The position numbers and the translations under genes are program-made. Positions 1 through 64,000 of a stretch of DNA of 64,000 bases are shown one piece after another; the stretch's first letter is position 1; every line of letters begins with the position of its first letter. The notes under the pieces are model-generated. The model saw only the letters and a program-made list of their open reading frames with translations, had not been told where the DNA came from and ran no database searches. Source of the DNA: Acidobacteriota bacterium (GTDB lineage Bacteria; Acidobacteriota; UBA6911; RPQK01; JADFOI01); NCBI GenBank assembly GCA_963663035.1, contig OY760074.1:2208001-2272000 (forward strand), read 5' to 3'.

Positions 1-1
1 C

Positions 2-1816
2 GCCTTCCTGGATGATGCGCCTCTGGAGGAACGCCGCGCTCGTGCGGTTCAGACCAGGCGGACTTTGTCCGGACAAGACAGGGAGCTCGGCATATTGGAC
101 GACCAGGCCATCCAGCAGGTGGCCAAGGAAGCCTGGCCTCCCCTGGAGAGTCCTGATGAGTTACACGATGCTCTACTGACGCTGGGAGTCCTCACAAATA
201 CCGAAGTTGAGCAACACCCAAATCTGCTCGAGCACCTGGTGGAGCACCAACGAGTCGGGCGTGTGATCGTCGAACCCATTGTTGAAAGGGAGAATCAAGA
301 ATCCCAGGAACCCATTACTTTTTGGTTCGCCACTGAAAGGTTGAACCTGGTCAAGTCTATCTACCCGGAGGGACGAATGGTTCCGGGACTTCAAGTTGCT
401 GAAAAGTACCTGTGGGAGAAAGATAAGGCTTTGGACGCGGAGCAAGCCCTGCGTGAGCTGGTGCGGTGTCGCCTGCAGTCCTCCGGACCCGCCACTTCAA
501 GCGAGCTGTGCCTTCTCTTGAATCTTCCACAAACTGCGATTGATACCGCTCTGCAGGCGTTGCAAAAGGATGGTCAGATCCTTTCCGGATCCTTCCGCGC
601 CTCGACTGGAGAGTTGGAGTGGTGTGATCGAAAGCTTTTGGCTCGGATCCATCGCCTCACCTTGGGGCGTCTGCGGCGTGAGATTGAGCCGGTGTCCCCA
701 GCCGAGTTCATGCGATTCCTGTTTCGTTGGCAGCATTTGCCCTCTGGAACTCACTTACACGGCGAACAAGGCTTATCCATGACCCTGGACCAACTTCAGG
801 GCTTTGAAGCAGCAGCAGCGGCCTGGGAAGAGTTCCTTCTGCCCAGCCGAATCAGTGAGTATGTTCCTGAACTCCTCGACCGACTGTGCCTCTCGGGAGA
901 ATTCGTGTGGGGACGGCTCTCCCTGCCCTCCACTCTGGAAGCTGAAGCCTTAAATGAAAGACCCTTCTCGTCTCCCCGTGGGACTCGGCCCTCACGCCTG
1001 GCACCGGTGGCTTTTTTCAGGCGAAGGGAAATGCGTGAGTTTTTCCTGCTTCGCGACATCGACAGAGGGAGACTGGACCAGAGCGACGACCCAGCCGCAC
1101 AACTGAACCTGTCACATCCTGCTAACGAGGTCCTGGAACAGCTCCAGCGCTGGGGCGCATGTTTTCTGGAGGATCTTGCCCGAACCACTGGAAGACTTCC
1201 TTTGGAGGTCGAAGAAGGATTGTGGGAACTGGTAGCTGCTGGTTTGGCCACGGCCGATGGTTTTGACAATCTGCGCTTTCTCATCAACCCAAAACGAAAA
1301 CGTGGGTTTGCCCATCGTTCCTCAGGAAGGTCCAGCCTTCGGACCATTGAGCGATCCATGGGTCGTTGGACTCTTCTCGATCTGCCCGGGATGTCAACCG
1401 AGGGAATTCCCCCCCTTGAGTTGGTAGCTCGACAGCTTTTGAAGCGCTGGGGCGTGGTCTTTCGTGATTTGTTGGCTCGCGAGAGCCTCCTTCCAGCCTG
1501 GCGTGATTTCCTGGGAATTTACCGCACGATGGAGGCTCAGGGGCTGGTCCGGGGTGGACGCTTTGTCTCCGGATTTGTGGGCGAGCAGTTCGCCTTGCCC
1601 GAAGCGCTCGATTCGCTAAGAGCTACCAGGCGCAGCCAGCCTACGGGAGAAGTCCTCCGGATTTCTGCAGCTGATCCCCTGAACCTCATTGGAATCATCA
1701 CACCCGGACCGCGGCTTCGCCCCCATCCGACACGCTTCGCCTATTATCGCGACGGTGTGCCCGTAGAGGAGGAGAGCTTCCTTGTCTCGAAATCACTTTC
1801 CGTCTCTATGGCTTAG
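2..1816 (+). CDS. lhr: Lhr-family DEAD/DEAH helicase, C-terminal part (5' end outside window)
   Basis: Frame is open from base 2 (AFLDDAPLEERRARAV), then WCDRKLLARIHRLTLGRLRREIEPV and RGGRFVSGFVGEQFALP, typical of long Lhr C-terminal winged-helix regions. Confidence 0.85.
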   Translation, partial: AFLDDAPLEERRARAVQTRRTLSGQDRELGILDDQAIQQVAKEAWPPLESPDELHDALLTLGVLTNTEVEQHPNLLEHLVEHQRVGRVIVEPIVERENQESQEPITFWFATERLNLVKSIYPEGRMVPGLQVAEKYLWEKDKALDAEQALRELVRCRLQSSGPATSSELCLLLNLPQTAIDTALQALQKDGQILSGSFRASTGELEWCDRKLLARIHRLTLGRLRREIEPVSPAEFMRFLFRWQHLPSGTHLHGEQGLSMTLDQLQGFEAAAAAWEEFLLPSRISEYVPELLDRLCLSGEFVWGRLSLPSTLEAEALNERPFSSPRGTRPSRLAPVAFFRRREMREFFLLRDIDRGRLDQSDDPAAQLNLSHPANEVLEQLQRWGACFLEDLARTTGRLPLEVEEGLWELVAAGLATADGFDNLRFLINPKRKRGFAHRSSGRSSLRTIERSMGRWTLLDLPGMSTEGIPPLELVARQLLKRWGVVFRDLLARESLLPAWRDFLGIYRTMEAQGLVRGGRFVSGFVGEQFALPEALDSLRATRRSQPTGEVLRISAADPLNLIGIITPGPRLRPHPTRFAYYRDGVPVEEESFLVSKSLSVSMA

Positions 1817-1920
1817 TCCTTCGCTGATGCAAACCCGGCTCCGTTATCTAGGCAGCCGGCTCGATCTCAGTCGGTGAAATTTCTTAAACTATAAGAATCA
1901 GCAGTTTGCAGTGAGGAAAA

Positions 1921-3150
1921 ATGGATATTGAGTTTGTTCGATTGTGCGACCGGTGGGTAGGAGCCCTCGGCTGCCGAATCCTTTCGGGAAGCGAAAGGAT
2001 TCGCAAACTGATTTTCACTAACCCCGCGTCCACCTCTCCCAAGAATATCCTGGTGATCGAAATCTCGGAAATGGGAAGTGTCATCTTGGCCTATTCCATG
2101 CTTCAGGAGGTTAAGCGACGTTATCCTCATGCCAACATCTACTTCTTGATGTTTGAAAAAATTAGAGAAAGCCTGGATGTGATGGAATTGATTCCAAGGG
2201 AGAACGTGATCACCCTGAGCGATAAGAATCTATGGGCCTTTTCCCGAAGTGCCCTCAAGGCAGTGAGGAAGCTTCGGAGATTGCACATTGATACGGTGTT
2301 GGACATGGAGTTGTTTGCTCGAATCAGCTCCATATTTAGTTATCTCAGCGGAGCACAGAGTCGGATCGGGTTTTACCGTTACACTATGGAAGGACTCTAT
2401 CGAGGAAACTTCCTGACCCACAAAGTGCAGTACAACTCCTCTATTCACATCGCTAAAAACCAGATGGCCCTTCTCGATGCTCTTGAAGAAGATCCTTCCT
2501 CCAGTCCGCTGGTGAAACGCAACTACAGCAACCTGGAGTTGACACTGCCCCAATTGAAAAATTCCGAAGAAGACAATCGCCGAATTCGAGACCAGCTGAA
2601 AACAACTTGTCCGGATCTGTCCAAAGATGGACAGATCATCATTCTGAATCCCAGCGGGGGAGAACTTCCCATTCGAGCCTGGCCCCTGGACTACTACATC
2701 TCACTGACCCAGCTGCTTTTGCAAGAGGACAACCTTGTGGTTGGAGTCATGGGTTTAGCCAGCGAAAAGGTCTGGTATAAGAGGATGGCAGAAGAAATCT
2801 CCTCTCCCCGCTTCTTCGATTTCACCGGAATGACTTTGAGCGTCAGAGAGGTGATCCAGCTTTTCAACTGCTGTGATGTTTTGGTCACATCCGACAGCGG
2901 CCCGGCCCACTTCGCAGGGCTCTCCTCCATTCACTGTATCGCCTTTTTTGGTCCCGAAACTCCGACACTCTATGGTCCTCTCAATTCTAATTCCACCTGT
3001 CTTTATGCAGGGTTGAGCTGCAGCCCCTGCTTGACCGCATATAACCACCGGAACACGCCCTGTGATGGGAACAATCTCTGTGTTCAAGAGTTCAAGCCTG
3101 AGTATGTCAAAGGGCTGGTGGTGAAAGCCTTAAAAGAAACTCCGGCTTGA
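1921..3150 (+). CDS. Glycosyltransferase family 9 (heptosyltransferase-like)
   Basis: EMGSVIL near N-terminus, DSGPAHFA and FGPETP motifs, C-terminal CSPC; GAGGA RBS. Confidence 0.85.
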   Translation: MDIEFVRLCDRWVGALGCRILSGSERIRKLIFTNPASTSPKNILVIEISEMGSVILAYSMLQEVKRRYPHANIYFLMFEKIRESLDVMELIPRENVITLSDKNLWAFSRSALKAVRKLRRLHIDTVLDMELFARISSIFSYLSGAQSRIGFYRYTMEGLYRGNFLTHKVQYNSSIHIAKNQMALLDALEEDPSSSPLVKRNYSNLELTLPQLKNSEEDNRRIRDQLKTTCPDLSKDGQIIILNPSGGELPIRAWPLDYYISLTQLLLQEDNLVVGVMGLASEKVWYKRMAEEISSPRFFDFTGMTLSVREVIQLFNCCDVLVTSDSGPAHFAGLSSIHCIAFFGPETPTLYGPLNSNSTCLYAGLSCSPCLTAYNHRNTPCDGNNLCVQEFKPEYVKGLVVKALKETPA

Positions 3151-3162
3151 TCGGAACCTTCC

Positions 3163-5178
3163 ATGCTTACTGGTTGGCAGTTTTTACGAAGCAAAAAAGG
3201 AATGGCGATCCTCCTGCTGATCGCGATCCTTGTGCTGGCGTATGCCCCGGCAACGAATTTTCCCTTTGTCAACTTCGATGACAACGAATATGTCACAGAC
3301 GTTCCACAGATACAGCAGGGTCTATCCTGGGACAGCTTCATGTGGGCCATGACCACGATGGAAGCAGCCTTTTGGCATCCCCTGACATGGCTGTCTCACA
3401 TACTGGACTACCAGCTATTCGGATTGAACCCGGCCGGCCATCATCTCACCAACCTGCTCCTGCACCTGGCCAATGTGCTCCTTCTGTTCGGTGTGCTTCA
3501 CCAGATGACCGGAGCCGTGTGGCGCAGCGCTTTAGTGGCGGCCTTGTTTGCCCTGCACCCCCTCAATGTGGAATCGGTGGCCTGGGTGGCGGAACGCAAG
3601 AATGTACTGAGCACCTTGTTTTGGCTGCTGACCATGGCGGCCTATGTGGGATATGTGAGAAAGCCTGTCTGGCAGCGCTATGTGGGAATGATGGGCATCT
3701 TTGTGCTGGGACTGATGGCCAAGCCAATGCTGGTGACCCTGCCCTGTGTGCTACTGCTGCTGGACTACTGGCCCCTGGGACGGCTGGGAAAAGAGGGGAA
3801 GGAGTTTCAGCGGCGGCTGCCCAGGTTGGTGGCAGAGAAGCTGCCGCTGTTTATTCCTGTGGCAGCGGTCAGCGTGCTGGCGATTCAGGCGCAGTCACGG
3901 GCTGGAGCCCTCCCCTCCTGGGAAGGCCTGCCGCTGGGAACTCGAGTGGCCAACGCCGTTCTGTCCTATGGGCTTTATCTCAAGAAGATGGTGTGGCCGA
4001 CGGATCTGGCGGTCTTTTATCCCCATCCGGGCAACTCATGGGAGATCGGGTCGGTGGCTTTGGCGGTTCTGCTGCTAGGCGGAATTTCGCTGGGAGTATG
4101 GTGGCAAGGTCGAAGCTATCGCTATCTGGTGGTGGGCTGGCTCTGGTATGTGGGGACGCTGTTTCCGGTGATCGGTCTCATTCAGGTCGGCAGCCACGCC
4201 ATGGCTGACCGCTACGCCTACGTCCCCTTGATGGGTCTGTTCATCATGCTGATCTGGGGTGTAGCAGAGATGACGGAAAGAGTACGGTTGAGAAGAGAGT
4301 GGCTGGTGGGCGCTGTCCTGTGCCTGCTGGTGGCACTGACAGTCCTCACCAGGGTGCAGCTCAGCTACTGGAAAAGTACGACCCGACTGTTTGAGCATGC
4401 ACTTTTGGTGACCTCCAACAATCACCTAGCTCACAATGCCCTGAGTGTTGAATACATGGAAGAGAAAGAATTTGGGAAAGCCATCGAACATCTTGCTCAG
4501 GCACTCATCATGTATCCCCGCTATGCCGACGCGCACAATAATCTCGGTATAGCTCTAGCGCGACAAGGCAGACTGGAAGACGCCAAACATCACTACCTCC
4601 AGGCCATCCAGATTGCCCCTAACTCCTATGCGGCCCACAATAATTTGGGTCTGACACTTCTGACCACTGAAAAGGTCGATGAGGCTATTGATCACTTTTC
4701 TCGTGCCCTGGCCCTTAATCCCTACTACGCGGAAGCGCATAACAATCTGGGAACGGCCAAACTTAAGAAAGGGCACAGAACCGAGGCCATGGAGTCTTTC
4801 AGAAAGGCGGCAGAACTTCGACCGAGCTTTGCCGAAGCCTCTTACAATGTGGGAACAGAACTGCTCAATCTTGGCCATTTGGAGGAAGCAAAGGAGCAGT
4901 TCCTAGCAGCTCTGGAAGCTGATCCTGACTATTTGGACGCTTACGTGAATCTGGGAGTCCTGCTCAGAAGACAGGGCAGAGTCGATGATGCCATTGCTTT
5001 ATATCTGATGGCCTTGGAACTCGACCCGAATCACGCTGAAACTCATAATAATCTGGGAACGGTGCTGGCCCAAAAAGGAGATCTTCAGCAAGCGATCAAG
5101 CACCTTCAGGAGGCTATCAAAAGCAACCCCAACTACCCTGAAGCGCGCGCCAATCTTCAGCTGCTCCAGTCCAGGTAA
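3163..5178 (+). CDS. TMTC-like GT-C membrane glycosyltransferase with TPR tail, paralogue 1
   Basis: FDD luminal motif, WHPLTWLSH, HPLNVESVAWVAERK, ADRYAY, multiple TM segments, AHNNLG TPR repeats. Confidence 0.85.
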   Translation: MLTGWQFLRSKKGMAILLLIAILVLAYAPATNFPFVNFDDNEYVTDVPQIQQGLSWDSFMWAMTTMEAAFWHPLTWLSHILDYQLFGLNPAGHHLTNLLLHLANVLLLFGVLHQMTGAVWRSALVAALFALHPLNVESVAWVAERKNVLSTLFWLLTMAAYVGYVRKPVWQRYVGMMGIFVLGLMAKPMLVTLPCVLLLLDYWPLGRLGKEGKEFQRRLPRLVAEKLPLFIPVAAVSVLAIQAQSRAGALPSWEGLPLGTRVANAVLSYGLYLKKMVWPTDLAVFYPHPGNSWEIGSVALAVLLLGGISLGVWWQGRSYRYLVVGWLWYVGTLFPVIGLIQVGSHAMADRYAYVPLMGLFIMLIWGVAEMTERVRLRREWLVGAVLCLLVALTVLTRVQLSYWKSTTRLFEHALLVTSNNHLAHNALSVEYMEEKEFGKAIEHLAQALIMYPRYADAHNNLGIALARQGRLEDAKHHYLQAIQIAPNSYAAHNNLGLTLLTTEKVDEAIDHFSRALALNPYYAEAHNNLGTAKLKKGHRTEAMESFRKAAELRPSFAEASYNVGTELLNLGHLEEAKEQFLAALEADPDYLDAYVNLGVLLRRQGRVDDAIALYLMALELDPNHAETHNNLGTVLAQKGDLQQAIKHLQEAIKSNPNYPEARANLQLLQSR

Positions 5179-7203
5179 ATGACTACTCTGACCGTCTTTC
5201 GAAATCACCAGAAGGGGATCGCCGGGCTGTTCTTGATCATGGCGACTCTCATTGTCTATGCGCCGGTCAAGGACTATCAATTCATTGATCTGGATGATGA
5301 CGTCTACGTGACCCACAACCCTCGAGTCCAGGATGGCTTGACCTGGGGAAACATTGTTTGGGCCTTGGGAACCCTGGAAGCTGGCTTTTGGCACCCTCTC
5401 ACCTGGTGGTCGCACATGCTGGATTGTGAGCTTTTCGGCTTAGATCCTGGCGGCCATCATTTAACGAGTCTGTTCCTTCACACCATCAATGCTTTCCTCC
5501 TCTTCTGGTTGCTTCAACAGGCCACCGGAGCCGTGTGGCGTAGTTTTCTTGTGGGAGCGTTATTTGCCTTACACCCGCTCAATGTGGAGTCTGTGGCCTG
5601 GGTGGCAGAACGCAAAAATGTGCTGAGCACCTTGTTTTGGCTACTGACCATCTGGGCCTATGTGAGGTATGTGAAAAAGCCGGGCTGGAAGCGCTATCTA
5701 CAGGTGATCTCACTTTTTGTATTGGGACTGATGGCCAAGCCGATGCTGGTGACCCTTCCCTGTGTCCTGTTGCTGTTGGACTATTGGCCCCTGGGCCGAC
5801 TGGGAAGTTCCTGGAGCGAATTACGCCAGAAGTACTCAAAGCTGCTGCTGGAAAAAGTGCCGCTCCTCTCTCTAGCTGTGGCAAGTGGGCTCCTGGCGAT
5901 TCAGGCCCAGCAGGAGTTGGGAGCTCTACCCTCATTACAACAGTTTTCATTCGGTGTTCGCCTGGCTAACGCCGTGACAGCCAACATGTCTTATCTGAGT
6001 AAGATGGTCTGGCCTACCGACCTGGCGGTCTTCTACCCCCATCCGCAAACCTCACTGTCGGTTGGGCAGATTGTCCTGGCAATTCTGGTTGTCGGTACCA
6101 TCTCACTTCTGGTGTGGTTCGGGACACCTTCATTTCCCTATCTTTTCGTTGGATGGCTGTGGTACCTGGGGACTTTATCTCCAGTCAGTGGTCTCATCCA
6201 GGTCGGGCAACATGCCATGGCGGATCGTTACATGTACGTTCCCCTCATTGGTCTGTTTATCCTGGTTGTGTGGGGTTTCACACAGTGGTTAGATCGCTGG
6301 CGAGTGAGAAAGGAGCTATGGATAGGAGCAAGTGCGTGTTTGCTCATTGGGCTCTCGCTGAGCGCCCGAAGTCAGCTCGCTCATTGGCAAAATAGTATCA
6401 CCCTATTCGAACATACGATTCGATCCACCGACAATAATGACCTGATTCACAATAATCTGGGAACCGCCTTATGGGAACGCGGCGAGAATATGAAAGCCAT
6501 CGAGCAGTTTTCAGCTGCCCTGGAGATCAAACCCGACAGCCCGCAAGTCCTCTACAACATGGGCCTCGCTCTGAAGACAGATGGTAGACTCGACGCTGCT
6601 ACCCGCTATTTTTCAAAAGCCCTGGAAATCAACCCGAAGCTTGCTGGTGCCCTTAACAACCTGGGGATCATCCTCCTGGCACAGGGTCGTCTGGAGGAGG
6701 CCATCCAACGTTTCTCCAGGGCTCTTGAGATTGATCCACGAATGGTTCCAGCCCACAACAACCTGGGGACGGCCCTGATGGGAACGGGCAGAGTCGATGA
6801 GGCCCTTTTGCATTTTTCCGAAGCGGTCGCAATCAGTCCTGGTCAGCCCAGCGCCTACAACAACTTAGGGGCGGCGTTGGATCTGCTAGGTCGCTCAGAG
6901 GAGGCAATCTACAATTACCGCCGCGCCCTCGAGCTGGCTCCCGGTTCTTACCGTACACAGAACAACCTGGGAAAGATATTCAAGGACAATGGGAATCTCG
7001 ATGAAGCGGCTGGACACTTTTCCAGAGCCACTGAGCTTGAGCCCAATTTCAGCGATGCCTATTTCAACCTGGCTCTGGTCAGAACGGATCAAGGGAGAAT
7101 TGAGGAAGCCATCCACCTCTTCCGCCAGGTCCTGAAACTCAATCCAGAACACACTGAAGCCCAGAACCGTCTCCTCCTTTTACTCAAAGAGGCTAACCCT
7201 TGA
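5179..7203 (+). CDS. TMTC-like GT-C/TPR protein, paralogue 2
   Basis: Same motifs (LDDD, HPLNVESVAWVAERK, ADRYMY) plus TPRs; starts immediately after the previous stop. Confidence 0.85.
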   Translation: MTTLTVFRNHQKGIAGLFLIMATLIVYAPVKDYQFIDLDDDVYVTHNPRVQDGLTWGNIVWALGTLEAGFWHPLTWWSHMLDCELFGLDPGGHHLTSLFLHTINAFLLFWLLQQATGAVWRSFLVGALFALHPLNVESVAWVAERKNVLSTLFWLLTIWAYVRYVKKPGWKRYLQVISLFVLGLMAKPMLVTLPCVLLLLDYWPLGRLGSSWSELRQKYSKLLLEKVPLLSLAVASGLLAIQAQQELGALPSLQQFSFGVRLANAVTANMSYLSKMVWPTDLAVFYPHPQTSLSVGQIVLAILVVGTISLLVWFGTPSFPYLFVGWLWYLGTLSPVSGLIQVGQHAMADRYMYVPLIGLFILVVWGFTQWLDRWRVRKELWIGASACLLIGLSLSARSQLAHWQNSITLFEHTIRSTDNNDLIHNNLGTALWERGENMKAIEQFSAALEIKPDSPQVLYNMGLALKTDGRLDAATRYFSKALEINPKLAGALNNLGIILLAQGRLEEAIQRFSRALEIDPRMVPAHNNLGTALMGTGRVDEALLHFSEAVAISPGQPSAYNNLGAALDLLGRSEEAIYNYRRALELAPGSYRTQNNLGKIFKDNGNLDEAAGHFSRATELEPNFSDAYFNLALVRTDQGRIEEAIHLFRQVLKLNPEHTEAQNRLLLLLKEANP

Positions 7204-8930
7204 AAGTCTCTGGCAAGATTGGGCACCTGGAAAGAAGAAAAGCTTTCGTCCTCCTACTGCTCGCTGGAATCGTTCTGATAGCTTACGGCGCCGTCGGGCA
7301 CTTCCCATTTATAAATCTCGATGACGATCTGTACATTACAGAGAATGCTCAGGTGCAGCAGGGTCTGTCCTGGGACAGCGTCATGTGGGCCATGACAGCG
7401 TTGGAGGAGGCCTTCTGGCATCCCCTGACATGGCTGTCTCATATGCTGGACTACCAGCTATTCGGATTGAACCCGGCCGGCCATCATCTCACCAACCTGC
7501 TCCTGCACCTGGCCAATGTGCTCCTTCTGTTCGGTGTGCTTCACCTGATGACCGGAGCCGTGTGGCGCAGCGCTTTAGTGGCGGCCTTGTTTGCCCTGCA
7601 CCCCCTCAATGTGGAATCGGTGGCCTGGGTGGCGGAACGCAAGAATGTTTTGAGCACCTTGTTTTGGCTGCTGACTATAGCGGCCTATGTGGGATATGTG
7701 AGAAAGCCTGTCTGGCAGCGCTATGTGGGAATGATGGGCATCTTTGTACTGGGACTCATGGCCAAGCCAATGCTGGTGACCCTGCCCTGTGTGCTACTGC
7801 TGCTGGACTACTGGCCCCTGGGGCGGCTGGGAAAAGAGGGGCAGGGGTTTCAGCGGCGGCTGCCCAGGTTGGTGGTAGAGAAGCTGCCGCTGTTTATTCC
7901 TGTGGCAGCGGTCAGCGTGCTGGCGATTCAGGCGCAGTCACGGGCTGGAGCCCTCCCCTCCTGGGAAGGCCTGCCGCTGGGAACTCGAGTGGCCAACGCC
8001 GTTCTGTCCTATGGGCTTTATCTCAAAAAGATGGTGTGGCCGACGGATCTGGCGGTTTTTTATCCCCATCCGGGCAACTCATGGGAGATCGGGTCGCTGG
8101 CGTTGGCGGTTCTGCTGCTAGGCGGAATCTCGCTGGGAGTATGGTGGCAAGGTCGAAGCTATCGCTATCTGGTGGTGGGATGGCTCTGGTATGTGGGGAC
8201 GCTGTTTCCGGTGAGCGGTCTCATCCAGGTGGGAGGGCACTCCATGGCCGACCGCTACGCCTACGTCCCCCTGATGGGTCTGTTCATCATGGTGGTGTGG
8301 GGCGGCTGGGAGCTGACACAGACTCTAGGCCTGGGCAAGACTTGGCCGGTGAGTGCCAGTCTTGGTGTATTGATGATGATGACAGTGCTTGTACATCTCC
8401 AGCTCAGCTATTGGCGAAGTAGCATTACCCTATTCCAACACGCTCTGGACTCTACTGCGGAAAATCATATAGCCCATTCCAATTTAGGGATCGCATTTCT
8501 TCAAGAGGACAATCTGGATGACGCGATTGAGCATCTTTACAAGGCGATTGAGATTCGGCCAAGGTTTGCTGTGGTTCACAGCAACCTGGGAATCGCTTTG
8601 CGGCGAAAGGGTCTGCTTGACGAGGCCCTCAAACATTCCACCCAAGCAGTCCAGATCGATCCCGAACTTGCCAAAGCTCACAATAACCTGGGAATTGTAT
8701 TATTTCAAAAGGAAAGAGCGAATGACGCCTTGCAGCACTTCCAGAAGGCAGTGGAGATCAAACCTGATTACGCCACGGCTTTCTACAACATGGGCGTCGT
8801 TTTGGAGGGCCAGAAGAAAACGGAGGAGGCCGTCGAATCCTTCCGTCAGGCATTGAAACTGGATCCCCATCACAGTCAGGCACAGCAGCACCTGAACCTC
8901 CTGCTGGCACAAACTGAGCAGGCTCAATGA
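7200..8930 (+). CDS. TMTC-like GT-C/TPR protein, paralogue 3 (shorter TPR tail)
   Basis: Same motifs; TTGA start/stop overlap; membrane region nearly identical to paralogue 1. Confidence 0.85.
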   Translation: MKVSGKIGHLERRKAFVLLLLAGIVLIAYGAVGHFPFINLDDDLYITENAQVQQGLSWDSVMWAMTALEEAFWHPLTWLSHMLDYQLFGLNPAGHHLTNLLLHLANVLLLFGVLHLMTGAVWRSALVAALFALHPLNVESVAWVAERKNVLSTLFWLLTIAAYVGYVRKPVWQRYVGMMGIFVLGLMAKPMLVTLPCVLLLLDYWPLGRLGKEGQGFQRRLPRLVVEKLPLFIPVAAVSVLAIQAQSRAGALPSWEGLPLGTRVANAVLSYGLYLKKMVWPTDLAVFYPHPGNSWEIGSLALAVLLLGGISLGVWWQGRSYRYLVVGWLWYVGTLFPVSGLIQVGGHSMADRYAYVPLMGLFIMVVWGGWELTQTLGLGKTWPVSASLGVLMMMTVLVHLQLSYWRSSITLFQHALDSTAENHIAHSNLGIAFLQEDNLDDAIEHLYKAIEIRPRFAVVHSNLGIALRRKGLLDEALKHSTQAVQIDPELAKAHNNLGIVLFQKERANDALQHFQKAVEIKPDYATAFYNMGVVLEGQKKTEEAVESFRQALKLDPHHSQAQQHLNLLLAQTEQAQ

Positions 8931-8970
8931 GGGATGGAGCAAAAAAACTACTCTGTCACCTTTGATCGGC

Positions 8971-9042
8971 CCGCAGGCTAAAGCCTGCGGCTCTGACAGA
9001 GCTGACCAAGAATCCTTCAGAGCCGTGGGCTTTAGCCCACGG
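8971..9042. repeat. Inverted pair of REP-like hairpins (family REP-A)
   Basis: CCGCAGGCT-AA-AGCCTGCGG-CTCTGAC at 8971-8997 and TCAGAG-CCGTGGGCT-TT-AGCCCACGG at 9017-9042. Confidence 0.85.
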
Positions 9043-9096
9043 GCCTAGAGGTTGCTCAAGGGAGCTCTGATCGCCCCTGAGACTATAAAGGTGAGA

Positions 9097-9145
9097 GAGT
9101 AGACTCATATATTGTTTCTTTGAGAAACAATATATGAGTCTACTC
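9097..9145. terminator. Perfect 23-bp inverted repeat overlapping the tyrS stop; possible bidirectional terminator
   Basis: GAGTAGACTCATATATTGTTTCT-TTG-AGAAACAATATATGAGTCTACTC between convergent genes. Confidence 0.5.
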
Positions 9146-10372
9146 CAACTTGATTCGTCCAAACCTGAGTCGGCCCACTCTCAGGATGAAAGCTGGCTTT
9201 TGCTTGGGATCAATTTGGTAGCTGGGATCTGGGATTTTTTCTCCGTCTATGGAAACCGCTGCCTGGCGTATAAGACGTCGAGCCTCCGACTTGGATGAGG
9301 CGAAATCGACCTGCGCAATCAAATCGGGAAGTGCTACCGGCCCCCCCCCAGTCTGAACTTGAAAAGTGGGCATCTCCTCGGGCTCCTCTCCTTGCTGAAA
9401 AACACGAGTGAACTGTTCCTGTACCTCTCGCGCAGCCTGTCCAGAGTGAAGATCGCTCACCAGCCTGAAAGCTAGATCGCCTTTGGCTTTCATAGGATGC
9501 ACTGAGCCAGATTCCACCTTCGATCTCAACCCCTGAATCTCATCTTGAGGTAGATCGGTGAGAAGCTCGTAGTAGTTCCACATCAATGAATCACTGATCG
9601 ACATCACCTTGCCATAAATCTCCTGAGCAGCTTCTTTGATCCCAATGTCGTTCCCAAACGACTTGCTCATCTTCTCGACCCCGTCCAACCCTTCCAGGAT
9701 AGGAGTCATCAGCAGCACCTGGGGTTGCTGTCCGAACTCTCGCTGTATATCACGCCCCACCAGGAGGTTGAATTTTTGATCGGTTCCACCCAGCTCGATA
9801 TCTGCCTTCAGAAAAACGCTGTCGTAGGCCTGAGCCAAAGGGTAAAGAAGTTCATGGATCGAGATGGGTCGCTGGGCTGCTATCCTTTTGGAGAAATCAT
9901 CACGCTCGAGCATGCGGGCAACGGTGTATTTGGCACACAGCCGAATCCACTCCTGGGAGGACAAGGCATCCAACCAGCGACTGTTGAAGTCGAGGACCGT
10001 CTTGTCCCTGTCCAGGATCTTGAAGACTTGTTCTTCGTAGGTTTCAGCGTTTTCAAGCACTTCTTCTCGGGTTAAAGGTGGGCGGGTCTTGTTTCTACCC
10101 GTAGGATCTCCGATCTGGGCGGTGAAGTCTCCGATGAGAAAAATAACGCGGTGACCGAGATCCTGAAAGTGCTTCATTTTACGAAGCAACACGGTGTGGC
10201 CAAGGTGCAGATCGGGTGCCGTAGGATCCATTCCTACTTTAACGGTGAGTGGCTTGCCGGTTTTTTGGGATATCTCAAGCTTTTGGCGAAGCTCTTTCTC
10301 GGTAATGGTCTCGGCAGTACCCTTTAAAAGATACGCCACCTGCTCATCAAGAGTTCTGTTGGCAGTGTCCAT
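9140..10372 (-). CDS. tyrS: Tyrosine--tRNA ligase
   Basis: [28 protein letters not shown]-terminal S4-like domain. Confidence 0.97.
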
Positions 10373-10423
10373 GAGGCTCGTCTATTATAGAACTTGTCGC
10401 GAGGTCAGACCCTGCTATTTGCC

Positions 10424-10603
10424 ATGAAGGAAGAAGAACGAGAAACAGAACTAAAGGAATTGAAAATCAAAGCTGAATGTTTCGACCGGATCGTCGAGAA
10501 ATTCAAGAGTCTTCAGGCCGACGCTGGCTTCTACAGCAAGAACTGGGTGGAATTAGCCGAAGTGATTGAGGCTGCAATAGAAAGATCCCATCCAGGTCAA
10601 TGA
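10424..10603 (+). CDS. Small hypothetical helical protein (59 aa)
   Basis: Fills the tyrS-ftsZ gap; charged coiled-coil-like sequence; no recognised family. Confidence 0.5.
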   Translation: MKEEERETELKELKIKAECFDRIVEKFKSLQADAGFYSKNWVELAEVIEAAIERSHPGQ

Positions 10604-10614
10604 TGTTGAGTGCA

Positions 10615-11772
10615 CTAAGGCTCTGCCTTCTTCCGCAGAAAGGCAGGGACATCCAGTTCGTCCTCAGACTGTGAACGACTCGCGTGAATCAGAACCGGCT
10701 CTCGGGTCGTAAGGCTGCCTCCCTCGTCCTGCTTGGCCCTGCCCGGTTGGCGTCTGAAGGACAATGAATCTTCCATTTCCTCCTCGTCAAATCCGGTGGC
10801 AATGACCGTAATCTTGAGTTTGTCTTTCATCTGATCATCAAAGACCGAGCCGAAGATGATATTAGCATCGGGGTGGGCTGCATCCTGAACAATACGGCTT
10901 GCCTCGCTCACCTCATATAAGGTCATGTCTCGGCTACCCGTGATGTTGATCAGAACACCGCGAGCACCCTGGATGGTCGTGTCCTCGAGAAGCGGGCTGT
11001 TGATGGCTTTTCGTGCCGCGGTCTCGGCCCTGCTGTCTCCCTCGGCCACACCCGTTCCCATCAAGGCCATGCCCATTCCGGTAACGATGGTTTTAACATC
11101 GGCGAAGTCCAGGTTAATCACACCTGGAATGGTGATCAGATCGCTGATCCCCTGAACGGCCTGGCGCAACACATCATCGGCAAACTTAAATGCATCAACC
11201 AGGGAGGTACACTGAGGTACCGTGGTGAGGAGCCTTTCATTGGGAATAGTAATAACTGTGTCGGCACCCTCTCTCAACTCGACAACGGCCTGTTCTGCCT
11301 GGGACATTCGCTTTTTCCCTTCAAAAAGGAAGGGTTTGGTGACGACGGCCACTGTCAAAGCGCCCAATTCAGCCGAGAGGCTGGCTACGATGGGGGCGCT
11401 GCCCCCTCCCGTGCCACCGCCCAATCCAGCGGTAACAAACACCATATCGGCACCTTCCAGCAGCTCAATGATCTTTTCAGTATCCTCCAAGGCAGCTTGA
11501 CGGCCCACTTCGGGATTGGCTCCTGCTCCCAGCCCCTTAGTCAACTTGGCTCCCAGCTGGAGTTTCACCGGTGCATTGGACTGCCTCAAGGCCTGGAGAT
11601 CGGTGTTGGCGGAGATAAATTCCACCCCCTCGATGCCAGCCTCAATCATGCGGTTGACAGCATTACAGCCTCCGCCTCCAATCCCGATCACTTTGATCGA
11701 CGCCCCCGTCGCTCCTTCGTCGAATGACAGCCGGATGTCCCTATCTTTCTCATCAAACTGCAAATTACTCAT
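10615..11772 (-). CDS. ftsZ: Cell division GTPase FtsZ
   Basis: GGGTGGG tubulin loop, INLDFAD, C-terminal LDVPAFLR. Confidence 0.98.
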
Positions 11773-11797
11773 GACAGCCTCCTCGGGAGCACACGCT

Positions 11798-13039
11798 TTA
11801 TCCGATCTTCTGCAGAAGCCAGTTACGGACTCTGAGTCCGGTGTCCCTGCGGCGGGCTCCTAGCATTGCCACTGGCTTGGCCACAACCGGGCTTGCAACG
11901 TCCTGGGTGTATCTTAAGAGCCCTAGAGAAGTCGAGTAAGAGGGGTGAAAAGCAGAATGATCGTGAGAGAGGACATTGACGGGATAACCCACTCGAACGG
12001 ACATCCCCAGCATCTGTTCAGTCCGGTCGGTCATACCGTCCATCAGAGACCCTCCCCCAGTCATCACCACTCCCGTGACCAGTTCCTTTTGCACTCCTAC
12101 CTGCTTGATCGTGGAATCCACTGCTTTGATAATCTCATCGCAGCGAGCCTGGATAATCTGACATAGTCGTCGCCGCGAAAGCGTGCGCCGACTACCTGAA
12201 CCGACTTCGCTCACTTCGATCAGCTCCTCAGCTGGAACACTCTCGGGAAAGACGCTGCCCACTGATCGTTTAAGCTGCTCCGCTTCCTCGAGCGGAGCCT
12301 TCATGCCGATGGCAATGTCCTTGGTGATCAAATCTCCCCCCAGGGGGAGCACCACGGAGTGCCAGATACTCCCCTGGTTGTAAACCGCAATATCTGTTGT
12401 CCCACCTCCAATATCCACCAGGACAGTTCCCAGCTCCTTCTCATCGGAGCTCAGGACGGCTTCAGCGGAGGCCAACTGCTGCATCACTACACCATTGACC
12501 AGAACTCCGGCCTTGTTGATAGCGTTAACGATGTTGTGCACCACAGCCGAGGCATTCAGGACCAGGTGCATAGACACCGAGAGATGCCGACCATTCATGC
12601 CCAGCGGATCGACGACCCCCTCAAGCCCATCCACATTGAAGTCTCGGGTCAGAACGTGGATGACCTGGTAGTCCTCCCCCACATCGAGGTCAGTTGCAGC
12701 AGACACTGCCCGATTGACATCGTCTCTGGTGATCTCACCGTCTTTACCGTGAACCTCCGTCTCCCCCGAACTGTTGACCCCACGGATATAGGCTCCCCCG
12801 ACACTCACATAGGCAGACTCGATCACTATTTGCGACTGTTTCTCAGCCTCCTCCAGAGAAGCCCTGATGCTTTCGACGGTCTCGGAGAGATTGACAACAA
12901 TACCCTTCTTCAGCCCCCTGGATCGAGCCCACCCGGTACCCAGGATTTCGATCTTGTTATTTTCAGTTCTGGCACAGGTAGAACAGATTTTGGTGGTACC
13001 GACGTCAATGCCAGCCACCAGCTGCTTCTTTTTCGCCAT
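11798..13039 (-). CDS. ftsA: Cell division protein FtsA
   Basis: [23 protein letters not shown]; start taken at MAKKKQ. Confidence 0.95.
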
Positions 13040-13056
13040 ACTCAAGTGCCTCGCAC

Positions 13057-13908
13057 TCAAGATTGATTGCTCGTTTGCGCCGTCACTGTTTCCCCTTTTT
13101 CCCCTGAAGTGTGGAAGATGATTCTGTCATCATAGGTCACATCGACGGACTCGATGATCCCGTACTCCTTCTTCAAGCGGTCGTACAGATCCTTCTGAGA
13201 GATAAAGGTCTCGTAGCGAGTTAAAAAGTGGTTGTCCCCAAGGAAGATGAGGATGGGATCATCATCGGGAATAACCGCCACATGCTCTGGGGCGGCTACG
13301 TCGATCTCCGAGATCGAGTGGTTATAAGAGTGCAGTTCCTCCAGTACCCGCAAATACATCTGCATCCTGAGGGCGTTTTCTTCCCTTGCATTCTCTCGTG
13401 CAACATTCTTCAATCCCCTCACAATCGGCTTGTCGATCGACTGGTGGCTGGGACCGGGGCGGTCCAATACCACTCCTTCCCGGTCAACCACGTAAAGTTC
13501 ATTGTCGATGGCCGCCAGGGCCACTGACTGCCGTTCACGAACGTGGATAAAGAGCTGGTTGGGAAGCTTGCGACGGATGGTGGCCTCCTTGACCCAAGAT
13601 TCTGATTCCACCAGATCCCGAATGCGATCCAGGTTGAGGGACATCAGGTTTTCGGGAATGCTCTGATAAATGAGCGAGTCCAGGGCCTGCCGGTCCAGGT
13701 GAGACAAACCCTCATAGTGGATCTCCGTGAGCTGAAAGAGCTTCGTCACCTCAGGAGGGTGACGGGAGTAATCCAGGGAATAGGCTCCCACCAAAACAAT
13801 GAGGCCCACCAGCACAACGCGACCGCAGACGATTGCAATCGCCTTGAGTTTCATTCGAATGTCAGTTCTTCCCTGATTCAAGGAAAGCTTCTCCGATCTT
13901 CCAAACAT
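13057..13908 (-). CDS. ftsQ: FtsQ/DivIB (POTRA) cell division protein; start uncertain
   Basis: Single TM followed by WVKEATIRRKLPNQL POTRA signature; lies between murC and ftsA. Confidence 0.88.
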   Translation of the reverse strand: MFGRSEKLSLNQGRTDIRMKLKAIAIVCGRVVLVGLIVLVGAYSLDYSRHPPEVTKLFQLTEIHYEGLSHLDRQALDSLIYQSIPENLMSLNLDRIRDLVESESWVKEATIRRKLPNQLFIHVRERQSVALAAIDNELYVVDREGVVLDRPGPSHQSIDKPIVRGLKNVARENAREENALRMQMYLRVLEELHSYNHSISEIDVAAPEHVAVIPDDDPILIFLGDNHFLTRYETFISQKDLYDRLKKEYGIIESVDVTYDDRIIFHTSGEKGETVTAQTSNQS

Positions 13909-15232
13909 TTCCTGCCCCCAGTGTAAGTAACAAATCGCCCGCCTTTGTTTCTCTTCTCAGATCTGCGAGCAATTCTTGTGTGTTCGGCATGTATTTGACC
14001 TGACGATGGCGGCCAATCCCCCGCGCAAGCTGCTCAGAGGTCACACCAGGAATAGGATTCTCGCCAGCCGGGTAGATATCCATCAAATAGAGCACATCCG
14101 CATCGTCAAAGCACTGGCTCATCTCTTCCATCAGGTGCTGTGTACGGGTATAGCGATGGGGTTGAAACACGACTACAGTGCGGCGCCCGCCCATTTTGCA
14201 CGCCCCCAGGGTGGCCCGAATCTCTGCCGGGTGATGTCCATAGTCATCGATAACCCACACGCTGTGTTTCTCTCCCTTCCATTGGAGCCGTCTCTCTACC
14301 CCCCGGAAGGCCGCCAGTGAGCGCTGGATGACTTCGAAAGGCGCCTCAATCAGCTGCCGACCGACAGCCACTGCGGCCAGAGAGTTCAAAACATTGTGCC
14401 GTCCTGGAACATGGAGTTCGATTCGTCCTAAGCAGTTACCCTGCTCATAGCAGTCATAACTGGACTTCAGCCACCCTAACTCCAACCGCTGGGCACACAT
14501 ACCAGTCTCTGGCTCCAACCCGTAGGTTACCACCCGGCGGTGAAGTTTTTTCAGAACCGGTCCCAAATTGACATCCTCTCCACAAGCCACCACCAGGCCA
14601 TCACTAGCCGTCTGATTCAAGTGTTCTAGAAAAGTTTCTTGAAGGTCTTCAAGGTCGCGGTACTCATCCATGTGGTCCAGGCCTATATTGGTAACAACGC
14701 TGCAGACCGGAGAGAGTCTGAGAAAACTGCGATCACTTTCATCAGCTTCCGCCACAAACCACTCCCCTTCTCCTGGTCGAACATTGCCCCCAATTGCCTC
14801 AAAGCGGGCTCCAATGACAATGGTGGGGTCCAACCCCGCCTCCAGCAACATCAAGGCGATCATGGAGGTTGTGGTGGTTTTACCGTGCGTGCCTGCTATG
14901 GTGATCCCTTTCTTCTCGCTCATCAGCTCGGCCAGCATCTCACCCCGCGAAATCACGGGCAGCTGCCGGTCTTGAGCCAAAACCAACTCCGGACTTTCCG
15001 GTGGCACGGCACTGGAAAAGACGACCGCTTCTGCCTCTTCCAGATTACGGGCATCATGCCCGATGGAAATTCGGGCGCCCTTTTGGCGCAGCCTATCCAC
15101 TAACGCACTTTCCTCAAGGTCCGATCCTGAGACCTCATAGCCTTCACAAAGCAAAAGTTCAGCCAGACCACTCATGCCGATCCCGCCGATTCCCACAAAG
15201 TGAAATTTCCTCAGTCCTGAAATACCCATCAC
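13862..15232 (-). CDS. murC: UDP-N-acetylmuramate--L-alanine ligase
   Basis: GIGGIGMSG, GTHGKTTT, EADESD, DDYGHHP. Confidence 0.97.
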   Translation of the reverse strand: MMGISGLRKFHFVGIGGIGMSGLAELLLCEGYEVSGSDLEESALVDRLRQKGARISIGHDARNLEEAEAVVFSSAVPPESPELVLAQDRQLPVISRGEMLAELMSEKKGITIAGTHGKTTTTSMIALMLLEAGLDPTIVIGARFEAIGGNVRPGEGEWFVAEADESDRSFLRLSPVCSVVTNIGLDHMDEYRDLEDLQETFLEHLNQTASDGLVVACGEDVNLGPVLKKLHRRVVTYGLEPETGMCAQRLELGWLKSSYDCYEQGNCLGRIELHVPGRHNVLNSLAAVAVGRQLIEAPFEVIQRSLAAFRGVERRLQWKGEKHSVWVIDDYGHHPAEIRATLGACKMGGRRTVVVFQPHRYTRTQHLMEEMSQCFDDADVLYLMDIYPAGENPIPGVTSEQLARGIGRHRQVKYMPNTQELLADLRRETKAGDLLLTLGAGNVWKIGEAFLESGKN

Positions 15233-16305
15233 TCTTTTAGAACCAGCTCTTCCATGAACTCAATGATCCTGCGTCGACTGTCGTGATGAGCAAACCGCCG
15301 GCTGGCTTGTGCCATTTGATGGAGACGTGGACGGTCCTTTGCCAACTCCACGAGAAGGCTGGCCAGCTCCTGACCGGTGGTCTCTGACTGCTCCAGGGAC
15401 AGAGCTGCCTCTTTCTCCACAAGGGCTTGGGCATTCCTGCGCTGATGATCGTCGGCAGCATGGGGCAGAGGAATCAGGACAGCGGGTCTTCCAGCCGCTG
15501 CAATCTCAGCCACTGTCGAAGCACCGGCGCGCGACAGAATCAGGTCGGCACGATCGAAGTAGGCCGGCATGTCTTGAATAAAATCGATCACCTCTGCCTC
15601 GAAACCCGCTTGTTTATATCTCTCCTTCACCGAAAAATAGTCACCAAGGCCGGTCTGATGAACAACCGTGATCTCACCGGAAGGCAGAAATGGGAGTGCC
15701 TCACACACTAATCGGTTTATGGGACTGCTTCCCTGGCTACCGCCGAAAATGAGCAAGCGAAGCGGCCCACTGGTTGCAATCTTTGAACTGATCTGGTGAA
15801 ATTCCTGCCGGACTGGAATTCCGGTCAGTCGGGCCTTGTTCCCAAACGGCTGGACCGTCTCCTCAAAGGCCACCGCCGCCCCATCCACCCAGCGTGCCAG
15901 AACACGGTTAGTAAAGCCAGGTTGGACATTGGGTTCGATGAGCAAGGAGGGCAGCCCAACGGTCCTACCGGCCAGCATGATCGGACCCGAGACATACCCC
16001 CCCAGGCCGACGATGATGGATGGACAGAAATCTTTGATTATTCTCATAGATGAGAGCAGGCTTCCTGGAATCTGCAGGACAGTGGCAGCCGCCCTGAAGA
16101 GCCCCACACCTTTAAAACCCCCGATTTTTATGGTCTGAAATCGAAAACCCAGGGCCGCTACAATATCTTTTCCCATGCCTCCTCTAGCACCCACAAAGAG
16201 CACTTCAACATCGGGTTTTTGCTTCTTGAGTTCCCTGGCCAGGGCCACCGCCATAAAAATATGCCCGCCCGTCCCCCCACCGGCGAAAAGAACACGCTCA
16301 ATCAT
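15229..16305 (-). CDS. murG: Lipid II GlcNAc transferase MurG
   Basis: GGGTGGH, GGSQG, RAGASTVAE, DDHQRRNA. Confidence 0.97.
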   Translation of the reverse strand: MIERVLFAGGGTGGHIFMAVALARELKKQKPDVEVLFVGARGGMGKDIVAALGFRFQTIKIGGFKGVGLFRAAATVLQIPGSLLSSMRIIKDFCPSIIVGLGGYVSGPIMLAGRTVGLPSLLIEPNVQPGFTNRVLARWVDGAAVAFEETVQPFGNKARLTGIPVRQEFHQISSKIATSGPLRLLIFGGSQGSSPINRLVCEALPFLPSGEITVVHQTGLGDYFSVKERYKQAGFEAEVIDFIQDMPAYFDRADLILSRAGASTVAEIAAAGRPAVLIPLPHAADDHQRRNAQALVEKEAALSLEQSETTGQELASLLVELAKDRPRLHQMAQASRRFAHHDSRRRIIEFMEELVLKE

Positions 16306-17432
16306 TGATCACTAAACTTCATATCTCGGAGCGCTGCGCCCCGGCCCTGACGGGAGATATTCAACAGAATCCCGACTGCAGCCATGGTCATGATCATGGA
16401 GGAACCGCCCACGGAGACAAACGGTAGGGGAAGTCCTTTGGTGGGCAGAAGACTGATGACCATGCTCATATTCACGAAGGCCTGAAAGACGATCATGCAG
16501 GCAATTCCCAAGCCCAAATAAGTTCCAAACGCACTCTCCGCGCGCACGGCAATTCGGGTCCCTCTCCAAAAGAGCAACCCAAAGAGAACCAGTACGGTTA
16601 AGCACCCCAAGAATCCGAATTCTTCTCCTACCACGGCATAAATAAAATCGGTGTGGGGTTCGGGCAGAAAGAATAATTTCTGTTTGCCCTGGGCATAACC
16701 AAGACCGTTCCACCCTCCCGAGCCTACCGCAATTAAGCTCTGACGAATCTGATAACCGATTCCATAGGGATCCAGTTCTGGATCCAGGAAAGCCAAAACA
16801 CGGTTGAGACGATAAGGGACCAGGACGACCAGAAAATACAGGGTGGGAATGACGGCCAGTATCAGGCCCAGTAGATAACGATAACGCAGCCCTCCCAAAT
16901 AGAGCAGGAAAGTTGCAGTGAGAGCAATGCTTGCAGCAGTACCTAAATCCGGCTCTATCAGTACCAGGAAGACCACCGTTCCGACAACAGCCAGGTAAGG
17001 GAGCACGCCTCGTTTGAAGGTGTGCAGCTCCTCCTTTCGAGTGGCCAGGTAAAAGGAACTAAACAGGACAACGGCGAGTTTGGCCAATTCTGAGGGTTGA
17101 AAATTGGCTGGTCCGAATCTGATCCAACGCTGAACTCCATTGGATCCTGGCACCAAGAGAAGGAAAACCAAAAGCACCAGGCTCAAGGTCACCAGAGAAT
17201 AGATCACGGTGCGCCGCTCGTAGAAGTGGTAGTCGATTTTCATGCTCACCATGAGGGTCACGAGTCCCAGGACGACAAAAAGAAGCTGGCGCGTGAAAAT
17301 CCAGGTCTGCGACCCGTAGAGTTCAGCTGAAACCACTGTTGAGGCAGTGAAAACCATGATTAAACCGAAGCCCAGAAGAGCCAGTACAATCACTATCAAT
17401 CCTTGATCGTAGGGAATTCTCCGGTTCATCAT
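16302..17432 (-). CDS. ftsW: SEDS peptidoglycan polymerase FtsW
   Basis: FQPSELAK, EPDLG, LPEPHTDFI, LPFVSVGGSS. Confidence 0.96.
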   Translation of the reverse strand: MMNRRIPYDQGLIVIVLALLGFGLIMVFTASTVVSAELYGSQTWIFTRQLLFVVLGLVTLMVSMKIDYHFYERRTVIYSLVTLSLVLLVFLLLVPGSNGVQRWIRFGPANFQPSELAKLAVVLFSSFYLATRKEELHTFKRGVLPYLAVVGTVVFLVLIEPDLGTAASIALTATFLLYLGGLRYRYLLGLILAVIPTLYFLVVLVPYRLNRVLAFLDPELDPYGIGYQIRQSLIAVGSGGWNGLGYAQGKQKLFFLPEPHTDFIYAVVGEEFGFLGCLTVLVLFGLLFWRGTRIAVRAESAFGTYLGLGIACMIVFQAFVNMSMVISLLPTKGLPLPFVSVGGSSMIMTMAAVGILLNISRQGRGAALRDMKFSDQ

Positions 17433-17438
17433 CAGAGG

Positions 17439-18812
17439 TCAGATTTCTTTTGTTTCGGTCAGTTGGTTCACCATCTCTTTGAAGACTTTACCCCGATGCT
17501 CGAAGTCGTCGAACATGTCGAAGCTGGTACAGCCAGGAGAGAGCAAGACCGTATCGCCTGGAAGAGCGTTCTCATAGGCCAGTTCCACAGCCTCTTTCAT
17601 GTCTTTGGCTCGCCGGGTCGCTACGATACTGCCCAAACTTTGGGAAATCTTGTCGCTGGCAGCCCCCAGCAAGACAAGCAGCTTCACCTTCTCAGCTACC
17701 CAGGGACGCAGGACCTCGAAATCAGCCCCTTTGTCCTTGCCTCCCATGATCACGAGGAGAGGTTCAGTAAAGGCCTGGAGAGCCCGACTGGCCGAGTCCA
17801 TGTTGGTCGCCTTCGAGTCGTTGTAGAAGGCAACGCCCTGGAGTTCCCGGACCCATTCAAGGCGGTGCTCGAGGCCGGCAAAGCTACGAAAAGTCTCGAC
17901 CATGACTTCCCGATCAACACCGGACAAAAACCCGGCGGCTGTTGCCGCCAGGATATTCTCTAGATTGTGATTTCCCTTGAGGCGGATCTCGCTGATCGGC
18001 ATGAGGCGCTGCTTCTGGCCTCCCCAGTTCACTTGGATCGAACCGTTGTGAACGAACACACCTTCCTTCAGATCTTGCTTCCGGCTATAGAGCACCACAG
18101 GTGCGGTACGGTGGCTTGCCATTTTCAAGGTGAAAGGATTGTCTGCATTGAGCACCGCAAGGTCCTCACTTGTCTGGTTGAGAAAGATCCGTTCCTTAGC
18201 ACGGAGGTAGTCAGCAAAGTTCTCATAGCGATCCTGGTGATCGGGACTCACATTGAGGAGCAGTGCAATGTCGCACTTGAATTTCTTGATGCTTTCCAAC
18301 TGAAAAGAAGAGAGTTCCACCACGAACGTTCTCTGCAGGGAAGTCGAACGGGGGGGCGTCTTGACCCACTGGATGAGTGGCGGGCCGATATTGCCGGCCA
18401 CCACACAGTCTTTGCCGGAGTTCTTAAACAACTCACCGATGAGGGTGGTGGTCGTTGTTTTCCCGTTGGAGCCGCTTACGCCGATGAATTTGCCATCAAG
18501 AAAGCGATAGGCCAACTCGATCTCGCTATAGATGGGGATCTTCCGTTCCGACGCTGTCAGCAGCTCCGGCAAGTTGGAGGGCACACCCGGGCTAAGGACG
18601 ATAAAATCTGCACCCAGAAAGTCCTCTCTTTTATGACCGCCTAGAGAGAGAGTGGTGGGAGTGCTCAATTGCGCAATCCAATCCTTTAAATCTTCTTCGC
18701 TCTTGGTGTCCGTGATTGTGACCCTGGCGCCCCGCTTGAGAAGAAAATTTGCGGCAGAGAGCCCGCTTCGGGCAAATCCCACGACCAGGATTTCTTTATT
18801 CTCCACATTCAT
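17439..18812 (-). CDS. murD: MurD ligase
   Basis: GSNGKTTT, ELSSFQL, NDSKATN, SPGCTSFDMF. Confidence 0.97.
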   Translation of the reverse strand: MNVENKEILVVGFARSGLSAANFLLKRGARVTITDTKSEEDLKDWIAQLSTPTTLSLGGHKREDFLGADFIVLSPGVPSNLPELLTASERKIPIYSEIELAYRFLDGKFIGVSGSNGKTTTTTLIGELFKNSGKDCVVAGNIGPPLIQWVKTPPRSTSLQRTFVVELSSFQLESIKKFKCDIALLLNVSPDHQDRYENFADYLRAKERIFLNQTSEDLAVLNADNPFTLKMASHRTAPVVLYSRKQDLKEGVFVHNGSIQVNWGGQKQRLMPISEIRLKGNHNLENILAATAAGFLSGVDREVMVETFRSFAGLEHRLEWVRELQGVAFYNDSKATNMDSASRALQAFTEPLLVIMGGKDKGADFEVLRPWVAEKVKLLVLLGAASDKISQSLGSIVATRRAKDMKEAVELAYENALPGDTVLLSPGCTSFDMFDDFEHRGKVFKEMVNQLTETKEI

Positions 18813-18819
18813 TCAGGCT

Positions 18820-19932
18820 TCACCGGAGCTTCAGGGTCGTCAGACTAAACAGGGCAAAGATCATCCCCAGAATCCAGAAGCGAACCACCACCTTAGTTTC
18901 CGCCCAACCCCGAAGCTCGAAGTGATGGTGAAGTGGAGCCATCAGCAGGATCCGTTTTCCCCATACCTTGTAGGAAATAACCTGAGCAATTACCGAGATC
19001 GCTTCCACGACGAAGATCCCTCCGATGAGGAGCAGCAGAAGTTCCTGCTTAATCAGCACCGCAACAGTCCCAATGGCACCTCCCAAGGACATGGAGCCAA
19101 CATCACCCATGAAGATTTGAGCGGGATAACTGTTGTACCACAGGAACCCCAGTGTGGCTCCAACCATGGCTCCACAAAAGATACTCAGCTCGCTGGTATA
19201 AGTGTTTTTGATGAGGTCCAGATAGGTTGCAAAGGTCGCGTGTGCGGTGACATAAGTCAGCACGGTCAGTGCCGAGGCAGCGATGATGACCAGCCCAGAG
19301 GCCAGGCCATCCAGACCGTCCGTAAGATTGACGGCGTTGCTGCTGCCAATGAGGACCAGGAGAGTAAAAAGGATCAGCGGGAGGAACGTTGAGACGCCCA
19401 ATATCTTCAGATCCATCTCCGGCGTAAAGCTCTTGAAAAAGGGCACGCTCAGCCCGCTGCTGTAAAGATCGTGACGATTGAGAGCGATGAGAATACCCGC
19501 AATCCCCAGTGCGATCAGACTCTGCAGGACCAGCTTGTGTCGCACTCGCAGCCCCAAGGACCTCTTGTTGATGAGCTTCAAATAGTCGTCAATGAAACCT
19601 ACAGTGGCAAAGAGAACCAGCGAGATCAGGGCCACCCAGATGTAGAGATTTGTCAGGTCCGCCCACAAGACTGTGGGTAGGACGATACTGATGACAATGA
19701 GCAGCCCCCCCATGGTGGGAGTTCCGACTTTGTCGTGATGATGCTTAGGGGCCTCTTCTTGAATGTATTGCCCAATCTGAAATTGTCTCAGCCGGGCAAT
19801 CAGCCATGGGCCCACCAGAAGGCTGATCATCAGAGCCGTCAGAGAGGCATAGGCGGTGCGGAAAGTGATATATCGCACCACATTGAGGATGGAATACTCG
19901 TCAATAAAGGGATAGACAAGGTGATAGATCAA
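18820..19932 (-). CDS. mraY: Phospho-MurNAc-pentapeptide translocase
   Basis: TPTMGG, NLTDGLDGLA, FMGDVGS, MAPLHHHFE; TTG start overlapping the murF stop (TTGA). Confidence 0.96.
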   Translation of the reverse strand: MIYHLVYPFIDEYSILNVVRYITFRTAYASLTALMISLLVGPWLIARLRQFQIGQYIQEEAPKHHHDKVGTPTMGGLLIVISIVLPTVLWADLTNLYIWVALISLVLFATVGFIDDYLKLINKRSLGLRVRHKLVLQSLIALGIAGILIALNRHDLYSSGLSVPFFKSFTPEMDLKILGVSTFLPLILFTLLVLIGSSNAVNLTDGLDGLASGLVIIAASALTVLTYVTAHATFATYLDLIKNTYTSELSIFCGAMVGATLGFLWYNSYPAQIFMGDVGSMSLGGAIGTVAVLIKQELLLLLIGGIFVVEAISVIAQVISYKVWGKRILLMAPLHHHFELRGWAETKVVVRFWILGMIFALFSLTTLKLR

Positions 19933-21350
19933 GTTTTTCCTTTCCCCTTTATGGCTTGGACAATTTGATCCATGCGGACTCCCCTTGAGCCCTTGACCAG
20001 AAGGAAGTCCCCGCAACCGAGTTCCTCCACCAGAAAGTCAGCCGCTTCCCGGGAACTTTCAAAGTGTCTGATTTTCTCAGGAGCAAAGCCCTTTTCCTTT
20101 GCTCCCTGCCCGATGTAGCGGGCATCCTCACCAACCGTCACCAGCAGATCCGCGGCACACTGTACGACCTGCTGACCCGCCTGGCGATGGAACTCAGGGC
20201 TGCGGGAACCCAGTTCCAGCATCTCTCCCAAGGCTAGAAGCTTGCGAGGAAAACCACTTAACTGACCGACAGTTTCCAACACGATGTTTAGGGCCTGAGG
20301 GTTCGAATTGTATGAATCGTCCCAGAGCGTGATGGAACCATCTTTTCCCTGCTCTCCGACTTGATGGACTCGTCCCCGCATGGAGGGCACCTTTAATCTT
20401 CCGATGCCATCACAGATCTCCTCTCGGGAGAGGCCAAAGGTCACAGCCACGGCCACCGCTGCTGCAATGTTGTACAGAAAGTGCTTCCCCACGAAGGGAA
20501 CCTTAGCAGTGAGGCGTTCCCCACGGGCATCGAGCTCAAAGCTCATTTCGCCAAGACCATCAAAGCGATAATCCAAAACCCGGATACCAGCCTGATTCTC
20601 TAGACTAAAAGAAACTTTTTCCCCACTGAAAGTCGCAGCCAGACGAGAAAGCCGGGGATCGTCGGCGTTGAAAAACAACTTACCCCGCTGGGGAAGCCCC
20701 TCCAGGATCTCCCCTTTCGCAGCAGCGATTTCATCCAGATCGGAAAAGAACTCCAAGTGGACAGCTGCCACATTGGTCAACAAGGCCGAGTCTGGTCTGC
20801 AAATTTTCGTCAGGGCTCGGATCTCTCCAGGATGGTTCATCCCCAGTTCCACGAGTGCCAGCTGGTGTTCTTCTGCCAGCTGTAAGAGAGAAAGCGGGAC
20901 ACCAATCTGGTTATTGAGGTTGCCGGGAGATTGAACCACTTTGAACCTCTGGCTTAAGAGGGTGGCCACAAACTCTCGGGTGGTGGTCTTCCCTATACTT
21001 CCGGAAATGGCAATCAGTGTTTTCCCCCACCTCTTGCGGACATGGTAGGCCAAGGTTTGAAGAGCAGCTTCAGTCTGATCCACCTGAAGAAAGACTCGAT
21101 CTTTCCAATGGGAGGAATCGACGGAATTCTCTGAGAAGATGATCGTGGAAGCACCTTTCCTGAGAGCTTCCTCGACAAAGTCATGACCGTTAAACCGCTG
21201 TCCTTTAACGGCGATAAAGCATTCACCGGCTCGAATGGTGCGGCTGTCTATTGAGACGGAAGGAAACGAGGATCGGGTATCGAAGACAGTGCTCCCCTGT
21301 GGGCGAACTTTCAATGCCTCAGCGACTTCACCAACAGACAATTCGATCAC
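19929..21350 (-). CDS. murF: MurF ligase
   Basis: GSIGKTTT, ELGMNHPGEI, DDSYNSNP, VKGSRG. Confidence 0.96.
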   Translation of the reverse strand: MIELSVGEVAEALKVRPQGSTVFDTRSSFPSVSIDSRTIRAGECFIAVKGQRFNGHDFVEEALRKGASTIIFSENSVDSSHWKDRVFLQVDQTEAALQTLAYHVRKRWGKTLIAISGSIGKTTTREFVATLLSQRFKVVQSPGNLNNQIGVPLSLLQLAEEHQLALVELGMNHPGEIRALTKICRPDSALLTNVAAVHLEFFSDLDEIAAAKGEILEGLPQRGKLFFNADDPRLSRLAATFSGEKVSFSLENQAGIRVLDYRFDGLGEMSFELDARGERLTAKVPFVGKHFLYNIAAAVAVAVTFGLSREEICDGIGRLKVPSMRGRVHQVGEQGKDGSITLWDDSYNSNPQALNIVLETVGQLSGFPRKLLALGEMLELGSRSPEFHRQAGQQVVQCAADLLVTVGEDARYIGQGAKEKGFAPEKIRHFESSREAADFLVEELGCGDFLLVKGSRGVRMDQIVQAIKGKGKT

Positions 21351-22810
21351 TGGAGCTCCTTGATCACTTCTCGATCATCAAAACGGATCTCTTCACCTTG
21401 AATTTTCTGATAGGCCTCATGCCCCCTTCCAGCTATCAAAACGAGGTCCCCTTTTCGGGCCAGTTTGAGAGCCCTGGTGATCGCTTCACGACGATCCACG
21501 ATCATTTCATAATGGCTTGCTTCAGCCGGTATTCCGGCTCGAATTTCCAGCACAATCTGCTCGGGATCTTCATATCTCGGATTGTCCGAAGTGATAAGAG
21601 CCAGATCGGAGTGGCGGACTGCGATAGCCCCCATCAGGGCACGCTTGGTTCGATCCCGATCTCCACCACAGCCGAAAACACACAGAATGCGTCCTTTGCT
21701 GACCTGGCGGCACAGCGTCAAGACGTTTTCCAGGGCATGGGGAGTGTGTGCATAGTCCACAATGACCGTGAAAGGCCGCCCAATTTCAACCTTTTCGAAA
21801 CGCCCAGGCACCCGTTCCAGTCGTGCCACACCTTCGCAAATTTGCTCGTCAGCCACTCCTAAGAGACTGGCAGCCGTGGCCGCCGACATGATGTTGTACA
21901 GATTGTGTTCTCCTGCCAGCGGGCTGGTCAGGGAGAGTCGCCGATTGAAGAACTGGAGATCGACTTCAGTTCCCTCAAGGGAAATCTTGTGGTCCACCGG
22001 ATAGACATTGCTGTTTTCAGAAAATCCGAAGGTCACTGACTGGGTACCCGCCAAGAGCTGGATGCGGGCCGTGAAAGGATCATCGGCGTTCAGCACGGCA
22101 TACTTGATGCCAGGGTTATAGTCAGCTTGAAAGAGCAGGCACTTGGCCTGAAAGTACTGCTCCAGGCTGCCATGAAAGTCCAGGTGGTCCTGGCTCAGGT
22201 TGGTGAAGAGCGCTACCGGGAAAGAGCACTGGTAGACGCGGTGAAAAAAGAGGGCGTGAGAGGAAACTTCTAGGGCGCCCCCACTACACCCGGATTGCAC
22301 AGCCTGGGCCAGGATCTCTTGGATATCGACGGCTTCGGGAGTGGTCCGCTTCGATTCCAGCTGCCGCTTCCCTACTTTGGTTTTCACGGTTCCCATTAAC
22401 AGCGCGGGCCCCTGTTGTTCCAAGATGGAATGAACAAGAAAGGCTGTAGTTGTTTTTCCGTTGGTTCCCGTGATGCCTACCAGTTGGAGCCGTCGCGAGG
22501 GCTGCTGATAGAATTGGTCCGCCAGCGATGCCATAAATGGCCTGACGGCCTCCACTTGAATCCAAGGAACAGTCGGCACACCAGAAGGTGGCTCACGTTG
22601 TGAGGCAACAGCAACAGCACCTCTTTGAAGGGCCTCTTCAATGTAGAGGTGACCGTCTGTCCTGGCCCCCTCAACGGCAAAGAAAAGTGAGCCCTCTTTC
22701 ACCCGGCGTGAATCGTAATCGAGCGACCGGATCTCGGGATTCATTTCTTTAACGGGCTCTCGGAGCGACTGGACGGTCACCTTGGAGAGCAACTCTTGAA
22801 GACGCATCAT
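21347..22810 (-). CDS. murE: MurE ligase (meso-DAP type)
   Basis: GTNGKTTT, EVSSH, VDYAHTP, DNPR specificity motif. Confidence 0.96.
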   Translation of the reverse strand: MMRLQELLSKVTVQSLREPVKEMNPEIRSLDYDSRRVKEGSLFFAVEGARTDGHLYIEEALQRGAVAVASQREPPSGVPTVPWIQVEAVRPFMASLADQFYQQPSRRLQLVGITGTNGKTTTAFLVHSILEQQGPALLMGTVKTKVGKRQLESKRTTPEAVDIQEILAQAVQSGCSGGALEVSSHALFFHRVYQCSFPVALFTNLSQDHLDFHGSLEQYFQAKCLLFQADYNPGIKYAVLNADDPFTARIQLLAGTQSVTFGFSENSNVYPVDHKISLEGTEVDLQFFNRRLSLTSPLAGEHNLYNIMSAATAASLLGVADEQICEGVARLERVPGRFEKVEIGRPFTVIVDYAHTPHALENVLTLCRQVSKGRILCVFGCGGDRDRTKRALMGAIAVRHSDLALITSDNPRYEDPEQIVLEIRAGIPAEASHYEMIVDRREAITRALKLARKGDLVLIAGRGHEAYQKIQGEEIRFDDREVIKELQ

Positions 22811-24863
22811 TTCCGTTATTGGAGAAAAAGACTTCACAAACCATTCCTTGAGAGACTTGACTTCCCGCCGGTGGGCGCTGGCCGATCGCTGTCCCGGCGC
22901 CGGAAACTTTCAGTCGCAGACCGAGACCAGAACATTGCCGGACAACTTCCCTCAAGCTCAGGCCCGAAAAGTCGGGCAGCTGAAAGGGGCTAATTTCCAC
23001 TGTGATTGTGTTGGGCAGTTTTTGATTCGAAGACTCTTCCTGAATGAGTGTTAAGACCGTCTCCTCCAGCTGCTCCAGTGGGATTTGCCCCTCTTCTACT
23101 GAGACGCCTGGTGAGGCAGCAAGTTCCATCGGTACCGTCTCTGGAGGTACTGTGTCGATTCGAGAAGGCTGATCTCGGGGGATTCGAAGGTGAATAAGAG
23201 ACCGTTCCGCGATTTGCTTGAAGGCAGGTGCGGCCAGCTGCCCCCCATGGTATTGTCCCTGGGGCTCGTTGATGACGACGATGGCCGCAAGCACCGGATC
23301 CTCCAGAGGCGCAAATCCCACATAGGAAGCAACGTAGCGCGTGTCGGAATACTTTCCATCCACGAATTTCTGAGCGGTTCCAGTCTTCCCTCCTGAAGAG
23401 TATCCGTCCAGTTGAGCGTTCTTGCCTGTCCCATCCGTAACCGCCAGGGAAAGAGCTTCTTTCATCTGAAGAGTGGTTTTAAGCCTGAGGATCTGCTCTC
23501 TAGAGGTCTGGGACTCGTAGAAGACGTCTCCTTCGGGTGTCAGAATGCGCCGGACCACTCTAGGAGTGACCAGGTATCCTCCATTTGCGATAGCAGAGGT
23601 TGCTGTCAACATTTGGAGGGGCGTCACACCCACCTCCTGCCCTAAAGAGAGAGCGCCGATGGAAATCTTGGACCACTGAGAGGTAGGCCGCAGCAATCCG
23701 ACCTGCTCTCCCGGGAGGTCGATCCCGGTCTTCTGACCGAAACCAAAATTCCTGATGTACTGGTAAAGCTTCTCCTCCCCCAAGCGCAGGCCCAGCTTGA
23801 TTGTTCCGATGTTACTCGAATTAGCCAGTACTTCATTCAAGGAAAGCAGTCCGAAACCCAGATTCGCCTCACGGTAAGTCCTTCCGGCAAGGCTGAGCGT
23901 TTCGACATTGCAGTCGATTAACTCAGATGGCTGGCCCAAATCCTCATTAAGAATGGCGGCAAAGGTCACCAATTTGAAAGTGGAGCCAGGTTCATAGAGA
24001 TCCAAAATGGCACGGTTTCGACGGTCCTCCGCCTCAGAATCGGCGTAACGATTCGGGTCAAAGGAAGGATAGGAGGCCATGGCCAAGATCTCGCCCGTAT
24101 TCGGGTCCATGACAATTGCAGTTCCGCTCACTGCTTGGCTGGAAAGAAAGGTATCCTCCAAGACTTGTTGAGCGATGTACTGAATGGGCCTGTCAATACT
24201 CAAAACAATGGTGTTTCCGTCAGACTTCTCCGGTAGGGCATCGCTGGCATAGCTGTTCCGTCTGGCGTCGAAGTGTAGATCAACTCTGGTGTTCTTTCCC
24301 TTTATGGAATCGTTGTAAAGATACTCGAGACCGGCCAGACCTTCGCTATCCAGACCGGCGAAGCCGAGCACATGGGCAGCCAACTCGCGGCCAGGGTAAA
24401 TCCGCTTGGTTTCCTCTTGAAAGTATACGCCCGGCAGATTCAGTTCTCGGATCTGATCGGCCTGCCGCGGTGGGATTTTTCGGGCTAGATAGACAAAAGG
24501 GCGATCATCGATCAGCAGTTCAAAAAGTTCTCGTTCGTGTTTCTCGAGAACTGAAGCAAGAGCTCTGGCAGTACGGAGGGGTTCGTGTACTTCCTTGGGG
24601 TGTGCAAAGACTGACTCAATCTGAACACTGATGGCCAGTTCGTCGAGATGGCGATCCAGGATATCGCCCCTCTTGGGACTGAGCTCGATGTACCCCATCT
24701 GCTGCTGTTCGGCCTTTAAGCGATATTCCTCACTCTTGAAGATCTGAAGATCAATAAGACGACCGACAAGAGTGAGACTCCACGCCCCCAGGAGCAGGTA
24801 GAGGCCGAGCACACGATACAGTAGGGCAATTCGGGGTTTCTTCCATTTATCCAAAGGCTTCAT
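22749..24863 (-). CDS. ftsI: Class B PBP FtsI with C-terminal PASTA-like domain
   Basis: PGSTFK, SSN, KTGTAQ motifs; LPDFSGLSLRE PASTA-like tail. Confidence 0.93.
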   Translation of the reverse strand: MKPLDKWKKPRIALLYRVLGLYLLLGAWSLTLVGRLIDLQIFKSEEYRLKAEQQQMGYIELSPKRGDILDRHLDELAISVQIESVFAHPKEVHEPLRTARALASVLEKHERELFELLIDDRPFVYLARKIPPRQADQIRELNLPGVYFQEETKRIYPGRELAAHVLGFAGLDSEGLAGLEYLYNDSIKGKNTRVDLHFDARRNSYASDALPEKSDGNTIVLSIDRPIQYIAQQVLEDTFLSSQAVSGTAIVMDPNTGEILAMASYPSFDPNRYADSEAEDRRNRAILDLYEPGSTFKLVTFAAILNEDLGQPSELIDCNVETLSLAGRTYREANLGFGLLSLNEVLANSSNIGTIKLGLRLGEEKLYQYIRNFGFGQKTGIDLPGEQVGLLRPTSQWSKISIGALSLGQEVGVTPLQMLTATSAIANGGYLVTPRVVRRILTPEGDVFYESQTSREQILRLKTTLQMKEALSLAVTDGTGKNAQLDGYSSGGKTGTAQKFVDGKYSDTRYVASYVGFAPLEDPVLAAIVVINEPQGQYHGGQLAAPAFKQIAERSLIHLRIPRDQPSRIDTVPPETVPMELAASPGVSVEEGQIPLEQLEETVLTLIQEESSNQKLPNTITVEISPFQLPDFSGLSLREVVRQCSGLGLRLKVSGAGTAIGQRPPAGSQVSQGMVCEVFFSNNGNDASSRVALQGDRPVAPRAR

Positions 24864-25258
24864 TCACGCAAGACTTCTGTCTGAAGGGTCGACTGAGCCA
24901 CCACATCACTGGTGGGTTTGACAGTCGCAATATCAGAATCGAGAATTCTGACCTCAGCACGGTTCGAGGTGACCAGACCCAGTTTGCTGGCTTCCTGGTC
25001 GATGCTCTCCGGATTGATGAGAGAGGAGTGCTCAGCTCGAAGGGCGGCGTTGATCTCTCGCAATTCATTGCTTTCTTTTCTGAGGTGTTCCATCTGGTAA
25101 TGGATAGTGAGGATTTCATTGCGGGACCAGGCGTAAGCCAATACGAAACAAACAAGAAGTGCAACCACGCTGATCCATCGGGCAATCTCAGAGAAGGTGG
25201 CCCGGTCATCAGCCCCCATCAGACGATTGCTCAAATCCTGGTAATGAAAATCAAGCAT
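24860..25258 (-). CDS. ftsL: Cell division protein FtsL
   Basis: One TM plus leucine coiled coil; position between rsmH and ftsI. Confidence 0.85.
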   Translation of the reverse strand: MLDFHYQDLSNRLMGADDRATFSEIARWISVVALLVCFVLAYAWSRNEILTIHYQMEHLRKESNELREINAALRAEHSSLINPESIDQEASKLGLVTSNRAEVRILDSDIATVKPTSDVVAQSTLQTEVLRE

Positions 25259-25271
25259 CTTCGTTCTCCTG

Positions 25272-25327
25272 CTGTCTGTAGTCTCTGGTCTGTTGTCAGC
25301 TGTCAGCTGTCAGTTGTCGCTTGTCAG
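25272..25327. repeat. Heptamer tandem array (8 units, YTGTCAG-like)
   Basis: ctgtctg tagtctc tggtctg ttgtcag ctgtcag ctgtcag ttgtcgc ttgtcag; contains the rsmH stop. Confidence 0.85.
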
Positions 25328-26263
25328 TGTTCTCTCCACCGCCCGCAGCTTGGCGCTCCGTGCCCGAGGATTGCTCTCGATTTCCTGCTGGGCAGGCGTT
25401 ACAGGTTTCCTGGTTAAAATCCGAACCCTCTCAACCCTTGGACAAGCGCACAGCTCCGCCGGCTGAAAACACACACACTTGCCAGCCTCTTTGCGGAACA
25501 CAGTTTTGACGATACGATCTTCCAGGCTATGGAAGGAGATCACCACCAGCCGGCCCTCCGGGGTCAGCAGAGAGATAGCCTGTTGCAGGAATTCCTCCAG
25601 TCCGGCCAGTTCCTGATTGACCTCTATACGCAAGGCCTGAAACACCAGAGTGGCAGGGTGGAGGGAGCGTTGAGTACGCCCCTTGACCTTCTCAACTATT
25701 TGAGCCAGATCAGTGGTGGTGCGAAACGGCGATAACGTTCGATGGTCAACAATGGCCGCTGCGATCCTTCGAGCCGACTTTTCCTCCCCGTAGCGCCACA
25801 GGATCCCGGCCAGGTCTTCTTCGGGGAGCTGATTGAGCAGCTGGGCAGCAGTGGTTTCCTGTCGGGTATCCATGCGCATGTCAATGGGACCCTCCAGCCG
25901 AAAGCTGAAACCCCTTTCAGCTGAATCCAGTTGGAGCGAAGAGATCCCCTGATCCACAAGACATCCATCTACGCCTCCAATTTCCAGCCGAGAGAGGAGG
26001 TTCGGTAACTCTTTAAAGTTCTCGTGGAAAGCCTGCAGATTGTTAAACCGGGATCCCAGACGCTGGCGGGCCCTGTCCAAGGCTTCCTGGTCCCGGTCCA
26101 GGGCGATCAACTGACCCGTCCCGTCAAGCTGAAGAAGAATCTCCTCTGAGTGCCCTCCTGGTCCCAGGGTGCAATCAACGTAGATTCCCCTTTCTTTTAC
26201 CCGCAGGAAGCTCAAGACTTGACTGAGCAGGACGGGAAGATGTTCCACAGCGGTACCCATCAT
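25310..26263 (-). CDS. rsmH: 16S rRNA m4C1402 methyltransferase
   Basis: DCTLGPGGHS, FQALRIEVNQEL, SFHSLEDR, NPRARSAKLR. Confidence 0.97.
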   Translation of the reverse strand: MMGTAVEHLPVLLSQVLSFLRVKERGIYVDCTLGPGGHSEEILLQLDGTGQLIALDRDQEALDRARQRLGSRFNNLQAFHENFKELPNLLSRLEIGGVDGCLVDQGISSLQLDSAERGFSFRLEGPIDMRMDTRQETTAAQLLNQLPEEDLAGILWRYGEEKSARRIAAAIVDHRTLSPFRTTTDLAQIVEKVKGRTQRSLHPATLVFQALRIEVNQELAGLEEFLQQAISLLTPEGRLVVISFHSLEDRIVKTVFRKEAGKCVCFQPAELCACPRVERVRILTRKPVTPAQQEIESNPRARSAKLRAVERTLTSDN

Positions 26264-26265
26264 AT

Positions 26266-26709
26266 TTAAATGCCTAGTTCAGCCAAGGCACTAGCATCCT
26301 TGTCGGTATAAGGATCGGATTTGAGGAGGGTCAGAAACCGTTTCCGGTTCCACACCTGGAGATGGGTCAGATACCCCATCACAGCCACTTCACCATCAAT
26401 CTGTGCCGCCTCGCGCAGATGTGGTTGAATGAGTACTCTCCCCTGGCTGTCCATTCTGGCAATCTGTCCGTAATAGTTGGTGTGACGCAGAAATTTCACC
26501 TTCTCAGGAAGCATTTTTGGCGGTTCCAGCAATTTCGTCTCGAGTTCTTCCCACTCACTCATGGGATAGATGAGAAGGTTCTCTCCCGTAACACTGGTCA
26601 CATAGAGGTCAGGCCCATACTGTGCCACAAGAAAGTTTCGGTGGGCGACGGGAATCTTGATGCGCCCCTGAGCATCCAGTTTCGTCGGAAAATTTCCCCG
26701 TAGCATCAA
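26266..26709 (-). CDS. mraZ: Transcriptional regulator MraZ
   Basis: Two SpoVT-AbrB repeats (LDAQGRI, MDSQGRV); first gene of the dcw cluster. Confidence 0.95.
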   Translation of the reverse strand: MMLRGNFPTKLDAQGRIKIPVAHRNFLVAQYGPDLYVTSVTGENLLIYPMSEWEELETKLLEPPKMLPEKVKFLRHTNYYGQIARMDSQGRVLIQPHLREAAQIDGEVAVMGYLTHLQVWNRKRFLTLLKSDPYTDKDASALAELGI

Positions 26710-26714
26710 AAAAC

Positions 26715-26787
26715 CCCCTACCCCTCAACAAGTAAGTCCTATACACACCTACTTACTCTATTCTAGTCCAAAAAAATCCAAAGTCAA
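26715..26787 (-). promoter_or_regulatory. Sigma70-type dcw promoter with possible degenerate MraZ boxes
   Basis: Minus strand TTGACT (26787-26782) N16 TAGAAT (26765-26760); downstream GTAGG and ATAGG 10 bp apart. Confidence 0.55.
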
Positions 26788-26822
26788 CAGTAAAATGGCG
26801 AAAACAGGAGGTTTGAGCTTAG

Positions 26823-27028
26823 CCGGGATTATGCATAAATTTTCGTGACGAAGTGCCGCAGGCGCCGCGATGACAAGGCGTGCGAGGGGTACCCGCAATG
26901 GGTCGGGCCCCGCAGGCGTACTCATGCAGTACGCCGAGGAGCCCAAGGGGTACCCGCTTGCGGGTCGCACAACGCAGTCAGCGGGGATGATTGCGGCACT
27001 GCAGTAGAAAATCTATGCATTATCCCGG
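26823..27028 (+). mobile_element. MITE family 1 (IS1380-like ends), copy A
   Basis: 22-bp TIR CCGGGATTATGCATAAATTTTC / GAAAATCTATGCATTATCCCGG with nested internal stems. Confidence 0.85.
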
Positions 27029-28390
27029 CTTGGGGGAGAACAGGACCGAATCGTCGATTTCGTTTTCGGAGTGGGCAATGACAGCCGCTCCCATTGAATC
27101 GCTCCAAATATTGGTCATCGTCCTTGCCATATCCAAGATCCGGTCCACGCCCCAGATAAGCGAGGTGTACTCGATCGGCAGGTGGACAGCTTGCAGAATA
27201 ATGACCATCATCACCAGTCCCGCGTGAGGGATTCCGGCTGCCCCGATACTGACCGTCAGTGCAAGAAAGACAACGAGGATCTGGTTCCCCAGAGTCAGCT
27301 CGGGAAACTCCGGATGAGCGGCGGCATGGATCTGGGCGATGAACAGCACAGTCACGCATTCATAGAGGGCCGTTCCATCCATGTTCACCGTGGCACCCAA
27401 GGGCAGAACAAAGCTGGTGATGCGATCTGAGACCCCTGCCCCTTTGTTGGCCCGCTCCATGGTGACGGCCAGAGTGCCACTGCTGGAGGCGGTGGAGAAG
27501 CCGGTTAGCAGTGCAGGGCTCATGGCCCGCATGTAACGGTAAGGGTGGCGACGGGTAAGAAGCATGAGCAAGAGAGGAAGCGTCACCAGAAAATGGATCC
27601 CTAGAGCTGCGGCCACCGTCAGGACGTAGGGCAGGAGGCTGACAAAGATTTTCGGGCCACTGGTGGCAACCGTGCTAGCGATAAGAGCTGCCACTCCCAC
27701 GGGCGCCAGCGAGATGATGAATTGGGTCATCTTCATCATGACAGCGGCACCACCTTCAATGAAGGCCAACATCCCGGCCCGAGTCTCTTCCTCGATCAGC
27801 AACAAGAAAACCCCAAAGAGTACGGAAAAGAAAATAATGCCGAACATATCGAACGATGCCGCCGCTTCGACAACGTTGTCAGGAATCATGGACGCAATGA
27901 CATCCCAGAAGGAATCCGGCAGTTGTGCCTCTACTGGCTGGGTGGGTATCTGAATATCTGTCCCTCGCCCTGGACCGATAATATTCACCAGAGCCAAGCC
28001 GGTGATAATCGCGAGCAGACTGGTGCTGACATACCATGCGCCCGTCTTGATCCCAATCCGTCCCAGCCGTTTTCCTTCCTTCATCCCTACGATCCCCAAA
28101 ACAAGGGAGAAGAAAACAAGAGGAACAACAATCATCTTCAGGAGATTCATAAAGATAAGGGAAAGCCCTTCTAAACCCGCTCCGATGGGGGTCGCCACAA
28201 CCCTCCGTTTCAGCTCTTCATTGATACTTTGGGCCTTCTCCTGGAGCTGTTGGGGAGTTGCTTGAGAGTAGTCAGAGCCGAGTACCGTTTCTCGAGCCTC
28301 GTCAATGTATGCGTTGTTGATCAAAGTACCCGTGATCACACCAACCGCAATCCCCAACAAGATCCACCAGTGAAGCTTCATTTTTCCCAT
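27020..28390 (-). CDS. Dicarboxylate/amino acid:cation symporter (DAACS, GltP-like)
   Basis: FSTASSSGTL, PLGATVNMDGTAL, DRILDMARTMTN; start reassigned to MGKMKLH because the longer ORF start lies inside a MITE. Confidence 0.93.
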   Translation of the reverse strand: MGKMKLHWWILLGIAVGVITGTLINNAYIDEARETVLGSDYSQATPQQLQEKAQSINEELKRRVVATPIGAGLEGLSLIFMNLLKMIVVPLVFFSLVLGIVGMKEGKRLGRIGIKTGAWYVSTSLLAIITGLALVNIIGPGRGTDIQIPTQPVEAQLPDSFWDVIASMIPDNVVEAAASFDMFGIIFFSVLFGVFLLLIEEETRAGMLAFIEGGAAVMMKMTQFIISLAPVGVAALIASTVATSGPKIFVSLLPYVLTVAAALGIHFLVTLPLLLMLLTRRHPYRYMRAMSPALLTGFSTASSSGTLAVTMERANKGAGVSDRITSFVLPLGATVNMDGTALYECVTVLFIAQIHAAAHPEFPELTLGNQILVVFLALTVSIGAAGIPHAGLVMMVIILQAVHLPIEYTSLIWGVDRILDMARTMTNIWSDSMGAAVIAHSENEIDDSVLFSPKPG

Positions 28391-28404
28391 AACGTTGCCC
28401 CTAG

Positions 28405-28568
28405 CCCGCATTATGCATAGGTTTTCGTAGCGAAGTGGCGCAAGTGCCCCGCAGGCGTACTCGTGCAGTACGCCGAGGAGCGCAAGGGGTACCCGCTTTG
28501 CGGGTCGCACAACGCCGTCAGCGCGGATGATTGCAACACTGTAGCAGAAAATTTATGCATAATGCGAG
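28405..28568 (+). mobile_element. MITE family 1, copy B (internally deleted)
   Basis: CTAG|CCCGCATTATGCATAGG ... TTATGCATAATGCGAG|CTAA; shared core with copy A. Confidence 0.85.
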
Positions 28569-30272
28569 CTAAATGGGGTAGGACTCCAGTAGTCGTGCAG
28601 CCTCAGTGACAGCTGCATCGGAAGGGATTTCCTGAAGGAGTCTTTCCTTTCTGGAAAACAGCTCGACGATCCCCTGGCTGAACTTATTCCCCACGGTGAT
28701 GCGCACGGGTATCCCGATCAGCTCAGCATCTTTGAATTTGACGCCAGGGCGCTCCTTGCGATCATCGAGCAGGCAGTCGATTCCTTGCTGGGTAAGCTCT
28801 TCATAGTACCTTTCCGCCGCCTGCCGCTGCTCGGAATCGTCAGGACGCAGCAGCGTAATGACGGCTTGGAAAGGAGCAATATTTCGGGGCCATACCATAC
28901 CCGCATCATCGTGGTAGCTCTCCACAGCGGCCACCATGACTCTCTCCAGGCCAATCCCGTAACTTCCCATGATCATCGGAAGGTTCTTGCCTTCGCGGGT
29001 GAGGACGGTCGCACCCATGGATTTGCTGTATTTGTCCCCCAGTTTAAAAATGTGACCGATCTCCAGAGCCTTTGCCACCTTCAGTGGTTGTCCGCAGCTC
29101 AGGCATAGATCCCCAAGCTCAACCTGCCGGAGGTTGTGATAAGCCGGCTTAAAATCCCTGCCAGGGGTCACCTTTTTCAAGTGATAATCGTCCTTGTTGG
29201 CACCGCACACCAAGTTTCGGCGCCCTTCGAGTGCCCGGTCGGCAAGGATGGGAACTTCTGCCAGCCCCACCGGGCCAAGACTTCCCGGATCGGCTCCGAA
29301 CACCTCTCGGATCTCCTCAGCGGTAGCAGGACGAAAGAGGTCTGTACCCAGAGCAGCCGCCAGTTGACCCTCTCCGAGCTGGTGATCGCCTCTGAGCAAA
29401 ATCAGATGCGGCTTATCTCCCGCGATATAGACCAGTGACTTGATCTGGTGTGTTGTTGGAATTTCGAGAAAATCAGAGACTTCCCGAATCGTTTTCTGTC
29501 CAGGCGTATGGATCTCCTCGGGAGAGGCGTCACCTTCCTCATCACTCACCTCAGAGATCCGGGCAGCAGCTCGCCTCAGGTTGGCTGCATATCCACACTG
29601 GCAGGTCACCACGACGTCTTCACCCGCATCACTCTCTACCATGAACTCCTCTGACGCACTGCCGCCCATGGCTCCGGACTCGGCCTCAACGACAACATAC
29701 TCGAGCCCGCAGAGATCAAAGATGGCACGATAAGCCTGGCTGTGAAGGTTATAGCTGGCATCTAATCCTTCCGAGTCCAGATCGAAGCTGTACGAGTCCT
29801 TCATTGTGAACTGCCGGGTCCGCAAAAGACCGGACTTGGGTCGAGGTTCGTCTCTGAACTTGATCTGGATTTGATACCAGATCTGGGGAAGGTCCCGATA
29901 GGAACGAATCTCGTTGCGGGCAATGGCAGTGAATACTTCTTCATGGGTCATACCCAGGCACATCTCACGGTTCGTCCGGTCCTTCAGGCGAAACAGATTC
30001 TCACCCATATCTGTCCAGCGTCCCGTTTCCTTCCAAAGTTCAGCGGGATGCAGGGCGGGCAGATAGAATTCCTGTGCTCCGATGCGACCGAGCTCTTCTC
30101 GAATGATCTTCTCGATCTTCAAAAGGGTTCGCCGGGCCAGGGGCAGATAAGAGTAGATCCCTGCGCTCAATTGTCGGATATAGCCTGCTCGCAGCAACAG
30201 CTGGTGGGAAGGAGCTTCTGCCTCCGCAGGAACCTCTCTCAGCGTTGGAATGAAGAGCTTGGACCAGAGCAT
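28569..30272 (-). CDS. proS: Proline--tRNA ligase with INS editing domain
   Basis: SHQLLLRAG, FRDEPRPKSGLLR, EIGHIFKLG, MGSYGIGLER. Confidence 0.97.
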   Translation of the reverse strand: MLWSKLFIPTLREVPAEAEAPSHQLLLRAGYIRQLSAGIYSYLPLARRTLLKIEKIIREELGRIGAQEFYLPALHPAELWKETGRWTDMGENLFRLKDRTNREMCLGMTHEEVFTAIARNEIRSYRDLPQIWYQIQIKFRDEPRPKSGLLRTRQFTMKDSYSFDLDSEGLDASYNLHSQAYRAIFDLCGLEYVVVEAESGAMGGSASEEFMVESDAGEDVVVTCQCGYAANLRRAAARISEVSDEEGDASPEEIHTPGQKTIREVSDFLEIPTTHQIKSLVYIAGDKPHLILLRGDHQLGEGQLAAALGTDLFRPATAEEIREVFGADPGSLGPVGLAEVPILADRALEGRRNLVCGANKDDYHLKKVTPGRDFKPAYHNLRQVELGDLCLSCGQPLKVAKALEIGHIFKLGDKYSKSMGATVLTREGKNLPMIMGSYGIGLERVMVAAVESYHDDAGMVWPRNIAPFQAVITLLRPDDSEQRQAAERYYEELTQQGIDCLLDDRKERPGVKFKDAELIGIPVRITVGNKFSQGIVELFSRKERLLQEIPSDAAVTEAARLLESYPI

Positions 30273-30377
30273 CAGGGGCTACTCTTATCCGTTTGACCCG
30301 ATTGAGTCAAGTGGGCTACGATGCAACAGCAACGACCGAAAACAGTTTTCCTCACTCGAAGAAAGGGCTGACCAACG

Positions 30378-31640
30378 GTGAAAAAACCGCTACACCAAGT
30401 CGATCGGGAAATTGCTGACGCCATCCTCCTGGAAACCCGGCGGCAGACGGAGACACTCGAACTAATCGCCTCAGAAAACTTTGTCAGTGAAGCCGTACTG
30501 GAGGCCATGGGCTCAATCTTTACCAACAAATATGCTGAAGGCTATCCAGGCCGCCGCTACTACGGAGGCTGTCAGAACGTCGATATCGTTGAGAGTCTGG
30601 CCATTGAGCGTGCCAAGAAGCTCTTTGGTGCTGAGCACGCCAACGTCCAACCCCACTCCGGAAGTCAGGCCAATATGGCCGTCTACATGGCGGTCTTAGA
30701 GCCTGGCGATAAGATTTTGGGGATGAAGCTGTCCCATGGCGGACACCTCACCCACGGTCACCCTTTGAACTTCTCGGGGCAACTCTATGAGGTGGTGGGC
30801 TACGGTGTGGACCCAGAAAGTGAGCAAATCGACTACGACGCGCTTGAAGACATCGCCAAGCGGGAAAAACCCAAAATGATCATCTGTGGAGCCAGTGCTT
30901 ACAGCCGCCTGATCCACTTTGACCGCCTTTCTGAAATCGCCCAGAGGGTGGGCGCCTATCTGATGGCGGACATCGCTCACATAGCGGGCATGGTGGCCAC
31001 TGGTCTGCATCCCAGTCCTGTTCCCTATGCCGATTTCGTGACAACCACCACCCACAAGACCTTGAGAGGACCGCGTGGGGGCATGATTCTGTGCAAGGAA
31101 GAGCACCAGAAAGCCATCGACAAAATGGTCTTACCGGGAATTCAGGGCGGCCCACTGGTTCACATCATCGCCGCCAAAGCCGTCTGCTTGACAGAAGCGA
31201 TGTCCCAGGCTTTCAAAAGTTATCAAGAACAAATTATCAGCAATGCCCAGGCATTGGCTCAAGCGATCACAGAACAGGGGTTTCGAATTATTTCCGGGGG
31301 AACCGACAATCATCTCTTTTTGGTGGACGTCATCTCTCAGGGAATCACTGGAAAGCAAGCGGAGGAAGCTCTGGAAAAAGCGGCCATCACAGTCAACAAA
31401 AACGGCATCCCTTTTGACACCCATCCCCCTCTCGTCACCAGTGGAATCCGGGTGGGAACTCCAGCCGTGACGACACGCGAGATGAAAGAAGAAGAGATGT
31501 CGAAAATCGGAGAGTTGCTCAGCAGAGTCCTCAAGAACATCGACAGCCAGGAGGTCCAGCAAGAGGTCGAACAGGAAGTGAAGGCGCTGACCAATCATTT
31601 TCCACTCTACGCACAGCGATTAGAAGTTAGTGTCAGGTAA
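30378..31640 (+). CDS. glyA: Serine hydroxymethyltransferase
   Basis: [35 protein letters not shown]. Confidence 0.98.
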
Positions 31641-33588
31641 TCGTAGGGACGGACTCACCCTCGAGGAGATATTCAAACCTGGCGGCATTCTCGAACGCCG
31701 CTTCCCTTCCTATGAGAATCGACCCTCCCAGCGTGTCATAGCCGAGGCTGTGCTGGATGCCATTCGCAATCGCTATCCTCTGTGTGTCGAAGCCGGAACA
31801 GGAACCGGTAAGACACTGGCTTACCTGATTCCGTCTCTTTTTAGCAACCAGCGCGTGATCGTTTCGACAGCCACCAAGAATCTGCAGGACCAACTTTTCT
31901 CTAAAGATATCCCCTTTATCCGCGAACACCTCTTTCCCAGCTTGTCGGTAACCTACATGAAGGGGAGACAAAACTATCTCTGTTTACGAAAGCTCCAAGA
32001 GCAGAGTCCGCAGGGAGAGGGTTTTGAGGGAGCCCAGGAGCAGTGGGAGGCCCTGTCCAAGTGGGTACAGCAGACAGAGACCGGGGAGCGCTCCGAATTG
32101 AGTTGGATGGGTGATGAGGATGTTCTTTGGAGACATCTTGATGCTCGAAGCGACACCTGCACAGGGCAAAGGTGCTCGCTCTTTGACCAGTGCTACGTGA
32201 CCCGAATGCGCCAGAGGGCTCTGGAGTCCGATCTGATCGTGGTCAACCATGCGCTGTTATTCGCACATCTGGCCCTTGAAAACGATGAGATCGGCTGCCT
32301 GCTGCCCAATTTTTCCGTCCTTATTCTGGATGAAGCCCACGAAGTTGAGGAGATTGCAGCCAACCACTTCGGAAAGCGGATCAGCCACTATCAGATCGAA
32401 GAGTTTTGCCGTCAGTCCGGTAAAGTTTTTTCGGACTCTGCCGAGTTAGCAGGCCTGGTGGCTAAGGTTCAAGCCTCTTCAACCGCTTTTTTCAACTCAT
32501 TTCCGGGCCTCATGGGGCGCTATTCCCTGAATTTTTATCAGCAACCGGACGGGATGACCCTCGACCTGCGCACTGAAGTTCTCGAAGAGTTCCGACGGCT
32601 GCAACGATCACTTCTGGCCCTCCACCACAACCTCCAGAACCAGAGTCAACTCCCAGGCGATTCCGATCCGCTGGTTCGTCGCCTGGAACAGATGTCGGCT
32701 ACCTTGGAAGAGATCTTTAACCTGGAAGACTCCGAAAACGTTTACTGGTTCGAGAAGAGGTCGCGAGGAGTCTTTCTCCATGTCAACCCAATCGAAGTCG
32801 CGCCGATCCTACGGGAGAAGCTCTTTTCAAGAACCGACACAACCATTCTCACATCGGCCACTCTCACCACCAATAACGATTTCGAATACTTCAAGGAAAG
32901 ACTGGGTATTCCGGAGCCCAGGGAAGTGATTGCAGCCAGCGAATTCAACTATTCAGAACAAGCCATTCTCTACATCCCTCGGTCCTTTCCTGAGCCCCGC
33001 TCACCCCATTATCTCCCCCGTGCTCTCACTGAGATTCAGGAGATTCTTGGCATTACCCGAGGATATGCCTTCTTGCTTTTCACCAGTTTCGCTCACATGA
33101 ATTGTGTTTATGAAGCCCTCCGTGAAAGGACTTCTTTTCCACTGCTACGGCAGGGAGATCTGCCCAAGAATCAGCTGCTGGAGAGGTTCAGAGCAACACC
33201 CCACGCCGTGCTCTGCGCGACCTCCAGTTTTTGGCAGGGAGTGGACGTTCAGGGCGATGCTTTACGTGCTGTCATTATTGACAAATTGCCTTTTCTCGTG
33301 CCCACTGAGCCCCTGGTCGCTGCCCGCATTAACTGGCTGGAAAAAGAGGGAGCCAATCCCTTTCTGCGCTACACTGTTCCCCAAGCCATTATTACCCTGA
33401 AGCAAGGGTTGGGCAGGCTTATCCGGTCCCGTCAGGACCGGGGAATTCTGGCTGTCCTTGACACACGGCTTCGCACTCGGAGTTACGGCAAGCTCTTCCT
33501 GCAAAGCTTGCCAAATTGTGCCGTAACCGATAAAATTGAAGAGTTACGAGACTTCTGTCAGGAAAAAGCATCAGGAATAAAGAGATAG
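31630..33588 (+). CDS. DinG/YoaA-family Fe-S ATP-dependent helicase
   Basis: [17 protein letters not shown], Fe-S cysteines, [13 protein letters not shown]. Confidence 0.92.
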
Positions 33589-33602
33589 AAGGGAGTCAAT
33601 AT

Positions 33603-34619
33603 ATGAAGGGCAACACCACAAGAATTCTTCTCTTTACCCTTTTTTCAACTTTGTTCATCGCCCACCTTCATGCTCAACTCGGTGCCGTGTGGGGAACAGT
33701 AGCAGACGAGGAGGGTAATCCTATCGAGGACGTCTTGATCAGAATCGAAGGCATGGAATCTACAAGAAAGTACCAGGTCGAGACCGACTCAAAGGGTCAA
33801 TTCCTGCACACAACAGTCACACGACAGGGGACTTACCGTGTCATAGCCCAAAAAGAAGGCTACGAAAGCACTTACATAGAAAACCTGCGAGTTGGCACTG
33901 ATCGGAGTGATAGGACCGGAAACGTCGAGTTCACCATGGTCAGGGGGAAGGCAGGCCTGTTAGCTTTTGAAATGAGTGATGAAGACATGGAGGCGCTAGT
34001 AGTATCCGCTGAGGAGGCGGAAAAGCTTGCAGAATCCGCTGAGGAAGTCAGACTCAATCTCGATCAAGGGCTGGCACTATACAATCAAGGGCAATACGAG
34101 CAAGCTCTGGAGATTTTCAACGCTGCAGCGGCATTGGATGGGAAGCAACCGACACTGTGGGCCAATGTTGGCAACGCCTACTCGAAAATGAATCAGCATG
34201 AGCAGGCTATTGTGGCCTATGCTAAGGCGATCGCGCTGGCGCCGGAGGACCACACTCTTTATCAGAATCTGGGTGGCATCTATGGCGCCATGGGGAATAC
34301 GGCAAAGGCTCAGGAACTCTATGAAAAGGCAGTCGGTCTCAGTGCCTATGGGGATCCCAAGGATGCCGCCGTCAACTACTACAATATGGGCGTCACCTTC
34401 ATCAACGCCGGTCAGAGTGCAGAAGCCGTCGAGGCTCTCACCAAAGCGATCGAGGCGGATCCTGCCCACGCAGAATCACACTACCAATTGGGGATCTCGC
34501 TGCTGGGAAACAACGAGCTGGAAGGAAGTCTGGAGCACCTGAGCTCCTACCTTGAGCTTTCCCCGAACGGACCCAATGTCGACGCGGCTAAGTCGCTGAT
34601 CGAAATGCTTGGACCTTAG
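33603..34619 (+). CDS. Secreted carboxypeptidase-regulatory-like domain plus TPR protein
   Basis: Signal peptide, GTVADEEGNPI...TDSKGQF beta-sandwich, several TPRs. Confidence 0.8.
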   Translation: MKGNTTRILLFTLFSTLFIAHLHAQLGAVWGTVADEEGNPIEDVLIRIEGMESTRKYQVETDSKGQFLHTTVTRQGTYRVIAQKEGYESTYIENLRVGTDRSDRTGNVEFTMVRGKAGLLAFEMSDEDMEALVVSAEEAEKLAESAEEVRLNLDQGLALYNQGQYEQALEIFNAAAALDGKQPTLWANVGNAYSKMNQHEQAIVAYAKAIALAPEDHTLYQNLGGIYGAMGNTAKAQELYEKAVGLSAYGDPKDAAVNYYNMGVTFINAGQSAEAVEALTKAIEADPAHAESHYQLGISLLGNNELEGSLEHLSSYLELSPNGPNVDAAKSLIEMLGP

Positions 34620-34666
34620 TACTCACTGAGCTAACAAGGCTCGGAGTTTCTACGCGTTTAATCTAG

Positions 34667-34870
34667 CCCGAATTATTCATAGGTTCTCGTCATGAAGCGG
34701 CGAAAGCGCCGGTCTGACAAGGCGCGCGAGGGGTACCCGCCACGGGTCGGCTCCCGCAAACGTACTCTTGAGTACGTTGAGGAGGCGAGGGGTACCCGCT
34801 TGCGGGTCGCGCAACGCTGGCGGGGCGGATGATTTAGCCGCTGCAGTAGAGAATTTGTGAATAATCCGGG
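34667..34870 (+). mobile_element. MITE family 1, copy C
   Basis: CTAG|CCCGAATTATTCATAGG ... TGTGAATAATCCGGG|CTGA. Confidence 0.88.
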
Positions 34871-34876
34871 CTGACG

Positions 34877-35566
34877 TCACTTGTAGCGCTCAGCTGCCTG
34901 GCAGCCTAACTGAGCCAGATCAGAAAGTGCCGACAATGCAGCTTGGCGAACCTCTTCGCTATCATCCTCGGTTAGCGAAATCATTTCCTGCAAGACGGTA
35001 TCGGGAAGCTCGCTGGGGCGGTGCCAATAAGCCACAGCCAGTTCCATGACTGCCTGGGCACGCAGCTCTGTGTCCTTTTCCCTCATGAGATTGGTCAGTT
35101 CTTTCACCGCAACCACGGCACCTTGCTGCGCGAGATTTCCAATGGCTGAAAGAACCCAGCTCTTTCGATGGGAAACCAAAGGGCTCCCTCGGGAGGCCAG
35201 CTTGTAAATGTTCAGAAGCAGCTCAACGGCCTGGCCATCCCCCATCTCCCCCAGAGCGTTAATTATGGAGGCTTGCAAAGACCCGGTGCCCTTACCCTTA
35301 AAGGTGGCAGGCCTCATGAAAACTTTGTAGAGAGGCTCAATGGCGCGGGGATCGCCGAGGCTGCCAAGAGCCACAGCAGAGAATTCTCTTTGCTCCCGTT
35401 TCCCCGATTGGAGAAGCTTGAGAAGAGGATCAAAAAACAAGGGAGAGCGGACGATGCTGATGTGAGGAAGGGCCTCATAAAGCTTCTTTTCGTTTCCCTC
35501 CTCCAGAATTTTCAGACAGGTCTCAGTAAGCCTCTCGCGACCGCCAATGTCTGTGCCACGATACAT
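34877..35566 (-). CDS. HEAT-repeat protein
   Basis: ALGSLGDPRAIEPL, ALGEMGD, DDSEEVRQAALSAL repeats. Confidence 0.8.
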   Translation of the reverse strand: MYRGTDIGGRERLTETCLKILEEGNEKKLYEALPHISIVRSPLFFDPLLKLLQSGKREQREFSAVALGSLGDPRAIEPLYKVFMRPATFKGKGTGSLQASIINALGEMGDGQAVELLLNIYKLASRGSPLVSHRKSWVLSAIGNLAQQGAVVAVKELTNLMREKDTELRAQAVMELAVAYWHRPSELPDTVLQEMISLTEDDSEEVRQAALSALSDLAQLGCQAAERYK

Positions 35567-35738
35567 AGTTTCTCAGCGAGTCCGAGTAGAGGAAAGGTCG
35601 TATGCATTTTCGCTCACCATGAAATTCTACCGTTGAAGACCCCAGTTTGGCATGGGCAATCTCCACTCCCTAAGCAACTCCTTTCCTCAAAGCATCCAAG
35701 GCTTTTTTAGACATTATTATGATAACATACACCCTTCT

Positions 35739-36338
35739 ATGCACAGCAAACAGTTGGTTACCGGCGCGGTCGGAATAGTGATCGGCTTTATCCTGGGATT
35801 CTTTACTTTTCAGGTTCTCGTGCAAGACCCATCAGGAGTGGGCGAACAGGGGTCTGCGACCAGCGCTTCAGCTTCCTCTCAGCTTCCAGCGGAGCATCCT
35901 CCCGAGGAAGTGATGGAAAGCCTGCGCGAACTTCAGAGCCTGGCACAAACTGATCCACAGGACAGTCAGGTCCGAATATCAATCGGAGATTCCTATTACG
36001 ATATGGGCCGCTTCGATGCAGCGATCGATTGGTATGAACAAGCCCTGCAGCTGGAACCGAACAATGTGAACGTACGGACTGATCTTGGAACCGCTTACTT
36101 GTACAGCGGCAACCCAATCAAGGCCGTGGACCGGTACAAACGATCGCTCGAAATCGAACCTGACCATGTCCAGACACTGCAGAATATTAGTGTGGCCTAC
36201 CTTTCGACCAGCAACTATGCCGAAGCGGTCGCGAATTTGGAAAAGCTGCTCGAGTTTCATCCAGACTATCCTCAGCGACAGGAAATCGAGCAGCAGATTG
36301 CGTCTATAAGAAACAACATGCAAGGAGATCCTCCTTAA
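35739..36338 (+). CDS. Membrane-anchored TPR protein
   Basis: N-terminal TM, LPAEHPP linker, three TPRs; start reassigned to MHSKQL. Confidence 0.78.
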   Translation: MHSKQLVTGAVGIVIGFILGFFTFQVLVQDPSGVGEQGSATSASASSQLPAEHPPEEVMESLRELQSLAQTDPQDSQVRISIGDSYYDMGRFDAAIDWYEQALQLEPNNVNVRTDLGTAYLYSGNPIKAVDRYKRSLEIEPDHVQTLQNISVAYLSTSNYAEAVANLEKLLEFHPDYPQRQEIEQQIASIRNNMQGDPP

Positions 36339-36608
36339 GTACTCCCTTTGAAAAATACGATGACGTTTGCGGATGGGGCTTGCGAGGCGAGGTCGCGAAG
36401 GGAGGAGGAGGCGATGCAGAGACATCGACGACGACGAGAGACAAAGAGATCGCCCGCAACCCCCATCCGCCCAAAGGGTTGGGGCGGGATGGGCCCATCT
36501 CTTTGTTGCTCCTCCTCGCCGATGTCTCGACATCGACTCGTCGTCGCGCCTCGATCTGGGCTCCGTCGCGCTCCCAACAAACGTCATCGTATTTTTGAAA
36601 GTGAGTAC
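36339..36608 (+). mobile_element. MITE family 2, copy 1 (270 bp)
   Basis: 31-bp TIR GTACTCCCTTTGAAAAATACGATGACGTTTG / CAAACGTCATCGTATTTTTGAAAGTGAGTAC flanked by TAA on both sides. Confidence 0.9.
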
Positions 36609-36613
36609 TAAAG

Positions 36614-36928
36614 ATGGTCTGGATCAGCAGGATTCTTTATTTTCTTCTCTTGTTGGTCGGCTTCAGATTGATCGGCTCCTTTTTCGCCCGAGTTTTCACT
36701 GCATCGAAGAACGCAAGAGCCAGATCAGGTGCCGGCTCAAACCAAGCTGGAAAAACGATTGCCGGTCAAATGATCAAGGACCCCCAATGCGGCATGTACG
36801 TCGCCACGGACTTGGCGGTTGCGGCGGAAGTGAACGGACAAACTTTTCACTTTTGCTCCGAGGAGTGCCGCAATCACTTCATCAACGAGCAAGTGAGGAA
36901 CAACCGAACTAACAGACAAGCGGTGTGA
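36614..36928 (+). CDS. YHS/TRASH domain membrane protein
   Basis: KDPQCGMYV...FHFCSEEC after an N-terminal TM. Confidence 0.85.
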   Translation: MVWISRILYFLLLLVGFRLIGSFFARVFTASKNARARSGAGSNQAGKTIAGQMIKDPQCGMYVATDLAVAAEVNGQTFHFCSEECRNHFINEQVRNNRTNRQAV

Positions 36929-36974
36929 CCATGCCCGTGGTTTCCTGCACCACCCTGCCACGAGGGCCCTTTCT

Positions 36975-37829
36975 GTGAAAATTGGTATCGTAGCTAAACC
37001 CCACAGCACGAATTTTGCTGCCACTCTGGAGGAAGTCTTGACGTGGCTGCGAGCTCGGGGCTGCGAGATCATTGTGGAGGACAGCATCGTTCAGACTGTG
37101 AAGCTGAAGGACGTGGTCACCGCAACTCGGGAGAAACTTGCAGAGCTAGTGGATGTCATCGTGGTCTTCGGTGGGGACGGCACCATGCTCTCCGTGGCGC
37201 GGTCTATTCAAGGTCGCGCCACTCCGATTCTCGGCGTCAATATGGGTTCTCTGGGATTCCTGACCGAAATAACGCTGGATGAACTCTATCCTACACTGGA
37301 GCAGCTGTTGGAAGGCAAGCACACGATCGATCGCCGTAGTATGCTCAAAATTGAGGTCCTGAGCACCAACGGTTCAGTGAGAACCTACCACGCCCTCAAC
37401 GACGCCGTCATCAACAAAGGAGCGATGGCCCGGATCATTAGCATGGACACATTTGTCAATGAGGACTTCATTGCTAATTTTCCGGCCGACGGGATGATTA
37501 TCTCCACTCCTACAGGCTCTACAGCATATTCTCTGTCAGCCGGCGGTCCAGTCCTCTATCCAACCCTTGACTCCGTGGTGCTGACTCCCATTTGTTCCCA
37601 CACACTGACCAATCGTCCCTTGGTGATTCCGGCGGAAAACAGCATTCGTGTGGTGGTGAAATCCGGTGAAGATGTCATGTTGACGGTTGATGGCCAGGTG
37701 GGGGTGGCCTTGAAGGAGGGAGAAGAGATTCGCTGTTCCCAGTCAGACTATCGGATCGAACTGATTCAGCCCGGCAATAAAGGCTTCTTCGATGTTCTCC
37801 GGGAGAAGTTAAAGTGGGGAGAAAGGTAG
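36975..37829 (+). CDS. nadK: NAD(+) kinase
   Basis: GGDGTML, GSLGFL, LND, STPTGSTAYSLSAGG. Confidence 0.96.
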   Translation: MKIGIVAKPHSTNFAATLEEVLTWLRARGCEIIVEDSIVQTVKLKDVVTATREKLAELVDVIVVFGGDGTMLSVARSIQGRATPILGVNMGSLGFLTEITLDELYPTLEQLLEGKHTIDRRSMLKIEVLSTNGSVRTYHALNDAVINKGAMARIISMDTFVNEDFIANFPADGMIISTPTGSTAYSLSAGGPVLYPTLDSVVLTPICSHTLTNRPLVIPAENSIRVVVKSGEDVMLTVDGQVGVALKEGEEIRCSQSDYRIELIQPGNKGFFDVLREKLKWGER

Positions 37830-37847
37830 AGCTCGCTACGCGGGCCT

Positions 37848-38891
37848 ATGCAATTCGGAATCGTTCTGGACAGCATCTTTACACGCCATTCTACGCCAGC
37901 AGGGCATCCAGAACGGCCCGCGCGGATTGAGGCAATCCTGGAAGCCGTTGAAAGGTGGGACCAAACCCGACAGTTAGTGCGAATCGCACCCAGCCCTGTG
38001 CCAGAGGAGTCGATCCTTGCCGTGCACACCAGCGAGCACTTTCAAGGCATCCGGCGCACGGCTGGGCAGAGCGTTGCTCAGCTCGATCCGGATACCTACA
38101 CCAGTCCTGATTCATTCCAGACTGCCATTCTGGCAGCCGGAAGCGTTGTGACTCTCCTGGACCAGTTACTGGAAAAGCACATCGACTCTGGATTTGCCCT
38201 GATTCGGCCACCGGGCCACCATGCTGAGAGCAACCGGGCGATGGGATTTTGTCTCCTCAACAACGTCGCGGTTGCTGCCGAGTGGGCTATCAGCAACGGT
38301 GGGTTAGAGAAGGTGGCCATTGTTGATTTTGACGTCCACCACGGAAACGGAACTCAGGAGATCTTCTACTCGCGGTCCGATGTACTCTACCTGTCCACCC
38401 ATCAGTATCCCTTTTACCCAGGGACCGGTCATTTCAATGAGATGGGTGAGAGTCAGGGTGAAGGCTTCACCGTCAACTTTCCGCTTCGCGCCGGCGGTGG
38501 AAATCATTTTTACTGCTCTCTCTTCAGTGACTTCGTGCTTCCTATGATTCGCCAATTTGATCCCAACCTGATTTTGGTTTCAGCCGGCTACGATGCCCAC
38601 AGGAGTGATCCCCTGGCCGGCATGAATCTCGAAACAGAGGGATTCGGTCAGCTCTTCAATCTGCTCAACTCCGTAGCACAAGAGATTTGTGAGGGTCGTA
38701 TCGTGTATGTCCTGGAAGGAGGGTACAACTTGAAGGCCTTGTCGGAGGCCGTTGTCTGTTCCATTGCCACAACAGTGAATCCCCAAAACTTTCCAATCCA
38801 GGAGGAGCAGGCCGTGGAATACATGAATTATCGAGAACAGGCACGGCAGGTTTTCTCGCGCCACTGGGAAGTGGGGAACGCTAACCACTGA
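37848..38891 (+). CDS. Histone deacetylase family Zn amidohydrolase
   Basis: HPERPAR, RPPGHHA, DFDVHHGNGT, SAGYD, LEGGY. Confidence 0.95.
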   Translation: MQFGIVLDSIFTRHSTPAGHPERPARIEAILEAVERWDQTRQLVRIAPSPVPEESILAVHTSEHFQGIRRTAGQSVAQLDPDTYTSPDSFQTAILAAGSVVTLLDQLLEKHIDSGFALIRPPGHHAESNRAMGFCLLNNVAVAAEWAISNGGLEKVAIVDFDVHHGNGTQEIFYSRSDVLYLSTHQYPFYPGTGHFNEMGESQGEGFTVNFPLRAGGGNHFYCSLFSDFVLPMIRQFDPNLILVSAGYDAHRSDPLAGMNLETEGFGQLFNLLNSVAQEICEGRIVYVLEGGYNLKALSEAVVCSIATTVNPQNFPIQEEQAVEYMNYREQARQVFSRHWEVGNANH

Positions 38892-38942
38892 CCACTGACC
38901 ACTGACCACTGACAACTGACAACTGACAGCTGACAGCTGACA
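38880..38942. repeat. Heptamer tandem array (9 units, RCTGACM)
   Basis: gctaacc (actgacc)x3 (actgaca)x3 (gctgaca)x2; contains the HDAC stop. Confidence 0.92.
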
Positions 38943-38949
38943 TGGGAGT

Positions 38950-39723
38950 TCAGAAGTCGGGCTGGCCGGCTCTTTCCCAGGCCATCCACCACAGGGAGCC
39001 CACTCGATAAGCGGCTTGATTCAAGCGCTCTTCCACGACCGTTCCCACTTGGTCAAACAGAAGGCTGAAGTACTGATCAGGGTATTGCTTTCGGTCTATT
39101 CCCAATTCTGAAACGATCCGTCGATCGGCCAGGAGAATCTTCTCCACCCACTGGTGACTCTCCAGAACAATATCGTAAAGCGTCGGCTGTACCTGTCCAA
39201 GATCGGTTGGAGCGGATTCCGAAAAATGAATCTGGTCAAGATTGAAATTCACCAGGTCACTTTCAAATCGAGCATGGAGCCCCACCTGTCCCGTGAGCTG
39301 ACCGTCGAAGTTCTCGGTGGTATGAAAAGGTTGGTGAAGATCAGCCACATAGTGGGAGAGATCTGAGCCGTAAAGCAAGATCTGTTCAAGATCCCGGCGC
39401 TGGAAGGCTTCGACCAGTCGGTTGAAGGTCCCGTGCGCTGCCCACAGGCCGGTCCCGTTTCTCTGTACTGTCTCTTCCCCCAACTGACCGACTAACTGGC
39501 CGTAATCCAGTTCGAGAAGGGAGAAGGGGAACTCACCATATCGTTCCAGATCAACAAAGTGGCGAGAGGATTCCTCCGGATCCCGATCCTTTCGGTAATC
39601 AGGGACCATGGTTTGCGCAACGACGCTGCTGCGGTGCTTCGAAAGGAGCTCTTCGAGATGCCCCTCGAGGTTATCGATAGCCCTGTTGGTCACCCAGTGG
39701 TGCCCGCTGGGACCCCAGGCCAA
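38950..39723 (-). CDS. S1/P1 nuclease / Zn phospholipase C-fold protein; start uncertain
   Basis: WGPSGH N-terminal motif, HFVD, HYVADLHQPFH, LHARFE. Confidence 0.8.
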   Translation of the reverse strand: MAWGPSGHHWVTNRAIDNLEGHLEELLSKHRSSVVAQTMVPDYRKDRDPEESSRHFVDLERYGEFPFSLLELDYGQLVGQLGEETVQRNGTGLWAAHGTFNRLVEAFQRRDLEQILLYGSDLSHYVADLHQPFHTTENFDGQLTGQVGLHARFESDLVNFNLDQIHFSESAPTDLGQVQPTLYDIVLESHQWVEKILLADRRIVSELGIDRKQYPDQYFSLLFDQVGTVVEERLNQAAYRVGSLWWMAWERAGQPDF

Positions 39724-39776
39724 ACACTCCGATGTGAAAAAAACACAGAAGCAGACAATCGAAAAGAGGGGAAGGC

Positions 39777-40055
39777 TTAGACTGCCTGTTGGAATTTTCG
39801 TTTCAACTCCTCAGGCAGTCGATAGACGATCTGGCACGTTTCGCACTTGAGAAGAATAAGTTTTGGATCTTCCGGAAACTCTTGCCTGATCTCTTCGCGC
39901 AACTGCTTATCCGGCTCGTTGTAGTAACCGGCGAAAGGATGGTAGCGCTTGAGCCCTCCATGGCAGGGCTTTCCTTTGCCACCTGGCGCGGTACAAACTA
40001 CCTGTTTCGGTACAAGGTCTTTGATCACAGAATTCCCCCTGTTAAAGCTCTCCAT
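39777..40055 (-). CDS. Small Cys-containing hypothetical protein
   Basis: Four cysteines (C-x9-C ... CETC); co-oriented between polX and the nuclease. Confidence 0.6.
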   Translation of the reverse strand: MESFNRGNSVIKDLVPKQVVCTAPGGKGKPCHGGLKRYHPFAGYYNEPDKQLREEIRQEFPEDPKLILLKCETCQIVYRLPEELKRKFQQAV

Positions 40056-40090
40056 TGTAGCGAACAGGACTTACAGATTCCACGTTTCCC

Positions 40091-40118
40091 TGTCAGGTGT
40101 CAGCTGTCAGTGGTCAGC
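40091..40118. repeat. Heptamer tandem array (4 units)
   Basis: tgtcagg tgtcagc tgtcagt ggtcagc; contains the polX stop. Confidence 0.8.
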
Positions 40119-41871
40119 GTTTCCCATATTTCTCTTTTTTCAGCACTCTGGTCAGCTCTTCAAGTGGGTAGGTATTAATTACATCCTTTGCTTCCAGCCA
40201 ACCACGTCTGGCAGTAAAGACTCCATATTCGGTATAGCGAAGCATTCGGAGGTTGTGACTGTCGGAGTTGATACTGATCAAGGCTCCCTGATCGCAGGCC
40301 ATACGACAGTGAACGTCGCTCAAGTCCAGGCGCTCCGGGTAGGCGTTGATCTCCAAACACACCCTGTTCTCTCGAGCTGTTTTAATCACCTGCTCCAAGT
40401 CAACCGCATAGGGTGCTCGTCGTGTGAGCAGACGCCCGGTGGGATGAGCCAGGATATTCACATTAGGGTTCTCCAGGGCACGACAGATTCTCAAAGTCAT
40501 CTCCTTGCGGGTAAGATTGAACCGGCTGTGTACTGAAGCAATGACAACATCCAGGCGGGAAAGGACTTCATCGCTCAGATCCAGTTCCCCCTCACTCAGG
40601 ATGTCGACCTCAATTCCTTTGAAAATGTGAATCTTAGAGATCTGGGATGCCACCCGGTCGATCTCCTCAATTTGATCAAGAAGCCTTTTTTCATCCAGTC
40701 CACGGGCCATAGCCAGAGCCTTGCTATGGTCCGTAATGGCAATGTATTGATATCCCGCTTGTATCCCGGCTGCGGCCATCTCCTGGATCGTGTTCCGACC
40801 ATCGGTGGCCTTTGTGTGCATATGCAAATCGCCGCGAATGTCTTCTAGTTTGATCAGATCAGGCAATCGGCCAGTTTCCGCCTTTTCAATTTCTCCTCGG
40901 TTTTCTCTAAGCTCGGGTGGTATGGGTGACAGTTTCAACAGCCTGTAGATATCCTCTTCACTTTCACCGGCCACTTTCTCTGGAAGATCCTTTTTCTCTC
41001 CATTGCCGAGCCGAAAGAGACCATATTCACTAATCTTGTAACCCATACGTTTGGCTCTTTCTCGCAGGGCGACGTTATGTGCTTTGGAGCCAGTAAAATA
41101 CTGGAGGGCGGCGCCAAAGGATTCATCCTCCAGCACTCGCAGATCGGCTTGGAGTCCTCGGCCCAAGACGACTGAGGCTTTGGTGTCTCCTTTGGCCAAC
41201 ACCTCTTTGACATCGCGATGTTCAGTGAAGGCATCGATGACTTCCACAGGAGACTCACAGGTCACCAGGATATCGATATCGCCAACGGTTTCGCGTCTAC
41301 GCCTCACGCTGCCGGCGGCCGCAATTCGCTTGACCTTGACCCTCGATCGAAGGTCATCCATTATTCCCTGGCAGATTTCGATGCCGTCGTCGAGGCGAAA
41401 GCGACCTTGGAGAAGTCGATGGTCCTGGATGGCCTTAAGAATCTTCGCCTCGCTTTTTTCCCCCATCCCCGGCAAGGATCGCAACTGTTCCCCTCGAGCC
41501 GCCTTCTCCAACTCATCAATGGTGCTGATATTCAGGGTCTTCCAAAACAACCTGATCTTCTTGGGGCCCAGGTTCTGTAATTCCAGCAGAGTGAGAAGTG
41601 ACGGAGGGATCTCCTTCTTTAAATCTTCAAAGTCCTGGCTTCGTCCGGTCTCGGCAATCTCCTGGATCATACCGATCGTGCCTTTTCCGATCCCAGAGAT
41701 GCTGCGAAGCTTTTCGGCGTCCTCCTGAGAGGCATGAGCACCATTGAAGCTGAGATCCCGAATGATTTGAGCGGCTCTCCGGAAGGATCGGATTCGAAAG
41801 GGATTACCTTCCTGAATCTCGAGAATATCCGCAATATCGCTGAAGATCCTGGCCAGCTCTTTGTTCTCCAT
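40114..41871 (-). CDS. polX: DNA polymerase X with PHP domain
   Basis: GSVRRRRETVGDIDIL, YFTGSKAHN, DLHMHT, ITDHS, INSDSH. Confidence 0.96.
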   Translation of the reverse strand: MENKELARIFSDIADILEIQEGNPFRIRSFRRAAQIIRDLSFNGAHASQEDAEKLRSISGIGKGTIGMIQEIAETGRSQDFEDLKKEIPPSLLTLLELQNLGPKKIRLFWKTLNISTIDELEKAARGEQLRSLPGMGEKSEAKILKAIQDHRLLQGRFRLDDGIEICQGIMDDLRSRVKVKRIAAAGSVRRRRETVGDIDILVTCESPVEVIDAFTEHRDVKEVLAKGDTKASVVLGRGLQADLRVLEDESFGAALQYFTGSKAHNVALRERAKRMGYKISEYGLFRLGNGEKKDLPEKVAGESEEDIYRLLKLSPIPPELRENRGEIEKAETGRLPDLIKLEDIRGDLHMHTKATDGRNTIQEMAAAGIQAGYQYIAITDHSKALAMARGLDEKRLLDQIEEIDRVASQISKIHIFKGIEVDILSEGELDLSDEVLSRLDVVIASVHSRFNLTRKEMTLRICRALENPNVNILAHPTGRLLTRRAPYAVDLEQVIKTARENRVCLEINAYPERLDLSDVHCRMACDQGALISINSDSHNLRMLRYTEYGVFTARRGWLEAKDVINTYPLEELTRVLKKEKYGKR

Positions 41872-41876
41872 TAGTC

Positions 41877-43229
41877 CTAGTCCCGCAACCGCAGCAGCCG
41901 CTCGGCGGCCGCATGCAACACATCCATGGATTTACAAAAGGCGAAACGAATAAACCGTCTGCCCATTTCGGGTCGATGATAGAAACTACTGCCCGGCACT
42001 GCGGCAACCCCGTAGGTCTTAACCAGTTGATCGACAAATCGAACGTCATCCAGATCTGTCAGTGGCGAGATGTCGACCATAATGTAGTAGGCACCAGATG
42101 GTGTCCAAACCTTGAACCCAACTTCTTGCAGCCTCCCCACCAGATAATCCCGGCGCTCTCGATATTCTGAGGCCAGCTGCTTGTAGTACTGCCGATCCGT
42201 CCCCATTGCCTTAGTACTCCCTTTCATAAATACGGTAACGTTTGCGGATGGGGCTTGCGAGGCGAAATCGCGAAGAGAGGAGGAGGCGATGCAGAGACAT
42301 CGACTCGTCGTCGCGCCTCAATCTGGGCTCCGTCGCGCTCCCAACAAACATTACCGTATTTATGAAAGTGAGTACTCATCACCAGCTTCCTGCAAAGGAG
42401 CGGCCGCTCCAACCGTCAGGAAATCATGAATCTTGCGGATGCCGTCGGTGAGATCCGGGGGCGCGATAATGTATCCAATCCGCCAGCCCGTCACACTGAA
42501 GGTCTTGGAAAGTCCGCTGATGGTGATGGTCCGGTCCCTCATCCCGGAGAAGAGTGCAAGGGGATGATGACACTGACCGTCATAAACAATGTGCTCATAG
42601 ATCTCATCGGTAATGACGTAAAAATCGTAAGTCTTGGCAAGTGCAGACAGCTGTCCAAGTTCCTCCCGGAAAAACACCTTTCCTGAAGGATTGTTTGGAG
42701 TATTGAGTATCAGGGCACGGATCCCCCCCTGGGACTGGGCCTCTTGAATCTTCTTTTCGAGTTCCTGAAAGTCGAAGGTCCAATCGCGATCCGGGTCAAG
42801 GGCAACATAGAGGGGTGAAGCACCGGCAATGATGGCATCGGGACCATAGTTTTCATAAAAGGGCTCAAAGACAAGCACTTGATCTCCAGGATTGACCAGC
42901 GCCAGAATCGAAGAAATCATGCACTCGGTCGCACCACAGGCCACCGTGACTTCTCTTTCAGGGTCAATCTCCCAGTCATAGAATTCCCTGTACTTTTCAG
43001 CAATTGCCTGCCGGAGTCCAGCGGCACCCCAGGTAATGGCGTACTGGTTAATATCGTCTTGAATCGCCTGGCAAGCAGCGCTCTTAATCTCCTGAGGCGC
43101 TGGGAAATTAGGGAATCCTTGAGCCAGATTAATGGCATCATATTGCATCGCAAAACGCGTCATTTCTCGAATGACAGATTCGGTAAAGTGGGTGACCTTC
43201 TGGCTGGTCCGATGGGGTGACGTCGGCAT
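41877..43229 (-). pseudogene. Class I/II PLP aminotransferase interrupted by a MITE
   Basis: INLAQGFP, NTPNNPSGK, DEIYEH, SKTFSVTGWRIG upstream of the insert; GAYY...RFAFCK downstream in the same frame. Confidence 0.9.
42214..42375 (+). mobile_element. MITE family 2, copy 2 (162 bp)
   Basis: TTA|GTACTCCCTTTCATAAATACGGTAACGTTTG ... CAAACATTACCGTATTTATGAAAGTGAGTAC|TCA. Confidence 0.9.
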
Positions 43230-43230
43230 G

Positions 43231-43258
43231 GCTAACAGCTGACAACTGACAACTGACA
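43231..43258. repeat. Heptamer tandem array (4 units)
   Basis: gctaaca gctgaca actgaca actgaca directly upstream of the aminotransferase ATG. Confidence 0.8.
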
Positions 43259-43278
43259 TGAAGAGAAAGTTAGAAATT

Positions 43279-44076
43279 TCAACTTTTCTCTTCCCGGAGC
43301 TGTGAGGTGGCTGAGGGAAGATCGGGAACCAGGGCCGATGCCTCTGGAACTTCCTGTATTTCCGGAGGAATCCACTCAATGCTGTCCGGTTCCTTCTCCA
43401 CTTCAGGAGACGAAGTCTTTCCTTCCGAAGCGGCCAGCCGCTGCAGGTAGTGGTTTTTCAGAACGAGTACGACCAGGTGGGTGAGTAATTCCAGGGAATC
43501 CAGAGGAAGCGAAGCTGACGAGTCAGCATAAAGAACCACCGGAACAGAGTCTCCAAAGACGAGCGGGATACACACAGCCATCTGCGAAGCTTTTCCCGAC
43601 TGCTTTGACCAGGGAAAGGTGTGATCCAGATCGCCTTCACTGAAAACGATTTGTCTCTGCATAGCGGCCCGGATGATAGGATTTTCCTGGTCTTGGCCCT
43701 CCACCGCCTGGACATGTTCCAGATCAAAACCGATCGCTTTCCAGGGGAGATACTTCTCCTCTTCTTTCAGAAAGAGAATTCCCCTGCTCACAAGAGCTTG
43801 AGCTTCCTCAAAATAGGTGGCCAGGATCTGTTCCTGGGTTTTGCCGGTGGCTAGTTTCTGATGGGCCGCGTTGACTCGCTTGAGCTCTAATCCAGATGCA
43901 ATTGAGGGACTTTTCTGGGTAACGGCTGGAGTATCCCGGTCAAGCTGCGGAGGGCAATCGAGTGCCTTAAGCCTGGATTCAATTTCCTCTTTGGCTGTCT
44001 CAAGCTGAGACTCGATGGCAGTGAGCTTTTCCTGAATGCCGGCCAGAGAGTCTCTCAGGGTTTGTGATCTCGACAA
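43279..44076 (-). CDS. Hypothetical protein with coiled coil and GAF-like domain
   Basis: RGILFL...CIPLVFGDSVPVVLYAD...LELL resembles the end of a GAF fold. Confidence 0.6.
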   Translation of the reverse strand: MSRSQTLRDSLAGIQEKLTAIESQLETAKEEIESRLKALDCPPQLDRDTPAVTQKSPSIASGLELKRVNAAHQKLATGKTQEQILATYFEEAQALVSRGILFLKEEEKYLPWKAIGFDLEHVQAVEGQDQENPIIRAAMQRQIVFSEGDLDHTFPWSKQSGKASQMAVCIPLVFGDSVPVVLYADSSASLPLDSLELLTHLVVLVLKNHYLQRLAASEGKTSSPEVEKEPDSIEWIPPEIQEVPEASALVPDLPSATSQLREEKS

Positions 44077-44210
44077 ATCCTTCTCTTCCTCCCACCTTGG
44101 TGCGGACTTTCCCCCGGTCGTGGGGCAATCTTAGAAACTTGCCATCCTCACTGTCAACTCATGAAAATGATTGTGATATAAGGGTCCTCATCAAGAACAC
44201 AATACCCAGC

Positions 44211-46385
44211 ATGCTCACAGAACTGCAAGGGCAGATAGAACGAATCACCTTCATCAACGAAGAGAATAGCTTCACCATCGCTAAGGTGAAAGTTCCGGGC
44301 CAGCGCGAGCTAGCGACCGTGGTGGGAAACCTGGTGGCTCTCACGCCGGGAGAAGTCCTCCTGATGAAGGGTGAGTGGACCAATCATCCCCGATACGGCA
44401 GGCAGTTCCAGGTGTTGAATTTCAAATCTCAGGTCCCAGCCTCTGTCTATGGCATCAAGAGATACCTGGGCTCCGGTCTCATTAAGGGCATCGGCCCGAT
44501 CATGGCCCAGAGAATCGTCAAGAGGTTCGGCGATAAAACTCTCGATGTCATCGAAAATGAACTGGAAAGGCTGACCGAGGTCCAGGGTATCGGAAAGAAA
44601 CGGATCGCCATGATCAGAACGGCCTGGGACGAACAGCAGGAGATTCGGGAGGTCATGCTGTTCCTGCAGACCCATGGGATCAGCTCAGGATATGCCGCCA
44701 AGATTTTCAAACACTATGGCCGTCAGTCCATCGAGGTGGTTCAGAAAAACCCCTACCGTCTGGCCGTGGACATTCTAGGGATAGGCTTTGTCACGGCTGA
44801 CTCCATCGCGGAGAAACTGGGATTCGCAAAGGATTCGGAGCTGAGGGCGGAGGCGGGAATCCTCTATGTCCTCCATCAATTGACCAATGAGGGTCATGTC
44901 TACTACCCCTACGAACCCCTGATCGAGAAGTGTCAGGAGATTCTCCAAGTGGACAGGGAGGTCATCCTCAAAGCCTTTGGCACCATCGCCTTGGATAAGA
45001 GGATAGTCATCGAGGATCAAAGCGACGACAGCGACAACTTCAAGGAACACCAAAAGGATGTCTATTTAGCGACACTCTATCTCTGCGAGACCGGCATATC
45101 CCACCGACTGAAGACCCTGATCTCCGCACCCAAGACCATTCGGAGAGTCGACACCGACAAAGCCATCGAATGGGTCCAGAAGCAGCTTGCCATTACTCTA
45201 GCTGCAAGACAGATCGGGGCAGTGAGGTGTGCTGTGGAGGAAAAGGTGATGGTGATCACCGGTGGGCCTGGAACCGGAAAAACGACCATCATTAACGCCA
45301 TTCTAAAGATCTTTGCCAAGCTCACGGTTAACATCATGTTGGCAGCCCCCACCGGCAGGGCTGCCAAACGGATGAATCAGGCAACAGGTCACGAGGCCAA
45401 GACGATTCATCGCATGCTCGAATTCAGTCTTCAAAAGGGAGGCTTCCAGAAAAACGAGACCCATCCTCTGACATGCGATTTGCTCATCGTGGATGAAGCT
45501 TCAATGATCGATACGGTGCTCATGCACCACCTTCTGAAGGCCATTCCTCCCAGAGCCACCCTGGTCCTGGTTGGAGATGTCAATCAGCTCCCTTCTGTGG
45601 GTCCTGGAAATGTTCTCCAGGACATCATCGCCTCGGGAGTTGTGCGGGTAGTCAAGCTCAGTGAGATCTTTCGTCAGGCCCAGGAAAGCTCAATCATCGT
45701 CAACGCCCACAAAATCAACCGTGGTCTTCTGCCAGCACTGACTCCTCCGCGAGCTCAACTGGAGGACTTCTATTTTATCGAACAGGAAGACCCTGAAGCG
45801 GTCCTGAGCACTGTACTGGAGCTGACCCAGGAACGCATCCCCGGGCGGTTTGGATTCCATCCCCTCAACGACATTCAGGTGCTCACTCCCATGCACAAAG
45901 GAGTGGTGGGTGCAGAGAATCTCAACACTGAGCTCCAAAAAGCGTTCAATCCGACACCAGCGGGGGTGATTCGAGGAGGAAGGAACTTTCGGATCAGAGA
46001 CAAGGTTATGCAAATCAAGAACAATTACGACAAGGCCGTTTTCAACGGCGACATTGGCCGGATAACCCGGATAACGTCGGAGTCCCAAGAAGTCCTCATC
46101 TCCTTCGATGGCCGGGATGTGTTGTACGATTTCACGGACCTGGACGAGATTGTTCTAGCTTACGCCATATCCGTGCACAAGTCCCAGGGCTCCGAGTATC
46201 CAGCCGTGATCATCCCCATCGTCATGCAGCACTATATCCTTTTGCAGCGGAACTTGATTTACACTGCGGTGACCAGGGGCAGAAAGTTAGTGGTGATGGT
46301 GGGAACCAAGAAAGCCTTGGCGGTTGGGGTTAAGAACGACAAAACACGAAAACGCTATTCACGTTTACGAAACAGACTGGGTTGA
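44211..46385 (+). CDS. recD2: ATP-dependent RecD-like helicase RecD2
   Basis: HhH repeats, GGPGTGKTT, APTGRAAKR, VDEASM, HKSQGSEY, YTAVTRG; start at MLTELQG. Confidence 0.95.
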   Translation: MLTELQGQIERITFINEENSFTIAKVKVPGQRELATVVGNLVALTPGEVLLMKGEWTNHPRYGRQFQVLNFKSQVPASVYGIKRYLGSGLIKGIGPIMAQRIVKRFGDKTLDVIENELERLTEVQGIGKKRIAMIRTAWDEQQEIREVMLFLQTHGISSGYAAKIFKHYGRQSIEVVQKNPYRLAVDILGIGFVTADSIAEKLGFAKDSELRAEAGILYVLHQLTNEGHVYYPYEPLIEKCQEILQVDREVILKAFGTIALDKRIVIEDQSDDSDNFKEHQKDVYLATLYLCETGISHRLKTLISAPKTIRRVDTDKAIEWVQKQLAITLAARQIGAVRCAVEEKVMVITGGPGTGKTTIINAILKIFAKLTVNIMLAAPTGRAAKRMNQATGHEAKTIHRMLEFSLQKGGFQKNETHPLTCDLLIVDEASMIDTVLMHHLLKAIPPRATLVLVGDVNQLPSVGPGNVLQDIIASGVVRVVKLSEIFRQAQESSIIVNAHKINRGLLPALTPPRAQLEDFYFIEQEDPEAVLSTVLELTQERIPGRFGFHPLNDIQVLTPMHKGVVGAENLNTELQKAFNPTPAGVIRGGRNFRIRDKVMQIKNNYDKAVFNGDIGRITRITSESQEVLISFDGRDVLYDFTDLDEIVLAYAISVHKSQGSEYPAVIIPIVMQHYILLQRNLIYTAVTRGRKLVVMVGTKKALAVGVKNDKTRKRYSRLRNRLG

Positions 46386-46398
46386 TTAAGCCCGGATT

Positions 46399-47154
46399 AT
46401 GCAGATCACCATTTTAGGCAGTGGGACTTCTATTCCCCATCCTCAGCGTGCTTCTCCCGGTCTGGTGATCCGTTTCAACCAAACGACTATCCTGGTGGAT
46501 CCCAGCTCCGGTTCCCTGCACCGCGCTGAGCGGCACGGAGCAGCAGTAAAGGACATCGACTACGTCCTGTTCTCCCATTATCATCCGGACCACACGGGGG
46601 ATTTGGGCCCGTTTCTCTTTGCCCTCAGGAACTCGGAGTACTTCGGCTCCAAGAAGCTCAGGCTCATGGGACCACCTGGATTGAAGGACCTCCACCGTGG
46701 CCTGCTGGATTTCTACGGCAGTTGGATTCACCTGGAAAGTGAGCGTTTGACGATTCGCGAGATCTGGGACGATCAACTGAAGTTCCCCGACTGGGCTGTC
46801 CGCTCACTGCCTGTCCCTCACACGGAAAGCAGTCTTGGATATCGTTTCACAGACTCCGAGGGGAAGGTCTTTGCCTACTCCGGGGATACTGACTATGCTG
46901 AGGCATTGATCGAGCTATCCCAGGATGCTGACGCCGCCTTGATCGAAGCCGCCCAGCCGTCGGGACTCAAACTGGAAGGCCATCTCACACCCCACTTGGC
47001 CGGACAGATTGCTCAAAAGGCAGCTGCCAAGCGGCTCATCCTCACCCACCTGTATCCGGTGTGTGATGACTATGATCTGCTCTCGGAGATTCGCAGTTCG
47101 GGGTACCAAGGTCAGGCCGAGATCGCCCAGGATGGGATGAAGATCAACCTTTAG
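46399..47154 (+). CDS. MBL-fold hydrolase, RNase Z/AtsA-like
   Basis: LGSGTS, SHYHPDH, YSGDT, HLTP, LTHLYP. Confidence 0.88.
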   Translation: MQITILGSGTSIPHPQRASPGLVIRFNQTTILVDPSSGSLHRAERHGAAVKDIDYVLFSHYHPDHTGDLGPFLFALRNSEYFGSKKLRLMGPPGLKDLHRGLLDFYGSWIHLESERLTIREIWDDQLKFPDWAVRSLPVPHTESSLGYRFTDSEGKVFAYSGDTDYAEALIELSQDADAALIEAAQPSGLKLEGHLTPHLAGQIAQKAAAKRLILTHLYPVCDDYDLLSEIRSSGYQGQAEIAQDGMKINL

Positions 47155-47163
47155 AAGGGGTAG

Positions 47164-47401
47164 CCCGCATTGCTCACACCAGCTCGTGGCGAAGCGGCGG
47201 AAGGGCTGGAAAACAGAGCCGTGGGCTTTAGCCCACGGGCCCGCAGGCTAAAGCCTGCGGCTCCGACTGGCGCGCGAGGGGTACCCGCAAACGTACTCTT
47301 GAGTACGTTGAGGAGCCGAGGGGTACCCGCTTGCGGGTCGCGCAACACAGTCAGGTCGGCTCATTGCGCCGATGCAGTAGAGCAGGTGTGAGAAGTGCGG
47401 G
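47164..47401 (+). mobile_element. MITE family 1, copy D, carrying a REP-A pair (47214-47267)
   Basis: CCCGCATTGCTCACACCAGCTC / GAGCAGGTGTGAGAAGTGCGGG ends with the family core. Confidence 0.82.
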
Positions 47402-47402
47402 C

Positions 47403-48599
47403 TCAGAGACTCACCGCCGAGGTCGACGCATTGTAACACTCGGTTGCAGCCTCCACCCCGGCTCCCTGGGCGCAGTGAAAGCCCTGCCTGCGCAAGCAGG
47501 TCTCCAGAGCGAAAAGAAAGTAGAGCACATTCTGAGCCTGGCTGTTCTCCCCCATCAACCCCACTCGCCAAACCTTCCCCTTCAAGTCACCCAGACCTCC
47601 GCCGATTTCCAGATTGAACTGGCTCAGCAGCTCACTTCGAACTTTCCCATCATCCACACCGGCAGGGATGCACACCGTATTCAACGACCACAGACGATAT
47701 TCGGGGTCTACGTGCATCTGCAACCCCAGTCCCTCGAATCCCGCCACCAGAGCTGTGTGATTTTGCCGGTGGCGATCGAAGCGTTCCTCCAGTCCCTCTT
47801 CCACAATGATCTTCAGCGCTTCACACAAGGCATAATTCATCGAGATGGGTGCCGTGTGATGGTACGCCCGCTCCTCACCCCAATAGGACCGGAGGAGGTT
47901 AAAGTCCAGGTACCAGCTTCTGCATGGGCTGGTGCGGGTTTTCAACTTCGCTTCAGCCTTGGGAGAAAGGGTAATGGGCGCAAGTCCAGGAGGACAGCTC
48001 AAGCACTTTTGAGTCCCGCTGTAACAAATATCGATACCCCAGGAATCGACTTCGACGGGGTGTCCTCCCAGAGAGGTCACGGCATCCACCAGCAGCAGTG
48101 AATCGAGGCTGTTACAAATTTCCCGGATGGGCTCCAAAGGTTGGAGGACTCCGGTGGAGGTTTCAGCATGCACGACGGCTATGATGCTCGGTTGGCACTT
48201 CTGGGCGGCCTCAAGCATGGCTTTCCCGCCGAGAGGCTCACCAAAGGGAGCGGAAACCACCGTGCAGTCACCGCCATTCCGGCGGACCATCTCTGCGATC
48301 CGCTGCCCGAAAACCCCGTTGACACCAACCAGGACAGACTCTCCCTCCTCAACAAAATTGGCGACTGAGGCCTCCATCCCAGCAGTTCCAGTTCCTGACA
48401 GTGGAATGGTGAAAGGGTTGCCGGTTTGAAAGACGCGCCGCAGAAGGTCCTGAATTGTATTCATGATCTCCACGAACTCGGGATCGAGATGACCGACCAG
48501 CGGCCGGCTCATGGCTCGAAGGACCCGAGACGGCACATTTGATGGCCCCGGTCCCATCAACAACCTTCCTTCTTTGCCCTTCTGTGTCAGTCTCTTCAT
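47403..48599 (-). CDS. Alanine--glyoxylate / serine--pyruvate aminotransferase (class V)
   Basis: [34 protein letters not shown]; start at MKRLTQ. Confidence 0.93.
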
Positions 48600-48644
48600 C
48601 TTTTCATCGAGCCTCCGTGACCCAATGAAGTATATAATTGTGTA

Positions 48645-49091
48645 GTGAGAGTCACCAGTCCCACTTTTCCAGCTGGCGGCGCCATTCCCATGAAGCACAC
48701 CTGTGAAGGTCTGGATGTCTCACCGGCGCTCAGGTGGAAAGAGGTTCCGGAAGGAACGAAGAGTTTCGCGCTCACCGTCACCGATCCAGACGCGCCTATG
48801 GAATGGATTCACTGGTTGGTCTGTGACCTTCCACTCGATGTCCGAATGATTTCAGAAGGCGGGCCAGTTCCCACGGGGGCCAAAGAAATACGAAATGATT
48901 TTGGGAAAGAAGCCTATGGTGGTCCCTGCCCTCCCAGTGGAACGCATCGCTACTACTTCACCCTCTATGCACTGGACACGGAGCATCTACTCGCGAGGAA
49001 GGAAAACTTTCTCGAACTGTGCAAAAAGCACCTGATAGAGAAGGCTGAGCTCATGGGCCGATATCAGCGAGGATCCACGGGCGGGATCTGA
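48645..49091 (+). CDS. YbhB/YbcL (PEBP) family protein
   Basis: [24 protein letters not shown]. Confidence 0.92.
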
Positions 49092-49181
49092 TACCTCCAC
49101 CCGTCCCTTTTCGGTGGCCGGGTCGTCATTTCCAGACTTTTCGTAGGCTGCCATCCATTGCTTTGCGTTTTCCAGACAGGC

Positions 49182-49416
49182 CCGTGGGCTAAAGCCCACG
49201 GCTCTGACTGATCCTCGTTACCTCCTATCAGAGCCGCAGGCTTTAGCCTGCGGGCCAGCTCAGCACTAGCCGTTCTGTGAACGGCTCCGCTGCTACGGCA
49301 AGGCCGTACTTTCGGGCCGCTCACAGAGCGGCCGCTACAATTTCGCGGCCTGAGGCCGCTCCCACATTCTCCCAGCCGCAAGGAGCGGAAGGTGGGAGCC
49401 GCCTCAGTGCGGCGAA
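49182..49416. repeat. Mosaic REP cluster
   Basis: REP-A pair (49182-49208, 49228-49253), GTAG-footed hairpin (49315-49339, minus), GTGG-footed pair (49343-49366 minus, 49392-49416 plus). Confidence 0.8.
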
Positions 49417-49572
49417 GTAGCCTGCGGGACTGCGCAACACTCTCCCATTTTCGCCCGTGGCCTAAATAGCCTCGCTCGAGGGTGTGAGAAATGCCGACTC
49501 GTGGAGTATAATCAGCTCTGACGAGCGGGCAGACTTCGCAGGAAATCAAGTATTAACTTCCTTCTCCGTGTC

Positions 49573-49604
49573 TTCCCTATAGGGAATCAGTGCTCAACGT
49601 TGAG
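49573..49604. promoter_or_regulatory. Two perfect palindromes, candidate operators
   Basis: TTCCCTATAGGGAA (49573-49586) and CTCAACGTTGAG (49593-49604) between TATAAT (49507) and the ATG at 49629. Confidence 0.4.
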
Positions 49605-49628
49605 TTCAGCAAAGAAAGGTTCTAGAAG

Positions 49629-50576
49629 ATGGATTACCGCCAATCCCGCCAAGAGATCGTTGAAAAAAACAAAGGCATGAGGGACAAGCGCACCAGCCTG
49701 GAAGAGGCCGTGGGCATGATTAAAAATGAAGACCATGTGGCCGTTGGAGGACTTCAATACACCCGCACACCCATGGGAGTCCTGTGGGAGATCATCCGGC
49801 AGAAAAAGCGAGATATCACCTTCTATAAACCTCTGATGAGTTTCGAGGGGGATTGGCTCTTTGTCTCGGGGGCCATGGGCAAGGCCGTGACCAGCTGGTT
49901 CAGCGGTGGGGTAACCTGGGGAGTATCAAAAATCATGCGCAGTTTTGCCGAGAAGGATCCCAGCACCTTTGAGGAATGGAGCTTGCTGGGACTCTCGCTG
50001 ATGTTTAAGGCGGGAGCCATGGGAATTCCTTCTATCCCAACCAAATCCATGCTGGGTTCTGACCTGGAGAAAAGCAGGGGTTTAAAACGCTTCACCTGCC
50101 CTTATTCCGGCGAAGAGCTTCTCTTGATACCTGCGGTCAATCCCGACGTCGCAGTTATTCATTCCCAAATTGCGGACATCTACGGGAACGCTCAGATCTT
50201 TGGTCCCCCGTGCCTGGACATAGAAACCGCCAAGGCGGCCAGCCGGGTCATCTTGACGACTGAGCAAATCGTGGATAATGAGCACATTCGGGATGCTCCC
50301 AACTCGACCAACATACCCTTTTTCTGCGTAGATGCCGTGGTAGAATTGCCCTTCGGCTGCTATCCACATGAATGTTATGGACGGTATGAACCTGCCTATG
50401 AAAAGCTGGGAGAGTATGGGCAGGGTTTACTGCAAGCCAAAGATAAAATAGGCTTTGTACGGGAGTTCCTGGAAAAGTTCTTCTACCAACCGACGGACTT
50501 TGATGAGTACCTGTCCTTATTCGGTGTGAAGAGCTTACTGGAAACCACTCGAAGGGGAAGAATTTGGCCGCAGTAA
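49629..50576 (+). CDS. Class I CoA-transferase alpha subunit (GctA-like) 1
   Basis: AGAMGIPSIPTKSMLGSDL, PAVNPDVAVIH, PFGCYPHEC. Confidence 0.88.
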   Translation: MDYRQSRQEIVEKNKGMRDKRTSLEEAVGMIKNEDHVAVGGLQYTRTPMGVLWEIIRQKKRDITFYKPLMSFEGDWLFVSGAMGKAVTSWFSGGVTWGVSKIMRSFAEKDPSTFEEWSLLGLSLMFKAGAMGIPSIPTKSMLGSDLEKSRGLKRFTCPYSGEELLLIPAVNPDVAVIHSQIADIYGNAQIFGPPCLDIETAKAASRVILTTEQIVDNEHIRDAPNSTNIPFFCVDAVVELPFGCYPHECYGRYEPAYEKLGEYGQGLLQAKDKIGFVREFLEKFFYQPTDFDEYLSLFGVKSLLETTRRGRIWPQ

Positions 50577-51343
50577 ACGACTATAACCCAGCTGAGCTCA
50601 CAGTAATCATGGGCTCTCGTGCTTTACAAGATGGTCAGATTGTGTTCGCCGGAGCTGGGCTTCCACTGCTCTCGGCGATTCTGGCCCAGAAGCTACACGC
50701 ACCCAGCTTGGCCATCCTCTTCGAGGTTGGAGGTGTCGCACCCATCATCAAAAATCTGCCGCGCTCAACGAATGAAGCACGATCGGTACGCCGTTCCGTA
50801 GCCACCCCTGCCACAGTCGACATGATGCTCTATCTCCAGCGGGGTTTCGTCGATGTCGGCTTTCTGGGAGGTGCACAGATCGACCGTCACGGAAATATCA
50901 ACAGCAGCTGCATCGGGACACCAGAGAAGCCAAAGGTCAGGCTGCCGGGAAGTGGTGGGGCCAATGATATCGCCAGTTCCGCCAATAAGGTCTTCATCAT
51001 CAGCTACCATGAAAAGAGACGCTTTGTGGAAGAGGTGGACTACGTGACCAGTCCCGGTTTCTTAAACGGTGGAGATGCTCGAGAGAAGACGGGATTACTG
51101 GGCGGAGGAGTAGAGAGGGTCATCACGAATCTGGGTGTCCTGGAGTTCGAAGCTAAAACCCGGGAAATGCAGCTAACAGCCCTACACCCGGGCATCAGTG
51201 AGGAAGAAGTCCTGGAAAAAACTGGTTTCAACCTGAATATCTGTGAGGACTTGGAGGTTACCACGCCTCCATCGGATGAGGAGTTAGAGTCTCTCCGTGC
51301 ACTCGATCCCGAAAAACGATACCTCAAAGCCGGAGAGTTTTAA
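50564..51343 (+). CDS. Class I CoA-transferase beta subunit (GctB-like) 1
   Basis: LFEVG (catalytic Glu position), FLGGAQIDRHGNIN, RLPGSGGANDI. Confidence 0.88.
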   Translation: MAAVNDYNPAELTVIMGSRALQDGQIVFAGAGLPLLSAILAQKLHAPSLAILFEVGGVAPIIKNLPRSTNEARSVRRSVATPATVDMMLYLQRGFVDVGFLGGAQIDRHGNINSSCIGTPEKPKVRLPGSGGANDIASSANKVFIISYHEKRRFVEEVDYVTSPGFLNGGDAREKTGLLGGGVERVITNLGVLEFEAKTREMQLTALHPGISEEEVLEKTGFNLNICEDLEVTTPPSDEELESLRALDPEKRYLKAGEF

Positions 51344-51388
51344 GGCTCGCTCGACGCGAGTTCACAAACCAAAAGGGAGAAAGACGCG

Positions 51389-52756
51389 ATGCTTGGTAAT
51401 GATTTCAGGAGCTTTCTTCAAGAAATGAAGAAGAAGCTCCCCTCAAACTATCTCGAGATTGACAAGGAGATTTCTCCGCTCTACGAAACGACCGCCATAG
51501 TCACCAAATTGGAGAGGCAGAAACGCACCCCCATTCTGCACTTTAAAAACGTCAAGGACACCGAGTTCCCGGTCGTGGTCAATACCTGTGCTTCGCGCAC
51601 CACGGTGGCAGCTGCTCTAGATGTGGACAAGCGTGAACTGCCCCAGAAGTATCGGGATGCTTTGAACAACCTCATCGAACCGGAGCTCATCGAGAAGGGG
51701 CCGGTACAGGAAGTTGTTCAGGTGGGTGATCAGGTAGACATTTTAAAGCTCCCTCAGATGCGCTATCACGATACGGACGGCGCCTCCTACATCAGTGGCG
51801 GCATTGTCATGGCCAAGGATCCGGACACCGGTGCCTACAACAGCAGCTATGACCGATTGATGATCAAGGGTTCCAAGAAGCTGGGAATCTATATGACGCC
51901 CGGGAAGCACCTCAGTCAGATCTACGAGAAGGCTGAGCAGCGAAATGAGCCTATGGAGTTGGCCATCGCTTTGGGAAACCACCCTGCCTGGTGTATGGGG
52001 GCTCTCTTCATTGGTTCCTATGCCACAGATGAGCGGCATGTGATGGGGGGCTTAATGGGTTCTCCTCTGGAAGTGGTTCAGGCACAGACCGTGGACTTGC
52101 AGGTGCCGGCCCGATCCGAAATTGTGATTGAGGGCGAGATACCTCCCTTTGAACGCGAAGAGGAAGGTCCCTACGGCGAGTTTACGGGGTACTCAGCCGG
52201 CCAGGTGCGCCGGCCGTTTATCAATGTCAAAGCCATCACTCATCGTAAGGGCGCCATCTTTCAGGATATTTGCGGTGGACCCCACAGAGAACTGCTGCTG
52301 ATGAGTACGATTCCCATGGAACCCAGCATCCTCGATTTCCTGCAAAAAAATATTCCAGCTGTTCAAAGCGTCCGCTGCCCAGCTCCCTTTACCTTATTCG
52401 TTTCCATCAAGAAGTCACGGGACGGGCAGGCCAAGCAGGTTCTTCTGACGGCGTTCGCCGCCGACATGCAAGTGAAACATTGTGTCGTCGTAGATGATGA
52501 TATAGACCTGACCAACAGCCAGGCAGTCATCCAGGCCATCGCAACCCGAGCTCAGGGGGACAGAGATCTGTTCATCGTCAAGGGTGTCTCCCACGATGAG
52601 CTGGACCCCTCCAGGCCGGAGGGAAAACCCATTAGCGACAAGGTGGGGATCGATGCCACCGCAAAACCGTCACTGGAGATTTTTGCGGACAAGCCAAAGG
52701 TCCCGGCAGAGGTCATGGAGCGGATCAATTTAGAGGACTACGTGGGCAAGGACTGA
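51389..52756 (+). CDS. UbiD-family prFMN-dependent (de)carboxylase
   Basis: SYDR, VPARSEIVIEG, EGPYGEFTGY, VVDDDID, KVGIDAT. Confidence 0.93.
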   Translation: MLGNDFRSFLQEMKKKLPSNYLEIDKEISPLYETTAIVTKLERQKRTPILHFKNVKDTEFPVVVNTCASRTTVAAALDVDKRELPQKYRDALNNLIEPELIEKGPVQEVVQVGDQVDILKLPQMRYHDTDGASYISGGIVMAKDPDTGAYNSSYDRLMIKGSKKLGIYMTPGKHLSQIYEKAEQRNEPMELAIALGNHPAWCMGALFIGSYATDERHVMGGLMGSPLEVVQAQTVDLQVPARSEIVIEGEIPPFEREEEGPYGEFTGYSAGQVRRPFINVKAITHRKGAIFQDICGGPHRELLLMSTIPMEPSILDFLQKNIPAVQSVRCPAPFTLFVSIKKSRDGQAKQVLLTAFAADMQVKHCVVVDDDIDLTNSQAVIQAIATRAQGDRDLFIVKGVSHDELDPSRPEGKPISDKVGIDATAKPSLEIFADKPKVPAEVMERINLEDYVGKD

Positions 52757-52760
52757 ATCT

Positions 52761-53714
52761 ATGGTGAGATCTTACAAAGAATTAAGGGAAGTCATCGAGA
52801 ACAAGGACCGGGGATTGCGGGAGAAGGTGATGTCTCTGACAGAGGCGATCAGTCTGATCCAGGATGGTGACCATGTGGCTGCCGGAGGATGTCACTACTC
52901 CAGGACGCCTATGGCGGCTATCTGGGAGATCATTCGGCAGAAGAAAAAGGAGCTGGTTTACTCCAGGAGTATCTCCTCAACCGATGGAGACCTGCTCCTG
53001 GTGTCGGGAGCCACTCAACACGTCATCACCAGCTGGTTCAGTCCGGGAGTCACCTGGGGTGTGTCACGGGCCATGCGCCACTATATCCAGGAAAAGCTGG
53101 CCGTCTACGAGGAGTGGAGCCACATGACTCTTGGTCTCCGCTACCGTGCCGGCGCTATGGGGATTCCCTTTATTCCTGCCAGATCCATGTTGGGCTCTGA
53201 CCTTCTCCCCCGCTTGACGGAGATCAAAGAGATGCAGTGCCCTTATACAGGAGAGAAACTCGCTTTAATCCCAGCCCTCAATCCCAATGTGGCCATCCTG
53301 CACACCCAGCGCTGCGACTCCTATGGAAATGTCCAGAGCGAGGGACTCCCCTTTATGGACGATGATATTGCCCGTGCCGCCGACAAGGTGATTGTCACGA
53401 CCGAGAGAATCATCAGCAACGATCAGGTCAGAAGAGCGCCCGACCGGACCTCCATCCCCTTCTTCATGGTCGACGCGGTGGTAGAGGTTCCCTATGGGTG
53501 TCTTCCTCACGAATGTTATGGGTACTATGAGCCCGATTTCAGTCACATGGACTACTACGTGAAGCTGATGATGGGAAAAGGACCTGAAGGTGTTCAGGAA
53601 TACCTTGAGCAGTACGTGTACGCTCCAGAGTCCTGGTCCCATTTTCTGGGGATGTTAGACTTCAAGGATATCCTTCAGGCGACGAAGGATGGAAGAAGTG
53701 TTTACAATGACTAA
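52761..53714 (+). CDS. Class I CoA-transferase alpha subunit 2
   Basis: Paralogue of 49629 (TSWFSPGVTWGVS, PHECYG). Confidence 0.88.
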   Translation: MVRSYKELREVIENKDRGLREKVMSLTEAISLIQDGDHVAAGGCHYSRTPMAAIWEIIRQKKKELVYSRSISSTDGDLLLVSGATQHVITSWFSPGVTWGVSRAMRHYIQEKLAVYEEWSHMTLGLRYRAGAMGIPFIPARSMLGSDLLPRLTEIKEMQCPYTGEKLALIPALNPNVAILHTQRCDSYGNVQSEGLPFMDDDIARAADKVIVTTERIISNDQVRRAPDRTSIPFFMVDAVVEVPYGCLPHECYGYYEPDFSHMDYYVKLMMGKGPEGVQEYLEQYVYAPESWSHFLGMLDFKDILQATKDGRSVYND

Positions 53715-54486
53715 CCCTTACAACACTGCCGAGCTGGTCGCGATCATGAGCGCCAGAATCCTGGAAGACGGAAAGATCGTCTTCGGTGGAGCTGGCATGC
53801 CGCTCATTTCGTGTGTCCTGGCCCAAAAGATGCACGCCCCTCGACTGACAATCCTTTTTGAAGGGGGTGTGATCGGTCCTCACATTGAACCCAACAAATT
53901 GCCTCCTTCCACAAACGAGCAGAGAGCAGCGCGAAGAGGCAACATGCATCTCACCATCACCGATGTCCTCCTTCTTCAACAGCGTGGCTACGTGGACTAC
54001 GGTTTTCTTGGTGGCGCTCAGATTGACCAATTCGGAAACTTGAACAGCTCCTTCATCGGTGATGCGGACAACCCCCGGGTGCGCCTGCCGGGAACAGGTG
54101 GGGCCAACGATATCGCCAGCCTGGCATCGAAGATCTTGATCGCCATGCACCACGAGAAAAGGCGCTTCGTGGAAAAGGTCGATTTCATCACCACCCCGGG
54201 ATACCTTCAGGGAGGAGACAGTCGCGAGAAGGCCGGTTTGACCGCGGGAGGGATCTACAAGGTGATCACTCATCTAGGCCTGTTCGGCTTTGACCCAACC
54301 ACCCGCAGGATGTGCCTGGAAGCCCTCCACCCCGGGGCCAGCGTTGAAGAAGTGGCAGAGAGAACCGACTTTGAGATGCTCATGCCCGATGAGATTCAGT
54401 ACACCCAGCCGCCCACGGAGGAAGAGCTTCGAATACTCAGGGAGTTGGACCCCGATCAACGTTATACGCGAGCCAAAGAAGAGTAG
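53707..54486 (+). CDS. Class I CoA-transferase beta subunit 2
   Basis: LFEGG, FLGGAQIDQFGNLN, RLPGTGGANDI. Confidence 0.88.
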   Translation: MTNPYNTAELVAIMSARILEDGKIVFGGAGMPLISCVLAQKMHAPRLTILFEGGVIGPHIEPNKLPPSTNEQRAARRGNMHLTITDVLLLQQRGYVDYGFLGGAQIDQFGNLNSSFIGDADNPRVRLPGTGGANDIASLASKILIAMHHEKRRFVEKVDFITTPGYLQGGDSREKAGLTAGGIYKVITHLGLFGFDPTTRRMCLEALHPGASVEEVAERTDFEMLMPDEIQYTQPPTEEELRILRELDPDQRYTRAKEE

Positions 54487-54493
54487 AAAGACG

Positions 54494-54694
54494 TTACTGC
54501 TGTCTGACTCGAAAGGGGAACGACAGGAAGCCAGCTGCGGCGACGTAAGGAACGAGTTCTCCCCATATCCGAGGCTCATCGATGAGCCCCACCACGAACA
54601 TCGCGCAAGCAAACACGGGTACAACAATCAATTGCCTTCTCAGGACGACCGGCACGTTCTTCCAGAATACCAGTAGCGGAACCCACAGGTAACC
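54494..54694 (-). pseudogene. 3' remnant of a membrane protein gene cut by IS3
   Basis: Hydrophobic open frame (GYLWVPLLVFW...IDEPRIWGELVP) begins exactly at the IS3 end. Confidence 0.55.
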
Positions 54695-54788
54695 TGACCT
54701 GCCCCCACGAACGAGTCCACCCTCTATGCTAGACCCGGGACCATTTGAAGTCCACTCCAAGGGATTGGATCCAGTGCCTGCGACCTAG

Positions 54789-56427
54789 CCCGGATTATTC
54801 ATAAATTCTGAAGAAGGGGTCTGATCGAGGGCACAAAAAGATGCCGTACCTCTTTGATATAAAAGGGGTTATGAAACAACTCCAAACCAAAAAGGTACGG
54901 CCCAGCGATGCATCAGTCTGCCAGATCAACTTGCCATCTCACCCTGACAGAAAAGTGGTGGCTCGATTCGATGGAGGCCGGCTCTCCTCCGATGCCGGGC
55001 TGCTGTGTCTGTACGCCCTGGATCAACAGCACGGACTGACGGCTGGCTTTGCCTCCTGCCTGAAGGACGCTCGAGATAGCCGCTACGTCCGCCACCAGAT
55101 TCGCGAACTGCTCACCCAGCGCAGCTTTCAGATCGTGGCCGGCTATGAGGACTGCAACGATGCCGACAGCTTGCGCTCGGATCCCATCTTCAAGACCGTG
55201 TGTGATCGGCTGCCGGAAAGCGATCCGGATCTGGCTTCTCAACCCACGCTGTCGCGACTGGAGAACTCGGTGGACTCGAAGGATCTCACTCGCCTGGGAC
55301 AGTGGCTGCTGGAGACCTACTTGAAGCACCGCAAGAAGAGCCGGCCCGAGAAGATCATCCTGGACATCGACAGCACGGATGACGTCACGCATGGGCAGCA
55401 GGAGTTCAGCTTTTACCACGGCTATTATCGCGAGCACATGTATCATCCGCTGCTGCTATTCGATGGCGAGACGGGCGATCTGGTATGTGCGCTACTGCGG
55501 CCCGGCAACCAGGGGGCGGCCGCCCACGCGGTGGCGGTTCTCAAACGGGTGGTGGCCCGGATGCGCCAGGTTCTGGGATCCGATGTTCCGATCGAAGTGC
55601 GAGCCGACAGTGGCTTTGCGACGCCGGCACTGTACGAGTTCTGTGAGGAGGAAAAACTGCAGTATGTGGTGGGCTTTGCCCGCAACTCCCGGCTGGCGGC
55701 CACCGTCGAGCCCTTGGTTGAGCAGGTGCAAGCAGACTATGACGACTCAGGAGAAAAGCAACGCCAGTTCACCGAGCTCGTCTATCAGGCCGACAGTTGG
55801 GACCGGGAGCGGCGCATGGTGGCCAAGGTGGAAGTGAGCGAGCGCGGGTTCAACCGTCGCTTTGTGGTCACCAACCGCCAGGATCTCACGGCCGGGCAGC
55901 TGTATGACCACTACATCGGACGGGGCCAGTGCGAGAACTTCGTGAAAGCTTTCAAAAAAGATCTGGCCATGGATCGCTTGAGCTGCCACCGTTTCCTGGC
56001 CAACCAGTTCCGACTCTTCATCCACGCCCTGGCCTATGTCTTAATCCTGCGCCTGCGGGATTACCTGTGCGGGACTCCCTGGCACAACCTGGAGATTGAG
56101 ACGCTCCGCCGCCGCCTGTTCAAAATCGGTGCCCGGGTTCGGGAAACTTCTCGTCGCATCTGGGTGCACCTGGCATCGTCTTATCCCGAACAAAAGCTCT
56201 TCGCATTACTGATGCACCGTCTGTGTCCCACCTGACGGTCCCCTGACTCCCTGCGCCAACACAGATATACAGCCCCCTGCGGGCCGAGCTGTTTCCGGAA
56301 GGGGCTCTCGCTTCATCTCTATTCGGCTCAACAAGCTTGGACGCCTTGTAATCGCACCTGAACACACTCTCAGCCCTGAACTTCCGCAGAAAATCGACAC
56401 TCACCCCAAACTTATGAATAATTGCGG
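54789..56427 (+). mobile_element. IS1380-family insertion sequence with CTAG target duplication
   Basis: CTAG|CCCGGATTATTCATAA ... TTATGAATAATTGCGG|CTAG. Confidence 0.93.
54841..56235 (+). CDS. IS1380-family DDE transposase
   Basis: FDGGRLSSDAG, GYEDCND, LASQPTLSRLEN, LDIDSTDD, RADSGF, RGQCENFVK. Confidence 0.93.
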   Translation: MPYLFDIKGVMKQLQTKKVRPSDASVCQINLPSHPDRKVVARFDGGRLSSDAGLLCLYALDQQHGLTAGFASCLKDARDSRYVRHQIRELLTQRSFQIVAGYEDCNDADSLRSDPIFKTVCDRLPESDPDLASQPTLSRLENSVDSKDLTRLGQWLLETYLKHRKKSRPEKIILDIDSTDDVTHGQQEFSFYHGYYREHMYHPLLLFDGETGDLVCALLRPGNQGAAAHAVAVLKRVVARMRQVLGSDVPIEVRADSGFATPALYEFCEEEKLQYVVGFARNSRLAATVEPLVEQVQADYDDSGEKQRQFTELVYQADSWDRERRMVAKVEVSERGFNRRFVVTNRQDLTAGQLYDHYIGRGQCENFVKAFKKDLAMDRLSCHRFLANQFRLFIHALAYVLILRLRDYLCGTPWHNLEIETLRRRLFKIGARVRETSRRIWVHLASSYPEQKLFALLMHRLCPT

Positions 56428-57272
56428 CTAGGTAGTTTGGCCTCTGGCGCCGGCGGCCGATAGGCCAAGGCGCTGTGAGGCCGGATCTGATTGTAATCCC
56501 TCCGCCAGCGTTCTACCAACACCTTGGCTTCCCCCAGCGTGTCGAAGATCTCCATGTTCAGCAGCTCATCCCGTAGTTTCCCGTTGAAACTCTCAATGTA
56601 CCCATTCTCCCAGGGGCTGCCCGGCTCGATGTACAAGGTCCTTACCCCAACAGCCTGCAGCCAGTCCCGGACCGCCTGTGCCGTAAACTCCGATCCGTTA
56701 TCGGACCGGATAAACTCAGGCACTCCCCGATCAACGAATAACTCCGCCAGCCGGTCCAACACGTCTTGGCGATTCATCTGCCGTTTCACATCAATGGCGA
56801 GGCACTCTCTGGTGTACTCATCCAGGATCGTCAATAGCCGAAAGGCTCGCCCATCATGGGTCCGTTCATGCACGAAATCATAGCTCCAGACGTGGTTCTT
56901 GCGAGCCGCTCGTAACCGAACACAGGAACCGTCATTAAGCCACAGCCTCCTTCGTTTCGGCTGTCTGGACGGGACTTTCAGCCCTTCTTGTCTCCACAGC
57001 CTCTCCACCCGCTTAGGATTCACCTTCCACCCTTCCCCATGAAGTATCGCCGTGACCCGCCGGTAGCCATAACGCCCGTATTGCGTAGCCAACTCCACCA
57101 TCCGGGCCACCAATCGGGCCTCATCATCGGGAATTTGCCTTTCCCTTCGCTGGGTCGATCGAACCTGTCCCAGCACTTGGCAGGCCCGACGTTCGGAGAC
57201 TCGCTCTGCTCCTAATCGCTCTCGTACCCACATCACCGCTCGTCTCCTGTTCGCCGGGTCTAGAAGTTTCCC
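56412..57272 (-). CDS. IS3 OrfB (rve integrase-like DDE), C-terminus replaced by the IS1380 insertion
   Basis: [41 protein letters not shown]. Confidence 0.92.
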
Positions 57273-57538
57273 GAGGACACTTCCTTCAGGATCTGCTTGT
57301 CCAAAGACAGATCCGCCACCAGCTTCTTCAACCGGGTATTCTCCTTCTCCAACACCTTCAACCTCTTGGCCTGGTCCAACCGGAGCCCTCCGTACTCTTT
57401 GCGCCACCGGTAGTAGGTCTGCTCGCTCACCCCCATCTGCTTCGACACCTGTCCCACCCTCTGTCCTTGGGCCAGACCCACCTCTGCCTCACGCAGCTTC
57501 ATGATGATCTGTTCTGCCCTAAACCGCTTCCCTGCCAT
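57260..57538 (-). CDS. IS3 OrfA (HTH)
   Basis: [44 protein letters not shown]. Confidence 0.92.
57266..57272 (-). other. -1 ribosomal frameshift heptamer G-GGA-AAC
   Basis: X-XXY-YYZ motif at the end of orfA in the orfA/orfB overlap. Confidence 0.75.
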
Positions 57539-57604
57539 CCTTGCCTCCTTCCTAAACCGGAAATCCTAACATTCAAACTGGACTCGTTTTAGGGGGCAAG
57601 GTCA

Positions 57605-58309
57605 GAGGACACTGCGCCCCAGAGAACGTCCACTAGCCAAGCCGTCCACCCAGGCCACTGAGTAGGTATAGTCCTGGTCCTCCTCTTCCAACAATCGCAT
57701 GGTTTCATCCAGGTTCGGAGTGCGCTGATACTGGACGCGAATGAAGGCTGTCTCAATGGGACGTAACTGTAAGCTGACGCTTAGAATCATTCCCGTGAGT
57801 CCCATACCGCCCACGGTTGCCCAAAAAAGATCGGAGTTTTCCTCTCTGGAGAGACGAACCTGCTGGCCATTGGCCTGCAATAGCTCCAAGTCGAGAAGAA
57901 AATTGGAAAGCGACCCGTCCTGGTGATGATTCTTTCCGTGAACATCACAGGCAACCGCGCCCCCGATGGTGACAAATTTGGTGCCGGGGGTCACGGGTAG
58001 GAACCATCCCCGGGGTACGAAGATTTTCAGGATCTCCTCTAGCGTCACGCCAGCTTCACAGCTCAACACGCCGGTGTCTGGCTCGAAGCTCAAAAAGCGA
58101 TTGATCCGCTCGGTGAGGACAACACCACAATCTCGGTTCAGAGCAGCATCGCCGTAGCTTCTCCCCAAACCACGTCCAATGTAGTTGGTTTCTTTTCGAC
58201 TCTGAAGAACAGCTGCGATGGCACTCACCGTCTCCGGTCGATAGATGTGGCCGCGGCTACTCCGAAAGCATCCCCAGCCGCTGAGTTCTTGGTCGACAAA
58301 CTTGTCCAT
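57605..58309 (-). pseudogene. DprE1-like FAD oxidoreductase, truncated by IS3
   Basis: SGWG, RGLGRSYGDAA, PVTPGTKFVTIGG, DVHGKNHH, YSVAWVD; frame ends at the IS end after about 235 aa. Confidence 0.88.
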
Positions 58310-58399
58310 GGGAGACGGCGGGCCTGATTCTATCAAACTCCCTACGACTGTTTGCGCACCTCTCAAACACAAATCCACCCATGTTTCGCTGCAACTATT

Positions 58400-59224
58400 T
58401 CATTCGATGGCGAGGATCCGGGACCCGTTGGCCCACAGAATCTTGTGCTTGGCTTCCTCACTGAGAGTGAGATTCCTGAATGTCTCCAGGTTGTTGCCGA
58501 TATCGGCGTCCGGCCAATCGCTGCCGAAAAGCACCTTGTCCGAGAGACGCTCCAGATCTGGCCAATAGTCCAGCAGACGCTGAGGAGGCAGACCCGAAAC
58601 ATCGAAGTACACGTTCTTGTGAAGGCGCACCAGCGCAGCTGCTCGATCGTACCAAAGCATTCGTCCACCATGGCACATGATGATGGTCAGGTCGGGAAAG
58701 TCCACCGCCACATCGTCCCAGAAAAGTGGATCGCCGTACTTGATCCGCGAACCTGCGAAGACCGAGCTGCCGGTGTGAGCCATCACCGGGATTCCCAGCT
58801 CCTGCGCCTTGGCATACAGGGGATAGAGCATGGGCTGGTTCGGGTAGAAGTACTGGTAAGTCGGGTACAGCTTCAGGCCCCGGAACCCTTGTTCCTGGAT
58901 CGCCACATCCAAGCCCTTTGCGGGATTGAGCACCATGTACGGATTGAAGGTGCAGAAGGGAATCAACCGGCCATTGCTGGCCGCCGTAAACTTCTGGACG
59001 TAGTCGTTCGGAATCACCGCGGAAGTAATGACCGCTGTTTCGGCCAATACCACGGCATGATCGACACCTGCTTCATCCAGGAGAGCCAGGAAATTCTCAG
59101 GATGAGAATAGGATTCTAGAAACTCGTCCAAGCCTCCTTCTCGGTGGGAACTCAAAAATGCTCTGTACTCGGGCGGCATGTTGGGGTCGGGACGAACCGC
59201 GTGGGTGTGAAAATCCAGAATCAT
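58400..59224 (-). CDS. Amidohydrolase family 2 protein
   Basis: DFHTH, GLKLYP, HTG, CHGG, FGSDWP. Confidence 0.9.
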   Translation of the reverse strand: MILDFHTHAVRPDPNMPPEYRAFLSSHREGGLDEFLESYSHPENFLALLDEAGVDHAVVLAETAVITSAVIPNDYVQKFTAASNGRLIPFCTFNPYMVLNPAKGLDVAIQEQGFRGLKLYPTYQYFYPNQPMLYPLYAKAQELGIPVMAHTGSSVFAGSRIKYGDPLFWDDVAVDFPDLTIIMCHGGRMLWYDRAAALVRLHKNVYFDVSGLPPQRLLDYWPDLERLSDKVLFGSDWPDADIGNNLETFRNLTLSEEAKHKILWANGSRILAIE

Positions 59225-59308
59225 AATCGAGGCGATTGTAATGGGGGGGAGAAAGAGCGTCAACTAACCGCTGACAAGACCTGGAGCCTGAATTCCGGGC
59301 TCGGTGCG

Positions 59309-59337
59309 TTGACACCCGAACCTTCCTACTCTACATT
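59309..59337 (+). promoter_or_regulatory. Sigma70-type promoter of the CoA ligase
   Basis: TTGACA-N17-TACATT, followed by an AAGGAGG RBS. Confidence 0.65.
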
Positions 59338-59380
59338 CTTTCTAGAATCTGTATGCTCGCTATTTTAAGGAGGATTGATA

Positions 59381-60943
59381 ATGAATGAGGTTGCGGAGCT
59401 CTCCATCCCTGAGAGGATCAATATGGCTTACCAGGCCTGTGATCAGTGGGCTGAGGGTCCTGATTGCGAGAATCTCGCGATGATCCTGGACGACCAAAAG
59501 ATCACCTGGAGCGAACTTCGGGACTCAGTCAACCGAATAGGAAATGCCCTGTTGGGACTGGATATTCAGAAGGGCGATCGAGTCATGCTGAGATCTCAAA
59601 ACTGCCTGGAACTGCACTACGCCATCCTCGCCTGCATGAAGATAGGAGCTGTACCGGTTCCAACCAGCAGTTTGTTTGGTGCCAAGGAGGTCCAACATAT
59701 TCTCAATGACACCCAGGCGGTAGCCGCCATTGTACACTCTGAAAGTCTCGCAGTCTTTGATCAGGTTGAAAGCGAGCTTCTCAAGCACTTGATAGTCATC
59801 GGTGAGAGCAGCGATCAAGGCACTTCTCTGGCAGAGATGATCAAGGATGCTTCCACAGAGCTCAAATGTGAGGACACCAAGAGCAGCGACGAAGCCTTTA
59901 TGCTTTACACCTCAGGTACAACCTCTGTCCCAAAAGGCATTGTCCACGCCCATCGCTGGTTAATCGCCACCGGCGAACCGATTGCGAAAGTTGAAATGGA
60001 GCTGAAACCTGGAGATGTGACGCTGTCAGTCGCTGAGGTCAACTGGATGTATCCGTTTGGTTGCAATTTCTTCTACCCTCTCTACTGCGGTGCAACCGCG
60101 GGCCTTTATCAGGGAAGATTCGACCCGGAGAGGACTTTCGGCTACATAGAAAAATATGGGGCCACACATTTCATTGGCAATCCCACAGTTTTCAAACGAA
60201 TGCTGCTGGTAGAGGAAGCGGAAAAGCGGTGGGACTGCTCCTCCCTGAAGATGGGCTTGAGTTCTGGAGAAACACTGCCTCCTTACGTATTCAAGACCTG
60301 GAAGTCTCACTTTGACTGCGAGATCTATGATTCGATGGGTCAAACAGAGATCCACATCTTTTGTTGCACGAGACCCGGGGTAGTCAAGCTCAGCACCATG
60401 GGGAAGCCTTTTGCCGGAGTCCCGCCTGTGGCTGTACTGGATAAGGATGGAAGCGAAGTTCCAAGCGGTGAAGTGGGGTATCTTGCCATCAGAGGAGACC
60501 ACCCCGGCCTGGCTCTGAGATATGAAAATCAAGAAGAAATCTGGAAATCCAGATTCCAGAAAGGTTGGTACCTCACCGGTGATATGTCGTACATCGATGA
60601 GGAGGGTTTCTTCTGGTTTGTCTCGAGGTCTGATGATCTGATCAAGAGTAGGGGCTACCTGATTAGTCCAAAAGAAGTCGAGGACACCCTGCAGGAACAC
60701 AATGCTGTGCTGGAAGCAGCGGTAGTGGGAAAGAAAGATCAGATTTTAGGCCAGCTCGTGAAGGCCTTCATTGTCCTTCGACCCGACCACAGTCCCTCGG
60801 AAGAACTGGGAGAAGAGCTCCGCCAGATGACTCGCAAATTGATCGCCCCCTATAAGGTTCCGAAGGAAATCGAGTTCATCGATTCATTTCCCAAAACTGT
60901 CACGGGAAAGATTATCAGGAGAGACCTGAGAGACAAGGAGTAA
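59381..60943 (+). CDS. Acyl-CoA synthetase (benzoate-CoA ligase / medium-chain type)
   Basis: YTSGTTSVPKG, GQTE, YLTGD, RSDDLIKSRGY, PKTVTGKI. Confidence 0.9.
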   Translation: MNEVAELSIPERINMAYQACDQWAEGPDCENLAMILDDQKITWSELRDSVNRIGNALLGLDIQKGDRVMLRSQNCLELHYAILACMKIGAVPVPTSSLFGAKEVQHILNDTQAVAAIVHSESLAVFDQVESELLKHLIVIGESSDQGTSLAEMIKDASTELKCEDTKSSDEAFMLYTSGTTSVPKGIVHAHRWLIATGEPIAKVEMELKPGDVTLSVAEVNWMYPFGCNFFYPLYCGATAGLYQGRFDPERTFGYIEKYGATHFIGNPTVFKRMLLVEEAEKRWDCSSLKMGLSSGETLPPYVFKTWKSHFDCEIYDSMGQTEIHIFCCTRPGVVKLSTMGKPFAGVPPVAVLDKDGSEVPSGEVGYLAIRGDHPGLALRYENQEEIWKSRFQKGWYLTGDMSYIDEEGFFWFVSRSDDLIKSRGYLISPKEVEDTLQEHNAVLEAAVVGKKDQILGQLVKAFIVLRPDHSPSEELGEELRQMTRKLIAPYKVPKEIEFIDSFPKTVTGKIIRRDLRDKE

Positions 60944-60949
60944 TGAAAG

Positions 60950-61094
60950 CCCGAACGATGCATAGGTTTTCGTAACGAGGCGCCGAAAGCGCCGTCCTGA
61001 CCAGGCGCGCGAGGGGTACCCGCTTGCGGGTCGCGCAACGCAGTCAGGGCGGATGATTAGGGAGCCACAGTAGAAAATCTATGCATCGTCCGGG
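60950..61094 (+). mobile_element. MITE family 1, copy E (short)
   Basis: CCCGAACGATGCATAGGTTTTC / GAAAATCTATGCATCGTCCGGG. Confidence 0.85.
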
Positions 61095-61106
61095 CTAAGC
61101 CGCATC

Positions 61107-61496
61107 TCAGCCGGGGATCGAGTGGAGTGAGCAGTAAACACTTCCGCCCTCCACCCTGAAGCGGCCACCGTCAGGACAAGGCAGGATGGTAATGCCGTCG
61201 TTTTCCAGATCCTCGAGGGTCGGTTCTTTGCCCGGATGGGTGATGCTCCAGGTCATCAAGGCACGTTCGAGGGCCTGACGGTTCATCTGGCAAGCCATTT
61301 CCTGCCCGGCACTTTTCACCACGGTGCCGGTCTTGATCGTCTGCGTCACCCCGAACTGGTCGCTATAGCCGAAGTACAAAAGCCCGACAATCGCCAAGGC
61401 CACCAAGATAGAAATGAAGCTGAAACCTCGCTGGGACTCCACCTTGGTTTTCACTTTCACAAAAGGATTTACCACACATTTATTGTAACATTTCAA
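61107..61496 (-). CDS. Type IV pilin/pseudopilin-like protein; start uncertain
   Basis: QRG|FSFISILVALAIVGLL prepilin site; C-terminal CPDGG...CSLH. Confidence 0.7.
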   Translation of the reverse strand: MKCYNKCVVNPFVKVKTKVESQRGFSFISILVALAIVGLLYFGYSDQFGVTQTIKTGTVVKSAGQEMACQMNRQALERALMTWSITHPGKEPTLEDLENDGITILPCPDGGRFRVEGGSVYCSLHSIPG

Positions 61497-61559
61497 CTCC
61501 GTGCTCAGTCCTTGAGAGAGGCTGAAATCTTGGGATCTAATGGGAACTACCGAGGAATA

Positions 61560-61586
61560 GTCAGAGCCGTGGGCTTTAGCCCACGG
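61560..61586 (+). repeat. Single REP-A hairpin
   Basis: GTCAGAGCCGTGGGCTTTAGCCCACGG. Confidence 0.85.
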
Positions 61587-61602
61587 GGCAGTCAGCCCCT
61601 CA

Positions 61603-61983
61603 CTACCATTTGTCAGCGTACTCGGAAATCACGGGAATCGTCAGCCGTTCCCCTTGGAGCGCCTTGACGATGGCGAAGAGGTGAAAGAAGAAAATAATCA
61701 ACAAGAGAAAAGGAGAGAAGCCAAAGCCGATGATGAGTCCAAGACCTGGCAGGACAGAGATGACTGCCAGAGCCACAAAGAGAGCCAGCCAGCTCAAGGT
61801 CAAAACGAGTCCGTGCTTGGCATGCCACTGTACCTCAGCATCATCTGGTTCCACCAAAAGTGGAATCAGGGCTAAAAATCCCATGTAAGCTAAAATCAAG
61901 AGCGCCGCCTGATTCAAAGGTTTCTGCTGAGGTAGCGGCGGTGAACTCTTCTGCTCTTCGGGGGCCTCAGGTGTGTCTTTCAT
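61603..61983 (-). CDS. DUF4870/Tic20-like small membrane protein
   Basis: LAYMGFLALIPL, VQWHAKHGL, KALQGERLTIPVI; start at MKDTPE. Confidence 0.8.
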   Translation of the reverse strand: MKDTPEAPEEQKSSPPLPQQKPLNQAALLILAYMGFLALIPLLVEPDDAEVQWHAKHGLVLTLSWLALFVALAVISVLPGLGLIIGFGFSPFLLLIIFFFHLFAIVKALQGERLTIPVISEYADKW

Positions 61984-62050
61984 CGTATCTACTGGTAGCC
62001 TAGCGAAAGCCCGCAAATCCGTCAATTCAGAGACGGAAGAAGCAGCGTCC

Positions 62051-62080
62051 TTGACCCCCTTTTCATCTCCAAGATACAAT
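62051..62080 (+). promoter_or_regulatory. Sigma70-type promoter candidate
   Basis: TTGACC-N18-TACAAT upstream of an AGGAG RBS and the ATG at 62138. Confidence 0.45.
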
Positions 62081-62137
62081 CCCCTGGCCACCATGAGTGG
62101 TTTTGTCTCAAGTCTTCCGCCGAAAAGGAGAACCACA

Positions 62138-63844
62138 ATGAAAAAGGTTGTCTGGACCGCGCCCCTTGCTCTTCTTCTCTCTGCCCTGTCGTGCAGCCCG
62201 GCTTCGGCTCCCAGCGACTCCCCCTCTGATTCAGCCCGTGTCATCGAGGTGGAGTTCCCGGGAGACCGTGGGCGGAGCGAAGAGCGCAACCCGGAGTACG
62301 AGGCCAAGTGGGACGAGTTTTACACAAGCCCACACGACAGCGGGGACACCCTGGTGATTGGCACCATCGGTGACGCTGACTCCTTACACCCGCTGACTTT
62401 GGCGACAAGGGGCGCCGATCGGATCACGGGTCTTTTGTTTCTGGGCCTGACCAGAACAAATCCGGACTTTTCCCACGCTCCCTCGCTGGCAAAGTCGTGG
62501 GAGTTCTCAGAAGACCATCTGGAACTTACCTTTCACCTGCGGGACGATGTTTTCTGGCATGACGGGGAAAAGACTACCGCTCACGACGTCAAGTTCGGCT
62601 TCGAAAAGGCTCGGAATCCTAAAATTGGTTGGTCCGCCATCAAATGGCTGCAATTCATCAAGGAGTGTCAGGTCATAGACGATTACACCGTCAAGTTCAT
62701 CTTCGAGCAGATTTATCCCTACCAACTGATGGATGCTGTTGTGGCTCCCGTCCTGCCCAAGCATATTCTGGACAGGGTGCCGGACGAGGAAATGATCAAC
62801 ACCGAGTTTAACCGCGATCCTGTGGGCAACGGACCCTTCCGCTTTAAGGAGTGGAAGCCACAGCAGTATATCGAGGTGGAGGCCAACCAGGATTTCTATG
62901 CCGGCCGGCCCCCGCTTGACCGCATTATCTTCAAAGTAGTTCCCGACCAGGAGAATCTTGTCATCCAACTCAAAAGCGGTGAGATCGACTTTATGGAGAG
63001 AGTGCCGCCCCGTTTCTTTACGGAACTCTCTCGACAGGTAGATCTGGTGGCACACACCTATTTCGGCCGCGCTTACAGCTACGTTGGCTGGAACCTCCGC
63101 AATCCTCTCTTCCAGAGCAAGAAGGTGCGGCAGGCTCTGACCATGGCCATCAACCGCCAGGAAATCATCGACTCCCTCCTCCTGGAGTTCGGTCAGATCC
63201 CTACAGGTCCAGTGCTGCCCATCATCTGGGCACACAACCCGAATCTGCCCGATTTCCCCTACGACCCGGAAAAGGCCAGGCGATACCTGGGGGAAGAAGG
63301 GTGGAGGGACACGGATGGGGACGGCTGGCTGGACAAGAACGGCAAGCGCTTTTCCTTCACTTTGAAGACCAACAAGGGCAATCAGATCCGTGAGGACATC
63401 CTGATTTTTCTTCAAGACATGTTCAAGGAGGTGGGGATCGAAGTCACACCCAACATCCTGGAGTGGACCGTATTCAGTGGGGACTTGGAAAAGAAGAACT
63501 TCGAAGCTGCCGTAGCAGGCTGGAGCGTCGCGCTCAAAATGGATATGACCACCATCTGGCACTCCAATTCCATTGACGACAAATTCAACTTCGTCTCCTA
63601 TTCCAACCCCGAATTTGACCAACTCAACGACGCCGCAATCTTTGAGAGTGACGCTGAGAAGGCCAAGGAGATGTGGTGGCGAATCCAGGAGATGATTGCC
63701 GAGGATCAACCCTACACTTTTCTCTATATGCCCAAGGACATCAATTTTGTCCACAAGCGCTTCCAAAATGTCCAGATGGAAGCGGTGGGATGGAGTTACA
63801 ACCTGAATCAGTGGTGGGCTCCCAAGGATCAGCAAAAGTACTGA
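62138..63844 (+). CDS. Peptide ABC transporter substrate-binding lipoprotein (SBP family 5)
   Basis: Lipobox-like ALSC, LAKSWE, WHDGEKTTAHDVKF, PVGNGPF, VRQALTMAINR. Confidence 0.93.
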   Translation: MKKVVWTAPLALLLSALSCSPASAPSDSPSDSARVIEVEFPGDRGRSEERNPEYEAKWDEFYTSPHDSGDTLVIGTIGDADSLHPLTLATRGADRITGLLFLGLTRTNPDFSHAPSLAKSWEFSEDHLELTFHLRDDVFWHDGEKTTAHDVKFGFEKARNPKIGWSAIKWLQFIKECQVIDDYTVKFIFEQIYPYQLMDAVVAPVLPKHILDRVPDEEMINTEFNRDPVGNGPFRFKEWKPQQYIEVEANQDFYAGRPPLDRIIFKVVPDQENLVIQLKSGEIDFMERVPPRFFTELSRQVDLVAHTYFGRAYSYVGWNLRNPLFQSKKVRQALTMAINRQEIIDSLLLEFGQIPTGPVLPIIWAHNPNLPDFPYDPEKARRYLGEEGWRDTDGDGWLDKNGKRFSFTLKTNKGNQIREDILIFLQDMFKEVGIEVTPNILEWTVFSGDLEKKNFEAAVAGWSVALKMDMTTIWHSNSIDDKFNFVSYSNPEFDQLNDAAIFESDAEKAKEMWWRIQEMIAEDQPYTFLYMPKDINFVHKRFQNVQMEAVGWSYNLNQWWAPKDQQKY

Positions 63845-63915
63845 AGTTCTCCGGCTCAATCTCCTGAAAAACCGAGGGCAGCGGATTTTGCCGTTCGGAG
63901 AGAGTTTGGAATATG

Positions 63916-64000
63916 CCCGGAGTATGCATAGGTTCTCGTCATGAAGCGGCGAAAGCGCCGGCCTGACAAGGCGCGCGACGGAAGCCCCCGCAAACGTACT
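63916..64000 (+). mobile_element. MITE family 1, copy F (runs off the window)
   Basis: CCCGGAGTATGCATAGGTTCTCGTCATGAAGCGGCGAAAGCGCCGG, close to copy C. Confidence 0.85.

Follow-up and report, generated by a model that had tools for sequence, protein, structure and literature searches.

ERIC/IRU, Correia (NEMIS) and BOX repeats are hairpin-forming intergenic elements of 100-200 nt, imperfectly palindromic and, in the case of BOX, modular; they differ from the present family in sequence and in host, and we know of no cross-phylum core in any of them. REPINs are described as mobile hairpins of two inverted halves with compensatory changes on both sides, in which short conserved words stand beside variable stems and selection acts on the replicating unit rather than on a host function (Bertels and Rainey 2011, PMC3116915). 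The family analysed here likewise has inverted halves, compensatory changes and conserved words, and selection on the replicating unit rather than on host function is common to both, a resemblance to the REPIN/RAYT system, as described there, in working and not in membership: here no RAYT gene is flanked by repeats, and the elements end like a DDE-type IS1380 element, are built of modules and have a greater length (150-260 nt). With IS-derived MITEs the family shares small, non-coding and many dispersed copies, terminal inverted repeats matching a resident IS at 18-20 of 22 positions, CTAG-like flanks as for that IS, insertion sites that vary among related genomes, and a preference for gene 3' ends. 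It differs from them in that both arms resemble the left end of the IS, complementarity runs over the whole length, the arms covary where the two ends of the IS disagree, and a clean target duplication is absent. The listed titles and abstract openings of literature pairing IS1380 with MITEs described no IS1380-derived MITE. We consider it probable that these repeats constitute an IS1380-type MITE family of ~194 copies whose fold is constrained in the propagating lineage and not at each resident locus; the family is ordinary mobile DNA in an unusual guise, not a new family of RNA genes.

A preliminary description of the window (the whole 64,000-nt stretch of Acidobacteriota DNA that was analysed) had reported six co-oriented rod-folding copies. 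All six were recovered on the + strand at agreeing coordinates; each copy is delimited here by its conserved AG and its conserved CT, and the earlier start coordinates fall on the leading C of CCC/CCG. Features in window coordinates are as follows.

26821-27030, + strand, copy A, 210 nt; ~212-nt class, backbone plus 62-nt hairpin module, ends of CCGGG...CCCGG type
28403-28570, + strand, copy B, 168 nt; ends CCCGC...GCGAG
34665-34872, + strand, copy C, 208 nt; left end CCCGAATTATTCATAGGTTCT
47162-47403, + strand, copy D, 242 nt; second end type (CCCGCATTGCTCACACC...GGTGTGAGAAGTGCGGG)
60948-61096, + strand, copy E, 149 nt; bare backbone of outer 24-bp stem, inner stems and apical core
63914-64000, + strand, copy F; interrupted by the window end
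61013-61034, + strand, apical 22-nt core GGGGTACCCGCTTGCGGGTCGC of copy E
26947-26968, + strand, same apical 22-nt core in copy A
34789-34810, + strand, same apical 22-nt core in copy C
47320-47341, + strand, same apical 22-nt core in copy D
54789-56427, + strand, IS1380-family insertion sequence, 1639 bp; transposase frame 54961-56181
54785-54788 and 56428-56431, CTAG flanks of the IS1380 element

Copy B comes within 2 nt of the start codon of a transporter-like ORF on the minus strand, the left end of copy C is the nearest to the IS left inverted repeat among the window copies, a nested palindrome of a 77-nt family lies inside copy D (~47216-47266), and copy F ends in the genome at window-equivalent position 64093 (~181 nt). 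Crude ORF calls gave neighbours of differing direction, in line with the earlier statement that the copies are co-oriented despite mixed flanking genes.

Using the six window copies as BLAST queries, 194 copies of at least 120 nt (lengths 120-460 nt) were collected from the 3.59-Mb genome (one contig, 96.6% complete). Their discrete size classes of ~150 (54 copies), 180 (14), 200 (42), 212 (54) and 260 nt (23), with 7 others, bear out the proposal that whole modules are gained and lost. The co-orientation that had been thought meaningful is local to the window, 98 copies lying on the + strand and 96 on the - strand genome-wide. Copy orientation is unlinked to gene direction (46 against 44) and modestly biased by replichore, the leading-strand template (inferred from GC skew) carrying the forward strand of 116 of the 194 copies against 78 (p=0.008). 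Gaps between convergent genes hold 54 of the 161 intergenic copies against 19% of the background (p=1e-5), divergent-gene gaps hold 17 of 161 (p=0.005), and the median spacing from copy to flanking ORFs is 9-11 nt. Viral contigs gave 0 matches to the core, and PLSDB plasmids 0 matches to copy E. When paralogous empty sites were sought inside other repeats, the single match proved to be an artefact of two abutting copies (genome 2928378-2928908). Three metatranscriptome runs from one study contained short contigs resembling family members with 5-10 differences, for which DNA carry-over is possible; neighbouring genes were present in the same runs as error-free contigs, and the contigs carry no ends, strand or level.

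The resident IS1380-family element is present in ~30 near-identical copies (385-400 bits, cut-off 180) with ends CTAG-CCCGGATTATTCATAAATTCTG...GCGG-CTAG. The window copy interrupts a CTAG of another multi-copy IS, in which a single CTAG is read through at 47 of the 47 matches listed; the IS1380 element therefore duplicates CTAG. Against the first 22 nt of the IS left repeat, the MITE consensus agrees at 18/22 positions in the left arm and 20/22 in the right arm (reverse-complemented). The element's own two ends disagree at 6 of these 22 positions (3, 4, 5, 17, 20 and 21), and at positions 3-5 the MITE arms are complementary and switch jointly (CG 118/GC 61 at one pair, CG 81/GC 71 at another). 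MITE pairing is thus not merely transposase fit, since the arms are complementary where the IS ends differ and the inner stems covary too. The second end type (48 copies) agrees with the IS repeat at 11/17 positions and differs at 6/17, and the genome holds no IS-sized element with ends of this type. Among 114 precisely bounded MITE copies, 11 have CTAG on both sides; flanks are CTAG-like, with the inner AG/CT kept at ~90%, the outer A at 74% and the outer CT at ~55%. Over all offsets and lengths of 2-5, no copy-specific direct repeat rose above permuted pairs, and no pairing past the AG/CT into the flanks was found.

Site A is vacant in three of four aligned congeneric relatives (G004, G003 and G001) and site B in four of five (G004, G003, G005 and G006), so that insertion at these two sites is not conserved between species. 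At site B the right-hand CTAA appears ancestral and the left flank is CTAG; intergenic DNA was too diverged for base-level empty-site junctions to be obtained in the relatives. The MITE family is present in 24 of 40 relatives (including the unpublished G017), and co-occurrence with the IS is weak: the two occur together in 14 relatives, the MITE alone in 10 and the IS alone in 8, while 8 lack both, the transposase being scored as present at E<=1e-20 in assemblies that are mostly fragmented (G005 has only 10 contigs). Given IS1380-like ends and the absence of copies A and B from relatives, the family is assigned to MITEs; the same matching ends and the insertion sites differing among congeneric genomes displace the earlier suggestion of an undescribed non-coding RNA system.

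The reference structure for the fold was that of the consensus of the largest subfamily, a choice that favours the forward strand and G.U pairs. RNAalifold over 193 copies returned a partial structure only, because the subfamilies differ. Across nine subfamily consensuses, the outer 24-bp stem has 9 pairs, and the inner stems have 7, with at least two Watson-Crick pair types; the apical 22-nt core shows no difference in 9/9. A hand-picked alignment of 25 copies was assembled from window copy E, 20 of the 54 ~150-nt copies and 4 copies from relatives; without tree correction for the relatedness of copies, 95.2% of its cells were paired against 87.2% when shuffled, and both-sided changes occurred at 27 of 59 pairs against 12.8 +/- 2.2 when shuffled (0 of 500 shuffles reached 27). 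With partners shifted by 1-3 columns, 5-12 both-sided pairs were obtained in the same alignment. The apical hairpin occurs in the states AA/TT (41), GG/CC (37) and GA/TC (9), with mismatches in 6 of 93. Nested stems whose paired positions change together, as first noticed in the window, thus extend over the whole rod, and the greater constancy noticed for the unpaired words was also found: divergence within subfamilies is 2.1% for TCGT, 2.5% for GGATGATT and 2.8% for GCAGTAG against 5.4-6.3% for the terminal stems. The forward strand is the better fold in 184/193 copies with DNA parameters, at -59.3 kcal/mol against -53.6 kcal/mol for the reverse strand.

It had been argued that a passively decaying MITE should not keep pairing while changing sequence, and that the fold may be selected or repaired. 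Pairing is indeed kept amid change, which passive decay fails to account for; resident copies, however, decay neutrally. Private single changes affect terminal stems (1.20%), inner stems (1.39%), unpaired words (1.29%) and core (1.01%) alike (chi-square p=0.35); shared changes differ strongly among these regions (p=5e-13), the core having the fewest. New transitions gave G.T on the forward strand in 74 cases and on the reverse strand in 60 (p=0.26). The even spread of private changes and the lack of a strand preference for G.T argue against RNA selection per locus. We consider it very improbable that the copies are transcribed hairpins of the host (3'-end stabilisers, processing sites or small RNAs) with a fold selected for that role. 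Very stable folds (under RNA parameters the mean is -108 kcal/mol, and in 186/193 copies the forward strand has the greater stability), enrichment at gene 3' ends and conserved unpaired words would suit such a role. They have to be set against the random orientation relative to flanking genes, the differing sites between species, and the transversions in 10 of the 14 genome-unique double changes, which therefore had no wobble-pair intermediate. Nor did the structured-RNA claim find a counterpart in Rfam 15, which gave 0 matches at gathering score across the 64-kb window; for copy A no family matched even at E up to 10, the best hits, mir-92 (E=1.3) and a CRISPR repeat (E=8.7), lying far under their cut-offs. 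The double changes also bear on neutral copying from arm to arm, in which complementarity would persist only because template switching or mismatch repair resolves hairpin mismatches, the fold would be unselected and the element would still be a MITE; we regard this as a possible account, though not a likely one. Coupled changes at the tree tips exceed what independent hits can produce: private doubles are Watson-Crick in 53 cases and broken in 9, genome-unique doubles in 14 and 4 (~1 Watson-Crick estimated by chance). Transversions have a similar share in doubles (28/53) and singles (95/229), and the Watson-Crick doubles cluster in the long, unbroken outer helix (45) and are few in the inner stems (8), both points in favour of copying. 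Yet copies of other subfamilies show the same states as 32 of the 45 outer-helix doubles, which may therefore stem from unresolved lineages instead of events in place; G.T pairs that efficient repair should remove persist at two outer-helix positions in 102-118 copies, 229 private single mismatches are left unrepaired, and the conservation of unpaired words and core among lineages would be left unexplained.

Improbable as well, if less so than a host RNA, is a REPIN-like system in which single-stranded hairpins are moved by a RAYT/IS200-like Y1 (HUH) transposase and the IS1380-like ends are a relic of origin. The genome encodes one IS200-like and one weak RAYT-like gene, GTAG is contained in the conserved unpaired GCAGTAG, and the forward-strand fold asymmetry and the replichore bias point the same way; but the RAYT-like gene reaches 43.6 bits where the cut-off is 80, no hairpin repeats (inverted repeats of at least 14 nt) lie within 1.5 kb of either Y1 gene, the core 14-mer is absent from both Y1 loci, only one arm has GTAG, and the agreement of the ends with the IS1380 left repeat and the CTAG-like flanks favour the IS. 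In the preferred reading as an IS1380-type MITE family, the shell is two inverted copies of the IS1380-family left end with termini AG-CCC...GGG-CT in CTAG-like sites; within it are inner stems, the invariant 22-nt apical hairpin and several conserved words that stay unpaired, with the 62-nt hairpin unit and the 77-nt palindrome as optional nested modules. Mobilisation would most likely be in trans by the IS1380-type transposase, as end identity and target suggest. Source elements that retain complementary arms, unpaired words and core would leave descendants, and each copy would decay neutrally after insertion. Since the arms are complementary where the IS ends differ and resident copies are neutral, pairing itself seems to matter to the propagating lineage, rather than transposase fit or host function. 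We lean slightly towards its mattering through a single-stranded foldback stage in the propagation or survival of the element, which the strand-asymmetric fold and the replichore bias suggest; the bias is modest, however, the asymmetry may be simple inheritance from one ancestor, and we know of no single-stranded stage for DDE transposases of the IS1380 family. The family separates things that are usually confounded, namely arm complementarity beyond the tolerance of IS ends and the neutral decay of resident copies, and the ~190 intergenic hairpins of this genome, with many in related Acidobacteriota, can be annotated as IS1380-type MITEs instead of candidate RNA genes.

The 22-nt core (GGGGT-ACCCGC-TT-GCGGGT-CGC) was found verbatim at at least 86 places in at least 29 assemblies (hand count by accession prefix), in at least 8 phylum-level groups including Acidobacteriota, Planctomycetota, Chloroflexota, Armatimonadota, Saccharibacteria, Cyanobacteria, and Syntrophus- and Syntrophorhabdales-type deltaproteobacteria. 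Five non-acidobacterial genomes carry 12 to 212 core copies each (reversed control pattern, 0), and none of these five has an IS1380 transposase above cut-off. The arms surrounding the core are unrelated repeats, some REP-like (GTAG...CTAC) and some like the Ssn motif (GTCAT...ATCTGG). For Ssn nucleases, an NTS hairpin CCCGCG-loop-GCGGG is described (Chenal et al. 2025, PMC11893778), which the core hairpin CCCGC-TT-GCGGG resembles; the Chloroflexota 22-mer lies between GTCAT and ATCTGG, similar to the NTS flanks given there, whereas the GTCWY head of the SRM pattern as published there is absent from the core on comparison by eye. Two Chloroflexota genomes with the core so flanked have several small GIY-YIG genes each, and the core 14-mer was absent from 6 of 6 GIY-YIG loci examined. 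A link to Ssn was set aside for the present genome, in which no small GIY-YIG gene (ssn, cd10448) was found. Its sole GIY-YIG match lies in a 663-residue frame, which we take to be UvrC.

Neither the core sequence nor its complement was found in the text of published papers. That the core is a portable cis-element, acquired separately by different hairpin-type mobile elements, is a speculative proposal that we think doubtful; it may engage conserved machinery acting on folded single strands, or may nucleate foldback. If the proposal were true, the core would serve selfish hairpin DNA throughout the bacteria as a common 'handle', and a real shared module would point to an unknown factor or a physical requirement common to hairpin-type selfish elements. 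Of 78 core loci, 38 have an adjoining ungapped helix of at least 5 bp; permuted flanks gave 30.2 (maximum 41), and the difference is not significant. Individual core loci have adjoining helices of 10, 11 and 29 bp.

The six repeats of the window are miniature non-autonomous transposons (MITEs), members of a family of rod-folding elements whose paired positions covary over the whole length in the manner of REPINs. All six copies, A to F, lie on the forward strand at the places claimed in the preliminary description. Bounded by a conserved AG and CT, they start at 26821, 28403, 34665, 47162, 60948 and 63914, and copies A to E measure 210, 168, 208, 242 and 149 nt, copy F being truncated by the window end. 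When the six copies were used as BLAST queries, 194 places of at least 120 nt were recovered in the source genome, which is a single contig of 3.59 Mb with 54% G+C. Their lengths cluster around 150 nt (54 copies), 180 nt (14), 200 nt (42), 212 nt (54) and 260 nt (23), with 7 others, and these size classes are set apart by entire modules, in keeping with the gain and loss of whole modules described earlier. One module is a 62-nt unit in which a 41-nt hairpin is joined to a further apical core (the 22-nt hairpin at the tip of the rod), and the other is a nested palindrome from a separate 77-nt family. Alignment of 193 copies to a 159-column backbone and clustering gave nine subfamilies, which range in size from 4 to 62 copies and diverge by approximately 5-6% from their respective consensuses. 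Two MITE copies abut at genome positions 2928448-2928908, outside the window (…GCGGGCA/AGCCCGCG…), as though the CTAG-like flank of the first copy had served as the target for the second.

Other features of the window
54789-56427: IS1380-family insertion sequence (IS), transposase at 54961-56181, CTAG on each side (span 54785-56431)
61013-61034, 26947-26968, 34789-34810 and 47320-47341: 22-nt apical core, GGGGTACCCGCTTGCGGGTCGC
8968-9045, 49179-49256 and 61519-61587: palindromic family, about 77 nt long and composed of two GGGCTTTAGCCC / GGCTAAAGCC-type hairpins; also found nested inside copy D (about 47216-47266)
36338-36609 and 42213-42376: third MITE-like palindromic family, ends AGTACTC..TTTGAAAAATACGATGACGTTTG

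The IS is present in approximately 30 near-identical genome copies with the ends CTAG/CCCGGATTATTCATAAATTCTG ... GCGG/CTAG. The window copy is inserted in a CTAG of another IS (the locus reaches onward to about 56882), and since that host IS carries a single CTAG in 47 of the 47 matches listed, direct comparison of the filled and empty sites shows that the IS duplicates the 4-bp CTAG. By our own reading, 18 of 22 positions agree between the MITE left arm and the IS left repeat, and 20 of 22 for the reverse-complemented right arm, so both arms resemble the IS left end. MITE copies lie a median of 9-11 nt from gene ends (crude ORF calls), favouring convergent gaps (54/161 copies, against a background of 19%) and avoiding divergent ones (17/161). 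Among congeneric genomes, the site of copy A is without the element in three of four aligned relatives and that of copy B in four of five; one relative carries a family member elsewhere within the same gap. The family was matched in 24 of 40 relatives, a tally in which the unpublished G017 is counted. A search against Rfam 15, which had been suggested at the outset, matched no family, and the proposal of an undescribed structured RNA system was not borne out; the elements are MITEs and an RNA system is unlikely.

Several features fit the IS1380 link poorly. The flanks are not a clean duplication. About 90% of copies retain the inner AG and CT but only 53-55% the outer left C and T, and the outer right positions are A in 74% and G in 33% (A in 46%). 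CTAG stands on both sides of only 11 of 114 precisely bounded copies, and no copy-specific direct repeat was found at the MITE flanks. On one reading, the element may carry the inner two flank bases along, with the outer two supplied by a CTAR-like target. Site B, where the right-hand CTAA looks ancestral, agrees with this, as does an IS copy flanked by TAAG/CTAG, but IS copies flanked by CTAA/CTAA and CTAG/TTAG do not. A second end type (48 copies) has no partner IS in the genome, and co-occurrence of IS1380 transposase and MITE is weak across the 40 relatives, mostly fragmented assemblies and again including G017 (both in 14, MITE only in 10, IS only in 8, neither in 8).

All nine subfamily consensuses fold as a rod, with RNA-parameter energies between about -77 and -98 kcal/mol, and among them two or three Watson-Crick types occur at 9 pairs in the 24-bp outer stem and at 7 in the inner stems. 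Pairs were counted in an alignment of 25 hand-picked copies, of which 20 were drawn from the 54 short copies, 4 came from relatives and one was window copy E. Pairing was seen in 95.2% of cells, versus 87.2% in shuffles. Two-sided change was found at 27 of 59 pairs, versus 12.8 ± 2.2 after shuffling with none of 500 shuffles as high (kinship ignored), and at 5-12 pairs in a control with partners slid by 1-3 columns. Inner helices hold 12 of the 27 pairs, and none of the 6 bp of the core hairpin changes on both sides in this alignment. Three forms of the module hairpin are found, AA/TT (41), GG/CC (37) and GA/TC (9), and 6 of 93 are mismatched. The nested stems with jointly changing partners thus stand as first described, with kinship left out of the comparison, and so does the greater constancy of the unpaired words: TCGT, GGATGATT and GCAGTAG, together with the core, show about half the variability of the terminal stems. 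Under RNA parameters the forward strand forms a more stable fold than its complement in 186 of 193 copies (-108.4 versus -97.8 kcal/mol), and under DNA parameters in 184 of 193 (-59.3 versus -53.6), an asymmetry that may be inherited from one ancestor.

Pair states held by one copy within its subfamily comprise 53 Watson-Crick doubles, 9 broken doubles and 229 singles. The outer helix holds 45 of the 53, and 32 of these 45 are states also found in copies of other subfamilies, which may reflect unresolved lineages. Double states unique in the genome number 14 Watson-Crick and 4 broken, where approximately one Watson-Crick double would be expected by chance (estimated from a private rate of about 1.5%). 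Because 10 of the 14 involve transversions, the spectrum is inconsistent with passage through wobble pairs, and this is evidence against an RNA reading. The spectrum is compatible both with a neutral process in which one arm is copied from the other and with selection on a DNA hairpin, and either account fits. Efficient copying is opposed by the G.T pairs still present in 102-118 copies at two positions of the outer stem and by the 229 singles left unrepaired.

Selection of arms that fit one transposase is insufficient as the full reason for their matching, since the two ends of the IS itself differ at 6 of 22 positions (3, 4, 5, 17, 20 and 21), complementarity of the MITE arms is nevertheless kept at positions 3-5, where the arms switch jointly between subfamilies (CG 118 / GC 61 at one pair, CG 81 / GC 71 at another), and the inner stems covary as well. 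Single-copy changes with the partner unchanged are even across classes (terminal stems 1.20%, inner stems 1.39%, unpaired words 1.29%, core 1.01%; p=0.35), and changes common to several copies differ strongly between classes (p=5e-13), being lowest in the core. New transitions that produce G.T number 74 for the forward strand and 60 for the reverse (p=0.26). Neither the single-copy changes by class nor the G.T strand counts gave a sign of selection on resident copies. With joint switching on one side and even single-copy changes on the other, the constraint on pairing, unpaired words and core therefore acts on the propagating lineage and not for the host at each locus.

The shared orientation noted in the preliminary description is real for the six window copies and local to them: genome-wide, 98 copies lie on the forward and 96 on the reverse strand, and in tandem gene contexts 46 run with the gene direction and 44 against it. 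With GC skew taken to place the origin at about 3.20 Mb and the terminus at about 1.22 Mb, the replichores hold 62 forward and 42 reverse, and 36 forward and 54 reverse copies. Orientation plotted against replichore, a comparison also proposed there, is modestly biased, with the better-folding forward strand on the leading-strand template (as inferred from GC skew) in 116 of 194 copies (p=0.008); with this bias taken into account, the chance that all six window copies share a strand is about 0.05. In our own tally, the approximately 30 IS1380 copies had no obvious replichore bias of the MITE kind.

The core GGGGTACCCGCTTGCGGGTCGC does not vary among the nine subfamily consensuses, and of the 166 source-genome matches to its central 18 nt, with up to 1 mismatch, 165 fall within MITEs. 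An exact scan of species-representative genomes found at least 86 stretches bearing it verbatim, and the first 80 of these come from about 29 assemblies (hand count by accession prefix) in at least 8 phylum-level groups. Among the matches listed, core-bearing assemblies are labelled Acidobacteriota; Planctomycetia, Gemmataceae, Thermoguttaceae or Tepidisphaeraceae; Chloroflexota, Dehalococcoidia, Thermomicrobiales or Chloroflexia; and Syntrophus, Syntrophorhabdales, 'delta proteobacterium', Armatimonadota, Saccharibacteria or Thermosynechococcaceae. Five non-acidobacterial genomes hold 212, 56, 38, 12 and 25 copies of the 18-mer (up to 1 mismatch) and 0 of a reversed control pattern; no IS1380 transposase scored above the cut-off in any of the five. 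We report the core as an unexplained module common across phyla, and this sharing is the part that deserves follow-up.

Its surroundings vary by group and belong to unrelated repeat families. In one planctomycete the core lies within REP-like arms (GTAGGCCGGAACAAGCTT...), in a Gemmataceae genome in unrelated G+C-rich flanks, and in Chloroflexota between flanks (GTCAT...ATCTGG) resembling those of the published Ssn motif. In a simple test, a helix directly beside the core was not found above the level of permuted flanks. RAYT-like genes occur in three of the five core-rich genomes and small GIY-YIG genes in both Chloroflexota genomes. The core 14-mer is absent from all 12 enzyme loci retrieved and from the source genome's two Y1 loci, and no link to RAYT-like, GIY-YIG or Y1 loci as an enzyme partner was found. 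The core was found neither in viral contigs nor in the paper text searched, and copy E matched no plasmid.

The 77-nt family has 191 half-site matches genome-wide and stands alone or nested in the 200- and 260-nt MITE classes. The third palindromic family has 33 end-like matches in the genome, and its relatives occur at site A in one related genome (G005) and inside a MITE in another (G001). Window positions 3189-8302 contain three direct repeats 2016 and 2027 nt apart with 61-79% identity, within which internal repeats are spaced 204 and 306 nt; these look like tandem paralogous repeat-protein genes.
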